A DNA stretch of 64,000 nt, taken from an uncultured Chloroflexia bacterium. Its GTDB lineage: Bacteria > Chloroflexota > Limnocylindria > Limnocylindrales > CSP1-4. Position 1 is the stretch's first letter. Each line of letters starts with the position of its first letter. A program made the position numbers and the translations under genes. The notes below the pieces were generated by a model. It ran no database searches and was not told the DNA's origin. It saw only the letters and a program-made list of their open reading frames with translations. This document shows, piece after piece, positions 1-64,000 of this stretch. The stretch spans positions 1-64,000 of the forward strand of contig CAVVJT010000008.1 of NCBI GenBank assembly GCA_963748625.1, given 5' to 3'.

Positions 1-1131
1 TCTTGTACGCGACGGGCACGCACACGACGGCGAGCACGGCAAGCACCGGTGGCCGCAGCCGCACGAGCAGGATCACGATCGGCAGCAGCAACGACTCGGC
101 GCGATACAGCGACAGATCGCTGCCGAGCGTGAGTGGGATGAGCCAGAGGAATCCGCACATGCTGGCGGTGCCCCATTCGCCGAACGACAGGTCGTCGCGA
201 TATCGCACGACCACCCATGTGGCAGCCACCACCATCGCCAGCACAAGTGCGGTCTGGGCACCGATCGCTCCGGGGAGCGCATCGTTGCCCATCGTGGCGA
301 GCTGGCGGCGGATCGTGGTGATCGGCGACGTGGGCGACAGGTTGTAGCTGGACTGAGTCTCGAATGAGGCGTTCCACGCGCCGACCTCTCGCTGGAAGTT
401 GGCCATCACGGCCACGTAGGCGAGCGCCACCGGACCACCGACCGCAAGCGTCGCACGCACCCGGGCACGCAGGTCGCCGACCGACGGTGCCAGCAGCGGC
501 ACCAACGCGATCGACCCGACGAGGAAGCCCGAGGTGTACGTCGTCGCGGCCACCGCGCCGCAAAATTCCCGCGAGTAACCAGCGACGCCGGTCGAGGCAC
601 CAGAGCGCAAGCAACACGGCGAGCAGCATCGACGAGACCGGGAAGATCGCCCCGTAGTACACGCTCGCCGGGAACGTCGCGGCGATCACCATGCCCAATG
701 CGCCGACAACCAACGGGCGTCGCCGCAGGAAACCGAACCACAGCGCCGTCCACGCGCCGACCATCGCCACGAACGACACGATTCGTCCGAACTGCTGGTA
801 GCTCTACTTCGAGCCACGACCCGAACCGCATCATCCACGGATACGCCGGGAACCAGCCCGAGTTCCCGCACCAGTCCTCCGGGCCACGATTCGCGACGTC
901 GACGCAACGCTCGAAGATGTAACCATTCTTCGCGATCCACAGGTACAGACCGCTGTCCCATCGGCCCCACGTAGACGTCGACCACACCGACAGCCCGACT
1001 GAGCGTGCGGCCAGCGCCATCACGGTGAACCACAACACGACGGTGCCACCGAGCACCACAACGTCTCGGGCGTCGACAGGAAACGATCGTCGAGTGGGTT
1101 CCGAGGCTGTTGCGTCGACGGGTGCCGTCAC
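1..1131 (-). CDS. GT-C (mannosyltransferase-like) membrane glycosyltransferase, frameshifted, 3' end outside window
   Basis: WGRWDSGLYLWIAKNGY and WFPAYP motifs in ORF 406..1407; hydrophobic continuation in other frames down to base 1. Confidence 0.6.
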
Positions 1132-1915
1132 ACTCGTTCCACGCTCGGGTGCACGTGCGTCGATCGGATCCTGTCGAGCCAGCCGAGCAACACCGCCACT
1201 GCGCGCGGGTCGTGCCGAAGCCGGTGCCCGGCACCTTCGAACAGGCTCAGCTCGGCGCTGCCGTGGGCGTTCACCAACTGGCGCGGCATCGGAGACCGGC
1301 ACGCTGTCGTCCTCCTCGCCGTGCATCACCAGCAGCGGGCGCGGAGCGAATCGGCGCGCCGACGCCACCGGCCTGAACCGCCGGAACTCGCGAGTCCACT
1401 CCTCCACCGACGGCGGGAAGTCGCGGTGATGAATCGCGCGCGATGTCGCGGGCGTGTTCGAGGAAGCGTCGAGGATGCTCCGCCCAGTCGTCGAAGTCGG
1501 CCCGAGGGCTCAACAGGCCCGCCGCCGACACGCGTGGATCATCGGCCGCCACGCAGATCGCAATCGATCCGCCCGTGTTTGTGCCCAGCAGGATCACGCC
1601 GGTCGGCTCGTGCACGGTGAGCACGTGCGAGATCGCGTTGCGCAGATCGTCGACCCACCCCTGCAACGAGAAGTCACCCTCGCTGTTGCCGCACCCTCGG
1701 AAGTTGAACGTCATCGCAACGCAGCCGAGTTCGTGGGCGGTGCGATCCATCAGCTGGGGAAACGTGCCGCCGGCGCGCTGCGCGTCGAGCGAGGCGATCG
1801 GGAACCCGTGACACAGGATCACCGCCGGGCCGCGCTCGATCGCTCCCGACGGGATGGCGATGTGACACGCGAGCTCCAGGCCGTTCGAGACGAACCGCTC
1901 GTTCATCCCCGGCAT
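1128..1915 (-). CDS. alpha/beta hydrolase, frameshifted
   Basis: ILCHGFP, FNFRGCGNSEG, GTNTGG; C-terminal LVMHGEEDD and GAGHRLRHDPRA lie in shifted frames. Confidence 0.75.
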
Positions 1916-1939
1916 GTCACACCTCCAGATCCGGCCCGG

Positions 1940-2164
1940 TCAGGCCCGCGGCTTGCGGTGGCGGCGACGCATGCCCGGCTCGGCGAGCGTGTACCCACGG
2001 TTGCGAGCTTCGGCGAGCGTGTCCGGGCCGAAGCTGAGTCCCACGCCTGCGGTGACGATCTCGTCGATGGTCGCCGGGTCGTCCCAGGAATCGAGGTCGT
2101 AGACCAACTGGGTGCGTTTGTCGCCGACGAAGCGGCTGTGTTCGAACTTCGGGTGGTGCTCCAT
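1940..2164 (-). CDS. small conserved hypothetical protein
   Basis: 74 aa ORF with protein-like composition (FVGDKRTQLVYDLD...FGPDTLAEARNRGY), co-oriented with neighbours. Confidence 0.65.
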   Translation of the reverse strand: MEHHPKFEHSRFVGDKRTQLVYDLDSWDDPATIDEIVTAGVGLSFGPDTLAEARNRGYTLAEPGMRRRHRKPRA

Positions 2165-2192
2165 CGTGAGTCAACGGTAGTCCGCAGCACCC

Positions 2193-4146
2193 TCAGGGCA
2201 CCCACCAACCATTGAGGTCGATGATCAGATCCCCGCCACCGTACGTCCAGCCGCACGACTGAAACGCCGACAGCGGCACGATCGCCCCGTTCGCCGTCGC
2301 CTGACCGACTTGCTGGTTCAACGTGGAAGTGTCGCGGCGGGTCACACAGTCGTAGGTCGTCACATAGCCGGCGCGCAACGTGGTTGGCGGCCGTGACGTT
2401 GACGTAGGCGGCGCCCGGCACCTGCGCGCCGAGGCTGGCTGCGCTCACGCTGTAGGCGACCGCCGCGCCGGCACCGAGCGTTCCGGACCGTCTGGTGTCG
2501 AGCACTCGCACCGGCGGCGTGGGCTGATAGGCCAGGCCGCCGGCGCCGAACGATCCGAGCAGATCGACGAGCACGTCGGTGGCGGCGTCGCTGAAGATGC
2601 AGATCCGGCCGGCGGACAACCCGACGATCGTGTTGTTCGGTCGCGCCTCGTTGGCGACGTAGTTCACCGTCGAGGTGTTCGGCGGTGCTCCACTGCACGG
2701 GAAGACCGTGAGGAATCCGGGCGCCGCTGCGTTGACCGCCGTGACGTTGACGGCGACCGCAGTCGACCCGCCCGGCACAACCCCGTTGAAATCGACCGCC
2801 AGGGTCTGACCGGCACGGAGCCTCACCCCACCGACGCCCGACCGGGTGTCGGTAACCCGTGTCGGCCCGATCGGCGTCAATCGTGACGTCCCGCTCGGGC
2901 TCAGCCAGCCAGTGATGTCGACGAGGATGTCTGTCTCTGAATACGTCCACACACACAGTTGCCCCGCCGACGACAACGCAGCGACGGTGGTGTTCGCCAC
3001 CGTCTGGCCGGCCACGAAGTTGAGCGTGGAGGTGTTGGGCACGCTTTCCGAGCACGGGTAGACCGTGACGAACCCCGGCCCCCACGGGTTGACAGCTGCG
3101 ACGTTGACCACCGCGGCGGTCGCGTCGCCGGGAACCCCGACCCCGTCGGCGACCTGCACGACCACCTGACGTCCGCCACCGACTCTGCTCGGGGCACCGA
3201 CGCCATTTCGAGTGTCGACGAGCCTCGTCGGTGTGACCGGGGTGAACGCCGAGGTCCCGGGCGCCAATCCTGCGATACCTTGCGGGGCGCTGATCGCCAG
3301 CTCGTAGGCACCGAGCGACCCGTAGGTCGTGAACCCGGTGGACGCGGTGAGCCAGCCCACCGGCGCCACCTCGATCGTGTACCTCCCCGTCGGTACCGAC
3401 GGCGCCAGGTCGACCGCCCAGCCGGAAGGCACGCCTGGCCCGCCCGACGCAACGACCGCACCGACGCTGTTGCGGATCGTGAGCGACGCGGCCAGGTTCG
3501 ACCAGTTCGCCTGCCCCGTCGGCGGGCGCAGCTGCAACGACAGCGTGCCGTTCGTGACGTCGACGGCGAAGACGTCGCGGTCGCCGGTGCGTTCGATGTT
3601 GCCCGATGCCACGACGTTGCTCGCCACGACCGTCGGCGCCGACGCGGTGTTGCCGTGATCGTCGGGGCGATACCCGACTCCAGGCGTCAAACGGTCGCCG
3701 TTGGGAGCGAAGTGCCCGTCTGCGATGATCGCCAGATCGTCCTCGAAGTTGTTGGCACCCCAATACTCCCGCACGCGACCATTGGCTCACGGGTCGGGCG
3801 GGATCGATCGGACGGCCCATGATGGGCGCCCAGGCGCCATGACCGTCGTAGTAGCTGGGGCTTGCCGGCCCGCCATCGTGGCTCAAACCGAACGTGTGGC
3901 CCGCTTCATGGGAGGCCGCTTCGCCCATCGTCTTGGCGGTCTGTTTGTAGCCGACGTCGGTGAACACGTACGCCGCATGGTCGGCGTTCGAGCCGAACAC
4001 GTTCAGCAACGCGACGCCGATCACGCTGGAGCCAGCGAAGTTCGACGGGGTCACCACCATGCGCTGGCCATAGGTCGCATCGACGGACGACGTTCGCCGG
4101 ATGCCTTCAAGGCCAGGTTCACGGGTGGTGACGTTGATGTCGAAGG
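2193..4146 (-). CDS. secreted metzincin metalloprotease with repeated beta domains, frameshifted and 5'-truncated
   Basis: HEAGHTFGLSH plus APIMG Met-turn; three PTRxxDTR...AVVNVTAVN...GFVTVYPC repeats; frame switches near 3775 and 2378. Confidence 0.75.
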
Positions 4147-4193
4147 CCCGGGGGCACTCCTGAGTCGCGCGCCATAGACCTCGCGCAGGCGCC

Positions 4194-4646
4194 GTGGGCG
4201 CGGTCGGCGCTGCAGCGCTGCTGGGGCTCTACCTCGGCATCATCACGATCGCCCAGGGCGCGGACCACGCGGTCGAGCAACTCGGCATGGACTGGATGTT
4301 CGTCCTGCCGCTCGCCCTCGGCTTCGGTATCCAACTCGCACTGCTCGCCGAGCTGAGATCGGTAGGCGCGCAACATCACGGCGACGCAGCGCTCACCACG
4401 ACCAGCACGGGCATGAGCACGGCGGCGATGCTCGCCTGCTGCGCCCACCATCTCGTGGATCTGCTGCCCCTCCTTGGCCTCTCCGCGGCGGCGGTGTTCC
4501 TCGACGCGTTCAAGACGCCGCTCCTCGCGCTTGGACTGGCGCTCAACGCCATCGCCATCGTCGTCATCGCGCGCCGCCTCGCTGCCTCCAGGCACGCGTG
4601 TCACCGCCTCACAACGCCAGCGCCGGCGGGCGCCACCACGTTCTGA
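4194..4646 (+). CDS. membrane protein with ACCAHH motif, possibly 5'-truncated
   Basis: About 4 TM segments and MLACCAHHLVD, a putative metal-binding motif. Confidence 0.65.
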   Translation: MGAVGAAALLGLYLGIITIAQGADHAVEQLGMDWMFVLPLALGFGIQLALLAELRSVGAQHHGDAALTTTSTGMSTAAMLACCAHHLVDLLPLLGLSAAAVFLDAFKTPLLALGLALNAIAIVVIARRLAASRHACHRLTTPAPAGATTF

Positions 4647-4648
4647 GG

Positions 4649-4675
4649 TTCAGGGCCACATCAGGGCAGACTCGC
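4649..4675 (+). promoter_or_regulatory. 11-bp-period box array A
   Basis: TTCAG 4649, ATCAG 4660, CTCGC 4671; GATCCT 10 nt later; ATG at 4699. Confidence 0.55.
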
Positions 4676-4698
4676 CTTGACTCCCGATCCTCAAGCTG

Positions 4699-4930
4699 AT
4701 GGCGTCGGAGCGACAAGCCCAGGTGTCGATCTTCGACCTCGGCTATTGGAGCGCCGATGCCCAGCAGTTGGGTCGGGCGCTCATACGGCGACGGCGTCCC
4801 GACGTCGGCGCCAATCCCGGCCACGGAGACGGTGCCCCTGGAGCTCGCTCCAGGGAAGCGCGATCTACGGGACGCGGTGCGCGCGGTGGACGGGACGGGC
4901 TTCCGACCTCGGCGTCCGCACGAGCACTGA
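4699..4930 (+). pseudogene. degenerate HMA-like paralog of 11772..12005
   Basis: VSIFDLGY...ANP-(frameshift)-TETVPLELAP...AVDGTGFRPRRP aligns with IPVYDLGC...VNPATETAYVEYDP...VGYRVGRP. Confidence 0.6.
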
Positions 4931-4995
4931 CTGTGCCACGGCCTTAGGCGAACGCCGATCGCGGCCCGTCAGCGTGCAACACGCCGCACGAATGT

Positions 4996-5022
4996 CTTAG
5001 CGTGCGCTCACGTGCCGCTCAT
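4996..5022 (+). promoter_or_regulatory. box array B
   Basis: CTTAG 4996, CTCAC 5007, CTCAT 5018, then N10 and CACTGT. Confidence 0.6.
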
Positions 5023-5259
5023 CTTCCGCGGACACTGTGGAACTCGCCACCCCCTTTCGTGAAGGCACGGCGATGACAGGCGGAACCGGATCTGCGACCC
5101 CGGGCACAGGGTCCACTGACTGGCTCGGGACGCCATGCGTCGCCTGTCCCGCTGCCTGCCCGATGACGCCCTCGCCTCCTCCCCGAAGGCGAGGGCGTCA
5201 CCTGTCCAGCTGCCGATCCGGGTGCCGATATGGGCGCGGTGGAACACAGTGGTCCACCT

Positions 5260-5297
5260 ATCAGCATTACTTCACGAACGGCTCATCTGGTCCTCAC
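5260..5297 (+). promoter_or_regulatory. box array C
   Basis: ATCAG 5260, TTCAC 5271, CTCAT 5282, CTCAC 5293, then N10 and TGGAAT. Confidence 0.65.
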
Positions 5298-5346
5298 CTG
5301 CCTCGGGTGGAATGACCTCACCCTCGACACGCAGTGGAGATCACCC

Positions 5347-5850
5347 ATGGCCCAGGCTACCGAAGGACGTGGAGACGCGGCGCGTGCGCCGTGGATCCAG
5401 CCCGGCGAGGCTCAAAGGCACCATGGCCGAGCCCGTGCGCCGCTGCACCTTACTCACGACGTGAGCCCGGCGCTCACGACGGTGGTCCTCGGCGAGACGC
5501 TCGTGGCCTCGAGGCCAGCGCACGCCCGCCTCACCGTGCTGGTGGTGGACGACGACGGTAGCCTGCTCGGAGCCATCGGCCGACGGCAGTTCCGCGCCGC
5601 GCTGGCGGACCCGGGCATCCGGGCGCGCGACATCATGGTCCCGGTCAGCCTGTTCTCGGTGACGCCCGGGGCAGCGCGCTCGCATGACCTGGAGCAGGCG
5701 ATCGCTCGCGACGGGTTTGCCCTCGTCGCGACGGCGGGCGGAGTCGCGGTGGTGGATGAGAACCAGGCCGAGCTCCCGCGGCGCCAGCTCGAAGGCCCGC
5801 TGCGCTATGCCCGCGGCCGGCCGGACCTGCGGACCGCCGGGCTCGACTGA
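5347..5850 (+). CDS. CBS-like domain protein
   Basis: VLVVDDDGSLLGAIG...ARDIMVP; GGAG RBS upstream. Confidence 0.5.
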   Translation: MAQATEGRGDAARAPWIQPGEAQRHHGRARAPLHLTHDVSPALTTVVLGETLVASRPAHARLTVLVVDDDGSLLGAIGRRQFRAALADPGIRARDIMVPVSLFSVTPGAARSHDLEQAIARDGFALVATAGGVAVVDENQAELPRRQLEGPLRYARGRPDLRTAGLD

Positions 5851-6196
5851 CGCCTGCTTTCCGCACCGCCGCAACCGAACCGCTCCTTGCAGTCGCAGCG
5901 GGCGGGCGGTACTGTCGCGGCCATGACCACCTCGACCTCCTCCATGGGGATGATGCTGATGCGCCGGCGGTCCCGTCGTGTCGAGGATGGGGTCCGAGGT
6001 TGTTCCCGCTAGTCAGACGACCAGCGTAGGGGACCCGGATCGAGGTCCCGGGGCCGCAGTCCACACACCGGACTGCGGCTTTGCTGTTTCTCGAGCACAC
6101 ACGACGGGTGGCCGCCGACGCCCCGCTCCACCGGCCAGCGCGCCGGGCCTGGACCTCCTCCACGCATCCGCATCAGCTCCCGGGAGTTTGCCCGTC

Positions 6197-6715
6197 ATGA
6201 CCGACTTCGCCTTCGCCCCCGTCGTCGCAGCCACTCGCGAGGCCCTCGCCGGCGCCCCGCCCTCCGTCTCTCTCGCCACGTTCCGAGTCGAGAGCCACCA
6301 GGTCGCAGGCCTCCGGAGTGCCGCCCGGATCCGTGACTTCGAGCTTGCCGTGGACGAGCCGCCTGCCCTGGGTGGCACCGACACGGCGCCCAACCCCGTC
6401 GAATACGCTCTTCTCGCCTTGGCTTCGTGCCAGGAGATCACGTATCGCCTTCACGCTGATCACCTGGGCATCCCGCTGGACCACGTCCGGGTCACCCTCG
6501 AGGGCGACGTCGACCTGCGCGGGTTCTTCGGGGTGGATGCGTCGGTACGACCCGGGTTCCGGGAGATCCGCGGCACGGTCGAGCTCGACAGCCCGGCCTC
6601 GATCGGCGATCTCGAGCGGCTGCGTGACCACGTCAACGCCCATTGCCCCGTCCTGGACATCGTGGTCAATGCAACACCGGCCAAACTCGAGCTGAGGATC
6701 GCGTCGCTCGCCTGA
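6197..6715 (+). CDS. OsmC family protein
   Basis: DEPPALGGTDTAPNPVEYALLALASC...HCPV. Confidence 0.85.
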   Translation: MTDFAFAPVVAATREALAGAPPSVSLATFRVESHQVAGLRSAARIRDFELAVDEPPALGGTDTAPNPVEYALLALASCQEITYRLHADHLGIPLDHVRVTLEGDVDLRGFFGVDASVRPGFREIRGTVELDSPASIGDLERLRDHVNAHCPVLDIVVNATPAKLELRIASLA

Positions 6716-6817
6716 CACGCAGCGGGCGGGGTCGCGTCACTGCGGGCGCGACCCCGCTCGTCCGCCTGCCGCCACCGCCGCCGACGGCCCTCACGTGGCG
6801 CCCGGCCTCAGCCAGGG

Positions 6818-7591
6818 TCAGCGCAGGCGCAGTGGGTTGACCAACCTTCCGTCCATCGTGACGCGCAGGTCGAGATGAGGTCCCGTGGAGAGACCGGTCG
6901 ATCCGACCGAGGCGATCCGCTGTCCTGCCGACACCCGTCGGCCGCGGCGGACGCGCACTTCCCGGTTGTGGTTGTAGGTGGAGGTCATGCCGCCGGGATG
7001 CCTGATCACGACGACATAGCCTCCACCGTTCCTCTTCCACCCCGCCCATACGACCCGGCCGGCCGCAATGGAACGCACCGGGGTGCCTGCGGGGGCAGCG
7101 ATGTCGATACCGGGATGACGCGCCGAGAACCTCGTGGTGAGCAGGCCGCGGACCGGCAGCGGCCACCGGTGGTCCATGGATGCGGCCGATCTCCGCCGCG
7201 AGGCGGCGGTCCGGACAGGCGGTTGCTCCTGACTGGGCCCCTCGGCGCGTTGCCCGCTGACAGGGGACCCGGTGCTCGCGGCGGGCTTGACCGCGGGAGA
7301 CGCACCTGCTCTGACTCTGGCTGGAGCAGATGAGGGAGGCGGTTGCGTTGCGCGAGGATTCGGCGACATGCCAGCAGGTCGACGGGGAGGACTGGCCGGT
7401 ACCGAGGTGGCTGCCGCACGGGACGGGAGCTCCAGCGGGAGGAATGCCTGCGGCTGCAGGGGAGCCGGCGTAGACGACGCGGTGGCAGCGACGAGCGGTG
7501 AGACGATGCCGGCGAGGGCGAGGCCTAGAACGAGCACGAGCACACCGCCAGCGATCGCGACAGCGCGGATGGGTCGGGATGTGTGGGTCAA
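6818..7591 (-). CDS. M23 family metallopeptidase with N-terminal signal/TM
   Basis: HPGIDIAA, YNHN, GSTGLSTGPHLD. Confidence 0.85.
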   Translation of the reverse strand: MTHTSRPIRAVAIAGGVLVLVLGLALAGIVSPLVAATASSTPAPLQPQAFLPLELPSRAAATSVPASPPRRPAGMSPNPRATQPPPSSAPARVRAGASPAVKPAASTGSPVSGQRAEGPSQEQPPVRTAASRRRSAASMDHRWPLPVRGLLTTRFSARHPGIDIAAPAGTPVRSIAAGRVVWAGWKRNGGGYVVVIRHPGGMTSTYNHNREVRVRRGRRVSAGQRIASVGSTGLSTGPHLDLRVTMDGRLVNPLRLR

Positions 7592-7667
7592 CCTCTAGAG
7601 CTCCGTGCGGATACTTGCGGGCACGCGCAGCGACGCTGCCCTTCGACTCGGAGTGTCTGCCCCGGAC

Positions 7668-7694
7668 CTGAGTGCCAGGTGAGGAGCCGATGAG
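7668..7694 (-). promoter_or_regulatory. box array D (M23 gene)
   Basis: On + strand CTGAG 7668, GTGAG 7679, ATGAG 7690; on - strand N10 then GACACT. Confidence 0.7.
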
Positions 7695-7714
7695 ACCATC
7701 AGGGACAAACGGTT

Positions 7715-7752
7715 CTCACCCCATCGCCACATGGCGCTCACCCGGGGCTCAG
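7715..7752 (+). promoter_or_regulatory. box array E
   Basis: CTCAC 7715, GCCAC 7726, CTCAC 7737, CTCAG 7748, N10, TGTACT, N6, ATG 7775. Confidence 0.7.
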
Positions 7753-7774
7753 GTGGGCAGGGTGTACTCGTGAC

Positions 7775-8344
7775 ATGGTTACGACCGCTGCACTCCTCCC
7801 AGGTCAATCTGCGCACAGCGACCGTCCGACCCTCCAGACCGGGCCGGAAGCCGGACCGATCCAGGTGCGCGCGGTGCACGTGTCAGCGGGCTACCACCCG
7901 AGCTCCCTCACCGTGAGCGCAGGCGTGCCCGTGCGGCTTGTCTTCCGGCGTGAAGGCGACGAGTCCTGTGAAGCCCGCGTGGTCTTCTCCGCCCCGCGGC
8001 TTGAGCGGCACCTCGCCGCAGACGGTGAGACGGTTGTTGATTTGCCGGCCCTGGACCGAGACGTGCGGTTCACGTGCGGGATGGGCCGCTATCGGGGACG
8101 GATCCGCGTCGTGTCCGCGCCGACCCGTCGCCAGATCTGGGCGCGTCGAGCGGCCGCGTCGGTCGGCGTTGCCACCGCGGCCGGTCTGGCGAGCCTCACG
8201 GCCGTTGCCGTGTGGGCAGGCTCAGCCCATGCTGGCCTCCTTGTGGGCCTCCTTGTTGCGCCCATGGCCTTCGCCCTCCTGCACGTAACGCAGGCGACCC
8301 GGCACCTTGTCCCAGACCGGTCACGAGGAGACGAGTGGAGATGA
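7775..8344 (+). CDS. cupredoxin-domain (CupA-like) membrane protein
   Basis: GYHPSSLTVSAGVPVRLVF...SC...RFTCGMG plus two C-terminal TM helices. Confidence 0.75.
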   Translation: MVTTAALLPGQSAHSDRPTLQTGPEAGPIQVRAVHVSAGYHPSSLTVSAGVPVRLVFRREGDESCEARVVFSAPRLERHLAADGETVVDLPALDRDVRFTCGMGRYRGRIRVVSAPTRRQIWARRAAASVGVATAAGLASLTAVAVWAGSAHAGLLVGLLVAPMAFALLHVTQATRHLVPDRSRGDEWR

Positions 8345-8774
8345 TGCATATGACGCGGTTGCACGCCGGAGCATTCTCCGGGTCAGCACCGTGGGCCCTA
8401 TGCACCTCGTTGGGCTCGGCGATCACGGAAGTGGGCGCCAAGCAGCGCGCAACCGGCGGGGTATCCCTGCGGATTGGACCTGAACAACCCATCCTCGGCC
8501 GCCGTCTAGGTGGCTGGTGACAGGATCCCTGCCAGCACGATGCGGCCGGCGGCGCCGGCGGCTGGGTGCCATCTGTCCCGTCCGGGCGTCGTCCATGAGT
8601 CTGGGCGCGAAGTCCGTCGAAGAACGCTTCGTCCTGGAGCCCTCGCACAGAGAGGGCAGATGAGCTCGCTCGGTCGGAGGTGGCTCAATCGGCTACAGGC
8701 TCTTCGCCGTGAGCATTCCCGACCTCAGCCAGGCGGGCAGGCAAGCCGCGCGCAAGCGTGCGGGACCATTCGTC

Positions 8775-9905
8775 CTATCCGCCTGCGATCGGCAAGAGCA
8801 CAGCCATGACGGTTCCACGTTCCGGGCCCTCGCTGGCCGCCTCAATTGACCCGTGCATCGCCTCCACGAGGGTGCGACTGATCGCGAGCCCTAGTCCGCT
8901 CCCGCCGGCGGCGCGGGATCGTGACGGGTCGGCGCGGTAGAAGCGCTCGAACGCATGGGCGAGCTGGTCGAGCGTCATTCCTGGACCATCGTCCGCCACG
9001 GTAAGGCGGACGAAGCCGGCGCCTGGTGAGGCGATCAGCCGGATTCGGCCGCCTTCCCGCCCGTGGGTGACCGCGTTTGCGACGAGGTTGTCGAGTACCT
9101 GCGCCGTTCGGGCGCGATCGGCACGGAACACCAGACCTGGCGGGGCGTCGACGATGATGGCACTCTCGCGTGCCGCGGCGGCCGGCCTCAGGCGTCTCGC
9201 CACGGCTGCGAGCTCCGTTGCGGCATCGAGCGCAACCGGCTCAAGGTACAGCTCTGAAGACTCCGCGCGCCAAAGGATGGCGAGGTCGTCGACGAGATGC
9301 TCCAGGCGCGCCGTCTGCTCGTCCAGGACGCGCCAAGTCTCGGGTCCCGGCGCGAAGATACCGGCCTCGAGCCCGGCCACGTAGCCTCGCACCGAGGCGA
9401 TCGGCGTCCGCAGCTCATGGGCGACGTCGCCGATCAGGTCCCGGCGCCGCTGCTCGTTGGCGGCGAGGCTCGCGGCCATGCCGTTGAAGGCACCTGCGAG
9501 CTCGCCGAGCTCGCCCGCGGCTGCGGGGACGGGCTCGGAGTAGTCGCCGCGGGCCACGCGCTTGCTTGCGGCCGCGAGGTCGTCGATCGGCCGCGCGATC
9601 CGAGTCGCGAGGAGCAGGGAGACGATCACTGCGACGACGACGGCGGCGGCAAAGCCGAGGAGGAGCGCCGTGCCCACAGCGTCGCCGAAGGCGGAGCGCA
9701 GGACCGGGTCCATCATCCCGCCGCTCATCATTCCCGTGCCGCCGCTCATCATCCCCCCAGAGCCCCGCATCCCCATCGCATCCTCGAATGCGCGCGGGGC
9801 TGCCAGCCACACCGCGGCCACGACGGCGGCGACCCCTGCGGTGGCCACGGCGAGGTTCGCGGCGAGCAGTCGCCAGCGCAGCCGGCCGAAGTCCGGTGTG
9901 CTCAC
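8775..9905 (-). CDS. sensor histidine kinase with Met-rich sensor loop (CopS/BaeS-like)
   Basis: HELRTP, HAMP, DDGPG, GSGLGL; extracellular MGMRGSGGMMSGGTGMMSGGMM. Confidence 0.9.
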   Translation of the reverse strand: MSTPDFGRLRWRLLAANLAVATAGVAAVVAAVWLAAPRAFEDAMGMRGSGGMMSGGTGMMSGGMMDPVLRSAFGDAVGTALLLGFAAAVVVAVIVSLLLATRIARPIDDLAAASKRVARGDYSEPVPAAAGELGELAGAFNGMAASLAANEQRRRDLIGDVAHELRTPIASVRGYVAGLEAGIFAPGPETWRVLDEQTARLEHLVDDLAILWRAESSELYLEPVALDAATELAAVARRLRPAAAARESAIIVDAPPGLVFRADRARTAQVLDNLVANAVTHGREGGRIRLIASPGAGFVRLTVADDGPGMTLDQLAHAFERFYRADPSRSRAAGGSGLGLAISRTLVEAMHGSIEAASEGPERGTVMAVLLPIAGG

Positions 9906-10612
9906 CGGTCCGCTGCCCGGAGCCGGTAGCCGACGCCCCGGATCGTCTCGACGAAGTGCGGGCTGCCGGGCTCGTCTCCCAGCTTGCGGCGGAGGTTGGC
10001 GACATGGACCTCGAGCACGTGGTCGTCGCCCGCGAAGTCGAGCCCCCAGGCGGCCTCGATGAGCTGCGCCCGGGTCAGCACGACGCCGGGGTCGCGGGCG
10101 AGCGCGACGAGGATCGCGAACTCGAGGGTCGTGAGGTCCACGGGAGCGCCCCCGACGCTGACCTCGTGGCGCGCCGGGTCGACCTCGAGGTCGACGGCGC
10201 GGAGGAGCCCGTCGCGCTCGGGCGGGGGCGCGGGACGCCGCCGACGCAGGAGCGCCTGGACCCGGGCCACGAGCTCGCCCGGGGAGAAGGGCTTCGTGAG
10301 GTAGTCGTCGCCGCCCACCTTGAGGCCGACGATCCGGTCGGTCTCCTCGGTCCGCGCGGTGAGGAAGATGACCAGCGGGTCGGCGAAGGCGCGGACCCGG
10401 AGGAGCACCTCGAGCCCGTCGAACCCCGGGAGCATGATGTCGAGGACGACGACGTCGGGCCCGAACGCGCGCACCGCCTCGACAGCGGCTGGGCCGTCGG
10501 CGGCCTCCGCCACCGTCATGCCCTCGCGCTCGAGGAAGCCCCGGACGACCGCGCGGATCGGCGGCTCGTCGTCGACGACGAGCACGCGCGCCGGACGGTC
10601 GGAGGAGGTCAT
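9902..10612 (-). CDS. OmpR-family response regulator (CopR-like)
   Basis: VVDDE, LDIMLP, DDYLTKPF, winged helix ending TIRGVGY. Confidence 0.92.
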   Translation of the reverse strand: MTSSDRPARVLVVDDEPPIRAVVRGFLEREGMTVAEAADGPAAVEAVRAFGPDVVVLDIMLPGFDGLEVLLRVRAFADPLVIFLTARTEETDRIVGLKVGGDDYLTKPFSPGELVARVQALLRRRRPAPPPERDGLLRAVDLEVDPARHEVSVGGAPVDLTTLEFAILVALARDPGVVLTRAQLIEAAWGLDFAGDDHVLEVHVANLRRKLGDEPGSPHFVETIRGVGYRLRAADR

Positions 10613-10632
10613 GGCGGAGATCGTAGGCCCAG

Positions 10633-11151
10633 TCAGCCCACGACGGTGATCGTGCCCCGCATCCCGGCCTCGTAGTGGCCGGCCACGTGGCAGGCGAAGG
10701 CGTAGGGTCCGCTGCCGTCGAAGGTGAAGGTGACCGACTTCGTCTGCATCATCCCGATGTCCGCGACCTCGGGCGTGCCCTCCGCGTCGGCCGCGACGGC
10801 GTCGGCCGGACCCACCATGAACTCGTGGACGAGGCCGCCCATCGAGGTGACCTCGAAGGTCACCGTCTCGCCCTTCGCCACCGTGATTGACGACGGCGAG
10901 AACGTGTAGCCGGGGCCGGCGACCACGCGGACGACCCGGGGGGCAGCGACCGTGCCGGCGACGAACCCGGCCTCGCCGGGTCCGGGTGCGGTGGCCGCAG
11001 CGCTGCCATAGCCGCCCATCATCCCGCCGGTGCCGGCGCCGCCCATCATGCCGGCGATGCCGGCACCTCCGTCGGCCACGGTGCCCGTCCCGATCAGGAG
11101 GGCGCCGCCGAGCACGAGCCCGGCACCCAGGAGCCCCAGCCGGCCGTTCAT
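10633..11151 (-). CDS. plastocyanin/azurin-type copper-binding protein
   Basis: Signal peptide, Met-rich linker, HEF...ACHVAGHYEAGM type-1 copper ligands. Confidence 0.88.
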   Translation of the reverse strand: MNGRLGLLGAGLVLGGALLIGTGTVADGGAGIAGMMGGAGTGGMMGGYGSAAATAPGPGEAGFVAGTVAAPRVVRVVAGPGYTFSPSSITVAKGETVTFEVTSMGGLVHEFMVGPADAVAADAEGTPEVADIGMMQTKSVTFTFDGSGPYAFACHVAGHYEAGMRGTITVVG

Positions 11152-11411
11152 CGCCCGGCCTCGAGAGTCTGTTTCGCCGCGAGGTACTCGTCCGCGGTCA
11201 TCTCGCCGCGGGCAAATCGGACCCGCAGTACCTCGAGGGCGTCATCGCCTGCGGGCCGCGGGGCCTGCCCGTGGGGAGCGTGCTGCGACTGGCCGACCTT
11301 GCCGATCGCCCAGGCGACCAGGACGATCAACCCGACCAGGAGGAGTGCCCCGCCGAGCATGCCCAGCCAGCCTCCCATGCCGAACCCGAGTCCGGCTCCG
11401 TATCCCATCAT
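11148..11411 (-). CDS. SHOCT-domain membrane protein
   Basis: MMGYG...TM...ALEVLRVRFARGEMTADEY; GAAGGAG RBS. Confidence 0.85.
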   Translation of the reverse strand: MMGYGAGLGFGMGGWLGMLGGALLLVGLIVLVAWAIGKVGQSQHAPHGQAPRPAGDDALEVLRVRFARGEMTADEYLAAKQTLEAGR

Positions 11412-11493
11412 CTTCGTGTCTCCTTCTCGTTCGCCCCGCTTGGGGCTCGATGTGAACGATGGACCTCGAGGCTCAGGCTGGCCGCTCGACCGT

Positions 11494-11513
11494 CTCAAGA
11501 TCGGCTCAAGATC
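11494..11513. promoter_or_regulatory. perfect direct repeat CTCAAGATC-N2-CTCAAGATC, candidate CopR-type box
   Basis: Lies upstream of the SHOCT-cupredoxin-RR-HK operon. Confidence 0.6.
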
Positions 11514-11619
11514 TGCTGCCCGGGCCTGTCGCGATCGGGAACGCGACCGTGTTGTGGCCGACTGCTCAGCGGAGGTTCTGGCGCAGGTTCCGGACGGTTG
11601 CGCGCGACAAGGCACTGGC

Positions 11620-11750
11620 GGGTCGCATGCAGCTCCTTCACCTTGGCGGTCTGGCCGGGCGGCACCTCCGCGAGCACTGGATCGAGGCCGACCTCGGCCT
11701 CGATCCGAGCGGTGGTGGCCTGGTTGTCGCCGGTCAACGCGGAGCAGGTT
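11620..11750 (-). pseudogene. P1B-type ATPase remnant
   Basis: LTGDNQATTARIEAEVGLDPVLAEVPPGQTAKVKELH is the TGDN region of heavy-metal ATPases. Confidence 0.7.
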
Positions 11751-11771
11751 GCGGCGGGCGCCGGGCACGGC

Positions 11772-12005
11772 TCACGGCTTGACTGGACGGCCGACTCGAT
11801 ACCCAACCTTCTCGATGACCCGCGCCAGCGTCCACGCGTCGGTCTCCGCTGGGTCGTACTCGACATAGGCCGTCTCTGTGGCGGGGTTCACGTACACGCT
11901 GACGACTCCGTCGGTCGCGGCGAGCTGCCGCTCGATCGTCGACGCGCCCGCTCCACCACAGCCGAGGTCGTACACCGGGATCCGAAGTCCGCGCCTGATG
12001 TCCAT
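11772..12005 (-). CDS. HMA-domain protein with a single Cys
   Basis: DLGCGGAGASTIERQL...GVVSVYVNPATETAYVEYDP...IEKVGY. Confidence 0.8.
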   Translation of the reverse strand: MDIRRGLRIPVYDLGCGGAGASTIERQLAATDGVVSVYVNPATETAYVEYDPAETDAWTLARVIEKVGYRVGRPVKP

Positions 12006-12027
12006 GCCGCGAGCGTCGCGTGACCCG

Positions 12028-12054
12028 CTGAGGCATACCTGAGCGAATCATGAG
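12028..12054 (-). promoter_or_regulatory. box array G
   Basis: CTGAG 12028, CTGAG 12039, ATGAG 12050; on - strand N10, GACGCT, N6, ATG 12005. Confidence 0.75.
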
Positions 12055-12109
12055 AGTTGCTCAACTCCGCGGCCCTCGCGTCGGACTGGCGCCCACAGTC
12101 CGCGTAGCA

Positions 12110-12136
12110 CTCAGGTTCGCCTCAGCAATGCCTAAG
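12110..12136 (+). promoter_or_regulatory. box array H (CopD gene)
   Basis: CTCAG 12110, CTCAG 12121, CTAAG 12132, N10, CACCGT. Confidence 0.7.
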
Positions 12137-12225
12137 GTGGATCGCCCACCGTCGCGTGGGCGGCGCGCCGTTCGGGCAACGGGCTCTTGCAGCGCCGGCC
12201 GCAGACCAGCCACCGTTGGGAGATC

Positions 12226-12705
12226 ATGGACCTCTTACAGATCGGCGCATCGTGGCTTCACCTCGTCGCCACCGTCGTGCTGCTCGGCTTCGTCGGCGTC
12301 ATGGGGTTGGTGGTGTTGCCGGTCCTCCGGCGTGACTTGGAGAACTCCAAGGCCTGCGACCTGACCGCAGCATTCGAGCGACGCGCGCTCCCCGGCCTCG
12401 TGTTTGCCCTCGTCGCGTTCCTGGCGACCGGTGTCTACCTGACGGTGTCGGACGCCAGATACGGCGGTGCAGGCAGCGTCGTGGGCTCAAGCTGGGCCAC
12501 CATCCTCGCGCTCAAGCATGTGCTGGTGGCCGTGGTATTGGGACTCGGCCTGTATGCCGATGGCCTCATCGCCAGGAAGCTCGCGATCGCCGATGCGCCG
12601 GATCGAAGTGCCGCCTTTTCCCGGCTAGACGTCGTCATCAAGGCGATGACCTTCGCGGGTGCCACGGCGCTCCTCCTCACGGCCATCGCCGCCGAGACCG
12701 GCTGA
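12226..12705 (+). CDS. CopD-family membrane protein
   Basis: WLHLVATVV...LATGVY...ILALKHVLV, four TM segments. Confidence 0.7.
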   Translation: MDLLQIGASWLHLVATVVLLGFVGVMGLVVLPVLRRDLENSKACDLTAAFERRALPGLVFALVAFLATGVYLTVSDARYGGAGSVVGSSWATILALKHVLVAVVLGLGLYADGLIARKLAIADAPDRSAAFSRLDVVIKAMTFAGATALLLTAIAAETG

Positions 12706-12885
12706 CCCAGCTTCAGCCCGCCGGTCACGTGGTGCCAATGGGTCGACCACCACGTCCGCCTGACGTGCGAGGTCTTCCGCCCCAATGTCAGCGGCCGCCG
12801 GACCATGTCCGCGGCCACCATCGCGAACCCCGTGTCGGCGCTCTGTGCCATGGCCTTGGGCGTTTCCTCGTAACCCGACCCATGT

Positions 12886-12912
12886 CTCATGCCGTCCTCA
12901 GCCGGCGCTCAG
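12886..12912 (+). promoter_or_regulatory. box array I
   Basis: CTCAT 12886, CTCAG 12897, CTCAG 12908, N10, AAGAGT, N6, ATG 12935. Confidence 0.75.
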
Positions 12913-12934
12913 CCTCGCCGGTAAGAGTCACCGC

Positions 12935-13110
12935 ATGAACCGAAGGCACCACCTGCGGATCCCGGTCCGGGAGCTGGGATGCGGAGTCACGTCAACCCGG
13001 CAACCGGGACGGCGTACTTCGAGGTCGACCCGGCCCACGTCGCCGTGATCTTTGTGGCCCGTGCGATCGCCGACGGGCGCTATCGGCCGGGGCGTCCCGT
13101 CCTCGACGAG
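12935..13110 (+). pseudogene. HMA-like paralog with internal deletion/frameshift
   Basis: MNRRHHLRIPVRELGCG joined out of frame to HVNPATGTAYFEVDP...GRYRPGRP. Confidence 0.65.
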
Positions 13111-13185
13111 CAAGACCAGCCAGCAGGCCGCATTTGGACGCCGCCACGAGTCTGGACGCGTGGCACAACGAAGGAGACATTGATC

Positions 13186-13389
13186 GTGCATGAGCATCAC
13201 GCCAAGCCGCAGGCCACCGATCCGGTCTGCGGAATGCGCATTGCCGACGACACCGCGGTCGTCGTCGAGTACCGCGGGACGACCTACCGGTTCTGTGATC
13301 CGGCGTGTGCCGAGACGTTCCGCGACGAGCCCGGGCGATGGGTTGGCGCCGGGGACGAGCCCGGCTTCACGCACTCGCACAGCCACTGA
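13186..13389 (+). CDS. YHS domain protein
   Basis: DPVCGM...YRGTTYRFCDPAC; AAGGAG RBS; His-rich termini. Confidence 0.85.
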   Translation: MHEHHAKPQATDPVCGMRIADDTAVVVEYRGTTYRFCDPACAETFRDEPGRWVGAGDEPGFTHSHSH

Positions 13390-13452
13390 GCTTCCGCCGG
13401 ACACACCCGGCCACACGCGCCCGACCCAGGACATCACAAAAGGGGAGCACCC

Positions 13453-14724
13453 GTGGGCCAGCGATCGCGCACCGAGCGTAGGCGGGCGTCGGCCAATAGA
13501 GCCCGAGACGGGCGACGGACCGGGCACGCCGGCGAGCAGCCGCGCCGCGCTTCATCCCCGACGCCCGGGTCGGCGCCGGAGTCAGCACATGACACAGTGT
13601 CCTCCGAGGCTCCCGGCTCCGAGGCTCCCGGCTCCGAGGCTCCCGGCTCCGAGGCTCCCGGCTCCGAGGCTCCCGGCTCCGAGGCTCCCGACCAGGCGGG
13701 CATCGTGGTCTCGCATTGGTTCGAGTCCGGGCCGGCAGGTGGCCCGCCCTACGCCGCGCACATCCGGCTGACTGGGAGGCGGCGCAATGTCGTCGGGCGG
13801 CCGTCGAACCGGGACCTCTTCGCCCGGGACGTGACGGTATCGGGCGTGGTCCCTGGCTCCGGCCGCGTCAGCACCTCGTCGTGGATCTACGGCGTCAATG
13901 CGGGGGAGTGGGATGTCACTGCCGATCTGATTGGCCCTGAACGCGCCCGGGCCGCAACGCCGGACCTCCACCTGCCCCAGGCATCGTGGTCCTGGCGGCA
14001 CTGGTCGGTCCGGTCCGCGGAGCGAGAGGCGATCCAGACACGGTGGGCGCTCCTGGCGCCGTTCGCCTCATCGCCGGCCGTCCTCCCCGGCAGCTTCACC
14101 CTGCTCGCCGTCGTCGCGATTGTTGGCGCGATCCTCTCCCAGCCGATCTTCCTCACGGCGCTGGGCGTCGATGCTGGTGCGGCGCTCGTTGCGTCCGTGC
14201 TGGGGCTGATCGTCGGGCTCGCGGGAGCCAAGGCCTGGTACATGGTCCTCAAGGGCCCCTCGAGACAGACCCTCCGGGAGGGCTGGTCCGTCGACGGCTT
14301 CCTGGTGGCGGCCCCAGTCACGGCGGTGCTTCTGGCGGCGGCACAGGGCCTCGACATTGGGGCGTATCTCGATGGTGTGGCACCGGGCATCTTCCTCGCC
14401 GTGGCGATCGGGCGCGTGGGCTGCTTCCTGACCGGCTGCTGCGCCGGACGTCCGACGGCGGGGTGGGGGGTCTGGTCGTCCGATCGCCGGGTGGGCGCAC
14501 GTCGTGTCCCGGCCCAGTTGCTCGAGTCGGCGACCGGCCTGGCCCTGGCGTCGCTGGCGGCACTGCTGATCTTTGGCGGGCTCCTCGGCGGAACAGGTCT
14601 TGTTTTCGTGATCACGATCGCGGCCTACGTCGCGAGCCGACAGGGCCTGTTGCGGCTGCGTGCGGAGGCCCGTCCCTTCTCCTGGCGCCGGGCCGCTCGG
14701 CCGGCGCCCGCACGGGCGCGATGA
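13453..14724 (+). CDS. Lgt-family (prolipoprotein diacylglyceryl transferase-like) protein, copy 1
   Basis: GAKAWY, AIGRVGCFLTGCCAGR, PAQLLE; extra N-terminal soluble domain. Confidence 0.75.
   Translation: MGQRSRTERRRASANRARDGRRTGHAGEQPRRASSPTPGSAPESAHDTVSSEAPGSEAPGSEAPGSEAPGSEAPGSEAPDQAGIVVSHWFESGPAGGPPYAAHIRLTGRRRNVVGRPSNRDLFARDVTVSGVVPGSGRVSTSSWIYGVNAGEWDVTADLIGPERARAATPDLHLPQASWSWRHWSVRSAEREAIQTRWALLAPFASSPAVLPGSFTLLAVVAIVGAILSQPIFLTALGVDAGAALVASVLGLIVGLAGAKAWYMVLKGPSRQTLREGWSVDGFLVAAPVTAVLLAAAQGLDIGAYLDGVAPGIFLAVAIGRVGCFLTGCCAGRPTAGWGVWSSDRRVGARRVPAQLLESATGLALASLAALLIFGGLLGGTGLVFVITIAAYVASRQGLLRLRAEARPFSWRRAARPAPARAR
13603..13690 (+). repeat. 15-bp tandem repeat x6 (SEAPG)
   Basis: TCCGAGGCTCCCGGC units. 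Confidence 0.95.
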
Positions 14725-14924
14725 CCCGCTGGACCTCCCACGCCGGAGCGGTCACCGCTGAGGCCGCGGACGCGGGAGACGTCTCGTGGCCGGAACCGGA
14801 GCTTGCGGCTGACCGCACGCGGCGCACGACGGGCCCGGAAGGTCTGCCGCGCAGCGGATGACCCGATCTCCGCCAGTGTCACGACAGATCGTCTGGTAGC
14901 GAACGGGGCTCTGGCCTACGCAGT

Positions 14925-14951
14925 CTCACCGGATGCTCACGTGCGCTTCAG
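14925..14951 (+). promoter_or_regulatory. box array J (DoxX gene)
   Basis: CTCAC 14925, CTCAC 14936, TTCAG 14947, N10, CAGCAT. Confidence 0.7.
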
Positions 14952-15027
14952 GCGCGGCGCGCAGCATGCTGGTCGCCGTGACCGAGCAGCGCGGATGCGC
15001 GGGCCCGGAGTACCCCGCGGCGGAAAG

Positions 15028-15576
15028 GTGAATCGGATGGACGGAAGCTCACGCGCTCGTGCCCGAGGCCTCGCGACGCTACGGATCGTGCTCGGCGTCG
15101 GTTTCCTGTGGGCAGGCATCGAGAAGTGGCTCAACTTTGCGGGTGACGCAGCGCCCTGGTCGGCCGCAGGCTTCCTCAAGTTCGCGACGGCAGGCACCGT
15201 GCCAAACATGGTCGGCCATACCGAAACCATGGTCCACAATCCGACGCAGGGCGTCTGGCTCGGGCTCGCCGCGAACCCGGAGCTGCTCGGCCTGGTCAAC
15301 TTCCTGGTCGTCTTCGGCGAGATCGCGATCGGCGTGATGCTTGTGCTCGGCGTGGCGACGCGCCTCGCGGGCGTTCTCGGTGCGGTGATGATGCTCCTCT
15401 TCTGGGTCGCCGCGTGGAACTTCCAGTTCGGCATCGTGAACCAGCAGTTCATCTATGGGATTCTGTCCCTCGTCGTCGCGTTCACCGCCGCGGGCAAGAC
15501 CGCGGGCCTTGACGCCCGGCTGGAAGACGTCGAGGTCGTGCGCCGGTCAACGGTGGCGCGAGCCGTCGTCGGATAG
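15028..15576 (+). CDS. DoxX/DoxD family membrane protein
   Basis: LRIVLGVGFLWAGIEK...GEIAIG...AGLD. Confidence 0.8.
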   Translation: MNRMDGSSRARARGLATLRIVLGVGFLWAGIEKWLNFAGDAAPWSAAGFLKFATAGTVPNMVGHTETMVHNPTQGVWLGLAANPELLGLVNFLVVFGEIAIGVMLVLGVATRLAGVLGAVMMLLFWVAAWNFQFGIVNQQFIYGILSLVVAFTAAGKTAGLDARLEDVEVVRRSTVARAVVG

Positions 15577-15873
15577 GCATTTCCTGAGGGCAGCGCGGCT
15601 GGCGGAGGGCTCCGCCAGCCGCGCTCGTCTGCCAGTTCTCCGGATGGCCCACGACGCTGATCGCCGGCCGAGACGTTGACGTCGTGTGCTCGCCGGACCG
15701 GCGTGCTCTCGGGGCCGTGCTCTCGGGGCGAAGACCTCGTGTCTGCGCTGGCACGCTACGGATCGACCCGAGCGGTCGGATCACCTGCTATGAACCTTCC
15801 GCGTCATCCCTGCCCCGGGGATCCAGCCCTCCTCGCGTGATCGAGCACGACGCGCTTGTGGCGATGGCGGCTT

Positions 15874-15911
15874 CTCAGGACCCGCTCAGCGAGGCCTCAG
15901 TGGCGGCTCAC
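15874..15911 (+). promoter_or_regulatory. box array K (four copies)
   Basis: CTCAG 15874, 15885, 15896, CTCAC 15907, N10, GATCCT, N6, ATG 15934. Confidence 0.8.
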
Positions 15912-15933
15912 GAGAAGGTCCGATCCTTCCGCA

Positions 15934-16278
15934 ATGACAGCAACCAGTTCAAGGACAGCAACCAGTTCAAGGAATCAAACCGCCGTGCTTGCCCATGCGC
16001 TCCGAGCGGCAGGGCAGGCAGCCAACGTCGCACAGATGGTGCGATCCGGCGCTCGCTTCGAGGATGTTGCCCAGCAGCTCCTTGCCACCCGCGGCTCCTT
16101 CGATGCGCTGCTCCTGCGCATGGTGGAGCTAGAGCTGGCAGGGCGCGAGGAGTGGACACCCGATCCGGAACGGGTGGTTCACGTGTTGCGCACGGCATTC
16201 CACAGATCGGCCAAGTCGCCCGGCATTGCGCCATGGCCTGCCGGTCAGCTGCCGCCCTCAGAAAGGACCAATTCGTGA
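15934..16278 (+). CDS. CsoR/RcnR-like protein lacking Cys/His ligands
   Basis: LRAAGQAANVAQMV...FEDVAQQLLATRGSFDALL matches the CsoR helix pattern. Confidence 0.55.
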   Translation: MTATSSRTATSSRNQTAVLAHALRAAGQAANVAQMVRSGARFEDVAQQLLATRGSFDALLLRMVELELAGREEWTPDPERVVHVLRTAFHRSAKSPGIAPWPAGQLPPSERTNS

Positions 16279-16754
16279 CCCGACATCGGATCAGCGCGAA
16301 GGGATCGGACCATCCGCGCGCGACTCGTCCGGCACTCCGCCTGCCGAAATCGATCCGTCAGGTCATCTTCACAGCGATCGCAGTCGTCGTTGGCCTCGCC
16401 GCGGTCGGACTCGTTGTCACGCGCCTCCTGCCCGGTACGGCGACTGACGTGACCGCGATCCAGGTGAGCGCGAGCATGGGTGGATTCGACCCGCCTGTCA
16501 TGCAGGCGAAGGCCGGGTCGACTGTGCGAGTCGAGTTCGCGTCCACGGACACCCCATTCCACAGTGACGGCGGGGGCTGGCACGAACTCGCCATCGAGAA
16601 GCTCGGCATTGACTGGAAGGTTGCCCCCCAGAGCAGCCAGGTCTTCGAATTCACGGTTCCCTCCGAACCGGGCACATACGCCTTCTATTGCGACATCTGC
16701 TGCGGGGGCAAGGAGAATCCCTCGATGCAGGGTCGTTTGACTGTCACCGCCTGA
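16275..16754 (+). CDS. membrane-anchored cupredoxin
   Basis: TM, WHEL...PGTYAFYCDICCGGKENPSMQG. Confidence 0.8.
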   Translation: MTRHRISAKGSDHPRATRPALRLPKSIRQVIFTAIAVVVGLAAVGLVVTRLLPGTATDVTAIQVSASMGGFDPPVMQAKAGSTVRVEFASTDTPFHSDGGGWHELAIEKLGIDWKVAPQSSQVFEFTVPSEPGTYAFYCDICCGGKENPSMQGRLTVTA

Positions 16755-17614
16755 TGACCACGGCCCGCGCCGTCATGCCGTCCCGCCGGTCGCTCGCACT
16801 CGCCCTGGGTGCCGCCATTGGCGGGGCGGCGGTCCTCGTGACGGTCATCGCGCCTATGCCGTCCGGCGCGGAGCACAGCTCGATCACAGGTCTCACGGTC
16901 CCCGCCATTGTCAGCGCCGGGTTCCTCGACGGCTTCAACCCTTGCGCCTTCGGCGTGCTGATCCTGTTTGCCACGTTCGCGCTGGGGCTCGCTGCACGGG
17001 AGTCGGTCGCAGGTGGCGGGAGTGCCAGCATGAGCGCTCGTACCGCAAGCCGGACCGTGCTCGGGCTCGGGGCCTTCTTCGTCGCGGGCGTGCTGGTGAC
17101 GTACTTCCTGCTAGGGCTTGGCCTGCTCGGGGCGGTCGCGTCCTTCGCGGACTTCGGCGGCAACCATCTCCCGAGCCGTGTCGCAGCGCTGATCTCGATC
17201 GCAATGGGGACCTGGATGCTTAGGGACGTGCTCCTCCCGGACGCGCCGCTGCAGCTCGCGGCGCCGCACGCCCTGCACGGGCGAATGCGACTTTGGGCAC
17301 GGACGAGCTCGCCAGTCGCCCTGTTTGGCGGCGGCGTTCTCATTGGCCTGTGCACGGTTCCGTGCAGTGGCGCGGTGTATCTGGGAGTGGTTGCGCTGCT
17401 CGGCACCGCAGGCAGCGTTGGGGCCGGCCTCGCAGGCCTCGCCCTTTACAACCTCGCGTACATCACGCCCCTGATGGGCCTGCTCCTCCTTGCGAGCCGA
17501 CCCGGCCTGATCCGCCGTCTCAACCGGTGGCACTTGGCGCATGCAAGCGGGACGAAGCTGCTGCTGGCGCTCGTGGTACTGGCACTTGGGTTTGCCATCC
17601 TGGTCACGGTCTAG
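16754..17614 (+). CDS. CcdA/DsbD-like transmembrane electron transporter
   Basis: DGFNPCAF and TVPCSGAVY, two PC motifs. Confidence 0.75.
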   Translation: MTTARAVMPSRRSLALALGAAIGGAAVLVTVIAPMPSGAEHSSITGLTVPAIVSAGFLDGFNPCAFGVLILFATFALGLAARESVAGGGSASMSARTASRTVLGLGAFFVAGVLVTYFLLGLGLLGAVASFADFGGNHLPSRVAALISIAMGTWMLRDVLLPDAPLQLAAPHALHGRMRLWARTSSPVALFGGGVLIGLCTVPCSGAVYLGVVALLGTAGSVGAGLAGLALYNLAYITPLMGLLLLASRPGLIRRLNRWHLAHASGTKLLLALVVLALGFAILVTV

Positions 17615-18123
17615 CGATCGCCAGGTGGCCAGCTCGACAACTGGCTCCTGTCGGGTGACCTGACCATGCGCGATCTGTGGAGGCCTTCCTCGATCAAGTC
17701 CACTGGCGAACCGCCCCGTGACCGGCCTTGTGCCGCGTATGCGGGCGGCGTGGCGGATCGTGGCCGGAAGGCTCGACGACTGCTCACGCCCCGCTCAATG
17801 AGGCGCTCGGCGGGCATTCCACCATTCCACCGGGCGGTCCATGACCGGCGGCCGAGGTCATGCTTGGCTTGCTGCGGCCGGCAGCGGCCCAGGGCAGCAT
17901 GCAGTGTCGCCCGACGCCGAGGGATGCTCACGGGAGCCTCGAGCTCGAGCGCGCGCCCATGGCGCAGGGCCTGCGCTGGCGCGGCCGCGGGGAGGTGACG
18001 CATGTCCCCGGTACGTGAGGGTGTGGACCGCGTCACAACGCCTCCTCGGGCCCGCGGGGCGCGAGGAGATCGGTGCGGTGCCGGTGCGGGCGCGTGCTGG
18101 ACGGATCCCCGGCAACGACGTCG

Positions 18124-19215
18124 TCAGTGCTTCCGGTGGATGACGGCGGTGTCCGCAGAGGCGCGAATCCTCCTGCGGACATCGTCCGCGTCGATCGCGC
18201 CATAACGACTGTCGCCGCGGACGAGCACCACCCCGACGTCCTCCAGGGCGCGCGCGAGGTCGGACGCCGGGGTGTTGCCTTGAACGATCGGCACCGCGCG
18301 GGCCGGGACCATGACGTCGCCACAACGGGTGTCCGCGCCTACTGCTGCCTTGAACTGGTGCAGGCCGATGACGCCGACGAAGAGGGCGCCCCCGTCGATC
18401 ACGAGTGACGGACACGTTCGTGCCGCGGGCGTTAGGTCGGCGATGCGGTCATCCACTCGCCGAACGGCAGTGACCGGTGCCGCGAGGTCCGCAGCGGTGT
18501 GACTCCGAAGGAACCGAGCCGCGTGGTCAAGTCGCAAGGTCGCCTCGGCACGAGACCAGACAACGATCACAGTCGCCACCCCAATCACCGAGAGCATCGG
18601 GGTGCCAAGCGCCAGCGACAGCAGGGCGAGCACGCCACCGAGCACGAGCGCCACGGCGGTCGCCGCGTGGGCCGTGTGCGCCGGGAGGTGCGACGCGTCC
18701 GGGCACCACAGCGCGCCGAGCGCGGCCGCCCCATCCCACGCGCTGAGTCCAGGCAACGGGAGGAGCGTCGCAAGCAGGAGTGCGGCGTTTGCGAGAACGG
18801 CCAGCGAGCCGATCGCATGCTGGTAGCTGCCCGGGACGGTGGACGACGCGGCACTCAGGGCGATTCCGGCCAGCAAGGCGGACACGGCGCCGCCCGCCCC
18901 GAGTGCCGCCAGCCGGCGCACCGGTGAGGCATGACTGCTGGCATCGCGCGGCCCGCGGAGCACCTCCGCAGCCGTCACGGGACGAGCATGCAGCACCACG
19001 GCTCGCAGGACTCGGGGTAGAACCAGCGACATGGCGATGACGTACGCGCTGGCGACCACGGCAAGCACCGCCTCACTCGCAGAGGACGCAGGGTGTGCGG
19101 GGAGGTAGACGGCAGCGAACATCGCCGCCGCGATCACCGCCGGCGCAAGAACGAGCTCCACGCGACCATGCGCGGCGGCTGACGTCCCCAATGCCGGCGT
19201 CCTGCCTCGATGCAT
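18124..19215 (-). CDS. degenerate site-2 protease (M50)-like protein with CBS pair
   Basis: LAALGAGGAVS, LLPLPGLSAWDG, C-terminal CBS-like repeats; no HExxH. Confidence 0.55.
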   Translation of the reverse strand: MHRGRTPALGTSAAAHGRVELVLAPAVIAAAMFAAVYLPAHPASSASEAVLAVVASAYVIAMSLVLPRVLRAVVLHARPVTAAEVLRGPRDASSHASPVRRLAALGAGGAVSALLAGIALSAASSTVPGSYQHAIGSLAVLANAALLLATLLPLPGLSAWDGAAALGALWCPDASHLPAHTAHAATAVALVLGGVLALLSLALGTPMLSVIGVATVIVVWSRAEATLRLDHAARFLRSHTAADLAAPVTAVRRVDDRIADLTPAARTCPSLVIDGGALFVGVIGLHQFKAAVGADTRCGDVMVPARAVPIVQGNTPASDLARALEDVGVVLVRGDSRYGAIDADDVRRRIRASADTAVIHRKH

Positions 19216-19336
19216 GGTCACCGTGCCCGCTCGGACAGAAGGTTTCGCGGCATCGGTAGGGGAGTCTCCATTCAGTACGCCAGTGCGGTACGAGTGCAAG
19301 TGCGGTACGAGTGCCAGTCCAGTGGACGCCGGCCGG

Positions 19337-19374
19337 CTGAATCCCCGGTGAGCCATCAATGAGGCGCCGGTGAG
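19337..19374 (-). promoter_or_regulatory. box array M (four copies)
   Basis: CTGAA 19337, GTGAG 19348, ATGAG 19359, GTGAG 19370. Confidence 0.7.
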
Positions 19375-19586
19375 CATTTGCGCGAGTCGAGCTCGGTGGG
19401 CCCAGTGGGCGGGATCCGTTGGCAGCGGTCCCGCCCACTGGTCGGCCTGTGCAAGAGGCCGTTTCGACGCTGGCCCGGGGGGAGCGGGCCGCCGTCGTCC
19501 AGGTCAGCGGGGTGACACTGCGATCCGCAGTACGCCCCGCCGCCGACGCCTCCAGGGTGAGGCATGTACAAGCGTCATCGTCGCGG

Positions 19587-19613
19587 CTGAGGAGAGCCTG
19601 AGCCCACCATGAG
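19587..19613 (-). promoter_or_regulatory. box array L
   Basis: CTGAG 19587, CTGAG 19598, ATGAG 19609; on - strand N10, GACGCT, N5, ATG 19565. Confidence 0.7.
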
Positions 19614-19620
19614 ACTTCTG

Positions 19621-20283
19621 CTAGGCCGTCGCGAGCCGCCGTGCGATCAGACGGGCGACTGTCCAGACCAACCCGGCGAGAAGCAGGCCGAGGCCGAAGA
19701 CGGCCATCACCGACTCCGTCCAGAAGGCGACCGGGAAGAGCTGTGTGAGGCGTTCCACACGGGCGTCGAACGTGAAGTTCCCCTCGGGGAAGAAGACGAG
19801 GTGGAACGCCAGCCAGGCCTGGTCGAAGAACAGGGCGAAGACGACCCCGGCCACGATCGCCACAATGGCGGCGCCGATCGCCGCTTGGCCCAGGCGGCGC
19901 CACCACCAGGCCTCTCGCCGGTAGCGGACAGCAAGGATGGCCAGCGTCATCGCCGCCACGGCCACCAGCGCGGCGAACGCACGGATGACCAAGTACACGT
20001 CGCGCATGTGACCACGCTCAGCTGCGTCGAGCACGATCTGGCCCCCGGACGACACTGCGAAATCGGGAGGCCCGAGCGTGACGTCGGCAATGAGGGACTC
20101 GGTGATCCGCGCAACTTCCGCTGCAGGCCACGCTGTGATCGCGGGCACGTCTGCACGCCGTTGGGCAGGGAGCACCCACAGGGAATTGAAGAGCAGCGCG
20201 AGGCTCAGGCCGGCGATCACGATTGGGACCGACGCCGCCGTGAGCCAGCGGACGGACCTCGGCGGGCTCGATGCAGTGCTCAT
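19621..20283 (-). CDS. DUF1461-like integral membrane protein (Lit-like)
   Basis: ERGHMRDV...FFDQAWLAFHLVFFPEGNFTFD...LTQLFP. Confidence 0.75.
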   Translation of the reverse strand: MSTASSPPRSVRWLTAASVPIVIAGLSLALLFNSLWVLPAQRRADVPAITAWPAAEVARITESLIADVTLGPPDFAVSSGGQIVLDAAERGHMRDVYLVIRAFAALVAVAAMTLAILAVRYRREAWWWRRLGQAAIGAAIVAIVAGVVFALFFDQAWLAFHLVFFPEGNFTFDARVERLTQLFPVAFWTESVMAVFGLGLLLAGLVWTVARLIARRLATA

Positions 20284-20305
20284 GCCTCGTTCATGCAACG
20301 CTCAG
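20279..20305 (+). promoter_or_regulatory. box array N
   Basis: CTCAT 20279, TTCAT 20290, CTCAG 20301, N10, CAGGCT. Confidence 0.7.
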
Positions 20306-20365
20306 CGAAGGACGCCAGGCTTCTCGCGCCGGAGACATCTGGCACAAGACCGGAGACCTTCGAAC

Positions 20366-20638
20366 ATGCACCTGACCGAACTCGCAGTCATCGACTCTGC
20401 CGGGCAGCCGTCGGCCGCCTGCGCGACGTGCGGCTCCCATGTTGCGGCCGGGAGCGGGGTGACGGCCATCTTCCACGGCCGCACGCTGCGCTTCCGATGC
20501 GCGGGCTGCTACTCGCGGTTCGTGCTGGACGCCGACCACGCCCCCGAGGGCGTCTCGCGCGACTGCTGCAACGGCGATGCCTCCCACGCCGCGCCCAGCG
20601 CCTCGTGCGCCGTGCCCTACTCGGAGTGGTGCATCTGA
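20366..20638 (+). CDS. Cys-rich TRASH/YHS-like small protein
   Basis: CATCG...FHGRTLRFRCAGC...DCC...SC...EWCI; GGAG RBS. Confidence 0.65.
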   Translation: MHLTELAVIDSAGQPSAACATCGSHVAAGSGVTAIFHGRTLRFRCAGCYSRFVLDADHAPEGVSRDCCNGDASHAAPSASCAVPYSEWCI

Positions 20639-20664
20639 CGGATCACGTGCGGCGCCTGCACCCG

Positions 20665-21909
20665 TCACGCGGGTGAGCCCCGCGAGGAGCGTCGCCAGGA
20701 GAAGGTGCGCGTCTCGGCGCGCAGGCGTAGCAGGGCCTGCCGCGCGATCACGTAGGCGAGGACGGACCCGACGAACACGAGGCCGGTCCCCTGCCCCATG
20801 CGCGTCATGACCAGGGTGGCTGTGAGCGCGGCGAGCCCGAGACCGACGGCGGACTCGATGAGCTGGGCCGGGATCCGCCGAGCGCCTACCCGACGGTCCG
20901 ACGACCAGATTCCTGCGCCCGTCGTGATCCGGCCTGCGCAGCAACCCGTGAGGAAGCAGCCGATGCGCCCGACGGCGATGGCCAGGAAGAGCGCCGGCGC
21001 GACGGCATCGAGGTATCCCGCCACCGGGACCGCGAGGAGGAGTGCCAGGACGACAGCGACAACGGGCGCCGTCACGAGGAAGCCGTCGACCGACCAGCCC
21101 TCCCGCAGCGTCGCGACGCTGGGGCCCCTGAGGGCCATGTACCACGCCTTGGCGCCGGCCATCCCGATCGCGAGCGCGAGCACAGACGCCGCGATCGCGG
21201 GCCCGACGGGGACGCCGTGGTGTGCCAGGAACAAGGGCTGCACGAGCAATGACCCCACGATGGCGACGGCGGCAGCCACGAGGAAGCTGCCGGCGACCAC
21301 GCCGGGCGCGGCGGCCAGCGGGGCCGTGACCGCCCATCGGGTCGTTGCGGGTCCGCCAACTCCGACCATCGCCCAGCGGCGCCAGGACCATCCGACGGCG
21401 GGGAGCGCAAGAGGGTTCGCCGCGTGAGCGCGCTCGGGGCCAACGACCTCTGCCGTCACGTCCCACTCGCCCTGCGCGATCCCGTAGATCCATGATGTGG
21501 TGGACATCGGCCGGCCGCCCGGGACCACGCCGGCGATCATCTCGGTACGCATGAACCCATCCGCCGGCGTCAGTCTCCCGACCACGCCCAGGCGGCGTCC
21601 CGTGAGCCGGATGGTCGCCGTGTAGGGTGTGCCTCCTGACGGTCCGGGCTCGAACCTGTGCGAAACCACCAGGGCCGCCGGTTCCGCGGGCAGGGACTCG
21701 TCGTGTCCGGGCACGACCGGCGTGGCCTCTGGCACCCCGAGCGGGGGCTGCCCACCGGCGGCACTCGGGCCCAGCGATCGGGCTTCAGCCCCATGCGGTC
21801 CAGCGCGGCCGGCCGCTGGGAGCGCGGGCGCCGCCGTCGGGCGGTTGGCGGAGGGCCGCGCGCGGCCTGCGGCTCGGCGTTTGCTGCTCACCGGTGCCGG
21901 CCCGCCCAT
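20665..21909 (-). CDS. Lgt-family-like protein, copy 2
   Basis: Close paralog of 13453..14724 (GAKAWY, EGWSVDGF, GCFLTGCCAGR). Confidence 0.75.
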   Translation of the reverse strand: MGGPAPVSSKRRAAGRARPSANRPTAAPALPAAGRAGPHGAEARSLGPSAAGGQPPLGVPEATPVVPGHDESLPAEPAALVVSHRFEPGPSGGTPYTATIRLTGRRLGVVGRLTPADGFMRTEMIAGVVPGGRPMSTTSWIYGIAQGEWDVTAEVVGPERAHAANPLALPAVGWSWRRWAMVGVGGPATTRWAVTAPLAAAPGVVAGSFLVAAAVAIVGSLLVQPLFLAHHGVPVGPAIAASVLALAIGMAGAKAWYMALRGPSVATLREGWSVDGFLVTAPVVAVVLALLLAVPVAGYLDAVAPALFLAIAVGRIGCFLTGCCAGRITTGAGIWSSDRRVGARRIPAQLIESAVGLGLAALTATLVMTRMGQGTGLVFVGSVLAYVIARQALLRLRAETRTFSWRRSSRGSPA

Positions 21910-21924
21910 GCGTCGGACGACGCC

Positions 21925-22152
21925 CTATGCATCATGGCCGCCGCTGCCGACGGCGTGGTTGTGGGCAACCGGCTCTGATGCCGACCAGCGCACAGGATCG
22001 TCGCGAAACATGGACTCGCAGGCCGGGTCGCAGAACCAGTATGCGAGGCCGTCGTAGACCACCCTGGATGCCGCCGCGGGGTCTACCCGCATTCCGCAGA
22101 CGGGATCGGTTACGAGGGCGGATGTGTCGTGCGCGAGGTCGGGTGTGTGCAT
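21925..22152 (-). CDS. YHS domain protein, copy 2
   Basis: DPVCGMRVDP...YDGLAYWFCDPAC; AAGGAG RBS. Confidence 0.85.
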   Translation of the reverse strand: MHTPDLAHDTSALVTDPVCGMRVDPAAASRVVYDGLAYWFCDPACESMFRDDPVRWSASEPVAHNHAVGSGGHDA

Positions 22153-22281
22153 CGGCTTGCTCCTTGGGTGAGTCATGACTGGGTGGCGTGACCTGTCTGG
22201 TGGACCCCACCGCATCCAGAGCCTCACGTGAGGATCCTGACAAGCGCGACGCGGTCCATGCCCCGATGCTTGGCCAGGTGC

Positions 22282-22308
22282 GTGAGAGCCAGGTGAGCGG
22301 CCGGTGAG
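22282..22308 (-). promoter_or_regulatory. box array O
   Basis: GTGAG at 22282, 22293, 22304; on - strand N10 then AAGCAT. Confidence 0.75.
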
Positions 22309-22327
22309 AAGTGGGCCGAGCCTGCCC

Positions 22328-23734
22328 TCAGACCCGGCGGGCCGGGATGGCGATCGTCGCCCGGGTTCCGCCCTCAGGCCGTGGTGACAGGGAGATCGTG
22401 GCGCCATGTGCCTCGACGATCCAGTGCGCGATCGCGAGCCCGAGCCCCGTGCCCGACGGTCGGATCTGGCGTGCCCGACGGCCGCGATAGAGGCGCTCGA
22501 AGAGATGCGCAGCATCCTCGTCATCAATCCCGATGCCGGAATCATCGACGATCACCACTGCCGAGGCGTCGCGGGCCACCAGGCGTGCGGTGACGGAGCC
22601 GCCGGCTGGTGTATAGCGCGCCGCGTTGTCCAGGATGATCCCGAAGAGCTCACGGAGGCGGTCTGCGTCGCCTTCGACGACCACCGGCTCGACCGCCGCA
22701 ACGGACATCCGCACGTGCGTCGAGGCCTGCCGCTGGCGCCGGACGCAGTCGACGAGGAGCGCATCGAGCTCCACCGGCCCGAACACGAGCCGGTCGCCGG
22801 ACTCGGCGCGGGCGAGTGAGAGGAGGTCGGCGATGAGGCGGCCCATCCGCTCTGCCTCCTCCCGGGCATCGCCGAGGATGGCAGCCCGATCTACCGGGTC
22901 GATGCCCGGTCGCGTGGCCAGATCGAGGTTCGCTCGGATCACCGTCAGCGGCGTCCTGAGCTGGTGCGACGCATCGCCGAGGAATCGCTGGAGCGCGAGG
23001 TGGCTCTCCTCCAGTGCCTCCAGCATTTCGTTGAATGCCAGCACGAGCTCCCCGACCTCATCGGGTGTATCGGGACCTACGACGCGTGCGCCGAAGTCGC
23101 CCGAGAGGGCGATCGCCCGCGCCGTCTCGGTAACGTCGGCGACGGGGGTGAGGGCGCGGCGGGCGAGCAGCAAGCCCGCGACGAGCGCGAGGAGGGCAAC
23201 GGCAGCCCCACCGACGACGAGCGCGAGCCGCACCGTGTCGAGCAGCGATCGCAGGGGCCGGGTGCTGTCCGCCCACACCACGTATCCGATGGTGGTGCTA
23301 TTCGCCGTACTCACGGCCTGGACGGTCATCCGCAGCGTATCGCCGGTCACCGGCTGCTCGTGGATGCGGTGCTCGTGCCGGTCGGCGGTCGCGATGTCAT
23401 CGGGTGATACCGGCAGACCGGCCTCCCCGACGGGCGCCGAGTCGGCGATCTCGCGGCCCGAGGCATCGAGCACGAGGACACGGCCTCCCGTGGAGGCGAG
23501 CTGCGACACGAGCCGCTCGCTTGGCGCCAGGCGGCCTGCAGCGTCAACGTCCTGGGCCAGCGCCCCGGCGGCGTGCTCGGCGTTCGCGACGAGCGAATTG
23601 TCGAATGACGCCTCGAGCTCGCGGCCCATCACGAGGTATACGCCGCCCCCGAACACCGCGAGCGCCGCGACCAGCAGGCCCGTGTAGAGCAGCGCGAGCC
23701 GGAGCCGGATGCTCCGCGCAGGCAGGCGGCTCAC
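22328..23734 (-). CDS. sensor histidine kinase (MprB-like)
   Basis: Two [27 protein letters not shown]. Confidence 0.9.
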
Positions 23735-24414
23735 GCGTCCTTGAGCACGTAGCCCGCGCCGCGGATCGTGTGGATCAGGCGCGGCTCGCCATCCGCCTCG
23801 AGCTTGCCCCGCAGGTACCGGACGTAGACCTCCAGCACGTTCAATTCGCCCTCGAAGTCGTACGACCACACGTGGTCCATGATCACGTCGCGGGTGAGCA
23901 CCTTGCGCGGGTGGCGCATGAACAGCAGGAGGAGGTTGTACTCGGTGGTCGTGAGGTCGATCCGTCGCGGGCCGCGGCGCGCTTCCCGGGCATCCACATC
24001 AAACTCGAGGTCAGCAAAGCGGAGCACCTCCCCGGACGGCGACGTCCGCCGCCGGAGCAGCGCGTGGACGCGCGCGAGCAGCTCCTCGAAGTTGAACGGC
24101 TTGACCAGGTAGTCGTCGGCCCCGTTCTCGAGGCCTTCGACGCGGTCCTTCACCTCGTCGCGGGCCGTAAGCATCAGGATGGCCACCTGGTCCCCTCCAG
24201 CACGAAGCCGGCGGGTGACCTCGAGACCGTCGATGCCCGGCATCATCACGTCGAGGATCACAAGTTCCGGCAGGTGCTCCCGGGCCTTCTCTAGCCCATC
24301 CTCACCGGAAGTCGCCTCGATGACTCGATAGCCCTCATAGGCCAGACCCCGGCGGACCACGGTCCTGATCTTGGGGTCGTCATCGACGACCAGGATGCGC
24401 GTGGGATCGGCCAT
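23731..24414 (-). CDS. OmpR-family response regulator, MprA-like
   Basis: [50 protein letters not shown]. Confidence 0.9.
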
Positions 24415-24538
24415 GGAGCCGCCGCCTCCAGTGGATGGTCCTCGGCCGGGTGGCGGGCCGGTGGCGCAATTATCGCGCCGCTGGAAGCCGAGGGACGCCA
24501 CCGCCCAAGAGAACTGAGCGCATCATGCGCCCCTGGAC

Positions 24539-24565
24539 CTGAGAACAGCATGAGTTGTAGATGAG
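24539..24565 (-). promoter_or_regulatory. box array P (autoregulatory candidate)
   Basis: CTGAG 24539, ATGAG 24550, ATGAG 24561 upstream of the response regulator. Confidence 0.7.
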
Positions 24566-24672
24566 TGGAGGCCGCATCTCCGGTACAGGAGCGAACCTGA
24601 GACGCACCTGGGTTGCTGACGCCGTTTGGCGCTGACGCGGGCAAGACTGCGGTCAGTGCAGCCGGTGGCCGA

Positions 24673-24981
24673 TCAATGGCAGCCGCCACGCCGCTGGTCA
24701 TCCGGGCTCGTGGCGGCGGTCGGATCCTGCGCCACCCCCGACTCCGTCTCGCGGGCGTCCGGGGATGATCCGGCATGACCTCCGTGCATGCCGTGCCCGA
24801 ACAGGTGCATTCCGATCATGCCGCCGAAGAGTCCGATCGACAGGAGCGACGAGGGCGTGACGACGCCGAGGTAGAGAAGGACGCCAGCTCCCACCGCGAG
24901 CAAGAGCGCGGGCAGAACCCAGCGGGGACGGCGGCCGGTGCGGCCCACGGTGTGGTCGGTGTGGTCGGTGTGCGCGGCCAT
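24673..24981 (-). CDS. DUF2933-like His-rich small membrane protein
   Basis: Two TM, MHLFGHGMHGGH, C-terminal GGCH; GGAGG RBS. Confidence 0.65.
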   Translation of the reverse strand: MAAHTDHTDHTVGRTGRRPRWVLPALLLAVGAGVLLYLGVVTPSSLLSIGLFGGMIGMHLFGHGMHGGHAGSSPDARETESGVAQDPTAATSPDDQRRGGCH

Positions 24982-25053
24982 GCGGCAACCTCCAGTTGCG
25001 GGGTGATCAGGTGATCTGGCGACGTGTCCGGACAGAGCACCCAGGGTTTGGCG

Positions 25054-25695
25054 TCAGGGTTCGGAGCTCGCGGGCGCTCGGGCGGAGATCGACGGCACGG
25101 CCCACTCCGAGACCTCGCCGTCATCACGAGGGGCGAACGCGCGGGAACTGGCACGAAGGATCGCGAGCGCGATTGCGAGACTCGCACCAGCTGACACCGT
25201 GAAGGTCATCAGGACGGGATCGTCCGCCACCAGGGCACTGGCAACTCCAAGCCACATGACCAGCAACGGCGCCCATATGGGCACATCCGCGGCGGTCGGG
25301 GGCAAGCGGCGTCGCGGTGGATGAGTCCGACGGATCAGGCGACCGCGATACTGCCCCCTACCGCACGTGAAGCGGATCTCCCCGGCCGCGGCCGCAGGCA
25401 GATCCACGATGGTGTCCGACTGTGGAGCCAGGTGGCGGACAAGGCGGGGCTCGGAGAACACCACGCGATCGGAGCAGTCCTGCCGGTCGCGTCGGAGGAA
25501 GACGAGCCGGATCGGCACGCCCGCGCGAGCCTCGACCACCGAAGGATGGTAGCCGTTCGCGACCAGGACCTCGAAGACCTGCAGGCCCGAGGACTCGACG
25601 AACCTCGCCTGCGGGTTGTCCGTGCTGACACGCTGCGCGACGGCCCTGAGCCGGATGCGAGCAGGCCGATGAACGAGACGCCCCACGATGTCCAT
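25054..25695 (-). CDS. cupredoxin-domain membrane protein, paralog of 7775..8344
   Basis: GYHPSVVEARAGVPIRLVF...DC...RFTCGRG plus C-terminal TM pair. Confidence 0.7.
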   Translation of the reverse strand: MDIVGRLVHRPARIRLRAVAQRVSTDNPQARFVESSGLQVFEVLVANGYHPSVVEARAGVPIRLVFLRRDRQDCSDRVVFSEPRLVRHLAPQSDTIVDLPAAAAGEIRFTCGRGQYRGRLIRRTHPPRRRLPPTAADVPIWAPLLVMWLGVASALVADDPVLMTFTVSAGASLAIALAILRASSRAFAPRDDGEVSEWAVPSISARAPASSEP

Positions 25696-25717
25696 GACGA
25701 GAGGGTCGAGGCACCAC

Positions 25718-25755
25718 CTGAAGGGCGGATGAGCGGGGGCTGACGCCGGCCTGAG
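25718..25755 (-). promoter_or_regulatory. box array Q (four copies)
   Basis: CTGAA 25718, ATGAG 25729, CTGAC 25740, CTGAG 25751; on - strand N10, GACCCT, N6, ATG 25695. Confidence 0.75.
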
Positions 25756-25842
25756 AAGCGCCAGCCGCCGCCCGAACCTGGGCCGCCGTGGCCGTGCGGT
25801 GTCGCCGCGGGGTTCCCCGCAGCCGGTTCGTGGTCCGGAGTT

Positions 25843-25869
25843 CTCATGCCCCACTCACCCGGGACTCAG
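25843..25869 (+). promoter_or_regulatory. box array R (CAP gene)
   Basis: CTCAT 25843, CTCAC 25854, CTCAG 25865, N10, GAGCCT. Confidence 0.75.
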
Positions 25870-25949
25870 GTGACTCCGCGAGCCTCAAGGGGTCCGCGCT
25901 TGCTCGCTGGCACGGACGTCCCACCCTCATCCAGACGAAAGGAACGGCT

Positions 25950-26546
25950 GTGCGGTTCACCTCTTCCAGCGCCCATCCGGCGTCTATCAGCACGCGGCTA
26001 TCGGGGATCGTAGGCGCTGCCCTCGTTGCGTCGATCATGGCGTTCGCTGCGTCCGCAGCTGCGCCAGCCGTCACCTCGGCGGCTGATCCCCCGTGGTACG
26101 GAGCCGAGACCTACTACCTCGGGCTGGTCAACTGCACACGCACCGGCGGATGGGTACGCACCGACGGGACCTGCAAGGACTACGGATCCGGCAAGTACTC
26201 GAAGTACGTCGCGCCGCTCAAGCTGAGCGCCGGCATCTCGAACGTTTCGCGAGGCTGGGCCAAGTACCTTGCTGTGGGGAACCGCTGCGTCCACGGCGAT
26301 CCTGCTGCGCGCCTGCGCAAGGCCGGCTACACCAGCTATCGGTGGGCCGAGAACATCGGGTGCCGGGATGGGTACGCGAGTGCCAAGAAGGCCGTCCTCG
26401 CGACGCACCGCTTCTACCAGTCCGAGAAGCCGACGAACGGCGGGCACTGGCGGAACATCAAGAATCCCGTCTACAAGCTCATTGGCATCGGCGTGTGGCG
26501 TTCCGGTTCCAGAACGCGCTTGGTGACGGACTTCTACACTCCCTGA
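25950..26546 (+). CDS. secreted CAP/SCP domain protein
   Basis: Signal peptide, WAENIG, GGHWRNIKNP, IGIGV. Confidence 0.8.
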   Translation: MRFTSSSAHPASISTRLSGIVGAALVASIMAFAASAAAPAVTSAADPPWYGAETYYLGLVNCTRTGGWVRTDGTCKDYGSGKYSKYVAPLKLSAGISNVSRGWAKYLAVGNRCVHGDPAARLRKAGYTSYRWAENIGCRDGYASAKKAVLATHRFYQSEKPTNGGHWRNIKNPVYKLIGIGVWRSGSRTRLVTDFYTP

Positions 26547-26772
26547 CGGTCGTACGCCCCCGTTCTGCAGCCGATGCGCCGGGTCATCCGCAGTACCTGG
26601 CTCATCAACCCCTCGGCGCGCAGTTCGGCCTCGGCTTCGGACGCCTGTCGGTCCAGGGCGAACGATGGGCCGCCGATGCTGGCGCGACGACGGGTTGTCG
26701 GGCGCAAGATGCACGTCGGCGACCATCGCCGATCATGCCGCGACGATCGTGGTGCGTCTGAGAGGAGAAGCC

Positions 26773-26829
26773 ATGGACAAGAAGGCAAAGACCCCGAAGA
26801 AGCCGAAGGCCACAAAGCCGAAGGCCTGA
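26773..26829 (+). CDS. 18-aa Lys-rich micropeptide MDKKAKTPKKPKATKPKA
   Basis: GAGGAG RBS just upstream; all Lys codons are AAG. Confidence 0.5.
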   Translation: MDKKAKTPKKPKATKPKA

Positions 26830-27367
26830 CTCGCAGCGTCGAGGCGAGGTCGACCCGGAACAGCCGCAGCAGGTCGATGAGGTAGGTTCCCGGGGGTCAA
26901 GACCTCATGCCCCTCCGACCTCAATGTCGTCCTGTGAACAGGCCCCAAGGCGTACACGATCACGTACACTCCTCGGTTGCTGGTGACAGCTTGAGCGTCG
27001 ATCCTGTGCACAGGTCGCCAGCGCTCTTGGTGCGGCTGGGCGCCCCATTGGGGCTGACCGAGGAGCTCGAGGTGTGTCCGTGCAAGATCGTGTCGCCCGC
27101 TGCCAACCGAATCGCAAGCTGAGCGGCGCTGGTCAGCCGCACCCGCCCACAGGGTCGCGTTGATCGAGCGACCCGGCTACCGCCGGGTCTCGCTGCCCGT
27201 GGCCGGACTGCCGCACTCGTCTGCGCCGCCGCCGCGGTCCGCGCTGATCCACGCCCTGGCGATGGTGATCCGTGACGCGATGGAGGCCGATGCATTGAAC
27301 ACGATCGGCTCGGAATCCGCGGACGCCGGAACTACACTCCCTGCCCCAGACATGACACCCACACCTG

Positions 27368-28915
27368 ATGGCGAACGCGACGACCCCCCGGCTGCCTAGA
27401 GCCCTCGAAGACCTTCGAGGGCTTCGAGCCGCGCGCTGGATCCGGGAGTCGACCCGGGGGCAGTACGACAACTACGGCCCCGAGGCGCAGCGCGACCAGC
27501 AGGACCGTGCCGTCCTGCGCTGGGATCTCGTCGACACCGGTATCGAGTGGCAGGTCGCCCACTCCGGTCGGACCGTCGGGTCCACGGCGCAGTTCCAGGA
27601 GATGGTGGCGCGGGCGGGCCGCGACTACGACGTCCTGCTGGTCGGCTACGTGTCCCGCTTCGCCCGCAACCTGCGCACCGCCGTGAATGCCCAGCACGAC
27701 CTCCACGCGGCCGGAGCGTCGATCCTGTTCTGCGACGAACGCGTGCTGTCCTCCGACGAGGACGAGTGGGAGGCCTGGGCCCGCGAGACGGTAGAGGCCG
27801 AGGCCTACAGCCGGCGACTGGGCAAGCGGATCCGCGAGGGCTATGCGGCCAAGTACCGGCGCCTCTCGGATCCGGGCGGCTTCGCGCCGCTCGGCTTCCG
27901 GCGGACGAGCGAGCGCCCCCGGACCCTCGAGGTCGACCCGGAGTCCATCGAGGAGGCCGTCGGGCTGTTCATGGGCTACGCCGCTGGCGACGTGTCGATC
28001 GAGGAACTCGCACGCTCGCGCGAGATGAACGACCGCACGGTCAACGACATCCTCAAGAACCCGATCTACAACGGCTGGGTCCAGCGCAAGGGTGACCGAA
28101 CCGAGGCCCCGTGGCGTGGCCACCCTCCGGTGGACGATCTGCTCTGGTCGCGCGTGCAGGAACTGATGGCCGCACGATCGCGCGGGGGAGGTCCTCGCAT
28201 ACCGGACCGCCCGGACCTGCTGCGTGGCTTGCTTCGCTGTGCCTGCGGCTCGACGATCCGGGCATCAGGTGTGATGCGCGGACGACACCGGCGCCTCCAC
28301 TCGGACCAGCCGTGCCCCGAAGGCGTGACCAAGAAGCTGTGGGACACCCAGACTTGGCTGGCACCGATCGAGGCCCAGGTCGCGGGTATGCGGCTCGACG
28401 CGCCCACGATGGGCGAGGTCGTCCAATCGCTGGGCGAGATGGCTCAGCCCCCGGCCCCGGTCGACCTCGAGCGCCTCGAGCGCCGGCGCCGCCGGTTGGG
28501 AGAGGCCTTCGCCGCGGGGGAGATCGGCGAGCGCGAGCTCATCGTCGGCATGCGCCGTCTCAAGGAGGAGGCCGCGGCCGCACCGCGACCGAGAGTCGGA
28601 TCGGCCGTGACCGAAGCCGCAGCTATCGCGTACATCCGCCAGTTCGCGATCAGCTGGGCGAGCGCGCGCCCGCAGAGCAGGGCGTCACTGCTTCGGACCA
28701 TCTACCGGGAGATCGTCGTCCGCGGTGACGAGTTCATCTCGATCTTCCTCACGGACGAGGCGTACGCGCACGGACTGGCGGCTGCGATGCCTCAGGAGGT
28801 CGAGGTTCCGGTGCTGCCCGGCAGAGGGCGCCCGCGGAAAAGTATGGCTTTGGCGCGCCCGACAGGATTCGAACCTGCGACCTTCGGCTCCGGAGGCCGA
28901 CGCTCTATCCACTGA
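27368..28915 (+). CDS. large serine recombinase (integrase)
   Basis: RWIRES catalytic motif, VSRFARN, recombinase domain (LKNPIYNG), zinc ribbon LLRCACG. Confidence 0.9.
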   Translation: MANATTPRLPRALEDLRGLRAARWIRESTRGQYDNYGPEAQRDQQDRAVLRWDLVDTGIEWQVAHSGRTVGSTAQFQEMVARAGRDYDVLLVGYVSRFARNLRTAVNAQHDLHAAGASILFCDERVLSSDEDEWEAWARETVEAEAYSRRLGKRIREGYAAKYRRLSDPGGFAPLGFRRTSERPRTLEVDPESIEEAVGLFMGYAAGDVSIEELARSREMNDRTVNDILKNPIYNGWVQRKGDRTEAPWRGHPPVDDLLWSRVQELMAARSRGGGPRIPDRPDLLRGLLRCACGSTIRASGVMRGRHRRLHSDQPCPEGVTKKLWDTQTWLAPIEAQVAGMRLDAPTMGEVVQSLGEMAQPPAPVDLERLERRRRRLGEAFAAGEIGERELIVGMRRLKEEAAAAPRPRVGSAVTEAAAIAYIRQFAISWASARPQSRASLLRTIYREIVVRGDEFISIFLTDEAYAHGLAAAMPQEVEVPVLPGRGRPRKSMALARPTGFEPATFGSGGRRSIH

Positions 28916-28926
28916 GCTACAGGCGC
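28851..28926 (-). tRNA. tRNA-Arg(CCG)
   Basis: GCGCCTGTAGCTCAGTGGATAGAGCGTCGGCCTCCGGAGCCGAAGGTCGCAGGTTCGAATCCTGTCGGGCGCGCCA. Confidence 0.97.
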
Positions 28927-29016
28927 GCGGGGCGACGCGTGACGTCGCGAGCCGCCAGTCTACCAGCCACTCGTGGCAAGGGCCCGGCTCTATACAGGTC
29001 CGCCGCAGCCCTCAGA

Positions 29017-31263
29017 TCAGGGGTGGAGTGGCACGTAGTACTTGATCAGCAGCTGGGGCCGGTCGAGCGTCGCGGCGTTGCCGCTCCAGAACCGCAGGTA
29101 GTTCGCCGTGCCGTCGTTGTTGTCGCCGAGCGCGAACCGGAGACGGAACTGCGTGGTGCCCGTCGCGTTGATGTATCCGGGTCCGATCGCGGCCGAGTGC
29201 CAGCCGGCTGCGCCGGTGGCGCTCACCTTCGCGACGCTCGGTGAACCGGCCGCCCGAAAGTCGCCGAGCGTCAGGCCGGTGGTCCCGAAGCTTGGACGGC
29301 GCGTGTCCACGAGCAGCCCTTTGAGCTTGGAGAACAGATCGATGGCGGTGCCGGCCTGGCCCTGCTTCTTGAGCAGGAGGGTCGCGCGAATGACGACGGC
29401 GCCCGCTGGCAGCGTCGTATCGAAGTGCAGGAGCGAACGGTACTGGCGGCGCCTGGCGTTGTCGCCGACGCGGATGGTGGTCGCAGTCCGGTCGAGCGTG
29501 CCGCCCGAGTTCGTGGTCTCGCCCGACTCCAGCACCCAGCCGTCATCGCCGCCGGCCGATGCGCGACCGACCTCGCTCGCGAGCTCGGAGGCGCCGATGT
29601 CACAGCCCGCGCCCTGCGGCCGCTGCACGCCGCGCTGGTCGGCCGCCAGGGTCGCCCCGTACCCGTCACGGCAGGCGGGCTGCTCGCCCGCGTCGATCGC
29701 TGGGCTGTGCGGCAGGAGTGCCCGGGTCTCCGTGCGGCCGCCATCCCCCTCAAGCGGTGCGAGCTTGGGATCCGTGCCGGTGATGTTGCCGTACGTCGTG
29801 CCGCTGATCAGGCAGTTGGCCGTCGACTCGATCAGGTTCCACCCAAGCGAGTCGACCGACTGGTCGTACGTGAAGCAGTCATCGGCGGTCGTGGTGGTGA
29901 GGCCGTTCGTGTAGATGTTGTCCGCGACGATGGTGTTGCGGAGGTGGACGGTCGAGGCCGCCGTGAAGATGCCGCCGCCGCGGAGCAGGCCGCCCTGGCC
30001 GATCTTGCGGTACATCACGTTCCCGGCGATGGTGCTGTTGTAGAACGACAGTTGGACGCCGGAATACGCGGAGACGCCGCCGCCGTCGCCGTTGACCCGA
30101 TTGTTGCTGATCGTGCTGTTGACGATCTGGTGGGCGGCCGCCGCACCGGGAGCGCCCTGCGCCTCGATGCCTCCGCCGAAGACGGCCGTGTTGCCGCTGA
30201 TCGTGCTGTCCCTGATGTCCAGCGAGCTGGTCGGATTCGGCCGGACTGCGATGCCGCCACCACCACCCTGGGTGGCGTGATTCGTGCGGAGCGTCGTCCT
30301 CACGACCGCGATCTTGGAGCGGGTGTAGATCCCGCCACCATCCTGGCTCGCGGTGTTGTCGCGGATCGTGCTGTCGGTGACGGTCAGGTAGCTGGTCGGC
30401 CAGGAGGCGCTGCTCTCGATGTACACGCCGCCTCCGTTCTCGGCGGTGTTGCCGTCCAGGGTGCTGCGCAGGACGTCAGCGTCCGAGACCCCCTCGATTG
30501 CGAGCGCCCCGCCGAACCCGGCAGTGTTGCCTGAGAGCCGGCTGTCCCGGACCGTGAGGGCCGCGTCATCCTTCACGAACACGCCGCCCCCGATCCCGGC
30601 CGCCCCGGTGGCGTTGTTGCGAATCGTGGACGCATCGATGATCAGCGTGGCCGACTCGGCCTGGATCCCGGCGCCGGTCAGCGCGTGGCTGCCCTCGATG
30701 ACGGACTTCCTGACGGTCACGTACAGGGCGGTGGGGCTCGGCCCGTAGGCGAAGATCCCGCCACCCTTGGACGCTCCGACGGTCACGGGGCCGCCGTTGC
30801 GCACGGTCAACCCGGTGAAGATGACGACGTTGGCCGTCTGCAGGACGTGGAAGACGCGATCCCCGGTGACTGGTCCGTTCCCGTCCACGATGGTGGTCCC
30901 GGCCCCCGCCCCGGCGATCGTGAGCGAGGCGGTGATGTCCAGGTCGCCCCTCAACGCGGTGTCGTCGCCACCGATGCGCGTCAGCTTGAAGACGCCCTTC
31001 GGCAGCTTGATCGTGTCCGTCGCCGCGGTGTGATTGGCCTGCATGATCGCTGCTCGAAGGGTGCACTTGCCCCCGGAAGTCGCGCAGGTCCCGTTGGCCG
31101 GGTCCGCGTCCGGCGCGTCCGCGGTGCTGTTGACCGTGAACGTCTTCCCGATGGGGGCTGACGCGGCGGCCGGCGCGACGCCGACGGCACCGAGCAGGAC
31201 GAGGCCCGCGAGGAGCGCGGCGGAGGCCCGTGTCGACGGACGCACGCGGAGGTGGGACGGCAT
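29017..31263 (-). CDS. secreted CSLREA/beta-helix protein with choice-of-anchor Q and C-terminal DNRLRE-like domain
   Basis: VNSTAD...CTLRAAI, GGGI repeats, SPAIDAG, DQRG...CDIGA. Confidence 0.85.
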   Translation of the reverse strand: MPSHLRVRPSTRASAALLAGLVLLGAVGVAPAAASAPIGKTFTVNSTADAPDADPANGTCATSGGKCTLRAAIMQANHTAATDTIKLPKGVFKLTRIGGDDTALRGDLDITASLTIAGAGAGTTIVDGNGPVTGDRVFHVLQTANVVIFTGLTVRNGGPVTVGASKGGGIFAYGPSPTALYVTVRKSVIEGSHALTGAGIQAESATLIIDASTIRNNATGAAGIGGGVFVKDDAALTVRDSRLSGNTAGFGGALAIEGVSDADVLRSTLDGNTAENGGGVYIESSASWPTSYLTVTDSTIRDNTASQDGGGIYTRSKIAVVRTTLRTNHATQGGGGGIAVRPNPTSSLDIRDSTISGNTAVFGGGIEAQGAPGAAAAHQIVNSTISNNRVNGDGGGVSAYSGVQLSFYNSTIAGNVMYRKIGQGGLLRGGGIFTAASTVHLRNTIVADNIYTNGLTTTTADDCFTYDQSVDSLGWNLIESTANCLISGTTYGNITGTDPKLAPLEGDGGRTETRALLPHSPAIDAGEQPACRDGYGATLAADQRGVQRPQGAGCDIGASELASEVGRASAGGDDGWVLESGETTNSGGTLDRTATTIRVGDNARRRQYRSLLHFDTTLPAGAVVIRATLLLKKQGQAGTAIDLFSKLKGLLVDTRRPSFGTTGLTLGDFRAAGSPSVAKVSATGAAGWHSAAIGPGYINATGTTQFRLRFALGDNNDGTANYLRFWSGNAATLDRPQLLIKYYVPLHP

Positions 31264-31380
31264 AGGGGACCCTTCATGGACGAGGCGGGCGAGGATGGCC
31301 AGGTCGGGACGCGACGACGGGTTGCTGGGTATTGTGGCGATCCGGGGCGCGGGCGCAAGCCCCAACTCCCCGCGGGTTCG

Positions 31381-31428
31381 CGCCAGGTCCCACCGGCGCC
31401 AGGTCCCACCGGCGCCAGGTCCCACCGG
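31381..31428. repeat. 16-bp tandem repeat x3
   Basis: CGCCAGGTCCCACCGG. Confidence 0.9.
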
Positions 31429-31732
31429 GCCGCACCGCCTTAACGTCCGAGGCGGCTCCCGAAGGAGCCGCCTCGTTGCTGTCCCGGTGAAGGGCCCACT
31501 CTCCCGAGCAGACCTTCTGCCACGCGCCAGGATCATCTATCTCGTCGGCTGAACCGACTACCCTAACCCAACCTACCCATGATCCTGATGCTGGGGCAGC
31601 GCATTGGCTGACTGGCAGCATCGATATCCTACCGATTCAGTCCGGATTAGGGAAGGCTTTTCTCTGCACCTTTGGTGAATATCCCTTAACACTCTCGTTG
31701 CGATCGGGAGTCGGGATGATTCAGGGCCGGGA

Positions 31733-32233
31733 TCAGGCCTCCGCCGGCTCGTCCTCGACGACGGTCACGGTGGTCATCGCGATGGGGTCGTTGGGGAGGT
31801 CGCGGCTGTTCCGCGGCTGGCTGGCGATGGCGTCCACGACGTCGAGGCCCTTGGTGACCTGGCCGAAGATCGTGTAGTTCTTCGGCAGCGCATAGTCCGC
31901 GTGCATGATGAAGAACTGCGACCCGTTGGTGTTCGGGCCGGCGTTCGCCATGGCGAGCGTGCCGCGGGTGTAGTTGCCCTTGAAGGGCTCGTCGTTGAAC
32001 TTGTAGCCCGGGCCGCCGGTGCCAACGCGGGACGTGTTGAGGGACGCCTTCTTGCCGAACTCGCCGTCGCCGCCCTGGACCATGAAGCCCGGGATGACGC
32101 GGTGGAAGATGACGCCGTCGTAGAAGCCGGCCTTGGCGAGCTTCACGAAGTTGGCGGCGGCAAGGGGGGCGCCCTCGGTGAAGAGGTCGGCCTCCATCGT
32201 GCCGGCGTCGGTGGCGATGATCACGCGGGTCAT
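31733..32233 (-). CDS. cyclophilin-type peptidyl-prolyl isomerase
   Basis: FHRVIPGFMVQGG, MANAGPNTNGSQFFI. Confidence 0.95.
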   Translation of the reverse strand: MTRVIIATDAGTMEADLFTEGAPLAAANFVKLAKAGFYDGVIFHRVIPGFMVQGGDGEFGKKASLNTSRVGTGGPGYKFNDEPFKGNYTRGTLAMANAGPNTNGSQFFIMHADYALPKNYTIFGQVTKGLDVVDAIASQPRNSRDLPNDPIAMTTVTVVEDEPAEA

Positions 32234-32275
32234 TGACAGCTCCTCGTTCGGCTGGCGTCTGCAGGTTGGGGACGG

Positions 32276-32992
32276 CTAGGGGTTGGTGACGGTGGCCTTC
32301 TTGATGACCACCGGGTTCTCCGGCTGCTCGACGCCGGCCGCGGCCTCCGTGATGGCGTCCGCGACGTCCATGCCCTCGATGACCTCACCGAAGATCTGGT
32401 ACGTGTTGTAGCTCTCGAGCGCCTGGCGGGCGGCATCGTCGGTGACGATGAAGAACTGGGAGCCGACGCTGTTGGGGGCGCTGGTCCTGGCCCAGGCGAC
32501 GGTGCCGCGGCCGTACTTGGCAGTCACGGGCTCGTCCTCGATGGTGTAGCCCGGGCCGCCGGTGCCGGCCATCCCGGGGATCCAGTCCGGGGCGCGGCCG
32601 AACTGGCCGTCACCGCCCTGGATGACGAAGCCCGGCACGACGCGGTGGAAGATGACGTTGTCGTAGAAGCCGCAGTCCGCGAGCGCCACGAAGTTGCCGG
32701 CGGCGATGGGCGAGAGGTCGGCCTCGACCTTGATGACGATCTTGCCCTTGTCGGTGTCGAGCGTGACGGTCCGGGTCTCCCCGGCGGCGAGCGCGTCGGG
32801 CTGGGCCTCCGGGCAGCCCGGCGGATAGGTGGGTCCCGGGTGGGTGGGCGCGGGCGTCGGCGTCTCCGGCGCGAGCGAGGGGATGGTCGGCAGCGGCGAG
32901 GCGGCGCCGGTGCCACCTCCGCCGGTGCAGGCGGCGAGCAGCAGTGGGACGGCGACGGCGGCCAGGACCCGGGTCAGAGCACGGCGGTTCAT
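32276..32992 (-). CDS. lipoprotein cyclophilin-type PPIase
   Basis: LLAAC lipobox, FHRVVPGFVIQGG, SQFFI. Confidence 0.92.
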   Translation of the reverse strand: MNRRALTRVLAAVAVPLLLAACTGGGGTGAASPLPTIPSLAPETPTPAPTHPGPTYPPGCPEAQPDALAAGETRTVTLDTDKGKIVIKVEADLSPIAAGNFVALADCGFYDNVIFHRVVPGFVIQGGDGQFGRAPDWIPGMAGTGGPGYTIEDEPVTAKYGRGTVAWARTSAPNSVGSQFFIVTDDAARQALESYNTYQIFGEVIEGMDVADAITEAAAGVEQPENPVVIKKATVTNP

Positions 32993-33693
32993 GCGGTTGC
33001 GGCCTCCAGGGCGGCGGGAAGGTCGATGGCCCCTGAGAGGATGGCCTCTCCGAGGATGCAGCCGGCCACGCCGGCATCGCGCAGCCGGCGGATGCCGGCC
33101 AGGTCGTTGACTCCGCCCGCGACGAGGACGTCCACGTCGTGGCGGCGGGTGAGCGAGTCCAGGAGACCGGTGTCGGGGGCGGCTCCACCGTGGCTCAGCA
33201 CCACGCGGTGGACGCCCGCGGCGACCAGCTCCTCCACAAGGGTATCGAGGGTCGGCGGAATCGTCCGTTTCCAGGGGTAGGCGGCGATCCGCTCGGGGCG
33301 TGGATCGAGCCCGACGGCCAGCCAGTCACCCGCCACGCCGACGCAGGCCCGCAGGTCGTCGGGGCGTTCGACGATCGCCGTGGAGAGCACCACGCGCGTC
33401 GCTCCCGCGGCGAACGCGAGCCGGATGTGGTCGGCATCACCCAGGCCGCCGGCGACCTGCAGCGGCACCGCGACCTTCGCCGCCACCGCGCCGATCACCT
33501 CGAGCGCCGCGGGTGCGCCGCGGGTCGCACCGTCGAAGTCCACGAGGTGGATGATCCGCGCCCCCTGGGCGACCAGCTGCTCTGCGATCCGGTCAGGACG
33601 ATCGGTGGGCGCACCGGTGCCGGACGCGGCGCCCGGCCAGTACACGAGCCGCGAGCGCCCGCTCTTGACGTCGATCGCCGGGATGATATCCAC
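32989..33693 (-). CDS. HisA/HisF-like TIM-barrel protein
   Basis: IIPAIDV, HLVDFDGA, QVAGG, VAGGV, ILGEA. Confidence 0.8.
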   Translation of the reverse strand: MDIIPAIDVKSGRSRLVYWPGAASGTGAPTDRPDRIAEQLVAQGARIIHLVDFDGATRGAPAALEVIGAVAAKVAVPLQVAGGLGDADHIRLAFAAGATRVVLSTAIVERPDDLRACVGVAGDWLAVGLDPRPERIAAYPWKRTIPPTLDTLVEELVAAGVHRVVLSHGGAAPDTGLLDSLTRRHDVDVLVAGGVNDLAGIRRLRDAGVAGCILGEAILSGAIDLPAALEAATA

Positions 33694-33697
33694 CGGG

Positions 33698-35374
33698 TCA
33701 GACGCCCTCCCGCAGGAGGCGGGCATGGAACGAGATCGGCAGGGAGCCGTTCACGAGCAGCGTGTCGTGGAAGGCCTTGAGGCTGAACGCCGCGCCGCGC
33801 CGCCGCCGCTCCTCCTCGCGGAGGCCCAGGATCAGGACCTTGCCCAGGAGGTAGCTCAACTGGTAGCCGGGTGTGTAGGTGTACCGGCGGACCTCGGCCC
33901 GGGCGTTCGCCTGCTCGAAGGCGGTGTGCTCCACCATGAAGTCCACGGCCTCGGCCTCGGAGAGCTCGCCGCGGTGCATCCGGATGTCCAGGATGATCCG
34001 GCAGGCCCGCCAGACGACGTCGGTCCACATGGCCACGCGGAATGCGGGACCCGTGTCGAAGCCCTCCTCGCGCATCATCTGCTCGGTGTACATGCCCCAG
34101 CCCTCGACGAACTCGGGGGCCTCGGTGAGCATCCGGGTGAGTGACGGGTGCTTCGCTGCGACCGCCAGCTGGAGGTGGTGGCCCGGGTAGGCCTCGTGGA
34201 TGCTGGTGTTGGAGATGGACGCCCAGTAGTGCTCGCGCATGGCGTTGGGGTCGTTGTCCACGGCCGGCGTGACGACGTAGAGGCCGCGCTGGTCCGCGTC
34301 GAAGCGGGCTGGGTTGAAGTACGCCGCGAACGGCATGACGCTGCGCAGGTACTCCGGGGTCTCGATGACCTCGAGAACCTCGTCGGGTGGGATGCTGGCG
34401 AGGTCCCGCTCCAGGATGTGGGCGCGAGCGCGCCGCATCGCGTCCCGGTAGCCCTCGAGCGCGTCGTCGAAGGTGGCGGGACGGTCATCCTTGAGGCGGT
34501 CGATGACGGCCAGGGTGTCCCGGTCCGGGTCGAGCTCTCGGGCGGCCTCGCGGCGCGCGTCCAGGCTGGTCCGCAGCTGGTCCCAGCCGATCGCGAGGAT
34601 CGCGTCCGCGTCCAGGTCCCCGAACGACCGGCGGCGGACGAGCTCGTCGTAGGGGTCGCGGCCCAGCGCCCAGTCGTCGGTGGAGGAGGCGAGGGTCCCG
34701 TCGAGCCAGGTGACGTAGGCATCGAGTGCGCCGTTCGCCTTCGCGACGGCCCGGTCCAGGCGGATGGCCTCGCGCTCGTCGAGGACGCCGGCACCGGCGG
34801 TCGACACCTCGGCGAAGAGGCCGGGCATGTCCACGGCATAGCGCCGTTCGACGCGCTGCCACGTTGCGACCTGTGGCCCGACGGCCCGGCTGCGTGCCTC
34901 CTGGAGGAAGCGCGGTACCTGCTCGAGGCGGTCGGCGATACGCGCAAGCCGCTCGCCCAGGGGCGCGGCGCCGCGCGCGAACAGCAGGTAGACGGCGTCG
35001 CCCACCTCGCCTGCCGCCGTGCCCATCCGCTCCCAGCGGCGGACCTCGTCGATCTCGAAGAGGCGCAGGCGCAGATTGTGGACCTCGAGGTCGCGCTCGA
35101 AGCGGGCCTCGGCGGACAGGCCATCGGAAGGGAGCGCCTCGATGGCGGCGAGGTGCGCCTTCTCCTCGGCGATCTCCTCGAGGATGGCCTCGCGGGAGCC
35201 ATCGCCCAGCCGGTGGTCCTCGGTGTGGATACCCAGGATGCTCGCCTCCACCGGGTTGGTGTGGACCAGGCGCCGGACGCGGGTCTCGACCAGGTCGAAG
35301 AGGGTTGTGTCGAGCGGGCCCTCGTCCGGTGCGGCCGCCGGGCGCGGGAGCTGGTACTGCGCGGTGGGGAGCAC
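33698..35374 (-). CDS. DUF885 family protein
   Basis: HEAYPGHHLQ, EGWGMYTE, PGYQLSYLLG. Confidence 0.9.
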   Translation of the reverse strand: MLPTAQYQLPRPAAAPDEGPLDTTLFDLVETRVRRLVHTNPVEASILGIHTEDHRLGDGSREAILEEIAEEKAHLAAIEALPSDGLSAEARFERDLEVHNLRLRLFEIDEVRRWERMGTAAGEVGDAVYLLFARGAAPLGERLARIADRLEQVPRFLQEARSRAVGPQVATWQRVERRYAVDMPGLFAEVSTAGAGVLDEREAIRLDRAVAKANGALDAYVTWLDGTLASSTDDWALGRDPYDELVRRRSFGDLDADAILAIGWDQLRTSLDARREAARELDPDRDTLAVIDRLKDDRPATFDDALEGYRDAMRRARAHILERDLASIPPDEVLEVIETPEYLRSVMPFAAYFNPARFDADQRGLYVVTPAVDNDPNAMREHYWASISNTSIHEAYPGHHLQLAVAAKHPSLTRMLTEAPEFVEGWGMYTEQMMREEGFDTGPAFRVAMWTDVVWRACRIILDIRMHRGELSEAEAVDFMVEHTAFEQANARAEVRRYTYTPGYQLSYLLGKVLILGLREEERRRRGAAFSLKAFHDTLLVNGSLPISFHARLLREGV

Positions 35375-36529
35375 TCAGGCTGTCCCGTCGTGCGCGGATG
35401 CGGTGGTCCCGACGGGCACGGTTGCGGTCGCCGTCGCGCCGGGTGCCGTCGTCTGGAGCGCCTCGGCCACGACGTCCACCACGCGGTCCACGTCGGTCGC
35501 GGCGACTCCGTAATGGGTCACGGCACGGATGGAGCCGTTCGCGTAGGGGACCATGAGCACACCGCGTGCCTCGAGGGCCGCAAGGAAGGCTGACCGGTCC
35601 CGGTGAACGCGGAACAGGACGAAGTTGGTGACGGCGCGCCCGGGATCGAGGCGGTCGCCGTCGGGCTGGGCGATGCCGCCGGGGGAGCCGATGCCGTCGA
35701 GCTGCGCGAGGCCCTCCGCGAGGCGTCGGGCGTTGACATGGTCCTCCGCCAGGCGGTCGATCATGCCGTCGGGCCCGTCGCTCAAGGCCACCAGACCGGC
35801 GGCCGCGAGGACGCCCACCTGGCGCATGCCGCCGCCGACGAGCTTGCGGGCGCGCCGGGCGCGGTCGATGAACGCGGCCGGACCCACGACGACGGAGCCG
35901 ATGGGCGCGGCGAGGCCCTTGGACAGGCAGAACGTGACGGTGTCGGCAGGCGCGGCAAGCTGCACCGGGGTCACTCCGAGCGCGACCGCGGCGTTGAAGA
36001 ACCGTGCGCCGTCCATGTGCAGCGGGATGCCACCGTCCTGGGCGATGCGCGCCACCTCCTCGACGTATTCGAGCGGGAGTGGACGGCCGCCGGTGTGGGC
36101 GTGGGTGTTCTCCAGGACGATGAGGCTGGTGATGGGCTCGTGATAGTCCGTCGGGTCGCGGAAGGCGGCACGGATCCGGGCCGGGTCCATGGTGCCGTCG
36201 GGACGCTCGGGCAGCGCGCGGATCGTGGCGCCCACGACGACCGCGTGACCGCCGGCCTCATCCATGACGGTGTGGGTGGTCTCGCCGGCGATCGCCTCGT
36301 GGCCGCGCGGCAGGTGGGCCATGAGGCTCACGAGGTTGCCCATGGTGCCGCTCGCGACGAAGAGGCCCGCCTCCTTGCCGAGCAGGGACGCGGCGCGGGC
36401 TTCCAACTCGTTGACGGTGGGGTCGTCGCTGAAGACGTCGTCGCCGACGCGGGCCTCGGCCATCGCGCGGCGCATGGCGGGCGTGGGGTGGGTGACGGTG
36501 TCGGAGCGCAGGTCGATCACGGGGGTCAT
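35375..36529 (-). CDS. ltaE: low-specificity L-threonine aldolase
   Basis: [26 protein letters not shown]. Confidence 0.92.
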
Positions 36530-36865
36530 AGCCGGGCGAGCATAGCGCGGGCGTGCACACGGAGGCTCCGCGGGTCGTGAGACTGCCGACGTTCGGCCCA
36601 GGTGGGGGGCTTTTCGCGAACCTCCACGCACGAGCCGGGTGGCAAACCTCGAGTTACGAGCGCAGCGCACGCTCAGCGCGGGCCGCAACGCCCCACACGT
36701 GGGCCGACACGTCATGCGGGCCGACACGTCCCGTGGGCCGCCGCGTCAGGCCCCGGGTCAGCCCCCCGTCGAGGCCTCGCCTGCGCGCTGGGCCGGTCCT
36801 GCAACGTCACAGGTCCTTACAATCCACGTCGGCGGCGCGGATGCGCCGCGTCACGGAGGTGTGGG

Positions 36866-37501
36866 ATGACCCTGGTTATCGCGATTGTCGCGATGCTCAT
36901 CGGTGCTGCTTTCGCGTTTGCGGGCTGGCGCTTCTTCCTGTTGCTGCTCCCGTTCTGGGGCCTGCTCGTCGGCTTCAACGTGGGCACCGAGGTCGTGACC
37001 GCGATCTTCGGCGATGGCACGTTCGCGACCGTCACGTCGTGGGCGGTCGGCTTCGTGCTGGCGCTCGTGTTCGCCGTGCTCTCGTGGATGTGGTGGTACT
37101 TCGCGGTGGCGCTGCTCGGCGCATCGGTGGGCTTCGCGCTAGGCCAGGCCGCGTGGGGCATCATCGGCAGCGAGACCGGGCTGATCGCATTGGTGCTCGG
37201 CCTGGTCGTGGGTGCCGTGTTCGGCATCGGCGTGCTGGTCCTCAACGTGCCCCGGGTGCTCGTCATCGTGCTCTCGGGCCTCGGCGGTGCCGCCGCGATC
37301 CTCGCCGGCTGGTTCGTCCTGACGGGTGCCATCCCGTCCGACCAGATCCGCTGGGTCATGGTGGGCAAGGAGATCACGTCGAGCTGGTTCTACCTGATCG
37401 TCTGGGCCGTCATCGCGGGCGCCGGGATGATCGCCCAGCTCAAGGTGCCGGACTTCGGCACGACCCAGTTCGAGTACTCGAAGGACTCGTACCGCTACTA
37501 G
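36866..37501 (+). CDS. DUF4203-like membrane protein
   Basis: Seven TM segments, FAGWRFFLLLLPFWG; GGAGG RBS. Confidence 0.75.
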   Translation: MTLVIAIVAMLIGAAFAFAGWRFFLLLLPFWGLLVGFNVGTEVVTAIFGDGTFATVTSWAVGFVLALVFAVLSWMWWYFAVALLGASVGFALGQAAWGIIGSETGLIALVLGLVVGAVFGIGVLVLNVPRVLVIVLSGLGGAAAILAGWFVLTGAIPSDQIRWVMVGKEITSSWFYLIVWAVIAGAGMIAQLKVPDFGTTQFEYSKDSYRY

Positions 37502-37648
37502 GTCTCAAGCGCACGAGGCCCGGGACCGGACGCCCATCCGGCTCCCGGGCTTCTTCATGTCCGGGGGCTTCTTCATGTCCGGGCGGTGTTCCGGGCGGTG
37601 TCCGGCGGGGCGACCCCTTGCCCGCGCGCCTACCCCTTGCCCGCGCGC

Positions 37649-38917
37649 CTACCCCTTGTCGCCGGGCGCAGTGAAGTGATCGGCGACCGAAGCCGGCTCG
37701 TCGCCCGGCACGGGCTCCACCTTGTTGCGGAGCAGCGCGGCGTACGGCCTCGAGGCCGGGTAGTGCTCCATCAGCGCGAGCAGGCCCACGGTGAGCGGCA
37801 CGGCCAGGAGCGCGCCGGCCGCGCCCAGGATCCAGGCCCAGACAACCACGGCGATGAACACCACCAGCGGAGAGAGGTTGAGCTCCGAGCCCATCACGAT
37901 CGGCTGCAGGAACTGGTCCTGGATCATGTTGATCACGAGGTAGGCGACCAGGACGATCCCCGCGGTGACCAGCCCGCCGTCGAGGAACGCGAGCACCAGG
38001 GTGGGCACCATTGCGATGATCGAGCCGACGTTGGGGATGAACGACGCCAGGAAGACGAGGAACGCCCAGAGCAGCGGCAGCGGCACGCTCAGCACCACCA
38101 GCACCACGAAGATCGCGACGGCCGCGAAGAGGCCCAGCTTCGCGCGCACGACGAGGTAGTGGCGCAGGTCGATGCCGAACTGCTTCACGCCCGTCAGCAG
38201 ATCGTGGTGGATGCCGAAGGCGACCATCGCCCGATCCCCCATGGAGTTGCCGCCCGCGAGGGCGTAGACCATCGTGAGCGCCAGGATGAGGATGGCGATG
38301 CCGCCGCCTGACACCGCCGAGGCCACCGGCCGCACGAAACCGGCGATCTGCTCGGGCGAGATGACCGAGAGGATGGCCTCCAGCTCGACGACGATCCCAA
38401 ACGTGGCGAGGATGGCCGTGATCCGCTCGATCTCGGTGGCGACCGTGTTCTGGTACTTGGGGATCTGGATGACCAGTTCGCCTACCGACAGCGCGATCAC
38501 GCCAGCGGTCACGAGGAGGACCACGAGCACGGCGATCAGGGTGATCGCCAGCGCACCCGCGTGCTTGATGCCGCGCCTCTGGAGCGCAGGAATCGCAGGA
38601 TAGGTGAGCAGGGCCAGGAACAGGCCGAAGATCACCGGCACGATCAGCGAGGCGACCTCGCGCAGGAGCAGCGCCGCCAGCAGGACGAGGACAAGACCCG
38701 CCACCGCCGTGAGCGGTCCGGGCGGGACGCGCAGGGCCGCCACGCCCCCGGGCGTGGGCGCAGGCGTGGGCGCAGGCTTCACCGGGGGTGACGCAGGGAC
38801 GGGCTCGGACGCAGGGACGGGCTCGGACGCAGGGACGGGCTCGGACGCAGGGACGGGCTCGGACGCAGGGACGGGCTCGGACGCAGGGACGGGCTCGGAC
38901 GCTCCGGGATCGGTCAT
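37649..38917 (-). CDS. AI-2E family transporter
   Basis: FIPNVG, QPIVMG, GALLAVPL. Confidence 0.9.
   Translation of the reverse strand: MTDPGASEPVPASEPVPASEPVPASEPVPASEPVPASEPVPASPPVKPAPTPAPTPGGVAALRVPPGPLTAVAGLVLVLLAALLLREVASLIVPVIFGLFLALLTYPAIPALQRRGIKHAGALAITLIAVLVVLLVTAGVIALSVGELVIQIPKYQNTVATEIERITAILATFGIVVELEAILSVISPEQIAGFVRPVASAVSGGGIAILILALTMVYALAGGNSMGDRAMVAFGIHHDLLTGVKQFGIDLRHYLVVRAKLGLFAAVAIFVVLVVLSVPLPLLWAFLVFLASFIPNVGSIIAMVPTLVLAFLDGGLVTAGIVLVAYLVINMIQDQFLQPIVMGSELNLSPLVVFIAVVVWAWILGAAGALLAVPLTVGLLALMEHYPASRPYAALLRNKVEPVPGDEPASVADHFTAPGDKG
38789..38902 (-). repeat. 18-bp tandem repeat x6 (ASEPVP)
   Basis: GACGCAGGGACGGGCTCG units. Confidence 0.95.
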
Positions 38918-38966
38918 CGTGCTGACTCTAGCGCGCCATGGCCGCGGTGGTCGATCGGTGCGGACC

Positions 38967-40193
38967 TCAGGCCGTGCCCGTCGCCGCGCCCGAGCCCGTG
39001 TCCGCCGCCGCCGTGCCAGCCGGTGCCGCCGCCGTGCCAGCCGGTGCCGCCGGTGCTCCGGCCGGATCCACGGCCTCGGCCACCTCGCGTGCCGCGATCA
39101 GGCCGCCGAGCAGGTCCGGCCCGCCGAGATTGACCACGGCCCGTGCGTTCCCAGCGAGCTCCTGGGCGACACGCAGGCGCTGCAGCTCGAGGTCGTAGCG
39201 CGCCGCATGCGGGTTGGCGGCGAGCCGCTCCTCGAGCCCGGCGAGGCGGATGGCCTCGTTCTCGGCCTCGAGCTCCACGGCGCGCCGATGGCTCTGCGCC
39301 TCTTGCGCGATGAGCGCGGCTGCATCGGCGAGGCGCCGCTTGTCCAGCTCGTAGTTCTCGGACTGGGCCGCCAGCTGGAGCGTCGCGAGGCGGCGTGCCT
39401 CGAGGGACTCGGTCACGGCCGCGGGCAGGCTCACCCGCGTGATCGCCACGCCGGAGATATGCACGCCGTACGGATCGAGCTTGGGCGCGACGACCTCCTT
39501 CATGCGCTCCGCATGAATGGCCCCGAGGTCCAGTGTGGCGAGCGCATCGATGCCGCGGACGAGCATCCGTACCGCGTCCTGGCACGCCGCCTGGATGTAC
39601 TGGTCGGCGTCGCCGGCGGTGATCGAGTACACGAACTTCACGGGGTCCGCGATCTTGATCGTCAGCAGCGAGTCGATGGTGATCCCGATCCCGTCCGAAG
39701 AGCGAACCTCGGTCACGGGCACGTCGAACGCGATCTCGCGCGTGGTCACGATATGCGAGAGGGCGACGAGCGGGTTGACCCAGCGCACGCCCTCGTCGAG
39801 TACCCGGGAGTGGCGGCCGCCCTTGATGATCAGGCCGACGGTGCCCGGCGGGATGCGGATGATGAGGCGGGACATGATCCCGGCGAACACCAGTGCGGCG
39901 CCCGCGATCACGATGACCGCCCTGATGGCCGTGGCGAGCGGCACGAACAGGCCAGAGGCCACGATCGCGATGGCGATCAGGATCAGCGTCGGGTTCACCG
40001 GTGCCTGACGCCGGACCCGGACCACCACCGGAATGCGTCCGAACTCATCGGCGCGCTCGATGGCCTCGCCAGCCTCAAGTGGACCGGCCTCGGCTTCCGT
40101 CAGCTGCACGTATGGAGCCGCGGCGACTCGCGCCGCAACGGAGGCGGCGGCCTCGTTCGTGCTGTCCGAGATCCGGGCGGGATCGTCGCTCAC
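38967..40193 (-). CDS. SPFH/Band 7 family protein
   Basis: TM, IPPGTVG...SSDGIGITID...YGVHI, coiled tail. Confidence 0.85.
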   Translation of the reverse strand: MSDDPARISDSTNEAAASVAARVAAAPYVQLTEAEAGPLEAGEAIERADEFGRIPVVVRVRRQAPVNPTLILIAIAIVASGLFVPLATAIRAVIVIAGAALVFAGIMSRLIIRIPPGTVGLIIKGGRHSRVLDEGVRWVNPLVALSHIVTTREIAFDVPVTEVRSSDGIGITIDSLLTIKIADPVKFVYSITAGDADQYIQAACQDAVRMLVRGIDALATLDLGAIHAERMKEVVAPKLDPYGVHISGVAITRVSLPAAVTESLEARRLATLQLAAQSENYELDKRRLADAAALIAQEAQSHRRAVELEAENEAIRLAGLEERLAANPHAARYDLELQRLRVAQELAGNARAVVNLGGPDLLGGLIAAREVAEAVDPAGAPAAPAGTAAAPAGTAAADTGSGAATGTA

Positions 40194-41644
40194 GGCTGGG
40201 TGCTCCTCTGGGTGGCCGCGGCGCGGGCGGCGTAGGTGGCGGGCATGGGCCGTGCGCCGGCCGGGGCGGACCCGGCGGCCATGGCTGCGGCTGTGGTGGT
40301 TCGACCTGCGTTCGACGCGGCCGCAGGGGTCGCGACGGCTCTCGCTGCGACAGGGGACCCCGCGGACCCGGGCAGGCGCGACGGCGGGAGGGTCGCGGTC
40401 ATCGCCGGCACGCTCGGCTTCCGGTAGACCGAGGGCGTCGCCTTGGCGATCGTCGACGTGCTGGCCCTGCGCCGGTCACCCGGCAGCACGCCCGCGGGGG
40501 CCGCAGGATCTCCCAGGCGGCCGTTCGCGTAGCGGATCAGGTCGCGTCCGATGGCCACGATCGGCGCGGCGGCCAGCAGCCACACGACCCCGAACTGGCT
40601 CAGCACCACGATGGCCGGGATCAGCAGCCCCGGGTGGACATCGAGCACGCCGCGCGACATCCGCGTCTCCACGACGGAGGACGCGAGCTTCACGGAGACC
40701 ACGTAGACGATCACGGATGCGACGAACACCTCGGGTCCGCCGATCGGCAGGGCGAGGAGGAGCGGGAAGAAGCCGATGAAGAAGCCGAGCTCCGGGATGA
40801 GCTGCAGCGCACCCAGGAGGACGGCGGCGGCAACGCCGAACCGGAACTCGCCGATGCCCAGCTCATGGGCTGCGGCGAGGCCCACGTAGATCAGGAACCC
40901 GGCGATGATCGCCAGCAGGAGGCGGACCCGGAGGAACGTGGCGAGTGCCCGGTCGACGATCCGGAACAGGGCCCAGACGTCCTTGCGGATTGCCGGCGCG
41001 AAGAGCTTGGCGCCCCGCTGCTTGATGGTGCGCTCGTCGGCCACCATGGTCAGGATCCAGGCCGGGATGACGAGCAGTCCGAGCAGGGTGGACAGGGTCC
41101 CCACGACGCCCAGGATCTGGTTGGTGACGATCTGCGCCGCCTGGTCGACGAAGCCCTGGAGGACGACCTGGATGTTGGCGGAGACCTCGGTCAGCAGGTT
41201 CAGCACGATGGTGCGCATGGGCTCCGGCATCGTGCCCAGCTGCTGCTGGATCTGGGCCGCCCAGGCCTCGAGCCGCTCCGGGCTCGGCAGGCCGTTGACG
41301 ACGGAGGTGACGCCCGTGATCAGGGGCGGCAGGACCACGGCGACGACGCCCACGAGGATCGCCACCGCCACCAGCTCGGCGAGCAGCGCGGCAAACACGC
41401 GGGGCATGAACGCGTCGAGGCGGTTGGCCAGGGGCAGGACCGCGTACGCGAGGACGGCGCCCGCCACGAACGGCGCGAGCGCCGGCCACGAGGCGATGGC
41501 AAGCCAGGTCGACACGCCCAGGACGCCGAGTCCGATCAGGCCGCGCGTGAGCGCCTGCGGGCTGACGGACTGGACTCGCTCGCGCAGGAGCCGCCATCGC
41601 TGGCCCGCGCGGGCGCGGGCCTCGGGCGTCGCGGAGAGGGTCAT
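40190..41644 (-). CDS. AI-2E family transporter
   Basis: LAYAVLP, LIPELG, DVHPG. Confidence 0.85.
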   Translation of the reverse strand: MTLSATPEARARAGQRWRLLRERVQSVSPQALTRGLIGLGVLGVSTWLAIASWPALAPFVAGAVLAYAVLPLANRLDAFMPRVFAALLAELVAVAILVGVVAVVLPPLITGVTSVVNGLPSPERLEAWAAQIQQQLGTMPEPMRTIVLNLLTEVSANIQVVLQGFVDQAAQIVTNQILGVVGTLSTLLGLLVIPAWILTMVADERTIKQRGAKLFAPAIRKDVWALFRIVDRALATFLRVRLLLAIIAGFLIYVGLAAAHELGIGEFRFGVAAAVLLGALQLIPELGFFIGFFPLLLALPIGGPEVFVASVIVYVVSVKLASSVVETRMSRGVLDVHPGLLIPAIVVLSQFGVVWLLAAAPIVAIGRDLIRYANGRLGDPAAPAGVLPGDRRRASTSTIAKATPSVYRKPSVPAMTATLPPSRLPGSAGSPVAARAVATPAAASNAGRTTTAAAMAAGSAPAGARPMPATYAARAAATQRSTQP

Positions 41645-41804
41645 CGGAGAACCTCGGTGAGGGTCCGGCAGGCGGCCGGCCGTGGATCGAGTGGCGGAAT
41701 CTGGGAAGGATCCGGCTGCGGCGGAGTATAGGGCCGCCGAATCGAACGCTGGTCATCCCGTTGGCGTGAGGTCCGGACCCCTGCTATCATCCGCCGTCGG
41801 CCGC

Positions 41805-41881
41805 GGACCCGTGGTGTAGCGGCCCAACATGCCAGCCTGTCACGCTGGAGATCGCCGGTTCGAATCCGGTCGGGTCCGCCA
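41805..41881 (+). tRNA. tRNA-Asp(GTC)
   Basis: GGACCCG acceptor, CTGTCAC anticodon loop, GGTTCGAATCC, CCA end. Confidence 0.97.
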
Positions 41882-41898
41882 TCCACTCGATTCCTCGC

Positions 41899-41934
41899 AC
41901 GCCCCGTCCGCCCGCCCGGACGGGGCGTCTTTCT
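41899..41934 (+). terminator. intrinsic terminator after tRNA-Asp
   Basis: ACGCCCCGTCCG-loop-CGGACGGGGCGT followed by CTTT. Confidence 0.75.
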
Positions 41935-41960
41935 GCCCCCGGGTTACACTCTGCGCCCAC

Positions 41961-43844
41961 ATGAGCGTCCGAGATCCAGGATTCGATCCGCGCACGCAAC
42001 ACCCGCGCAGTGGAGCCCACCCGGTGGGCAGCCACCCGCCGGGTGGGCCAGTGACGCCCCCGAGTCCCGATCCCGTGTCCCGTGGTGGCTCGCCTGCCCC
42101 GCGACCCCGCCGACCGGGCTCCGCGCGTTCCGGCGGCTCGCGCGGGTCGTCGAGCTGGTTCCTGCCGGCCATCGGGATCATCGCCCTGCTCCTGGTCGTC
42201 GGCATCGGGTTCGGGTCGGGCGTGGTGGGCCGCGCGTCCGATCCGGCGGCTGCGGCGGGGTCGGCGTCGCCCGGCGCGAGTGCCGTCGGTGGGGTCACCT
42301 CCCCGGCGACCGGGGAGGTGGCGTCGGCGGACCCTGGGACCGGCGAGGCCACGGCGCCGCCTGCGGAGGAGCCCGCTGCGGAGGAGCCGACCCCCGGAGA
42401 GAGTGCCGTACCCGCGGTCCTCGTCGAGGCCGACGTCCCGGTCGTCCCCGTCACCAACTTCCGCTCGGCGCGTACGACCGTGAAGGCGGCCGATGTCGAA
42501 GCCATCGCTGCCGGCACCGGTGCCTACAAGGGCCTCGTCCTGCTCAAGGCCGACGCCGGGCCGATCCTGGCCGCCCTCGGGCTCGACCGCTCGTCGTTCG
42601 GCTCCCGCTTGGCCACCGTCAAGTCACCGCGTGCGCTGCAGCAGCACCTGTCGGCCAATCGCGGCTGGCTGGGCTTCCTGCGCGCCGACCAGGTGGATCC
42701 GTCGGTGCGCGCGCTCGCGTGGGGCAACAAGAGCCTGTTCGGCAACGGGCGCATCAAGAGCCTCGCGAAGTGGCCGCTGACGGCCCGCCTCGAGGCGCCG
42801 GAGGGCGCGGCCACGGCCTACGACCCCGGCCAGGCCTGGACGCTGGTGGCGGGCGGCGACATCCTGCTGGACCGTGGCGTGTCGCTTGCCATCAACGATG
42901 CCGCACGCGGCGACGATTTCCCGTTCGACGGCGGCACCGTGAACATCACCGGCCGCTGCAAGGACTGCTCGCCCATGGGCTGGGACCTGCCGTACACGAA
43001 GAAGACCGGCAACGCCGGCATCGTGCGCGAGCTCCTGTCCGAGGCCGACCTCTCGATCGCCAACTTCGAGAACCCGGCGCCGGACGACTGGCGCTTCCAC
43101 GGCAAAGGGATGATGTTCTCGGCCAACCCGAAGCACATCGCGGGCCTCGTGGATGCCGGGCTCGACTGGGTGTCGCTGGCCAACAACCACATGGGCGACT
43201 CGGGCGACAGCGGGATCCTCCAGACGATCAAGAACCTCGACAAGTACGGCCTCGCCCATGGCGGCGCGGGTGCCAATACCAAGCAGGCCCACAAGGCGAC
43301 GCTGCTCAAGGCGGGCGGCGTGACCGTTGGGATCCTGGGCTACGACTCGATCGCGGGCTACTACCGCTCCACGGCCACCTCGCCGGGCACGTCACGGCTG
43401 TCCACCAAGGCGCTGGCCAAGGACATCGCCGCGGCCCGCGCAGCCGGCGCCGACCTCGTGATCGTGTTCCCCCACTGGGGCATCGAGTACCGCGAGAAGC
43501 CGTCCCAGTACCAGGTGGACATGGGCCGGGCAGCCATCGACGCCGGCGCCGACATGGTGATCGGCAACCACCCCCACTGGGTGGAGGGGATGGAGGTCTA
43601 CAAGGGCAAGCCGATCTGGTACGCGCTGGGCAACTTCGTGTTCGACCAGTCCTGGTCCGAGTACACGATGGAGGGGCTCACGCTCGAGCTCACGCTGCAG
43701 GGCACCGAACTGCGCCAGATCCGCATCCGCCCGCACCTGATCATGGGCAAGGCCCAGCCGAACGTCATGGATCCGGCGACCATGGGCGGAAAGTTCGTGA
43801 TGGACCAGTTCTGGCGCTCGTCGAAGGGCCACTTGGACTGGTAG
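41961..43844 (+). CDS. CapA (PGA_cap) metallophosphatase-fold membrane protein
   Basis: GGDILL, ANFE, LANNH, HWGIEY, GNHPH, YALGNFVFDQ. Confidence 0.9.
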   Translation: MSVRDPGFDPRTQHPRSGAHPVGSHPPGGPVTPPSPDPVSRGGSPAPRPRRPGSARSGGSRGSSSWFLPAIGIIALLLVVGIGFGSGVVGRASDPAAAAGSASPGASAVGGVTSPATGEVASADPGTGEATAPPAEEPAAEEPTPGESAVPAVLVEADVPVVPVTNFRSARTTVKAADVEAIAAGTGAYKGLVLLKADAGPILAALGLDRSSFGSRLATVKSPRALQQHLSANRGWLGFLRADQVDPSVRALAWGNKSLFGNGRIKSLAKWPLTARLEAPEGAATAYDPGQAWTLVAGGDILLDRGVSLAINDAARGDDFPFDGGTVNITGRCKDCSPMGWDLPYTKKTGNAGIVRELLSEADLSIANFENPAPDDWRFHGKGMMFSANPKHIAGLVDAGLDWVSLANNHMGDSGDSGILQTIKNLDKYGLAHGGAGANTKQAHKATLLKAGGVTVGILGYDSIAGYYRSTATSPGTSRLSTKALAKDIAAARAAGADLVIVFPHWGIEYREKPSQYQVDMGRAAIDAGADMVIGNHPHWVEGMEVYKGKPIWYALGNFVFDQSWSEYTMEGLTLELTLQGTELRQIRIRPHLIMGKAQPNVMDPATMGGKFVMDQFWRSSKGHLDW

Positions 43845-43860
43845 GGGCTCCGGCGCCGGA

Positions 43861-44157
43861 GCCGCGGGTCAGCCCCAGCCGCGGGTCAGCCCCAGCCGGG
43901 TGCGCTGCTTGTCCCCGTCCCCTGTGCGCGCGCGGCAATAGATCGCCAGCCCCATGTCGCCCCGATGCTCATCGGGCATTGGGTCGACAAGGTTCGCCCA
44001 GGCTCACCCCGCGATCACGCCGTTCGCGTGTGCCGTGAGCAACGGCACGACATCCTTGGGCGCAAGTATTGCTTGGCTCGCGCGATCCGCTGCGCCCGGA
44101 GCCACCGTACCGGTGCCGTGCCGCGGGTCAGCCCCAGCCGCGGGTCAGCCCCAGCCG
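43861..44157. repeat. palindromic element flanked by identical 38-bp direct repeats
   Basis: (GCCGCGGGTCAGCCCCA)x2-GCCG at 43861-43898 and 44120-44157. Confidence 0.8.
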
Positions 44158-45149
44158 TAGGGGCCCGGTTCGCGGCTGAGGATCCCTTCGAAGAGGTCGG
44201 ATTCGTGCGCGGGCGCGTCCACGCGCGTCTCGCGGCGGACGAACGCCTCCTGGAACCAGAAGTCGCGCCAGGCATCGGGGCCGAAGCGCACGAAGGGGTT
44301 CTCGTCGCTGATCTGCGTCACGTGCGCGCGGAACGCCTGCCAGCGCTGCTCCAGCTCGTCGGACACGTCCACCCAGGCCGTCACCGTCTCGTCGGGGACG
44401 AGCATCTTCGCGGCGAACGCCTCGAACTCGGCGAGCTGCTCCGGCGTCGCGTCGGGCGGGGGTGACCAGAACGAGCGCTCGCCGATGGCATCCATGCGCT
44501 CCTGGATCGCCTGGCGCACGGACGCGGGGATCGCCTGCTCGTAGAGCTTCGCCGGCGACCACGGCGCAAGCCCGCCCTCCTCGCTCGGCGCGCCGGTCCC
44601 GCCGTGCTCGGGCGCGATCTGCTCCGGATACCAGGCCGGATCGCCCGCGCGCGCGAAGGCACCCACCGCGACGAGGTGCGTGCGGATGTGATCGGGATGC
44701 CCGTATCCGCCGAAGGCGTTGTAGGTGGTCATCACGTCTGGCTGGTACCTGCGCACCATCCAGACCAGGCGCCCGATCGCCTCGTCCAGGTCCGCCCGCC
44801 AGAAGGTGCGCGGGTCGTGGTTCCCCGGGCGGCCCATCATGTCGGAGTCCCTGTAGCCGAGGTTCTCCCACTCGGTGACGCCCAACGCCTCCATCGCGCG
44901 CTCCAGCTCCACGGCGCGCAGCTCGCCCAGGCGACGGTGGTTGTCGGGCGTGTCCAGCTCCGCGACGACGATGTCGCCCATCTCGCCGCGGGTGCAGGTG
45001 ACCAGGACCACCCGGCGGCCCTGCTTGACAGCCTTCGCCATGAGACCGCCCGTGCCGATGACCTCGTCGTCCGGGTGGGCATGGGTGGTCATCAGGGTGG
45101 GCACGTGCGGCGTCGGCACGCTCGGCAGGGTCGGGGACGTCTCGCTCAT
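44145..45149 (-). CDS. PIG-L family deacetylase (MshB/Mca-like)
   Basis: HAHPDDE, TRGEMG, YRDSDM, GGYGHPDH. Confidence 0.9.
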   Translation of the reverse strand: MSETSPTLPSVPTPHVPTLMTTHAHPDDEVIGTGGLMAKAVKQGRRVVLVTCTRGEMGDIVVAELDTPDNHRRLGELRAVELERAMEALGVTEWENLGYRDSDMMGRPGNHDPRTFWRADLDEAIGRLVWMVRRYQPDVMTTYNAFGGYGHPDHIRTHLVAVGAFARAGDPAWYPEQIAPEHGGTGAPSEEGGLAPWSPAKLYEQAIPASVRQAIQERMDAIGERSFWSPPPDATPEQLAEFEAFAAKMLVPDETVTAWVDVSDELEQRWQAFRAHVTQISDENPFVRFGPDAWRDFWFQEAFVRRETRVDAPAHESDLFEGILSREPGPYGWG

Positions 45150-45350
45150 GGATGCATCCTACTGTCCGGCGGCCTAGGACCGGTGATGGCACCTTCTGGG
45201 GATGTCGCTGCTGCCCCCGTCCGTCGTCATCCTGATCGTCCTCGCGGACGGGGCGATGCTCGCCGCGCTGTGGCGGGTGGTCCTGCCTGCAAGCCGCGGG
45301 CGCGCCTGGGACGCAGTGTCACCGCCGACATGGGCGTGTGATTCGTGGTG

Positions 45351-45521
45351 ATGGAAGGTCTGGACGTGTGCCGAATCGATCTTGCGCCGCCGGATCGGCC
45401 GGTGTTCGTGGGCGTCACCGGTGGCGCGCACACGGCCGACTTCCATGTTCGCGTGGGCAACGCGACGCGCCGGCTGCTGACCGACGAGGTCCTCGATTAC
45501 CAGGAGCGCCGCTGGGGCTGA
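45351..45521 (+). pseudogene. C-terminal remnant of an AlbA_2/Schlafen-like protein
   Basis: DVCRIDL...PVFV...FHVRVGNATRRL..DEVLDYQERRW. Confidence 0.4.
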
Positions 45522-45654
45522 GCGCGCCAGATCCGCCACGAGACGCGTGACCCCACCCGGAGTCACCCAGGGCCGCCTCCCGCACGACCAGTACACGCAA
45601 CGTCGACTTTGCCGTACGCGCGCCGCACGGTCAGGGCTCTCCTGACTCGCAGCG

Positions 45655-45755
45655 GAGTCCGCGCCCGGCGGCGAGTCCGCGCCCGGCGGCGAGTCCGCGC
45701 CCGGCGGCGAGTCCGCGCCCGGCGGCGAGTCCGCGCCCGGCGGCGAGTCCGCGCC
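45655..45755. repeat. intergenic 18-bp tandem repeat x5.6
   Basis: GAGTCCGCGCCCGGCGGC units. Confidence 0.95.
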
Positions 45756-45770
45756 ACGCTGCTGCCCCGG

Positions 45771-46433
45771 TCAGGACGGCCGTCGAGCCTCGATCCGGTG
45801 GGCGAGGGCGATCGGGCCGGGCCACCGCCATGGGCGCTCGTCCACGATCTCCAGCGCGGATCCCTCGACGTGGTCGACCGGGTGGTACCCACCACCGTGG
45901 AGCGGGACAAAGGCACCGCCCAGGTCGTAGATCAGGGCCGTCCCGCCCGGGCGCAGCACCCGCGCCACCTCTGCGAGACCGGCTCCCTTGTCGGCCCAGT
46001 GGTGCATCGACAGCGTGCTCACCACGACGTCGAAGCTGGCGTCGTCGAAGGGGAGCGCGGCCACGTCGGCGACGCGCACGTCGGCATCCGGACCGAGCCG
46101 GAGTCGGGCCTGCCCGACCATCCGCGGATCGAGGTCGATGGCGGTCACGTCGAGGCTGCGCCTGGCCAGGTCGGCCGCCAGGTGGCCCGGGCCGCATCCG
46201 ATGTCCAGGACCCGGGCGCCGGCGGGCGCGGTCGAGGCGATGTCGCGCGCGACCCCCGCGTAGAAGGAGCCGAGCAGGAAGCCCGCGATCCGGTCGTACG
46301 CGCCTGCGTCGGCGATGAGGATGCCCTCGGGCGTGTCGCGCGCGACACCGGGGCCCCGGCGATGGAGCAGCACCGCGACGGTGGCGACCCCGGCGGCTGT
46401 CCCGGCGGCGACGATGAGCGGAGTCCTGCGCAT
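45771..46433 (-). CDS. class I SAM-dependent methyltransferase
   Basis: VLDIGCGPG, LPFDDASFD, RVLRPGG. Confidence 0.9.
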   Translation of the reverse strand: MRRTPLIVAAGTAAGVATVAVLLHRRGPGVARDTPEGILIADAGAYDRIAGFLLGSFYAGVARDIASTAPAGARVLDIGCGPGHLAADLARRSLDVTAIDLDPRMVGQARLRLGPDADVRVADVAALPFDDASFDVVVSTLSMHHWADKGAGLAEVARVLRPGGTALIYDLGGAFVPLHGGGYHPVDHVEGSALEIVDERPWRWPGPIALAHRIEARRPS

Positions 46434-46483
46434 GCGGGTGACCTCGGAGAGCGGCTGGGGCCTCCCGAGTGTAGGCTGCCCCG

Positions 46484-47263
46484 ATGACCGACCAGCCCAC
46501 CGCCCCGGAGACCCCGGCGATCCCGGTGACCCCGGACGTGCCGCCCGCCCCGGCGATCCCGGTGACCCCGGACGTGCCGCCCACCCCGGCGATCCCGGTG
46601 ACCCCGGACGTGCCGCCCGCCCCGGCGATCCCGGTGACCCCGGACGTGCCGCCCGCCCCGGCGATCCCGGTGACCCCGGACGTGCCGCCCGCCCCGGCGA
46701 TCCCGGTGACCCCGGACGTGCCGCCCGCCCCGGCGATCCCGGTGACCCCGGACGTGCCGCCCGCCCCGGCGATCCCGGTGACCCCCGCCATCGCGGCGCT
46801 CGAGGCCGCGGGTGTCGCCTTCCGGGTCGTCCGCACCGAGATCGCCCGCAGCGCCGAGGAGAGCGCCTCGTTCCAGGGCATCCCGGTGGGGTCGCTCCTG
46901 CGCTCGATCCTCGTCCGGCGCGGCACCGACGACTTCTTCTTCGTGCTCGTGCCCGGCGGCCGCCGCTTCAACTGGCCGAAGCTGCGCCAGCTCCTGGGCA
47001 CCAACCGCCTGACCCTTCCCACCGAGGAGGAGGCCAAGGCCGAGACCGGCTACGTCCGCGGCGCGATCACCCCATTCGGCGCGCGGCGACCGTGGCCTGT
47101 CATCGCCGACGAGACCGTGATGGCCTGGGAGGTCGTCGCGATCGGCGGGGGCGCGCGCGGTGTGAACGTGCATCTTGCGCCTGCGGACCTGGTCAGGGCG
47201 ACGGACGCACAGGTCGTGGACATCACGATCCCCGACGAGCCGAAAGAAGCGGCCGAGGGCTGA
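46484..47263 (+). CDS. YbaK/EbsC family aminoacyl-tRNA deacylase
   Basis: TGYVRGAITPFG, IGGGARG. Confidence 0.85.
   Translation: MTDQPTAPETPAIPVTPDVPPAPAIPVTPDVPPTPAIPVTPDVPPAPAIPVTPDVPPAPAIPVTPDVPPAPAIPVTPDVPPAPAIPVTPDVPPAPAIPVTPAIAALEAAGVAFRVVRTEIARSAEESASFQGIPVGSLLRSILVRRGTDDFFFVLVPGGRRFNWPKLRQLLGTNRLTLPTEEEAKAETGYVRGAITPFGARRPWPVIADETVMAWEVVAIGGGARGVNVHLAPADLVRATDAQVVDITIPDEPKEAAEG
46514..46786 (+). repeat. 36-bp tandem repeat x7.6 (PAIPVTPDVPPA)
   Basis: Near-perfect units with a single A/G variant. Confidence 0.95.
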
Positions 47264-47573
47264 GGCAGAGCTCCGCCTCGCGCGCAGCGGGCCCTCGCGC
47301 TGAGGCAGGCCCACTCCCGCACAGCGGGTCCTATGTGCGACATCTCGCGCAGGCAGCCCGCTGGGCGGCAGGAATGGCCCCGTTCGATCCGATGTCACGC
47401 CGCTCTGCCCGCTGGCCGGGAGAGATGCGCGGAATCCTGTACGTAAGGCCCGCCAGGCGGGAGAGGGTGGCGTGGCGCCAGGCGGGAGGGGGTGGCATCG
47501 GGCGGCGTCAGGTCCCGGCAGGGTGGACCGCCCAGGGATCCGGCACGGAGGCCGCGGCCGTACCATCACCGGC

Positions 47574-48824
47574 ATGGAGACTCCCGCCAGCGACGGCCCC
47601 CTTGCCGGCATCCGCGTGATCGACTGCTCGGCCGTGCTCGCCGGACCGTACTGCACGATGCTCCTCGCGGACCTGGGCGCGGACGTGGTCAAGGTGGAGC
47701 CGCCCGAGGGAGACGGCACCCGTGGCTGGGGCCCGCCATGGGTGGGCGACGAGGCGGCCGGCACGAGGACCGCGGCCTACTTCCAGGCGGTGAACCGCAA
47801 CAAGCGCTCCATCCGCCTCGACCTCAAGACCGCCAGCGGGCGCGAGGTGCTCACCCACCTCCTCGCCGATGCGGACGTCTTCGTGGAGAACTTCCGGGCC
47901 GGCGGGCTCGAGCGCCTCGGCTTCGGGGACGACGTTCTCGAGGCGATCAACCCGGACCTGGTCCACCTCGCGATCAGCGGGTACGGCACGGTGGGGCCCG
48001 ACGCACAGAAGCCCGGCTACGACTTCGTGATCCAGGCCCAGGGCGGCCTCATGTCGATCACGGGCGCGCGCGATGCGCAGGGCGGCGCGCCGACCAAGGT
48101 GGGCGTGGCCATCAGCGATGTCGTGACCGGCCTCTTCGGGACGGTGACCGTGCTGGCGGGCCTCCTCGCGCGCGAGCGCGGGCGGGTCCCCGGGGCGGGC
48201 GAGGGCCATGGCGGCCAGCGGATCGACGTCAACCTGCTCGCCTCCACGCTGGCGGTGCTGGTGAACCAGGCCCAGAACGCGTTCGTATCGGACGCCGCGC
48301 CCGGACGGATGGGCAACGCGCACCCCAACATCGTTCCGTACGAGACCTTCGCCACGGCCGATGGCGAGATCGCGCTCGCGGTGGGCAGCGAGCGGCAGTG
48401 GGCCCGCCTGTGCGACCTGCTCGACCGGCCCAACCTGCGCGACGACCCGAGGTTCGCGGCCAACGGCGCACGGGTGGCCAACCGGGTCGAGCTCAGGGCG
48501 CTCCTTGCCGCCCGCTTCAGCACCCGGCCCACGGACGCCTGGCTGGACAGCCTCGACGCGGCCGAGATCCCGTGCGGCGCCATCAACGACATCGCCGAGG
48601 CGTTCGCGATGCCCCAGGCGGTCGCGCTCGGCATGGCGGTGGACGTGGAGCACCCGGTGCTCGGGGTGGTCCGCCAGGCCGGCATCCCGTTCACCCTGTC
48701 GGCCACGCCGGCGTCGATCCGGACCGCACCGCCGCTCCTGGGCGAGCACACGGACGCCATCCTGGCCGAGGCCGGCTACGAGGACGACGAGATCTCGCGC
48801 CTCAGGGCGGACGGGATCGTCTGA
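47574..48824 (+). CDS. CaiB/BaiF class III CoA transferase
   Basis: LAGP, DLGADVVKVEPP, NRNKRS, ENFR, PGYD. Confidence 0.93.
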   Translation: METPASDGPLAGIRVIDCSAVLAGPYCTMLLADLGADVVKVEPPEGDGTRGWGPPWVGDEAAGTRTAAYFQAVNRNKRSIRLDLKTASGREVLTHLLADADVFVENFRAGGLERLGFGDDVLEAINPDLVHLAISGYGTVGPDAQKPGYDFVIQAQGGLMSITGARDAQGGAPTKVGVAISDVVTGLFGTVTVLAGLLARERGRVPGAGEGHGGQRIDVNLLASTLAVLVNQAQNAFVSDAAPGRMGNAHPNIVPYETFATADGEIALAVGSERQWARLCDLLDRPNLRDDPRFAANGARVANRVELRALLAARFSTRPTDAWLDSLDAAEIPCGAINDIAEAFAMPQAVALGMAVDVEHPVLGVVRQAGIPFTLSATPASIRTAPPLLGEHTDAILAEAGYEDDEISRLRADGIV

Positions 48825-48902
48825 GGGACCAACTGGCGCGATCGCGGCGACCATGACTGCGGCGGCCACGGCTGCGTCGAGGCCGACGACCCCGCTGGCC
48901 GC

Positions 48903-49553
48903 CTACCCGTTCGCGACGAGCCGGTCCTGGGTGTACTGGTAGTGCTCCCCGACCGCATGGGCGGCCGCCTCCGCGTCGCGCGCCCCGATCGCGTCCGCGA
49001 TCCGGCGGTGCAGGTCGACCGGGGGCGTCCAGGCGAGCGTGGCATGCGTTGCGAGGGCCGTCCGCATCAGCAGGACCGTCTGCGATGCGAGCCCGTCGAA
49101 CAGGTCCACCAGGCGCCGGTTGTCCGACATGCTGCAGTAGCTGCGATGGAACAGCATGTCCGCGTCCCACGCCGCGGGCAGGTCGTCGCGCCCATAGGCC
49201 GCCTCGGTCTCGGCGAGGCGCACATACATCTCGGCGATCTCGTCGTCTGTGGCCCGTGCGACGGCCGCACGAACCGCCGCCTCCTCGATGGCCCGACGGA
49301 GCACGTAGACCTCGGCAAGGTCCTTCTCCGAGAGCGAGGCGACGAAGGTTCCGCGCCGCGGGAGATCCTCTACGAGCCCTTCTCGAGCGAGCTCCGTGAG
49401 CGCGTCCCGGATGGGGCCGCGCGAGACGCCGAAGCGCTCGGCGAGATCGGTCTCCACGAGACGTGATCCGGCGGCGTAGCGGCCGTCGAGAATCTGCTCG
49501 CGGATCTCGTCGGCGATCGACTCCCACAGCTGCTTGTGCGTGAACGCTGCCAT
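48903..49553 (-). CDS. GntR/FCD transcriptional regulator
   Basis: LVETDLAERFGVSRGPIRDAL, FCD domain. Confidence 0.92.
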   Translation of the reverse strand: MAAFTHKQLWESIADEIREQILDGRYAAGSRLVETDLAERFGVSRGPIRDALTELAREGLVEDLPRRGTFVASLSEKDLAEVYVLRRAIEEAAVRAAVARATDDEIAEMYVRLAETEAAYGRDDLPAAWDADMLFHRSYCSMSDNRRLVDLFDGLASQTVLLMRTALATHATLAWTPPVDLHRRIADAIGARDAEAAAHAVGEHYQYTQDRLVANG

Positions 49554-49611
49554 GCGCCCCACGATCCCCCCATGTTGCAATTAAGTGCCGACAGGGACTC
49601 GGCTGGCGGTC

Positions 49612-49650
49612 AGATTGCGTGTTGACATGACGATTGTCAACAGTTAGCCT
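49612..49650. promoter_or_regulatory. divergent promoters with palindromic operator TGTTGACA-N7-TGTCAACA
   Basis: TTGACA 49622 + N17 + TAGCCT; on - strand TTGACA 49640 + N17 + CAATCT. Confidence 0.75.
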
Positions 49651-49840
49651 CCCGCGGTCAGCCCCACGTGCGACGTTGCGCCCCCGCCACGGCGGGCTTG
49701 ATGTGACCAATGGACCTGTATTTCGACACTCCGGCCGTGTGGCCGATAGGACCCGGGGCGGGTAGGGTTCGGCGCCTACCCGCAACGCCACCAGTCGTCG
49801 CCGACACGTACCCGCACCCGCGATAGGAGCAGAAGCTCGA

Positions 49841-52348
49841 ATGGCTGACTTCCCGACCAGCGCCAAGGTCGTGATCATCGGCGCCGGCATCGTCGGCAAC
49901 AGCATCGCCTACCACCTCGCGCGCCTCGGCTGGAAGGACATCGTCCTGGTGGACAAGGGCCCGCTCCCCAACCCGGGCGGCTCCACCGGCCACGCATCGA
50001 ACTTCCTGTACCTCGCCGACCACAACAAGGAGATGGCGGAGCTGACGCTCGAGAGCGCCCGCCAGTACAAGGACTGGGGCGTCTACACGACGTGCGGCGG
50101 CCTTGAGGTTGCGCGCACGCAGACCCGCCTCGAGGAGATCCGCCGCAAGGTGGACTCGGCCAAGAACTGGGGCATCGACGCGTACCTCGTGAGCCCGGCC
50201 GAGATCAAGAAGCTCGTCCCGTTCATCAACGAGGAGATCCTGGTCGGCGGGTTCTACACGCCCGAGACCGGCGTCTGCGACTCGCTCCAGTTCGGCACCC
50301 TCTGCCGTGAGAAGGCCGAGGAGATGGGTGCGCTCACGAGCTTCGCGAACACCGAAGTCACCGCGATGGGCGTGGTGGACGGCCAGATCCGGAGCGTGAC
50401 CACGACGCGCGGCACCATCGAGGCCGAGTACGTGATCATCGCGGTGGGCGTCTGGGCTCCGCTCCTGGCCGAGATGGCCGGCGCGTACATCCCCCTCATC
50501 CCCGTGGTCCACCAGATGGCCGACTACGGCCCCGTGCCGCTCTTCGAGCAGTCCACCAAGGCGATCGAGTACCCGATCGTGCGCGACATGGACGTGCTCA
50601 TGTACGAGCGCCAGGACGGCATCGGCTTCGAGGTGGGCTCCTACGCCCACCGCTCCATCCTCCACGACCCGGAGACGATTCCGTCGAACGAGCAGGCGGC
50701 GCTCTCCCCGACCGAGTTCCCGTTCACCCAGGATGACTTCGACCCGCAGCTCGAGGATGCCCTCGAGCTGTTCCCCGAGATCCTGGGCGACGAGAAGGTC
50801 GGCCAGAAGTACGCCATCAACGGCCTGATCTCCCTCACGCCCGACGGCATGCCGATCCTGGGCGAGACCCCCGAGGTCAAGAACCTCTGGTCCGCCTGCG
50901 CGGTCTGGGTCAAGGAAGGCCCGGCGGTCGGCAAGGCCATCGCCGAGTGGATGACCCACGGCCAGCCGGAGATCGACTGCAACCAGAGCGACATCAGCCG
51001 CTTCCACGCCCACCAGAAGACGCGCCAGCACACCAAGGCGCGCTCCTTCGAGGCGTTCCCGAAGACCTACGGCATCGTCCACCCGGCCGAGCAGTACCAG
51101 TCCGACCGCGGCATCCGCAAGACCCCGATGTACGAGTGGCAGAAGGCCCACGACGCGGAGTTCTTCGAGGTCGTCGGCTGGGAGCGGGCCCAGTGGTACA
51201 AGTGCAACGCGCCCCTCGTTGAGAAGTACGGCGTCCTGGACCGCCCCAACGAGTGGGACGCCCGCTGGTGGAGCCCGATCATCAACGCCGAGCACCTCGC
51301 CATGCGCGAGTCGGCCGGCATCTTCGACCTCTCCGCCTTCGCCATCTTCGACATCCAGGGCCCGGGTGCCCTGGACTCGGTCCAGAAGGTCTGCGTCCGC
51401 CAGATGGACGTCGCGGTCGGCCGCGTGGTCTACACCCCGGTCCTCTCCGTCACGGGCGGCTTCAAGTCCGACCTCACCGTGATGCGCCTCGCCAGGAACC
51501 ACTTCCGCGTGGTCACCGGCGGCGCCCACGGCATGGCCGACCTGAAGTGGTTCGGGGACAACCTGGCCGAGAACGCCACGATCATCGACCTGACCACCGC
51601 CTACACGACGATCGGCCTGTGGGGTCCCAACGCCCGCAAGATCGCGCAGAAGCTGACCCGCGCCGACCTGTCCAAGGAGGCGTTCAAGTTCAGCACCTGC
51701 AAGACCATCGAGATGGGCAGCCAGCTCGTCCTGGCGTCGCGCATCAGCTACGTCGGCGACCTGGGCTGGGAGCTCTACGTCCCGATGGAGCAGGGCCAAC
51801 GCCTGTGGGACGAGATCTGGGAGGCCGGACAGGAGTTCGGCATCACCCCTTGCGGCATGGGTGTCTACGGCACCACCGGCCGCCTCGAGAAGGGCTACCG
51901 CGCGTACGGCGCCGAGCTCGACAACGACTACGACATGTTCGAAGCGGACATGACGACGCCCAGGCTCAAGGTCCAGGACTTCATCGGCCGCGCGGCCGTC
52001 GAGGCGGCCATGGGCAAGGAGCGCGCGGCAGTCTGCTGCACGCTGACCGTCGACGACCACACCAGCCCGCGGACGGGCGAGCGCCGGGTCATGCTCGGCC
52101 GCCAGCCGATCGTCCTCGAGGACGGCTCACCGATCGTGGACAGCAAGGGACGCCGGTCCTACGCCAACTCCGCCGGTGCCGGCCCCTCGCTGGGCAAGCA
52201 CCTGCTCATGGCGTACCTGCCGCCGGCCCAGGCCGTCGAGGGCACGAAGCTCTTCGTCCAGTACTTCGGCGACCTCTACCCGGTCACGGTGGCGCGCGTG
52301 GGTTCCGTCCCGCTGTTCGACCCCGAGAACGATCGCATCCGGGCCTGA
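49841..52348 (+). CDS. GcvT-family dimethylglycine/sarcosine dehydrogenase
   Basis: GAGIVG FAD motif, GSTGHA, TPDG, THF-binding GCV_T domain, GRLEKGY. Confidence 0.9.
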   Translation: MADFPTSAKVVIIGAGIVGNSIAYHLARLGWKDIVLVDKGPLPNPGGSTGHASNFLYLADHNKEMAELTLESARQYKDWGVYTTCGGLEVARTQTRLEEIRRKVDSAKNWGIDAYLVSPAEIKKLVPFINEEILVGGFYTPETGVCDSLQFGTLCREKAEEMGALTSFANTEVTAMGVVDGQIRSVTTTRGTIEAEYVIIAVGVWAPLLAEMAGAYIPLIPVVHQMADYGPVPLFEQSTKAIEYPIVRDMDVLMYERQDGIGFEVGSYAHRSILHDPETIPSNEQAALSPTEFPFTQDDFDPQLEDALELFPEILGDEKVGQKYAINGLISLTPDGMPILGETPEVKNLWSACAVWVKEGPAVGKAIAEWMTHGQPEIDCNQSDISRFHAHQKTRQHTKARSFEAFPKTYGIVHPAEQYQSDRGIRKTPMYEWQKAHDAEFFEVVGWERAQWYKCNAPLVEKYGVLDRPNEWDARWWSPIINAEHLAMRESAGIFDLSAFAIFDIQGPGALDSVQKVCVRQMDVAVGRVVYTPVLSVTGGFKSDLTVMRLARNHFRVVTGGAHGMADLKWFGDNLAENATIIDLTTAYTTIGLWGPNARKIAQKLTRADLSKEAFKFSTCKTIEMGSQLVLASRISYVGDLGWELYVPMEQGQRLWDEIWEAGQEFGITPCGMGVYGTTGRLEKGYRAYGAELDNDYDMFEADMTTPRLKVQDFIGRAAVEAAMGKERAAVCCTLTVDDHTSPRTGERRVMLGRQPIVLEDGSPIVDSKGRRSYANSAGAGPSLGKHLLMAYLPPAQAVEGTKLFVQYFGDLYPVTVARVGSVPLFDPENDRIRA

Positions 52349-52352
52349 TCGG

Positions 52353-53117
52353 ATGAAGGTTCTCGTCTGCATCAAGCGCGTCCCGGCCGTCGCCGGACGC
52401 ATCACGCTGACCGACGATGAGCGTGCGATCGACGTCAAGTACCTGGGCTACGCCATCGGCCCGCACGAGGAGTGCGCGGTCGAGGAGGCGGTGCGCCTGG
52501 TCGAGGCGAATGGCGGGGAGTCGGTGGTCTTCACCCTCGGCCCCGCCGAGGCCCTCGAGCAGCTCCGCGACGCCATGGCGATCGGGATCGGCCGGGCCAT
52601 CCACGTCGTCACCGACGGCGAGGAGTGGGACCCGCAGGCCACCGCCGGCGCGATCGTGGATGCGATACGCGCCGACGAGGCCGCGAGCGGCCCGTTCGAC
52701 CTCGTGCTCATGGGCAACGAGGCTGGCGACACCGGTGACTACCAGGTCGCGGTGCGTGTCGGCTACGCGCTGGGCCGGCCGGTCGTGACCGGCATCAAGG
52801 CCCTTGCGGCCAACGGTGGCAGCGTCCGCCTGGAGCAGGAGTCGGCGGGTGCGCGCGACGTCTACGAGGTGCCGATGCCGGCGGTCGTGGGTGTCCTCGA
52901 AGGCCTGAACCTGCCGCGGTACCCCTCGGTGCCCGGCCGGATCCGCGCCAAGAGCAAGCCGGTCGCCGGCTCCGAGCCCGCACGGCCCGGCGCGCGCCTG
53001 GAGATGGTCAAGCTCGTGGTCCCGCCGCAGACGTCCTCGCAGGCCGAGGTCCTGGGCAGCGGTCCCGAGGCCGCCCCCGCCGTCGTCGAGCTGTTGGCCA
53101 GCCTGGGGGTGCTCTAG
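52353..53117 (+). CDS. etfB: electron transfer flavoprotein beta subunit
   Basis: VCIKRVP, EEAVRL, NLPRYPS. Confidence 0.88.
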   Translation: MKVLVCIKRVPAVAGRITLTDDERAIDVKYLGYAIGPHEECAVEEAVRLVEANGGESVVFTLGPAEALEQLRDAMAIGIGRAIHVVTDGEEWDPQATAGAIVDAIRADEAASGPFDLVLMGNEAGDTGDYQVAVRVGYALGRPVVTGIKALAANGGSVRLEQESAGARDVYEVPMPAVVGVLEGLNLPRYPSVPGRIRAKSKPVAGSEPARPGARLEMVKLVVPPQTSSQAEVLGSGPEAAPAVVELLASLGVL

Positions 53118-54080
53118 ATGGCCGCCGTCCTCGTCTACGTCTCCACCACCGACGGCGCGCCCGACGAGGTCGCGCTGCAGGCCCTGGCCCTCGGCGCGCA
53201 GGTCGCCGCCGGCGGCCCTGTCAACGCGGTGGTCATCGGTGATGCCGCCGCAGCGGCGACGCTGGGCGCCTGGGGCGCAACCGCCGTCCACGTCGCAGAG
53301 CAGGCGGGTCTTGCCGTCATGGCGCCCGACGCTCGAGCCCGCGTCATCGCGGACCTCGCCGACCAGCTCGGCGTGGACGCGATCGTGGGTCCCGGCACCG
53401 AGGCCGGCAACACGATCCTGGCCCGTGTGGCCGCCCGCTCTGACCGGCCCTTCGCGGCCAACTGCAGCGCGGCGACGCCGGGCACGCCGCTCGCCGTCCG
53501 GCGCATCCGCTGGGGCGGCTCCCTCTCGGAGGACGCCGTGATCCACGGTGACCGCCCGATCCTGACGTCCGCCCCGCACACGCTGGCGGCCGTCGAAACC
53601 GGCGGCTCCGCTGCCGTGACGACATTTGCACCGGCCCTCGACGATGCGGACCTCGTGGTCCGGGTCGTCGACCGCACGGCGCCAGCCGCGTCCGGTGTCT
53701 CGCTTGCCGAGGCGAAGATCGTGGTGTCGGGTGGCCGTGGCGTCGGCTCCGAGGCGGGCTTCGGCCCGGTCGACGAGCTGGCAGGCCTCCTGGGCGCCGC
53801 CGTCGGCTGCTCCCGTGCCGTGACGATCGCCGGCTGGCGGTCCCACACGGCCCAGGTGGGCCAGACGGGCACCAAGATCGCGCCCGATCTCTACATCGCC
53901 GCCGGCATCAGCGGGGCAACCCAGCACATGGCCGGCTGCAAGGCATCCAAGAAGATCATCGCCATCAACAAGGACCCCGAGGCACCGATCATGGGTGACG
54001 CGGACTACGCCGTCATCGGTGACCTCCATGCCGTGCTCCCGGCCATCTCGGCCGAGATCCGGCGGGTACGCGGGTCCTAG
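53118..54080 (+). CDS. etfA: electron transfer flavoprotein alpha subunit
   Basis: SGGRG, QVGQTG, GISGATQHMAG, INKD. Confidence 0.92.
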   Translation: MAAVLVYVSTTDGAPDEVALQALALGAQVAAGGPVNAVVIGDAAAAATLGAWGATAVHVAEQAGLAVMAPDARARVIADLADQLGVDAIVGPGTEAGNTILARVAARSDRPFAANCSAATPGTPLAVRRIRWGGSLSEDAVIHGDRPILTSAPHTLAAVETGGSAAVTTFAPALDDADLVVRVVDRTAPAASGVSLAEAKIVVSGGRGVGSEAGFGPVDELAGLLGAAVGCSRAVTIAGWRSHTAQVGQTGTKIAPDLYIAAGISGATQHMAGCKASKKIIAINKDPEAPIMGDADYAVIGDLHAVLPAISAEIRRVRGS

Positions 54081-54261
54081 CACTTGGCAGCCGTGCGATC
54101 CGCCGAGACCGCCAGCCCGACCGGGAGCGTCCCCCCGGCCGGCGGGTCCCGTCGCACGGCATCGTGGTGAGCACCCTCCCCATGGAGGGCCGAAGCGTAG
54201 CGAGGTACTGCCGACACCATCAGGCGCTCTGTCAAGGTTCTGTTGGAGGAGGAGAACTCAC

Positions 54262-55634
54262 GTGATTTAGACTGGGACGAAGTATCGGATCGCAGGCCTT
54301 CTGGCCGCTGCGGCGCTCGTGGTGAGCGCGTGCGGCGGCTCGGCTGCAACCACGGCCCCGGCAACCGCCGCCCCCGCCACTGAGGCGCCCGCGGCCACGG
54401 AGGCGCCCGCCGCCAGCGATGGCGCGAGCACCGATCCGGCACGGCGTGCTCCGATGTCGCGCCGACCACCATCAAGATCGGGGTCTCCGGCCCGTTCACC
54501 GGCCCCAACGCCCTCACGGGCGAGGAGATCAAGAACTCCACCGCGATGGCCTTCGAGGCCATCGGCTCCAAGATCGGGCCGTACACCATCGAGCCCGTCT
54601 ACATCGACGACCAGTCCGACCCGGCCAAGGGCGCCGCCGCCTACGAGCAGGCGGTCGTGGGCCAGAAGATCGTCGCCGGCCTGGGTGGCTGGCACAGCTC
54701 CGTCGCAGTGGCCCAGATGGAAGTCACCGCGAAGTACAAGGTCCCGCACTTCTTCGCGATGGGCGCCACCGGCGTCGTCAACGAGAAGTTCAACAGCGAC
54801 AAGGAGAAGTACGGCTACTGGACGGTCAAGGGCTGGCCGGATCCCGCGAAGCTGACCATCGGCTACGTCCAGGCCATCGAGGACGCCATCACGGCGGGCA
54901 ACTTCTCCCCGGGCGAGAAGAAGGTCGCCATCTACGGTGAGGACACCGACTGGGGCCGCTCCTTCGGCCAGGGTCTCAAGGACCAGCTCACGGCCGTCGG
55001 CTGGACCGTCGCGAGTGAGGACTACTTCCCGACGACGCAGACCGACTTCTCGGCCATCGTCTCCCGCTACAAGAACGACAACATCCCGCTGATCGCCGGC
55101 ACCACCACGATCCCGGCCTCGATCGCATCCTTCCTCAAGGCTCTCGACGACTCCGGCGTCAAGTCCCTGGTCGTCGCCGACGGCCTCGGCTGGATCGGTG
55201 ACTGGTACAAGCTCAGCGGCTCCGCGTCCAACTACGTCGTGGACCAGATCCCGCAGTTCGCTTCCGACGCCGCGAAGAAGTTCGCCGCCGACTACGAGGC
55301 CAAGTACGGCAGCAAGCCGAGCCCGTCCGCGTCCGGCCTTTCCTACGACTTCGCCAACTACTTCATCAAGGTCGCTCAGCAGGCGCTGGCCGACTCCTGC
55401 GAGATCTCCAGCGCGTCCCTCTACAAGGTGGCCACGGAGCAGCTCTGGACCGGCAAGCTGACGTACACCGACGGCATCATCATGTCGAACTACGATTACT
55501 CGGAGGAGACCATCCCCGATCCGATCGTGGGCAAGGGCCACTACATCTTCCCGGCTCTCCAGTACATGGATGGCAACGCCACCGTGGTCTGGCCGGAGGA
55601 AGTCGCGACCGGCGGCATCCAGCAGAAGCCCTGA
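54262..55634 (+). CDS. LIV-type ABC substrate-binding lipoprotein (TAG at codon 3 and frameshift near 54440)
   Basis: Strong RBS, VSAC lipobox, IKIGVSGPFTG, DDQSDP. Confidence 0.8.
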
Positions 55635-55712
55635 CCTTCAACCCCAATCCCCTGACACGGGAGCCCTGGGGGCCGGCGCAGCCGGCCCCCAGGCAATCTG
55701 GCGAAGAGGCGT

Positions 55713-56441
55713 ATGGCGCTCCTTGAGCTCAACGAGGTCACCAAGCGGTTCGGTGGCCTGACCGCCGTCAACAACGTCACCTTCTCCGTCGAGGAGGGTG
55801 AGATCTTCGGCCTGATCGGTCCCAACGGGGCCGGCAAGTCGACGCTGCTCAACTGTCTCGCGGGGGCCACCAAGCCCAACGGCGGCACCGTCCGCCTCGA
55901 CGGCCAAGACACCACGGGCCTCACGGCCGACAAGATGTGCCGGCTTGGCGTGGGCCGGACCTTCCAGATCCCGCGGCCGTTCCCGGACCTCACCGTCCGC
56001 GAGAACGTCGTGGTCTCCGCGACGTTCGGCGACCCCCACATCCGCAACCACGATGTGAACGCCCGGGCCGCGGAGATGCTCGAGTACGTCGACTTCACCC
56101 GGCCGCTTGCCACGATCGCGTCGCACCTGAGCGCACTCGAGCTCAAGCGTCTCGACCTGGCCCGCGCGCTGGCCAGCAAGCCCAAGCTGCTGTTCCTCGA
56201 CGAGTTCGCCGCAGGCCTGACGCCGAGTGAGCTCGTGAACATCGCCGCCCTGCTCCGCCGCATCCGCGACGACGGCACGACGATCGTCATGGTCGAGCAC
56301 GTGATGCGGCTGATCCTCGACCTCTGCGGGCGCCTTGCGGTGCTCCAGTACGGCGAGCTCATCGCCTACGGCGAGGCGACCTCGGTCGCCCAGGACGAGC
56401 GGGTGCGCGAGGCCTACCTCGGCACTCATTACATGCTCTGA
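55713..56441 (+). CDS. ABC ATP-binding protein, LivG-like
   Basis: FGGLTAV, GPNGAGKS, LDEFAAG. Confidence 0.9.
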   Translation: MALLELNEVTKRFGGLTAVNNVTFSVEEGEIFGLIGPNGAGKSTLLNCLAGATKPNGGTVRLDGQDTTGLTADKMCRLGVGRTFQIPRPFPDLTVRENVVVSATFGDPHIRNHDVNARAAEMLEYVDFTRPLATIASHLSALELKRLDLARALASKPKLLFLDEFAAGLTPSELVNIAALLRRIRDDGTTIVMVEHVMRLILDLCGRLAVLQYGELIAYGEATSVAQDERVREAYLGTHYML

Positions 56442-56495
56442 GGGGTATCGGACCGCAATCCCGCCGCGGCGGATCGCAGACATCCGGAGGAAAGG

Positions 56496-57200
56496 GTGCT
56501 CCAACTCACCGGCGTCGAAGCTGGCTACGACCTCTTGCAGGTCCTGTGGGGCGTTGACCTACATGTCGAAGAGGGCGAGTTCGTGGCCCTCCTGGGCCCG
56601 AACGGCGCGGGCAAGTCGACCACGCTCCGCACCATTGCGGGCTTCGTCAAGCCCATCTCAGGCTCCATCGACTTCCGGGGCCAGTCGCTCGTGGGCGTGC
56701 CTGCCCACAAGGTGAGCACGGTCGGCCTCGGGTACGTCTCCGAGAGCCTGAACCTGTTCCCCGCGATGTCGGTCTACGAGAACCTCCTCGTCGGCGGCTA
56801 CACGATCCGCGACAAGGCCAAGATGAAGTCCACCATCGACCTCGTGTTCGAGTTGTTCCCGCGGCTCCTCGAGCGGCGTGACCAGCTCGCGGGCACCCTC
56901 AGCGGCGGCGAACGCAAGATGCTCGCCATCGGACGCGGGCTGATGCCGACACCCTCGATGCTGCTGGTGGACGAGCCGTCCCTGGGCCTCGCGCCCATGG
57001 CCACGCTGACCGCGTTCGAGGCGCTCAAGGCGCTGAGCCAGCGGGGTGTGACGATCCTGCTTGTCGAGCAGAACGTGAACACCACGCTCCGGCTCGTCGA
57101 TCGCGCCTATGTCCTGGAGCAGGGCCGCATCGTCCTTGAGGGGACGGGCGAGGAGCTGCTCGGGAACACCCACGTCCAGGAAGCCTACCTGGGGATCTGA
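56496..57200 (+). CDS. ABC ATP-binding protein, LivF-like
   Basis: GPNGAGKST, LSGGE, DEPSLGLAP. Confidence 0.9.
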   Translation: MLQLTGVEAGYDLLQVLWGVDLHVEEGEFVALLGPNGAGKSTTLRTIAGFVKPISGSIDFRGQSLVGVPAHKVSTVGLGYVSESLNLFPAMSVYENLLVGGYTIRDKAKMKSTIDLVFELFPRLLERRDQLAGTLSGGERKMLAIGRGLMPTPSMLLVDEPSLGLAPMATLTAFEALKALSQRGVTILLVEQNVNTTLRLVDRAYVLEQGRIVLEGTGEELLGNTHVQEAYLGI

Positions 57201-57207
57201 GCGACCG

Positions 57208-58245
57208 ATGACGACCGCAACCAACCTCAAGAAGGTTCCTCTCGCGAAGCGCTTCTTCACGTTCACGTGGTTCGTGATGTTCGCCCTGGTGCTCGTGCTC
57301 CTGCTGGCGGCCGTCCTCAGGCCCTCCATCCTCGTGGACACGCTCGTCACAGGCGGCATGTGGGCCCTCATGGCCGGCGGGCTGGCGCTCGTGTTCGGCG
57401 TGATGAACATCCCGAACTTCGCCCATGGCGAGTTCTTCATGATCGGCTCGCTCGTCGCGTTCACGGTGTTCGGGCCCATCCGGGACGCGTTCCTCGAGAA
57501 CCCCGACCTGCTCGTCCTCCAGATCGTCGGGCCGCTCCCGGGCATGGTCGTGGCTGCCATCGTCGGCTTCGGCTGCGGCGTGCTGCTCGAGGTGCTGCTG
57601 TTCCGGCCCCTGCGCAAGCGCAGCCGTGAGCAGTGGGTGATGAACACCTTCCTGTTGACGGCCGGCGTGTCGGTGATCCTCATCAACGGCGACCGCCTGA
57701 TCTTCGGCAACGAGTTCCGCGGCATCAGCCGCTACTGGGACGTCAAGCCGATCGAGATCCTCGGCGAGCCGGTCTCGGTGGACCGGGCGATGGTGTTCGT
57801 GATCGCCATGGTGATGATCGCGATCTTCGCCCTGTTCCTCCAGAAGACCCGGACCGGCCGCGCGATGCGGGCGGTCTCGCAGGACGAGACGGGTGCCCAG
57901 ATGGCCGGCATCGCCCTCAACCGGATCTTCGTCCTGACGATGGGCCTGAGCACCTCGCTTGCGGCGCTGGCGGGGGCGGCCCTGCTGTTCATGTTCCCGT
58001 CCTTCCCGGACGTGGGCATCCAGCCGTTGTACCTGGCCTGGTACGTGGTGATCCTCGCGGGGCTCGGCAACGTGCAAGGCGCGATCATCGGCTCCTTCAT
58101 CGTCGCCCTGCTCCAGACCCTGGCCGTGACGTTCGTCGGCCTCGGCTGGGTGGACGTGCTGCCGACCGTGTTCATCATCTTCATCCTGCTGTTCAAGCCT
58201 TCGGGGCTCTTCGGCAGCGAAGTGAAAGGCGTTTGGGAGCAGTAG
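57208..58245 (+). CDS. ABC permease, LivH-like
   Basis: FGVMNIPNFAHGEF, GRAMRAV. Confidence 0.9.
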   Translation: MTTATNLKKVPLAKRFFTFTWFVMFALVLVLLLAAVLRPSILVDTLVTGGMWALMAGGLALVFGVMNIPNFAHGEFFMIGSLVAFTVFGPIRDAFLENPDLLVLQIVGPLPGMVVAAIVGFGCGVLLEVLLFRPLRKRSREQWVMNTFLLTAGVSVILINGDRLIFGNEFRGISRYWDVKPIEILGEPVSVDRAMVFVIAMVMIAIFALFLQKTRTGRAMRAVSQDETGAQMAGIALNRIFVLTMGLSTSLAALAGAALLFMFPSFPDVGIQPLYLAWYVVILAGLGNVQGAIIGSFIVALLQTLAVTFVGLGWVDVLPTVFIIFILLFKPSGLFGSEVKGVWEQ

Positions 58246-59297
58246 TGGTCACCTTCGACTCCGCCTCCCCGGCGGTCATCAGCCAGGTCCGTGCCCGGAC
58301 GCGCCGCTACACGCAGGTCGCGTCGATCCTGCTGCTGCTCTTCGCGGTGGTCCTCCCGTTCATTCCGCCGTTCAACGGCCAGGACTACCAGCGGTGGCTG
58401 GTTGGCGCGGCGTTCATGGCGGCGATGGCCGTCGCCTTCGACTTCACGGCCGGCTACATCAACATCGTCAACTTCGGCTTCGCCGCGTTCGTGGGCGTCG
58501 GCGCCTACATGTCGGGCCTGATCGCGGCCAACCTCGGCATCCCGCGCCGATCGGCATGGTCATCGGCGGCGTCGCGTCGGGCTTCGTCGGCCTGCTCACC
58601 GGCATGCTCAGTGCTCCGCCTGCGCGGTATCTACGCGGCCGTGATGACCTGGTTCGTGGGCCTTGCGCTGATGGGCCTTGCCCGCAACCTGACCGACATC
58701 ACGCGCGGCTCGCTCGGCCTCAACGTGCCGCTGCTGCTCGATACGCTCGGACAACCTGCCGTACTACTACGTCGATCGCTCGGCCTGCTGCTCATCACGA
58801 TCCTGGTCCTCACCGCGGTCATCCGCTCCAAGTACGGTCTCGCGTTCCGCGCGATCGGCCAGAATCTGCAGGCCGCCAAGGCGTCGGGCATCAACCCCAC
58901 CAGGTTCCTCGTCATCAACTTCACGCTGTCGTGCTTCTTCGCCGGGATCCTGGGCGGGTTCTACGCCCACTACTACGGCATCCTGACCCCCGACATCATG
59001 CTCACCTCGCACACGGTCGAGGTCCTAGCGGTCGCATACATCGGCGGGCGCGGGAGCCTATGGGGACCCGCGATCATCGCGTTCCCCCTCACGATCGCCG
59101 TGGAGCTGATGCGCACCAACCTGTCGAACCTGCCGGGGCTGCACCTGGTGATCTACGGGGTGCTGCTCGTCGTGGTCATGATCTTCTGGCCGGGCGGCGT
59201 CGCGGGCGTGATCCGCAAGGCCGGGGCCCGGATGCAGGAGCGCTGGCTGACCAAGGCATCGACTGCCGAATCCGCCGGGGCCGCCAAGCCCGCCTGA
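58245..59297 (+). CDS. ABC permease, LivM-like (compensating frameshifts)
   Basis: LRLRGIY, GLAFRAIGQN, IGGRGSLWGP; hydrophobic segment displaced to another frame near 58545-58610. Confidence 0.85.
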   Translation: MVTFDSASPAVISQVRARTRRYTQVASILLLLFAVVLPFIPPFNGQDYQRWLVGAAFMAAMAVAFDFTAGYINIVNFGFAAFVGVGAYMSGLIAANLGIPRRSAWSSAASRRASSACSPACSVLRLRGIYAAVMTWFVGLALMGLARNLTDITRGSLGLNVPLLLDTLGQPAVLLRRSLGLLLITILVLTAVIRSKYGLAFRAIGQNLQAAKASGINPTRFLVINFTLSCFFAGILGGFYAHYYGILTPDIMLTSHTVEVLAVAYIGGRGSLWGPAIIAFPLTIAVELMRTNLSNLPGLHLVIYGVLLVVVMIFWPGGVAGVIRKAGARMQERWLTKASTAESAGAAKPA

Positions 59298-59375
59298 TCT
59301 CGCTCAAGGACGACGGCCGTCGGCGACCTCAGGGTTCCGGCGGCCGTTCCTCATGTCCGGGCCGCGCGGGCCGTC

Positions 59376-59870
59376 TCAGGCGTCGGGCCGGCTCGCCGTC
59401 ATCGACACGATGTGCTCGTCGTCGTGATCGGCCGCCACCCTGAGCAGCGCAGCCACGTCGAGGCGGCCGTACCGCACGTGCATCCCGGTCCGAGCCCAGC
59501 CAGCCTCGTCGTAGGTGCTGGTCCGGGCAAGGGTGGCGGCGCGCTCGAGCGCGAACAGGGCAAGCGCCCCTTCGAGCGTCGCGGCAGACGGATCGTCCGT
59601 CGGCCCGGGCTCAGTCCAGCCCCAGTCGGGTTCCACGCCGGGCGCTGATCCAGCCAGCTGGTCGAGCCGCGCCCGCCAGATGCCACGCTCGACTGCGACC
59701 AGGTGGGCGACGTTCTCCCGCGCCGTCCACTCGCGGGCGGGCGGCCCGCCGGCGAGGGCATCGTCGTCAGCCACGACGTGCGCCACCCGCGCCAGCCGGG
59801 CCGGGAACTCGGTGAGGCGGGCCAGCACCGCATCCCGTTCCGACGCCGTCATCGGCCTGGACAGCGTCAT
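59376..59870 (-). CDS. DinB family protein
   Basis: WTARENVAHL...HDDEH. Confidence 0.8.
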   Translation of the reverse strand: MTLSRPMTASERDAVLARLTEFPARLARVAHVVADDDALAGGPPAREWTARENVAHLVAVERGIWRARLDQLAGSAPGVEPDWGWTEPGPTDDPSAATLEGALALFALERAATLARTSTYDEAGWARTGMHVRYGRLDVAALLRVAADHDDEHIVSMTASRPDA

Positions 59871-59874
59871 CGGT

Positions 59875-61413
59875 CTAGACGTCCGAGTCCGGGAACGACG
59901 CCTTGCGCCTGGCGATGAACTCGGCGAGCGCCTCCGAGACGCCCTCGTCGAGCGCGGGCTGCTCGTACTCGGCCAGCATCTTCTTCCAGATCTTGTTGGC
60001 TCGCGCGGGCGCGTCCAGGGAACCCTCGTCGGCCCACTGCTCGAACGAGTTGTTGTCCGCGATGTCCGAGCGGTAGAACGCGGTCTCGAAGTTGGCCAGC
60101 GTGTGTGCGGTCCCCAGGAAGTGGTTGCCCGGCCCGTTGGTGAGCAGGGTGTCCATCGCCTGGCCGTTCTCGGACATGTCCACGCCGTTGACGAAGACGC
60201 CCATCATCCCGCACTGGTCCGCGTCGAGGATGAACTTCTCGTAGCCCATCGCCAGGCCGCCCTCGAGCCAGCCCGCCGCATGGAGCACGAAGTTGACGCC
60301 GCCGAGCACCGTCGGCTGGAGCGTGGCAGCAGACTCGTAGGCCGCCTGGGCATCGGGGACCTTGGAGGCGCAGAGGGAGCCGCCGGAACGGAAGGGGACG
60401 CCGAGGCGTCGGGCGAGGGCGGCCATCGTGTAGAGGACCAGCGCAGGCTCGGGCGTGCCGAACGTGGGCGCACCCGACTGCATGGAGATGGACGATGCGA
60501 ACGACCCGAAGACGACCGGGGCGCCCGGCCGGACGAGCTGGACGTACGCCATGCCGCCGAGCGCCTCGGCGAGGGTCTGCGTCACGGTCGCCGCCGCGGT
60601 GACCGGGGCCATGGCGCCCGCCAGGATGAAGGGCGTGATCAGGACCGCCTGGTTCGCCTTGGCGTAGGTGCGCGCGGCGCCGAGCATGATCGAGTCCCAG
60701 ACCATCGGCGAGTTCGCGTTGCACAGTGACAGGGTGACCGGATGGTCCTCGAGGTAGTCCGCGCCGAACACGATGCGCGCCATTTCGACGGTGTCCTGCG
60801 CCCGGTCGGGATGCGTGACCGAGCCCATGAACGGCTTGTCGGAGTAGCGCAGATGGGCCTCGACCATGTCGAAGTGGCGCTTGTTGACCGGCAGGTCGGT
60901 CGGCTCGCAGACGGTGCCGCCCGAATGGTGCATGTGCGGGCTGCTGTAGGCGAGCTTCACGAAGTTGCGGAAGTCCTCGATGGTGCCGTACCGGCGGCCA
61001 CCATCGAGATCGCGCACGAATGGCGAGCCGTACGCCGGCGCGAAGACCGTGGCGTCGCCGCCGATCTGCACATTCCGGGCAGGGTTGCGCGCGTACTGGG
61101 TGAACTGGCGCGGGGCGCTCGCCTGGATGATCTGGCGGCACATGCCCCGGGGGAAGCGGACCCGCTCGCCCTCGACATCGGCTCCGGCCGCACGCCAGGT
61201 GGCCAGGGCCTCATCGTCGCGGAACTCGAGGCCGACCTGCTCGAGCAGGATGTCCGCGTTCTCCTCGATCTGGGCGAGTCCCTCCTCGGACATGACCTCG
61301 AACGGCGCCAGCTTCCGGACGAGGAAGGGGACGCCCAGCGTGTGCGCGTGGGCGCGGGCCGCCTGGCGGGCGGCGCGTCCGCCGGACCGGCGATGGGTGG
61401 GCTCTGCGGTCAT
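59875..61413 (-). CDS. non-pyrrolysine MttB-family (MtgB-like) methyltransferase
   Basis: NANSP, GAMAPVT, GTPE, SKVPDAQAAYE, HAAGWLEGG; no internal TAG. Confidence 0.9.
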   Translation of the reverse strand: MTAEPTHRRSGGRAARQAARAHAHTLGVPFLVRKLAPFEVMSEEGLAQIEENADILLEQVGLEFRDDEALATWRAAGADVEGERVRFPRGMCRQIIQASAPRQFTQYARNPARNVQIGGDATVFAPAYGSPFVRDLDGGRRYGTIEDFRNFVKLAYSSPHMHHSGGTVCEPTDLPVNKRHFDMVEAHLRYSDKPFMGSVTHPDRAQDTVEMARIVFGADYLEDHPVTLSLCNANSPMVWDSIMLGAARTYAKANQAVLITPFILAGAMAPVTAAATVTQTLAEALGGMAYVQLVRPGAPVVFGSFASSISMQSGAPTFGTPEPALVLYTMAALARRLGVPFRSGGSLCASKVPDAQAAYESAATLQPTVLGGVNFVLHAAGWLEGGLAMGYEKFILDADQCGMMGVFVNGVDMSENGQAMDTLLTNGPGNHFLGTAHTLANFETAFYRSDIADNNSFEQWADEGSLDAPARANKIWKKMLAEYEQPALDEGVSEALAEFIARRKASFPDSDV

Positions 61414-63560
61414 CGGGACTCCTCCGGGACAGCGGTGGCTTCGGGCTGGCTGGCGTCACTCTGGCTGGCGTCACTCTGGCTGGCGTCACTCTGGGCGGAC
61501 AGAACTGCCGCGGACCCGGCGGGTGCAGCGGGTGCAGCGGACTGCGGGCGCCGGCGCCGGCCGCCCTCGCGCCCCGCTGCGACGGCGAAGCGGGGAGCGG
61601 GCAGGTCCACGGCGGCGGCGAGGTTGGTGGCCGGGGCGCTCTTGTGCGGGATCGCGAGCGCCTCCACGAAGTGCTCCTGGAAGCGGGGCTCCACGGCGGT
61701 CTCGATCTTCTCGACACGCCGGACGACGGCCTCCACCTCGGCGCGCGCGGCGCCCGAGAGGAGCGCGATCAGGGCGCCGGTGCCGGCCGCATTGCCGATC
61801 GACTTCACGTGCTCGAGGTCGCAGTCCGGGACCAGGCCCAGCACCATCGCGTGCTTCGTGTCGATATGGGAGCCGAAGGCGCCTGCCAGGTGGATCTCGT
61901 CCACGGCGTCCACGCCCAGGTGGTCCATGAGGAGCCGCGCGCCGGCGTACAGCGCGGCCTTGGCGAGCTGGATGGCCCGCACGTCGTCCTGGGTGACCAG
62001 GATCCGGGGCGAGCCGTCGTACAGCAGGTAGGAGAAGGTGCGTCCGGAGGCCTCGATGCGCGGCGAGCGCGCCGCCAGTCCGCCGTCGATCACCCCGTCC
62101 GAGGTGAGGATGCCGGCCAGGAAGAGCTCGGCGACCGCCTCGATGATCCCGGAGCCGCAGATGCCGGTGATCCCGGTGTCGGCGACGACCTTGCGGAAGC
62201 CCGGGTGGTCGGACCATCGGTCAGAGCCGATGACCTTGAACCGGGGCTCCAGGGTCACGGGGTCGATGCGCACCCGCTCGATGGCACCGGGCGCGGCGCG
62301 CTGGCCGCTGCTGATCTGGGCGCCCTCGAAGGCGGGGCCGGTGGGCGATGAGGCGGCCAGGAGCCGGTCGCGGTTGCCCAGCACGATCTCGGCGTTGGTG
62401 CCGACATCCACGATCAGCCGGATTGGCGCGGCGGTCTGCGGCTCGTCCGACAGGATCACGCCCGCGGTGTCGGCGCCCACGTGGCCCGCGATGCAGGGCA
62501 GGACGTAGACCCGGGCGCCGGGACGGAGGTGGAGGTCCAACGCCGCCGCCGTCGTCCTCACGGCAGCATCGGTGGCCAGGGCGAACGGCGCGCCGCCCAG
62601 GGGCACGGGGTCCAGCCCCAGCAGCAGGTGGTGCATGATCGGGTTGCCGACGAGCACGAGGTCGACGATGTCGTCCCGCTCCACGCCCGCCTGGGCGACC
62701 AGGCCCGTGAACAGGTCGTCGAGCGCCTCCCGGACGGCGCGCGTCATCTCGGCGGCACCGCCCTCGTTGAGCATCGCGTAGGACACGCGGCTCATGAGGT
62801 CCTCGCCGTACCGGATCTGGGGGTTCATGGCGCCGGCGGAGGCGAGCACCTCGCCCGTGACGAGGTTCGCGATGTGCCCCGCGATCGTCGTGGAGCCGAT
62901 GTCCACGGCGATCCCGAAGACCGCCTCACGCAGCCCCGGCCAGGCGGCAATGACGGCTCGCCCGTCGGGTCCGTCGTGGATCGCCACCGTCACCGCATAC
63001 GAGCCGGCACGGAGCGCGGCGGGCAGGTCGCGGACGACCGCGAGGTCAACGCGCAGGTCGTGCAGGCCCCACTCGCGCTCCAGGGCCGCCAGCAGGCGCT
63101 CCACCTCGCCCGAGGGGATGGCCATGTCCGGCGGCTCCACCTCGACGTAGCGCAGGACGACGACCGGGTCCACCTCGAACCGGCGGAGGTCGAGTGCCTT
63201 GCGGACCACCTGGCGGTGGACCTGGCTCTCGGCCGGGACGTCGATGACGAGGTCGCCCTCGACGGTGATCGCGCACGCGAGGCGGCGACCCTCGGCGAGG
63301 CCCTTGCGCTCGGCGTACTCGCGCTCCTTGGCCGCGGAGCCCGACAGGTTTCCGGGCGCAGACGTGATCCCGTGCTTGGGGAACTCGCCTGTCGCCTGGA
63401 CGACCTGGCAGCGCCCGCAGATGCCGCGCGTGCCACAGACCGAGTCGATGTCCACGCCCAGCGAGCGCGCTGCATCCAGCACGATGGTGCCCGTGGGGAA
63501 CCGGCCCCGCCGCCCCGATGGCGTGAAGACGACCAGCGCGTCTCCGCCCTGCTCAGTCAC
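61410..63560 (-). CDS. ASKHA-type reductive activator of corrinoid proteins with N-terminal 2Fe-2S domain
   Basis: CGTRGICGRC, DIGSTT, DVGTNAE, GPAFEG, GICGSG, LAGAFG. Confidence 0.9.
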   Translation of the reverse strand: MTEQGGDALVVFTPSGRRGRFPTGTIVLDAARSLGVDIDSVCGTRGICGRCQVVQATGEFPKHGITSAPGNLSGSAAKEREYAERKGLAEGRRLACAITVEGDLVIDVPAESQVHRQVVRKALDLRRFEVDPVVVLRYVEVEPPDMAIPSGEVERLLAALEREWGLHDLRVDLAVVRDLPAALRAGSYAVTVAIHDGPDGRAVIAAWPGLREAVFGIAVDIGSTTIAGHIANLVTGEVLASAGAMNPQIRYGEDLMSRVSYAMLNEGGAAEMTRAVREALDDLFTGLVAQAGVERDDIVDLVLVGNPIMHHLLLGLDPVPLGGAPFALATDAAVRTTAAALDLHLRPGARVYVLPCIAGHVGADTAGVILSDEPQTAAPIRLIVDVGTNAEIVLGNRDRLLAASSPTGPAFEGAQISSGQRAAPGAIERVRIDPVTLEPRFKVIGSDRWSDHPGFRKVVADTGITGICGSGIIEAVAELFLAGILTSDGVIDGGLAARSPRIEASGRTFSYLLYDGSPRILVTQDDVRAIQLAKAALYAGARLLMDHLGVDAVDEIHLAGAFGSHIDTKHAMVLGLVPDCDLEHVKSIGNAAGTGALIALLSGAARAEVEAVVRRVEKIETAVEPRFQEHFVEALAIPHKSAPATNLAAAVDLPAPRFAVAAGREGGRRRRPQSAAPAAPAGSAAVLSAQSDASQSDASQSDASQPEATAVPEESR

Positions 63561-63570
63561 AGGATCTGCC

Positions 63571-64000
63571 TCAGCCCGCCTGGCGGCGGCGGTTGACCCT
63601 GCGGCCGCCGTCCTCGCCATCCGGCGGGGCGACGCGGAACTGGCGGATCCAGCGGGCCGCGTCCTGGTCGTTGCCCAGCAGCACGTCCGAGGCCATGACG
63701 GCGTGCTTGACGCCCTCGGCGATCGGGTTGGTGATCGCGGAGGTGAGGCCGTTCGAGATCGCCATCGAGAGGAAGGCGGCGTTGACGCCCTCGCGGTTCG
63801 GCAGGCCGAAGCTCACGTTGGATGCGCCACAGGTCGTGTTGACGCCCAGCTCGTCGCGCAGGCGGGCAAGGAGGCGGAACACGCCCCGGCCGGCGGTGGA
63901 GACGGCGCCGATCGGCATGACGAGCGGATCGACCACGATGTCGTCCTTGGGGATGCCGTAGTCAGCGGCCCGCTCGACGATCCTCTTCGCGACGGCGTAG
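63571..64000 (-). CDS. pterin-binding methyltetrahydrofolate:corrinoid methyltransferase, 5' end outside window
   Basis: DIVVDPLVMPIG, GASNVSFGLP, SAITNP. Confidence 0.85.
   Translation of the reverse strand, partial: YAVAKRIVERAADYGIPKDDIVVDPLVMPIGAVSTAGRGVFRLLARLRDELGVNTTCGASNVSFGLPNREGVNAAFLSMAISNGLTSAITNPIAEGVKHAVMASDVLLGNDQDAARWIRQFRVAPPDGEDGGRRVNRRRQAG

Follow-up and report, generated by a model that had tools for sequence, protein, structure and literature searches.

The window analysed here, i.e., the whole stretch of 64,000 nucleotides, comes from a host that belongs to Chloroflexota (Limnocylindrales-type) and is not an actinobacterium. It contains an island whose cargo, as assigned with Pfam, includes HMA, YHS/TRASH, four cupredoxins, CopD-like, CsoR-like, DoxX, LGT-like, Lit, M23 and CAP proteins. 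The genes are listed below together with the arrays of CTCA boxes that accompany them. The arrays were scored in bits with a position matrix derived from 45 non-redundant arrays of other genomes, the host genome (G000) being kept out of the training. For arrays on the minus strand, the start coordinates in the preliminary description of this DNA are the low-coordinate array ends.

4649..4691, plus: array with degenerate boxes TTCA/ATCA/CTCG, correctly spaced from GATCCT (8.5 bits), ATG 4699 at +50; possibly a decayed promoter
4996..5038, plus: array CTTAG/CTCAC/CTCAT with -10-like GACACT (37.2 bits), before small ORFs 5037 and 5073
5271..5313, plus: weak array TTCA/CTCA/CTCA with TGGAAT (14.3 bits), before a 167-aa ORF (5347-5850)
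5978-6715, plus: OsmC-like gene (Pfam OsmC), next after the 167-aa ORF
6818-7591, minus: M23 peptidase gene (Pfam Peptidase_M23)
7652..7694, minus: array CTCAT/CTCAC/CTCAG with -10 (37.9 bits), predicted to drive the M23 peptidase gene
7715..7768, plus: four-position array, second box degenerate, with -10 (13.0 bits)
7775-8344, plus: cupredoxin gene (Pfam Cupredoxin_1), predicted leaderless ATG 7775, 27 nt past the last-box C of the 7715 array
8775..11411, minus: operon of SHOCT (11148-11411), cupredoxin (10633-11151), RR1 (9902-10612) and HK1 (8775-9905)
11456..11511, minus: putative RR1 operon promoter, TCTTGAG-N4-TCTTGAG with CATCGT, the only exact match in the genome to TCTTGAGNNNNTCTTGAG
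11772-12005, minus: HMA gene (Pfam HMA), predicted leaderless ATG 12005 at +49 of the following array
12012..12054, minus: array CTCAT/CTCAG/CTCAG with GACGCT (32.3 bits)
12110..12152, plus: array CTCAG/CTCAG/CTAAG with -10 (20.7 bits), before the CopD-like gene
12187 or 12226 (start) to 12705, plus: CopD-like gene (Pfam CopD, below its cut-off)
12886..12928, plus: array CTCAT/CTCAG/CTCAG with AAGAGT (35.3 bits), predicted leaderless ATG 12935
From ATG 12935 into the YHS ORF, plus: HMA gene, disrupted in comparison with an intact 77-aa orthologue
12979-13389, then 13453-14724, plus: YHS ORF and LGT-like gene (Pfam YHS, LGT)
14925..14967, plus: array CTCAC/CTCAC/TTCAG with CAGCAT (28.5 bits), before the DoxX gene
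About 15037-15576, plus: DoxX gene (Pfam DoxX)
15874..15927, plus: four-box array with GATCCT (21.5 bits), two overlapping exact matches
15934-16278, plus: CsoR-like gene (Pfam Trns_repr_metal), predicted leaderless ATG 15934
To 16754, then 16688-17614, plus: cupredoxin-domain ORF (Pfam Cupredoxin_1) and a further ORF, after the CsoR-like gene
18124-19299, minus: 391-aa ORF, no Pfam family
19321..19374, minus: four-position array (23.4 bits), upstream of the 391-aa ORF
19571..19613, minus: array CTCAT/CTCAG/CTCAG with GACGCT (30.7 bits), ATG 19565 (+48) of a 69-aa ORF
20279..20321, plus: array CTCAT/TTCAT/CTCAG with CAGGCT (30.8 bits), before the TRASH-like ORF
20366-20638, plus: TRASH-like 90-aa ORF (Pfam TRASH E=2e-4, below cut-off), between two minus-strand genes
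21925-22176, 20665-21909 and 19621-20298, minus: YHS, LGT-like and Lit, after the remnant at 22259
22266..22308, minus: array of three CTCAC boxes with AAGCAT (33.8 bits); ATG 22259 opens an 11-codon remnant
22328..23869, minus: HK2, sensor histidine kinase, RR2 partner (Pfam HAMP/HisKA/HATPase_c), true start probably downstream of 23869
23731..24414, minus: RR2, OmpR/PhoB-type response regulator, PhoP/CopR-like (Pfam Response_reg and Trans_reg_C)
24523..24565, minus: array CTCAT/CTCAT/CTCAG, -10 CATGAT one base further away (16.8 bits), putative RR2-HK2 operon promoter
25054-25695, minus: cupredoxin gene (Pfam Cupredoxin_1), predicted leaderless ATG 25695
25702..25755, minus: four-position array with GACCCT (28.1 bits)
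25843..25885, plus: array CTCAT/CTCAC/CTCAG with GAGCCT (36.9 bits), before the CAP-domain gene
25950-26546, plus: CAP-domain gene (Pfam CAP)
27368..28915, plus: large serine recombinase gene at the island's right end (Pfam Resolvase)
28851..28926, minus: tRNA-Arg(CCG) (ARAGORN; Rfam tRNA, 72 bits), which the recombinase ORF overlaps with its end; probably the integration site and right island boundary

The preliminary description had proposed 18 sites with CTCA boxes phased at an 11-bp period. Exact-pattern counts, shuffles, a period control and the independent matrix all confirm that this phasing is real. Ten exact matches to CTCA-N7-CTCA-N7-CTCA were found in the window, as compared with none in each of 100 dinucleotide shuffles, and the whole genome of 4,626,308 bases contained only the same ten, all at C8:7669-25868. 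When up to one mismatch in the 12 core bases was allowed, there were 18 matches in C8:1-30000 versus 6 in the other 4.6 Mb. Among periods of 6 to 16, exact matches in the island occurred only at 11 (10 exact; 18 with up to one mismatch), and none at any other period. The matrix gave 15 matches above 20 bits in the host genome, 14 of them within the island and the fifteenth at C2:244096(-), and none above 15 bits in the reversed genome; the best score anywhere in window positions 30001-64000 was 5.6 bits. Sixteen of the 18 proposed sites were recovered (12.9-37.9 bits), whereas the site at 4649 was weak and that at 17772 (0.7 bits) had acceptable boxes but no -10 element at the fixed distance, and was not supported. 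The claim that arrays are absent outside the island held nearly completely, the exceptions being C2:244096(-), a good site, and C2:248149(-), a weak one, which adjoin another sensor-regulator pair on contig C2. As had been described, each array lies on the sense strand, pointing toward its downstream gene, and three pairs stand back to back (7694-/7715+, 12054-/12110+ and 25755-/25843+). Neither an equal density inside genes nor a random orientation was seen.

The alignment of 61 non-redundant arrays from the host genome and its relatives revealed conserved boxes separated by unrelated spacers, and a fixed register downstream of them that had played no part in the search criterion. An A was present at +38 from the first-box C (16 nt past the last-box C) in 47 of the 61 arrays, and a T at +42 (20 nt past the last-box C) in 55, while the columns flanking this pair carried almost no information. 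Nothing like the -35 element TTGACA was found in these arrays. As the A/T pair at a fixed distance corresponds to a -10 element without a -35, the sequence pattern identifies the CTCA arrays as promoters. Moreover, an ATG lay exactly at +49 from the first-box C (27 nt past the last-box C) in 12 of the 61 arrays, and a GTG in 3 more, as compared with at most 4 arrays at any other offset. This indicates that part of the array promoters would give rise to leaderless mRNAs. A fourth upstream box, with up to one mismatch, was present in 14 of the 61; most arrays consist of three good boxes, an odd number.

The preliminary description had named both island response regulators as candidate binders. 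Dispersed arrays track RR2. Among 70 genomes of the genus, 11 carry an orthologue of RR2 with 83-100% identity, the next best match being at 54%, and these 11 contain 105 of the 149 exact arrays. The remaining 44 are distributed among the 59 genomes without RR2, with at most five in each, many in tandem-like runs. Of 11 related copies that could be evaluated, 10 have an array within 170 nt upstream of RR2, although the promoter of RR2 itself in the host genome scores low, with its -10 shifted by one base. The recognition-helix signature N-[VIM]-[LV]-E-V-Y-[VI]-x-x-L-R was found in 12 of 13 array-linked regulators. Taken together, these results suggest that RR2 is the likely binder of the CTCA arrays, even though array/RR2 co-occurrence alone cannot separate RR2 from other genes that always travel with the island.

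The best NCBIfam family of RR2 is cztR_silR_copR, with 241.4 bits, under the cut-off of 279.2, and, of solved chains, M. tuberculosis PhoP is the closest to it (E 5e-61). HK2 aligned end-to-end (residues 52-508) with the NCBIfam heavy-metal sensor kinase at 194 bits, under the cut-off of 293, and its periplasmic stretch includes DRHEHRIHE. As both proteins fall below these heavy-metal cut-offs, a copper signal is suggested by the cargo: among the products of the array-driven genes, HMA, YHS/TRASH, cupredoxin, CopD and CsoR-like proteins prevail. Neither RR1 nor RR2 reached the NCBIfam cut-off for CseB, which we take to be the Streptomyces counterpart of MprA.

The CTCA element is not private to the island. 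The array pattern with the -10 attached had 93 matches, spread over 52 of the 401 Chloroflexota genomes searched, as compared with 0 in the reversed control, and its distribution across the phylum is patchy. Other Chloroflexota classes, and a single Bacillales genome, also show such boxes paired with an RR2-like regulator. In 9 of 10 multi-hit genomes probed, an RR2-like gene (52-86% identity) was present on an array-bearing contig; in the tenth, G158, none of the contigs with an exact array carries an RR2-like gene. Homologues of the TRASH-like 90-aa ORF follow arrays in seven related loci. In a genome of about 52% GC, four-box CCT[CA]AG arrays with TATAAA, TACAAT or TTAAAT, spaced as in the island, adjoin two RR2-like genes (55% identity) and precede YHS, HMA and DUF2933 genes. 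Four boxes with TATGAT and the island-type spacing also precede a regulator operon in a Bacillales genome (42% GC), whose regulator is 61% identical. Within the flanks examined of 76 loci with regulators 42-61% identical to RR2, arrays were found at only one locus; the flanks examined of the L031 and L033 regulators (60-61% identity) had none, even though the helix signature is present in L033.

We consider it probable that RR2-HK2 activates the array promoters of an integrative copper island. HK2 would phosphorylate RR2 upon a copper or related metal/envelope signal, and RR2 would bind as tandem dimers, head-to-tail along the boxes, covering the -35 position and recruiting RNA polymerase in place of the sigma region 4/-35 contact. 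The arrays would thus be the operator part of a standard type of activator-dependent promoter on nearly every island transcription unit: three CTCA(G/Y) boxes, occasionally four, with first bases at about -49, -38 and -27 (and -60), a weak -10 element nAnnnT at -12 to -7 without a -35, and, in about a quarter of the promoters, a start codon at +1 that would yield a leaderless mRNA. RR2 would activate the RR2-HK2 operon as well. The sequence itself shows the arrays, how unique they are, the register that they keep with the -10 element and start codons, the co-occurrence with RR2 and the gene content; that RR2 binds them and activates instead of repressing, the stoichiometry and the signal are what we infer. 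For M. tuberculosis PhoP, the closest solved homologue, structures show that the sigma R4/-35 contact is displaced by tandem dimers bound to direct-repeat PHO boxes (PMC11825685), and the repeats are of 7 bp with an 11-bp period (PMC9645806), a period common with the island arrays. However, the solved PhoP complexes described contain 2, 4 or 6 protomers (PMC11825685), whereas most arrays have three boxes.

An unlikely alternative is that RR1, or both regulators, bind the CTCA arrays, with the Met-rich HK1 as the copper input. RR1 is also OmpR-type and 48% identical to RR2, the Met-rich extracytoplasmic loop of HK1 resembles a Cu(I) ligand set, and read-through from the 12054- array upstream of HMA, located 360 nt before the RR1 operon, could couple both systems. 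However, RR1-like genes (69-83% identity) are present in many genus genomes with 0-2 arrays, 6 of 8 genomes that lack RR2 have a repeat similar to TCTTGAG-N4-TCTTGAG upstream of the RR1 operon, the host operon keeps TCTTGAG-N4-TCTTGAG itself, and the RR1 recognition helix, HVLEVHVANLR, has three positions that do not fit the array-linked signature. As the SHOCT-cupredoxin-RR1-HK1 operon is genus-wide and chromosomal, though embedded in the island, and has a different repeat, RR2 is the best assignment for the CTCA arrays. It is comparably improbable that RR2 is a repressor that blocks RNA polymerase by occupying -49 through -23 and whose release brings about induction. The boxes do overlap a region that polymerase must contact, and OmpR-family proteins, M. 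tuberculosis PhoP among them, are described as able to repress (PMC11825685). Yet, without a -35 and with a minimal -10 (A at -11, T at -7), the promoters are unlikely to be active unaided; a strictly fixed box-to--10 distance is needed for contact activation but not for occlusion, and an array on the RR2 promoter fits the positive autoregulation that is usual in two-component systems.

It is likewise unlikely that RR2 only co-travels with the arrays and that these are recognised by something else, such as an alternative sigma, a factor of the host or a DNA-binding protein of the island that is unannotated. Several island ORFs are without a family assignment and co-occurrence is common to all island genes, but no sigma or other DNA-binding family beyond the CsoR-like one was found among the 62 + 16 ORFs scanned, and the pairing of array and RR2-like gene persists in distant genomes with different other cargo. 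The 11-bp head-to-tail repeats also fit the binding described for winged-helix response regulators (PMC3353115). We regard as very improbable that the arrays play no part in transcription and are structural or mobile features instead, be they iterons, sites for a recombinase or copies of a spreading repeat. In favour of this reading, the mobile island has a serine recombinase, and iterons are likewise phased direct repeats. Nevertheless, the sites are scattered, with a single one to each transcription unit, always face the downstream gene, and keep a fixed register with the -10 and start codons, their boxes being conserved and their spacers unrelated.

The assignment of the arrays to RR2 as an activator is thus the reading we prefer. 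The promoter register, the co-occurrence, the cargo and the tRNA/recombinase end agree, and support the earlier proposal of one mobile copper-related regulon with one cis-element and an OmpR-family response regulator as its predicted binder. For most transcription units of the island, this proposal held in all computational tests that were run. In a lineage in which none has been described, it would represent a very clean case of a conventional bacterial gene switch.

We searched for the arrays, which consist of three (sometimes four) CTCA-type boxes at an 11-bp period and are candidate promoter operators of the copper island, in the whole host genome (G000; 4,626,308 bases, 10 contigs). The exact pattern CTCA-N7-CTCA-N7-CTCA had 10 matches in the window, as compared to none in 100 dinucleotide-preserving shuffles, and the exact matches in the entire genome were the same 10, all at positions 7669-25868 of the contig that carries the window (C8). 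When up to one mismatch in the 12 core bases was allowed, 18 matches fell within C8:1-30000, and the rest of the genome (4.6 Mb) contributed 6. Among periods 6 to 16, the island matched solely at period 11, as the preliminary description had proposed. Outside the island, period 11 gave no exact match, and 6 matches when one mismatch was permitted, and multiple-of-three periods gave a coding-repeat background of 26-32 matches with at most one mismatch. Clearly, the comparison of the island with the rest of the genome and with shuffled sequences speaks for the arrays.

To guard against circularity, we trained a position matrix on 45 non-redundant arrays of other genomes alone, with G000 excluded. 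It returned 15 matches above 20 bits in G000, 14 of them in the island and one at C2:244096(-) on another contig, and nothing above 15 bits in the reversed G000 used as a control. About 18 phased promoters between 4649 and 25869 had been claimed; 16 of these sites scored 12.9-37.9 bits, the maximum in window 30001-64000 being 5.6. The array at 4649 is weak (8.5 bits), with the correct geometry but degenerate boxes, and that at 17772 (0.7 bits) is unsupported. No island arrays beyond these 18 were found. The accompanying claim that there are none outside the island held for exact matches, but not for the good array at C2:244096(-) and a weak one on the same contig. In the C2 locus (L103), the good array (8097(-), 27.5 bits) stands before a 184-aa gene without known family, and the weak one (12150(-), 16.8 bits, ATG at +49) precedes a kinase–regulator pair. 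The regulator of this pair shares 46% identity and a similar recognition helix (NVVEVYIRYLR) with RR2, the OmpR-type response regulator of the island, and may be its chromosomal paralogue with overlapping specificity. Repeats of a different character, yet with an array-like 11-bp period, were seen in genus genomes, mostly RR2-free, as runs of 4-6 near-identical units GCTCAYCSSSG (L019 6063-6099, L020 7077-7140, L021 9099-9147, L022 7616-7653, and G042:C96:32092-32183).

The anatomy of the promoters became apparent when 61 non-redundant arrays, from the G000 island and 11 related loci (8 genus genomes and 3 records), were aligned on their boxes. As the search pattern specified the three CTCA cores alone, all other conserved columns represent independent information. 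With positions counted from the C of the first box, 47/61 arrays had A at +38 and 55/61 had T at +42, the columns flanking them carried almost no information, and the boxes were conserved and the spacers variable. We assign this A and T to -11 and -7, the two most conserved positions of a predicted -10 hexamer (e.g., GACGCT, CACCGT, and AAGCAT). A start codon was located exactly at +49 in 15 arrays (ATG in 12/61, GTG in 3 more), with at most 4 ATGs at any other offset. A start codon 7 nt past the -10 T implies that the mRNA is leaderless and pins down the start site, which in turn places the starts of the boxes at -49, -38, and -27. No TTGACA-like columns of a -35 element were found in the 61 arrays; box 2 and its flank fill that space. 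A fourth box at -60 (up to one mismatch) was present in 14/61 arrays, as compared to 4/61 at each of the control offsets (-22 and +33) and about 3/61 expected by chance according to a rough composition-based estimate. Boxes 1 and 3 prefer CTCAG and box 2 prefers CTCA(C/T)C(T); the end of the CTCAGNN heptamer is separated from the -10 hexamer by 8 bp.

The gene units behind the arrays were assigned by Pfam and NCBIfam as follows.

Gene units behind arrays (strand where assigned)
5037/5073, small ORFs
5347-5850 and 5978-6715, an ORF, then an OsmC-like gene
6818-7591 (-), M23 peptidase
7775-8344, cupredoxin
11772-12005 (-), HMA
ending at 12705, CopD-like
12935-13389 (+) and 13453-14724, disrupted HMA/YHS, then an LGT-like gene
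ending at 15576, DoxX
15934-16278, to 16754, and 16688-17614, CsoR-like gene, cupredoxin domain, and ORF
18124-19299 (-), ORF
19356-19565 (-), ORF
20366-20638, TRASH-like
21925-22176, 20665-21909, and 19621-20298 (-), YHS, LGT-like, and Lit
23731-24414 (-), RR2, with its kinase HK2, behind the array at 24565(-)
25054-25695 (-), cupredoxin
25950-26546, CAP

In G000, the leaderless starts are those of the cupredoxins at 7775 and 25695, HMA at 12005, the HMA remnant at 12935, the CsoR-like gene at 15934, the ORF at 19565, and a remnant at 22259. When compared with its intact 77-aa orthologue in a related locus (L011), the HMA gene behind the array at 12886 carries an internal deletion that is out of frame, and it runs into the YHS ORF. 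Behind the array at 22308, an 11-codon remnant (MDRVALVRILT-stop, 22227-22259, -) is followed by the YHS gene. Both disruptions could result from gene decay or an assembly error. A long ORF (15684-16754, +) reads through the region of the CsoR-like gene (15934-16278) in a different frame; since only its C-terminal third is a cupredoxin domain, the real cupredoxin start probably lies after 16278. Public sequencing runs of 11 studies (freshwater sediment, freshwater, sediment, soil, and rhizosphere metagenomes) contain parts of window 7000-16500. Nine runs cover at least half of the sampled words (best 0.81), and the best-matching one may be the assembly source of the window; no RNA datasets were listed among the runs matching this segment.

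Two OmpR-type response regulators are encoded in the island, RR2 and RR1 (9902-10612, -; with its kinase HK1 at 8775-9905, -). Both have Response_reg and Trans_reg_C domains, each is encoded beside a HAMP/HisKA/HATPase_c kinase, and they are 48% identical to each other. The distribution of RR2 largely follows that of the dispersed arrays. Its orthologues (83-100% identity, the next best match being at most 54%) occur in 11 of the 70 genomes of the genus set, and 105 of the 149 exact genus arrays are in these 11 genomes, sharing contigs with RR2. The other 59 genomes together have 44 arrays, and none of them has more than 5; many of these arrays are GCTCAYCSSSG runs. The reversed pattern gave 6 matches across all 70. 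Moreover, of the 11 related RR2 copies that could be evaluated, 10 have an array above 15 bits at most 170 nt upstream of the gene; in the eleventh it was 1.2 kb upstream, and one further copy was interrupted by a contig end. Within 700 nt downstream of arrays in related loci we found RR2 (10 cases), YHS (8), HMA (7), TRASH (7), cupredoxins (6), CsoR-like (5), CopD (4), DoxX (2), M23 (2), and ORF18124-like genes (2), and for 37/90 of these arrays no homologue of a G000-island gene was found downstream. The related loci number 16, 5 of them outside the matrix training, and some, drawn from near-identical islands, are not independent. The closest relatives of RR2 (85-91% identity) are from metagenome-assembled genomes of Chloroflexi or Candidatus Limnocylindrales; relatives in the host's order include genomes of 1.0-1.4 Mb.

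RR1, the other candidate, has a different distribution and apparently its own operator. RR1-like genes form a graded series from 83% to 56% identity that includes many array-free genomes, and in 8 such genus genomes the SHOCT-cupredoxin-RR1-HK1 operon is conserved. Upstream of this operon in 6 of the 8 (L115 and L117-L121, all from genus genomes without RR2) we found a repeat of the type TCTTGAG-N4-TCTTGAG, with an 11-bp period, followed by CATCGT. In all of G000 the repeat has a single exact copy, at 11511-11494(-), which lies ahead of the true start of SHOCT (11411):

11456-11511 (-), TCTTGAG-N4-TCTTGAG and CATCGT, before the SHOCT-cupredoxin-RR1-HK1 operon

This repeat probably serves as the operator of RR1. 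As RR1-type operons carry this repeat of their own, we assign the CTCA arrays to RR2. RR1 and the adjacent cupredoxin gene (9902-11151, -) have a core-gene-like third-codon GC of 0.93-0.96, and a resident RR1 operon may have been captured by the island or may have been the nucleus around which it formed. HK1 has, at residues ~40-66, a short Met-rich extracytoplasmic loop (MGMRGSGGMMSGGTGMMSGGMM) that resembles a set of Cu(I)/Ag(I) ligands. RR1–HK1 would be a second, older copper circuit within the island, and read-through from the HMA promoter might, speculatively, couple it to RR2–HK2.

The geometry of the arrays could also fit other families of activators. SARP activators (AfsR, ActII-ORF4) bind heptamer repeats with an 11-bp period that end 8 bp before the -10 element, the same gap as that between CTCAGNN and the -10 hexamer here. 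However, no BTAD/SARP-type protein is encoded among the scanned island ORFs, the island regulators being receiver-domain response regulators. A sigma factor was also considered as an array binder; as none was found among the island ORFs scanned either, both explanations were set aside. A further candidate type, like RR1 and RR2 OmpR-type, is the envelope-stress regulator MprA, whose counterpart in Streptomyces is CseB, and whose box, according to the preliminary description, is a TCTCAG-type repeat. RR2 (191.0 bits) and RR1 (195.8 bits) both scored far below the cut-off of 350 of the CseB equivalog NF041733, and the C. glutamicum MprA motif is TKTTAAGAAM (PMC12113857). The top NCBIfam family of RR2 was TIGR01387 (CztR/SilR/CopR; 241.4 bits, below the cut-off of 279.2), and that of HK2 was TIGR01386 (CztS/SilS/CopS; 194.2 bits, below the cut-off of 292.55), with an end-to-end alignment. 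As RR2 and HK2 are under the heavy-metal cut-offs, and RR1 and RR2 under those of CseB and MtrA, we filed RR2 as unclassified PhoP/CopR-like. The periplasmic domain of HK2 is larger than the HK1 loop and has a His-rich stretch. The array-associated cargo is of a copper type (HMA, YHS/TRASH, cupredoxins, CopD-like, and CsoR-like).

In promoters controlled by OmpR/PhoB regulators, the regulator binds direct-repeat units of 11 bp, which stand in for the -35 element with constant spacing to -10; for the E. coli PhoB pho box and for Streptomyces PhoP, the number of units differs between promoters. The island system differs from these two in box sequence, signal, and lineage, and its geometry is likened to theirs from description. 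It has the features of an OmpR/PhoB-type regulon: the regulator is co-encoded, the head-to-tail repeats recur every 11 bp, the -10 spacing is fixed without a -35 element, and an array precedes the regulator operon. The proposal of the preliminary description that an OmpR-family regulator reads the repeats thus gains support from the RR2 domains, the 11-bp repeats, their register with -10, and the arrays before RR2 in 10 of 11 copies.

The best PDB match to RR2 was M. tuberculosis PhoP (E 5e-61), with PrrA nearly equal (E 1.5e-59). About half of the residues of RR2 and PhoP are identical in the printed alignment, a likeness that is similarity and not established orthology, and the RR2 recognition helix (NVVESYVSYLRRK) is similar to its 13-letter PhoP counterpart. 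PhoP recognizes 7-bp direct repeats with an 11-bp period (PMC9645806), in sites such as CCTCAGC...GCGCAGC, which resemble the CTCAG box. One to three dimers of PhoP assemble in tandem on direct-repeat boxes, where the downstream DNA-binding domain covers the -35 position and sigma region 4 is displaced by it (PMC11825685). In contrast to the TCACAGC-type repeats of PhoP, the core of the island arrays is CTCA(G/Y); there are mostly three strong boxes per promoter rather than 2, 4, or 6 sites, and in place of a global chromosomal regulon there is a compact, mobile copper island. C. glutamicum CopRS is copper-responsive and switches on the copper genes next to it as well as its own operon, and the CopR site TGAAGATTTnnTGAAGATTT is a direct repeat with an 11-bp period (PMC3353115). 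In that account, one such site serves two divergent promoters, whereas the island has ~16 promoters with three boxes each, and the box sequences are unrelated. Among the matches listed in our search of the literature on response regulators and OmpR direct repeats, the portions of text returned contained no description of a CTCA-type box.

We then asked how far the arrays extend beyond the genus. The array together with the -10 A/T pattern gave 93 matches in 52 of 401 genomes drawn across the Chloroflexota, and its reversed control gave 0 in the same 401. A few of the 93 are plain tandem repeats, and no claim is drawn from G128, one of the 52 genomes, which is flagged as unpublished. Ten genomes with at least two matches were probed with RR2 as a query, and in nine of them (G195, G177, G333, G204, G309, G264, G211, G386, and G116; the exception was G158) an RR2-like gene (52-86% identity) shares a contig with an array; in G195, G333, G204, G211, and G116 the distance from an array to the regulator gene downstream of it is 72-631 nt. 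The ~52% GC genome of locus L028 has two RR2-like genes (55% identity) on its contig C62, and its contigs C62 and C55 carry four-box CCT[CA]AG arrays with -10 elements at the same spacing (TATAAA, TACAAT, TTAAAT, TAAAGT, TATCCT, and TTTAAT). Among the genes downstream of them are those for an HMA protein, a DUF2933 protein, and a cytochrome b, as well as one for a YHS-HMA-HMA protein that is truncated by the contig end; the flanks of L028 itself have no array, the arrays being on another contig of the same genome. In L027, a Bacillales locus (42% GC, regulator 61% identical), the boxes CTTAG/CTCAT/CTCAG/CTCAC and TATGAT at the same spacing precede an operon that terminates in the regulator and kinase. 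The recognition helix N-[VIM]-[LV]-E-V-Y-[VI]-x-x-L-R is common to 12 of 13 array-linked regulators, the RR1 counterpart being HVLEVHVANLR. Three observations speak against a simple rule linking box and regulator: among 76 loci around RR2 relatives of 42-61% identity, which include many Streptomyces records at 42-49%, an array was found in the available flanks of L027 alone (control 0); L031 and L033, at 60-61% identity, have no array in their flanks; and L033 bears the array-type helix signature.

The right end of the island is marked by a recombinase gene that terminates within a tRNA gene:

27368-28915 (+), large serine recombinase, right end of the island
28851-28926 (-), tRNA-Arg(CCG), within which the recombinase ORF terminates

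The tRNA gene, which was the only Rfam match at gathering thresholds in window 1-32000, is likely the integration site. Third-codon GC is 0.78-0.86 in most island genes versus 0.87-0.98 in the genes past 29 kb, and RR2 is distributed patchily (11/70 genus genomes, up to 3 copies per genome). A recombinase beside a tRNA, host-unlike composition, and patchy distribution are those of an integrative island, and the mobility attributed to it earlier is upheld by them. No second copy of the tRNA end, i.e., an attachment-site direct repeat, was found elsewhere on C8; as, in addition, the contig begins at window base 1, the left end of the island may be missing. Just outside the tRNA boundary, an 839-aa protein (29017-31536, -) has matches to PMP repeats and to NosD-like (periplasmic copper-binding, beta-helix) families.

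Judged from sequence, the system is a clean mobile regulon of the conventional OmpR/PhoB phased-direct-repeat type. Given that the promoters combine a minimal -10 element with boxes in register and no -35 element, we propose PhoP-like activation by RR2. Phosphorylated RR2 would bind the arrays as tandem dimers, with a -60 site that would be weak or cooperative in most promoters, and would activate all island units, including its own operon. The inducing signal would be copper or a related stress, which we infer from the cargo and from HK2, which matches heavy-metal sensor kinases end to end, albeit below threshold. Within the sections of literature that our searches reached, the CTCA box and its putative assignment to a Chloroflexota regulator clade appear to be new, as do the promoter density and uniformity on one mobile island and the frequent predicted leaderless starts. 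The general view of response-regulator action is unchanged by the arrays.

Limnocylindrales-type Chloroflexota are mostly uncultured. Here, sequence alone yielded a base-resolution promoter model (boxes, -10 element, and start site) and named a candidate regulator. It also yielded a separate RR1 box and ~16 units, predicted to be co-regulated, that include several genes of unknown function. With the model, the candidate, and the list of units, the regulon can be put to a direct test, either in vitro or in a surrogate host; the search pattern finds the same module in the 52 Chloroflexota genomes of the sample, and the pair is a compact candidate metal-responsive promoter and regulator for high-GC hosts. 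A broader reading, which would make the island at once a portable self-contained expression system, a carrier of an old cross-phylum dialect of box and regulator, and a case of three-site stoichiometry, seems to us rather unlikely to hold in all its parts. If it did, three strong sites would represent a stoichiometry absent from solved OmpR-family activation complexes, e.g., a dimer plus a protomer. The code CT[CA]A, with an 11-bp period and 10 nt before -10, would be an old regulatory dialect that has gone undescribed, common to Chloroflexota classes and extending to Bacillota. The island would supply a PhoP-like regulator together with nearly all of its cargo behind one -35-less, often leaderless promoter, and expression after transfer would therefore be set by the sensor of the island and not by promoter recognition of the host.
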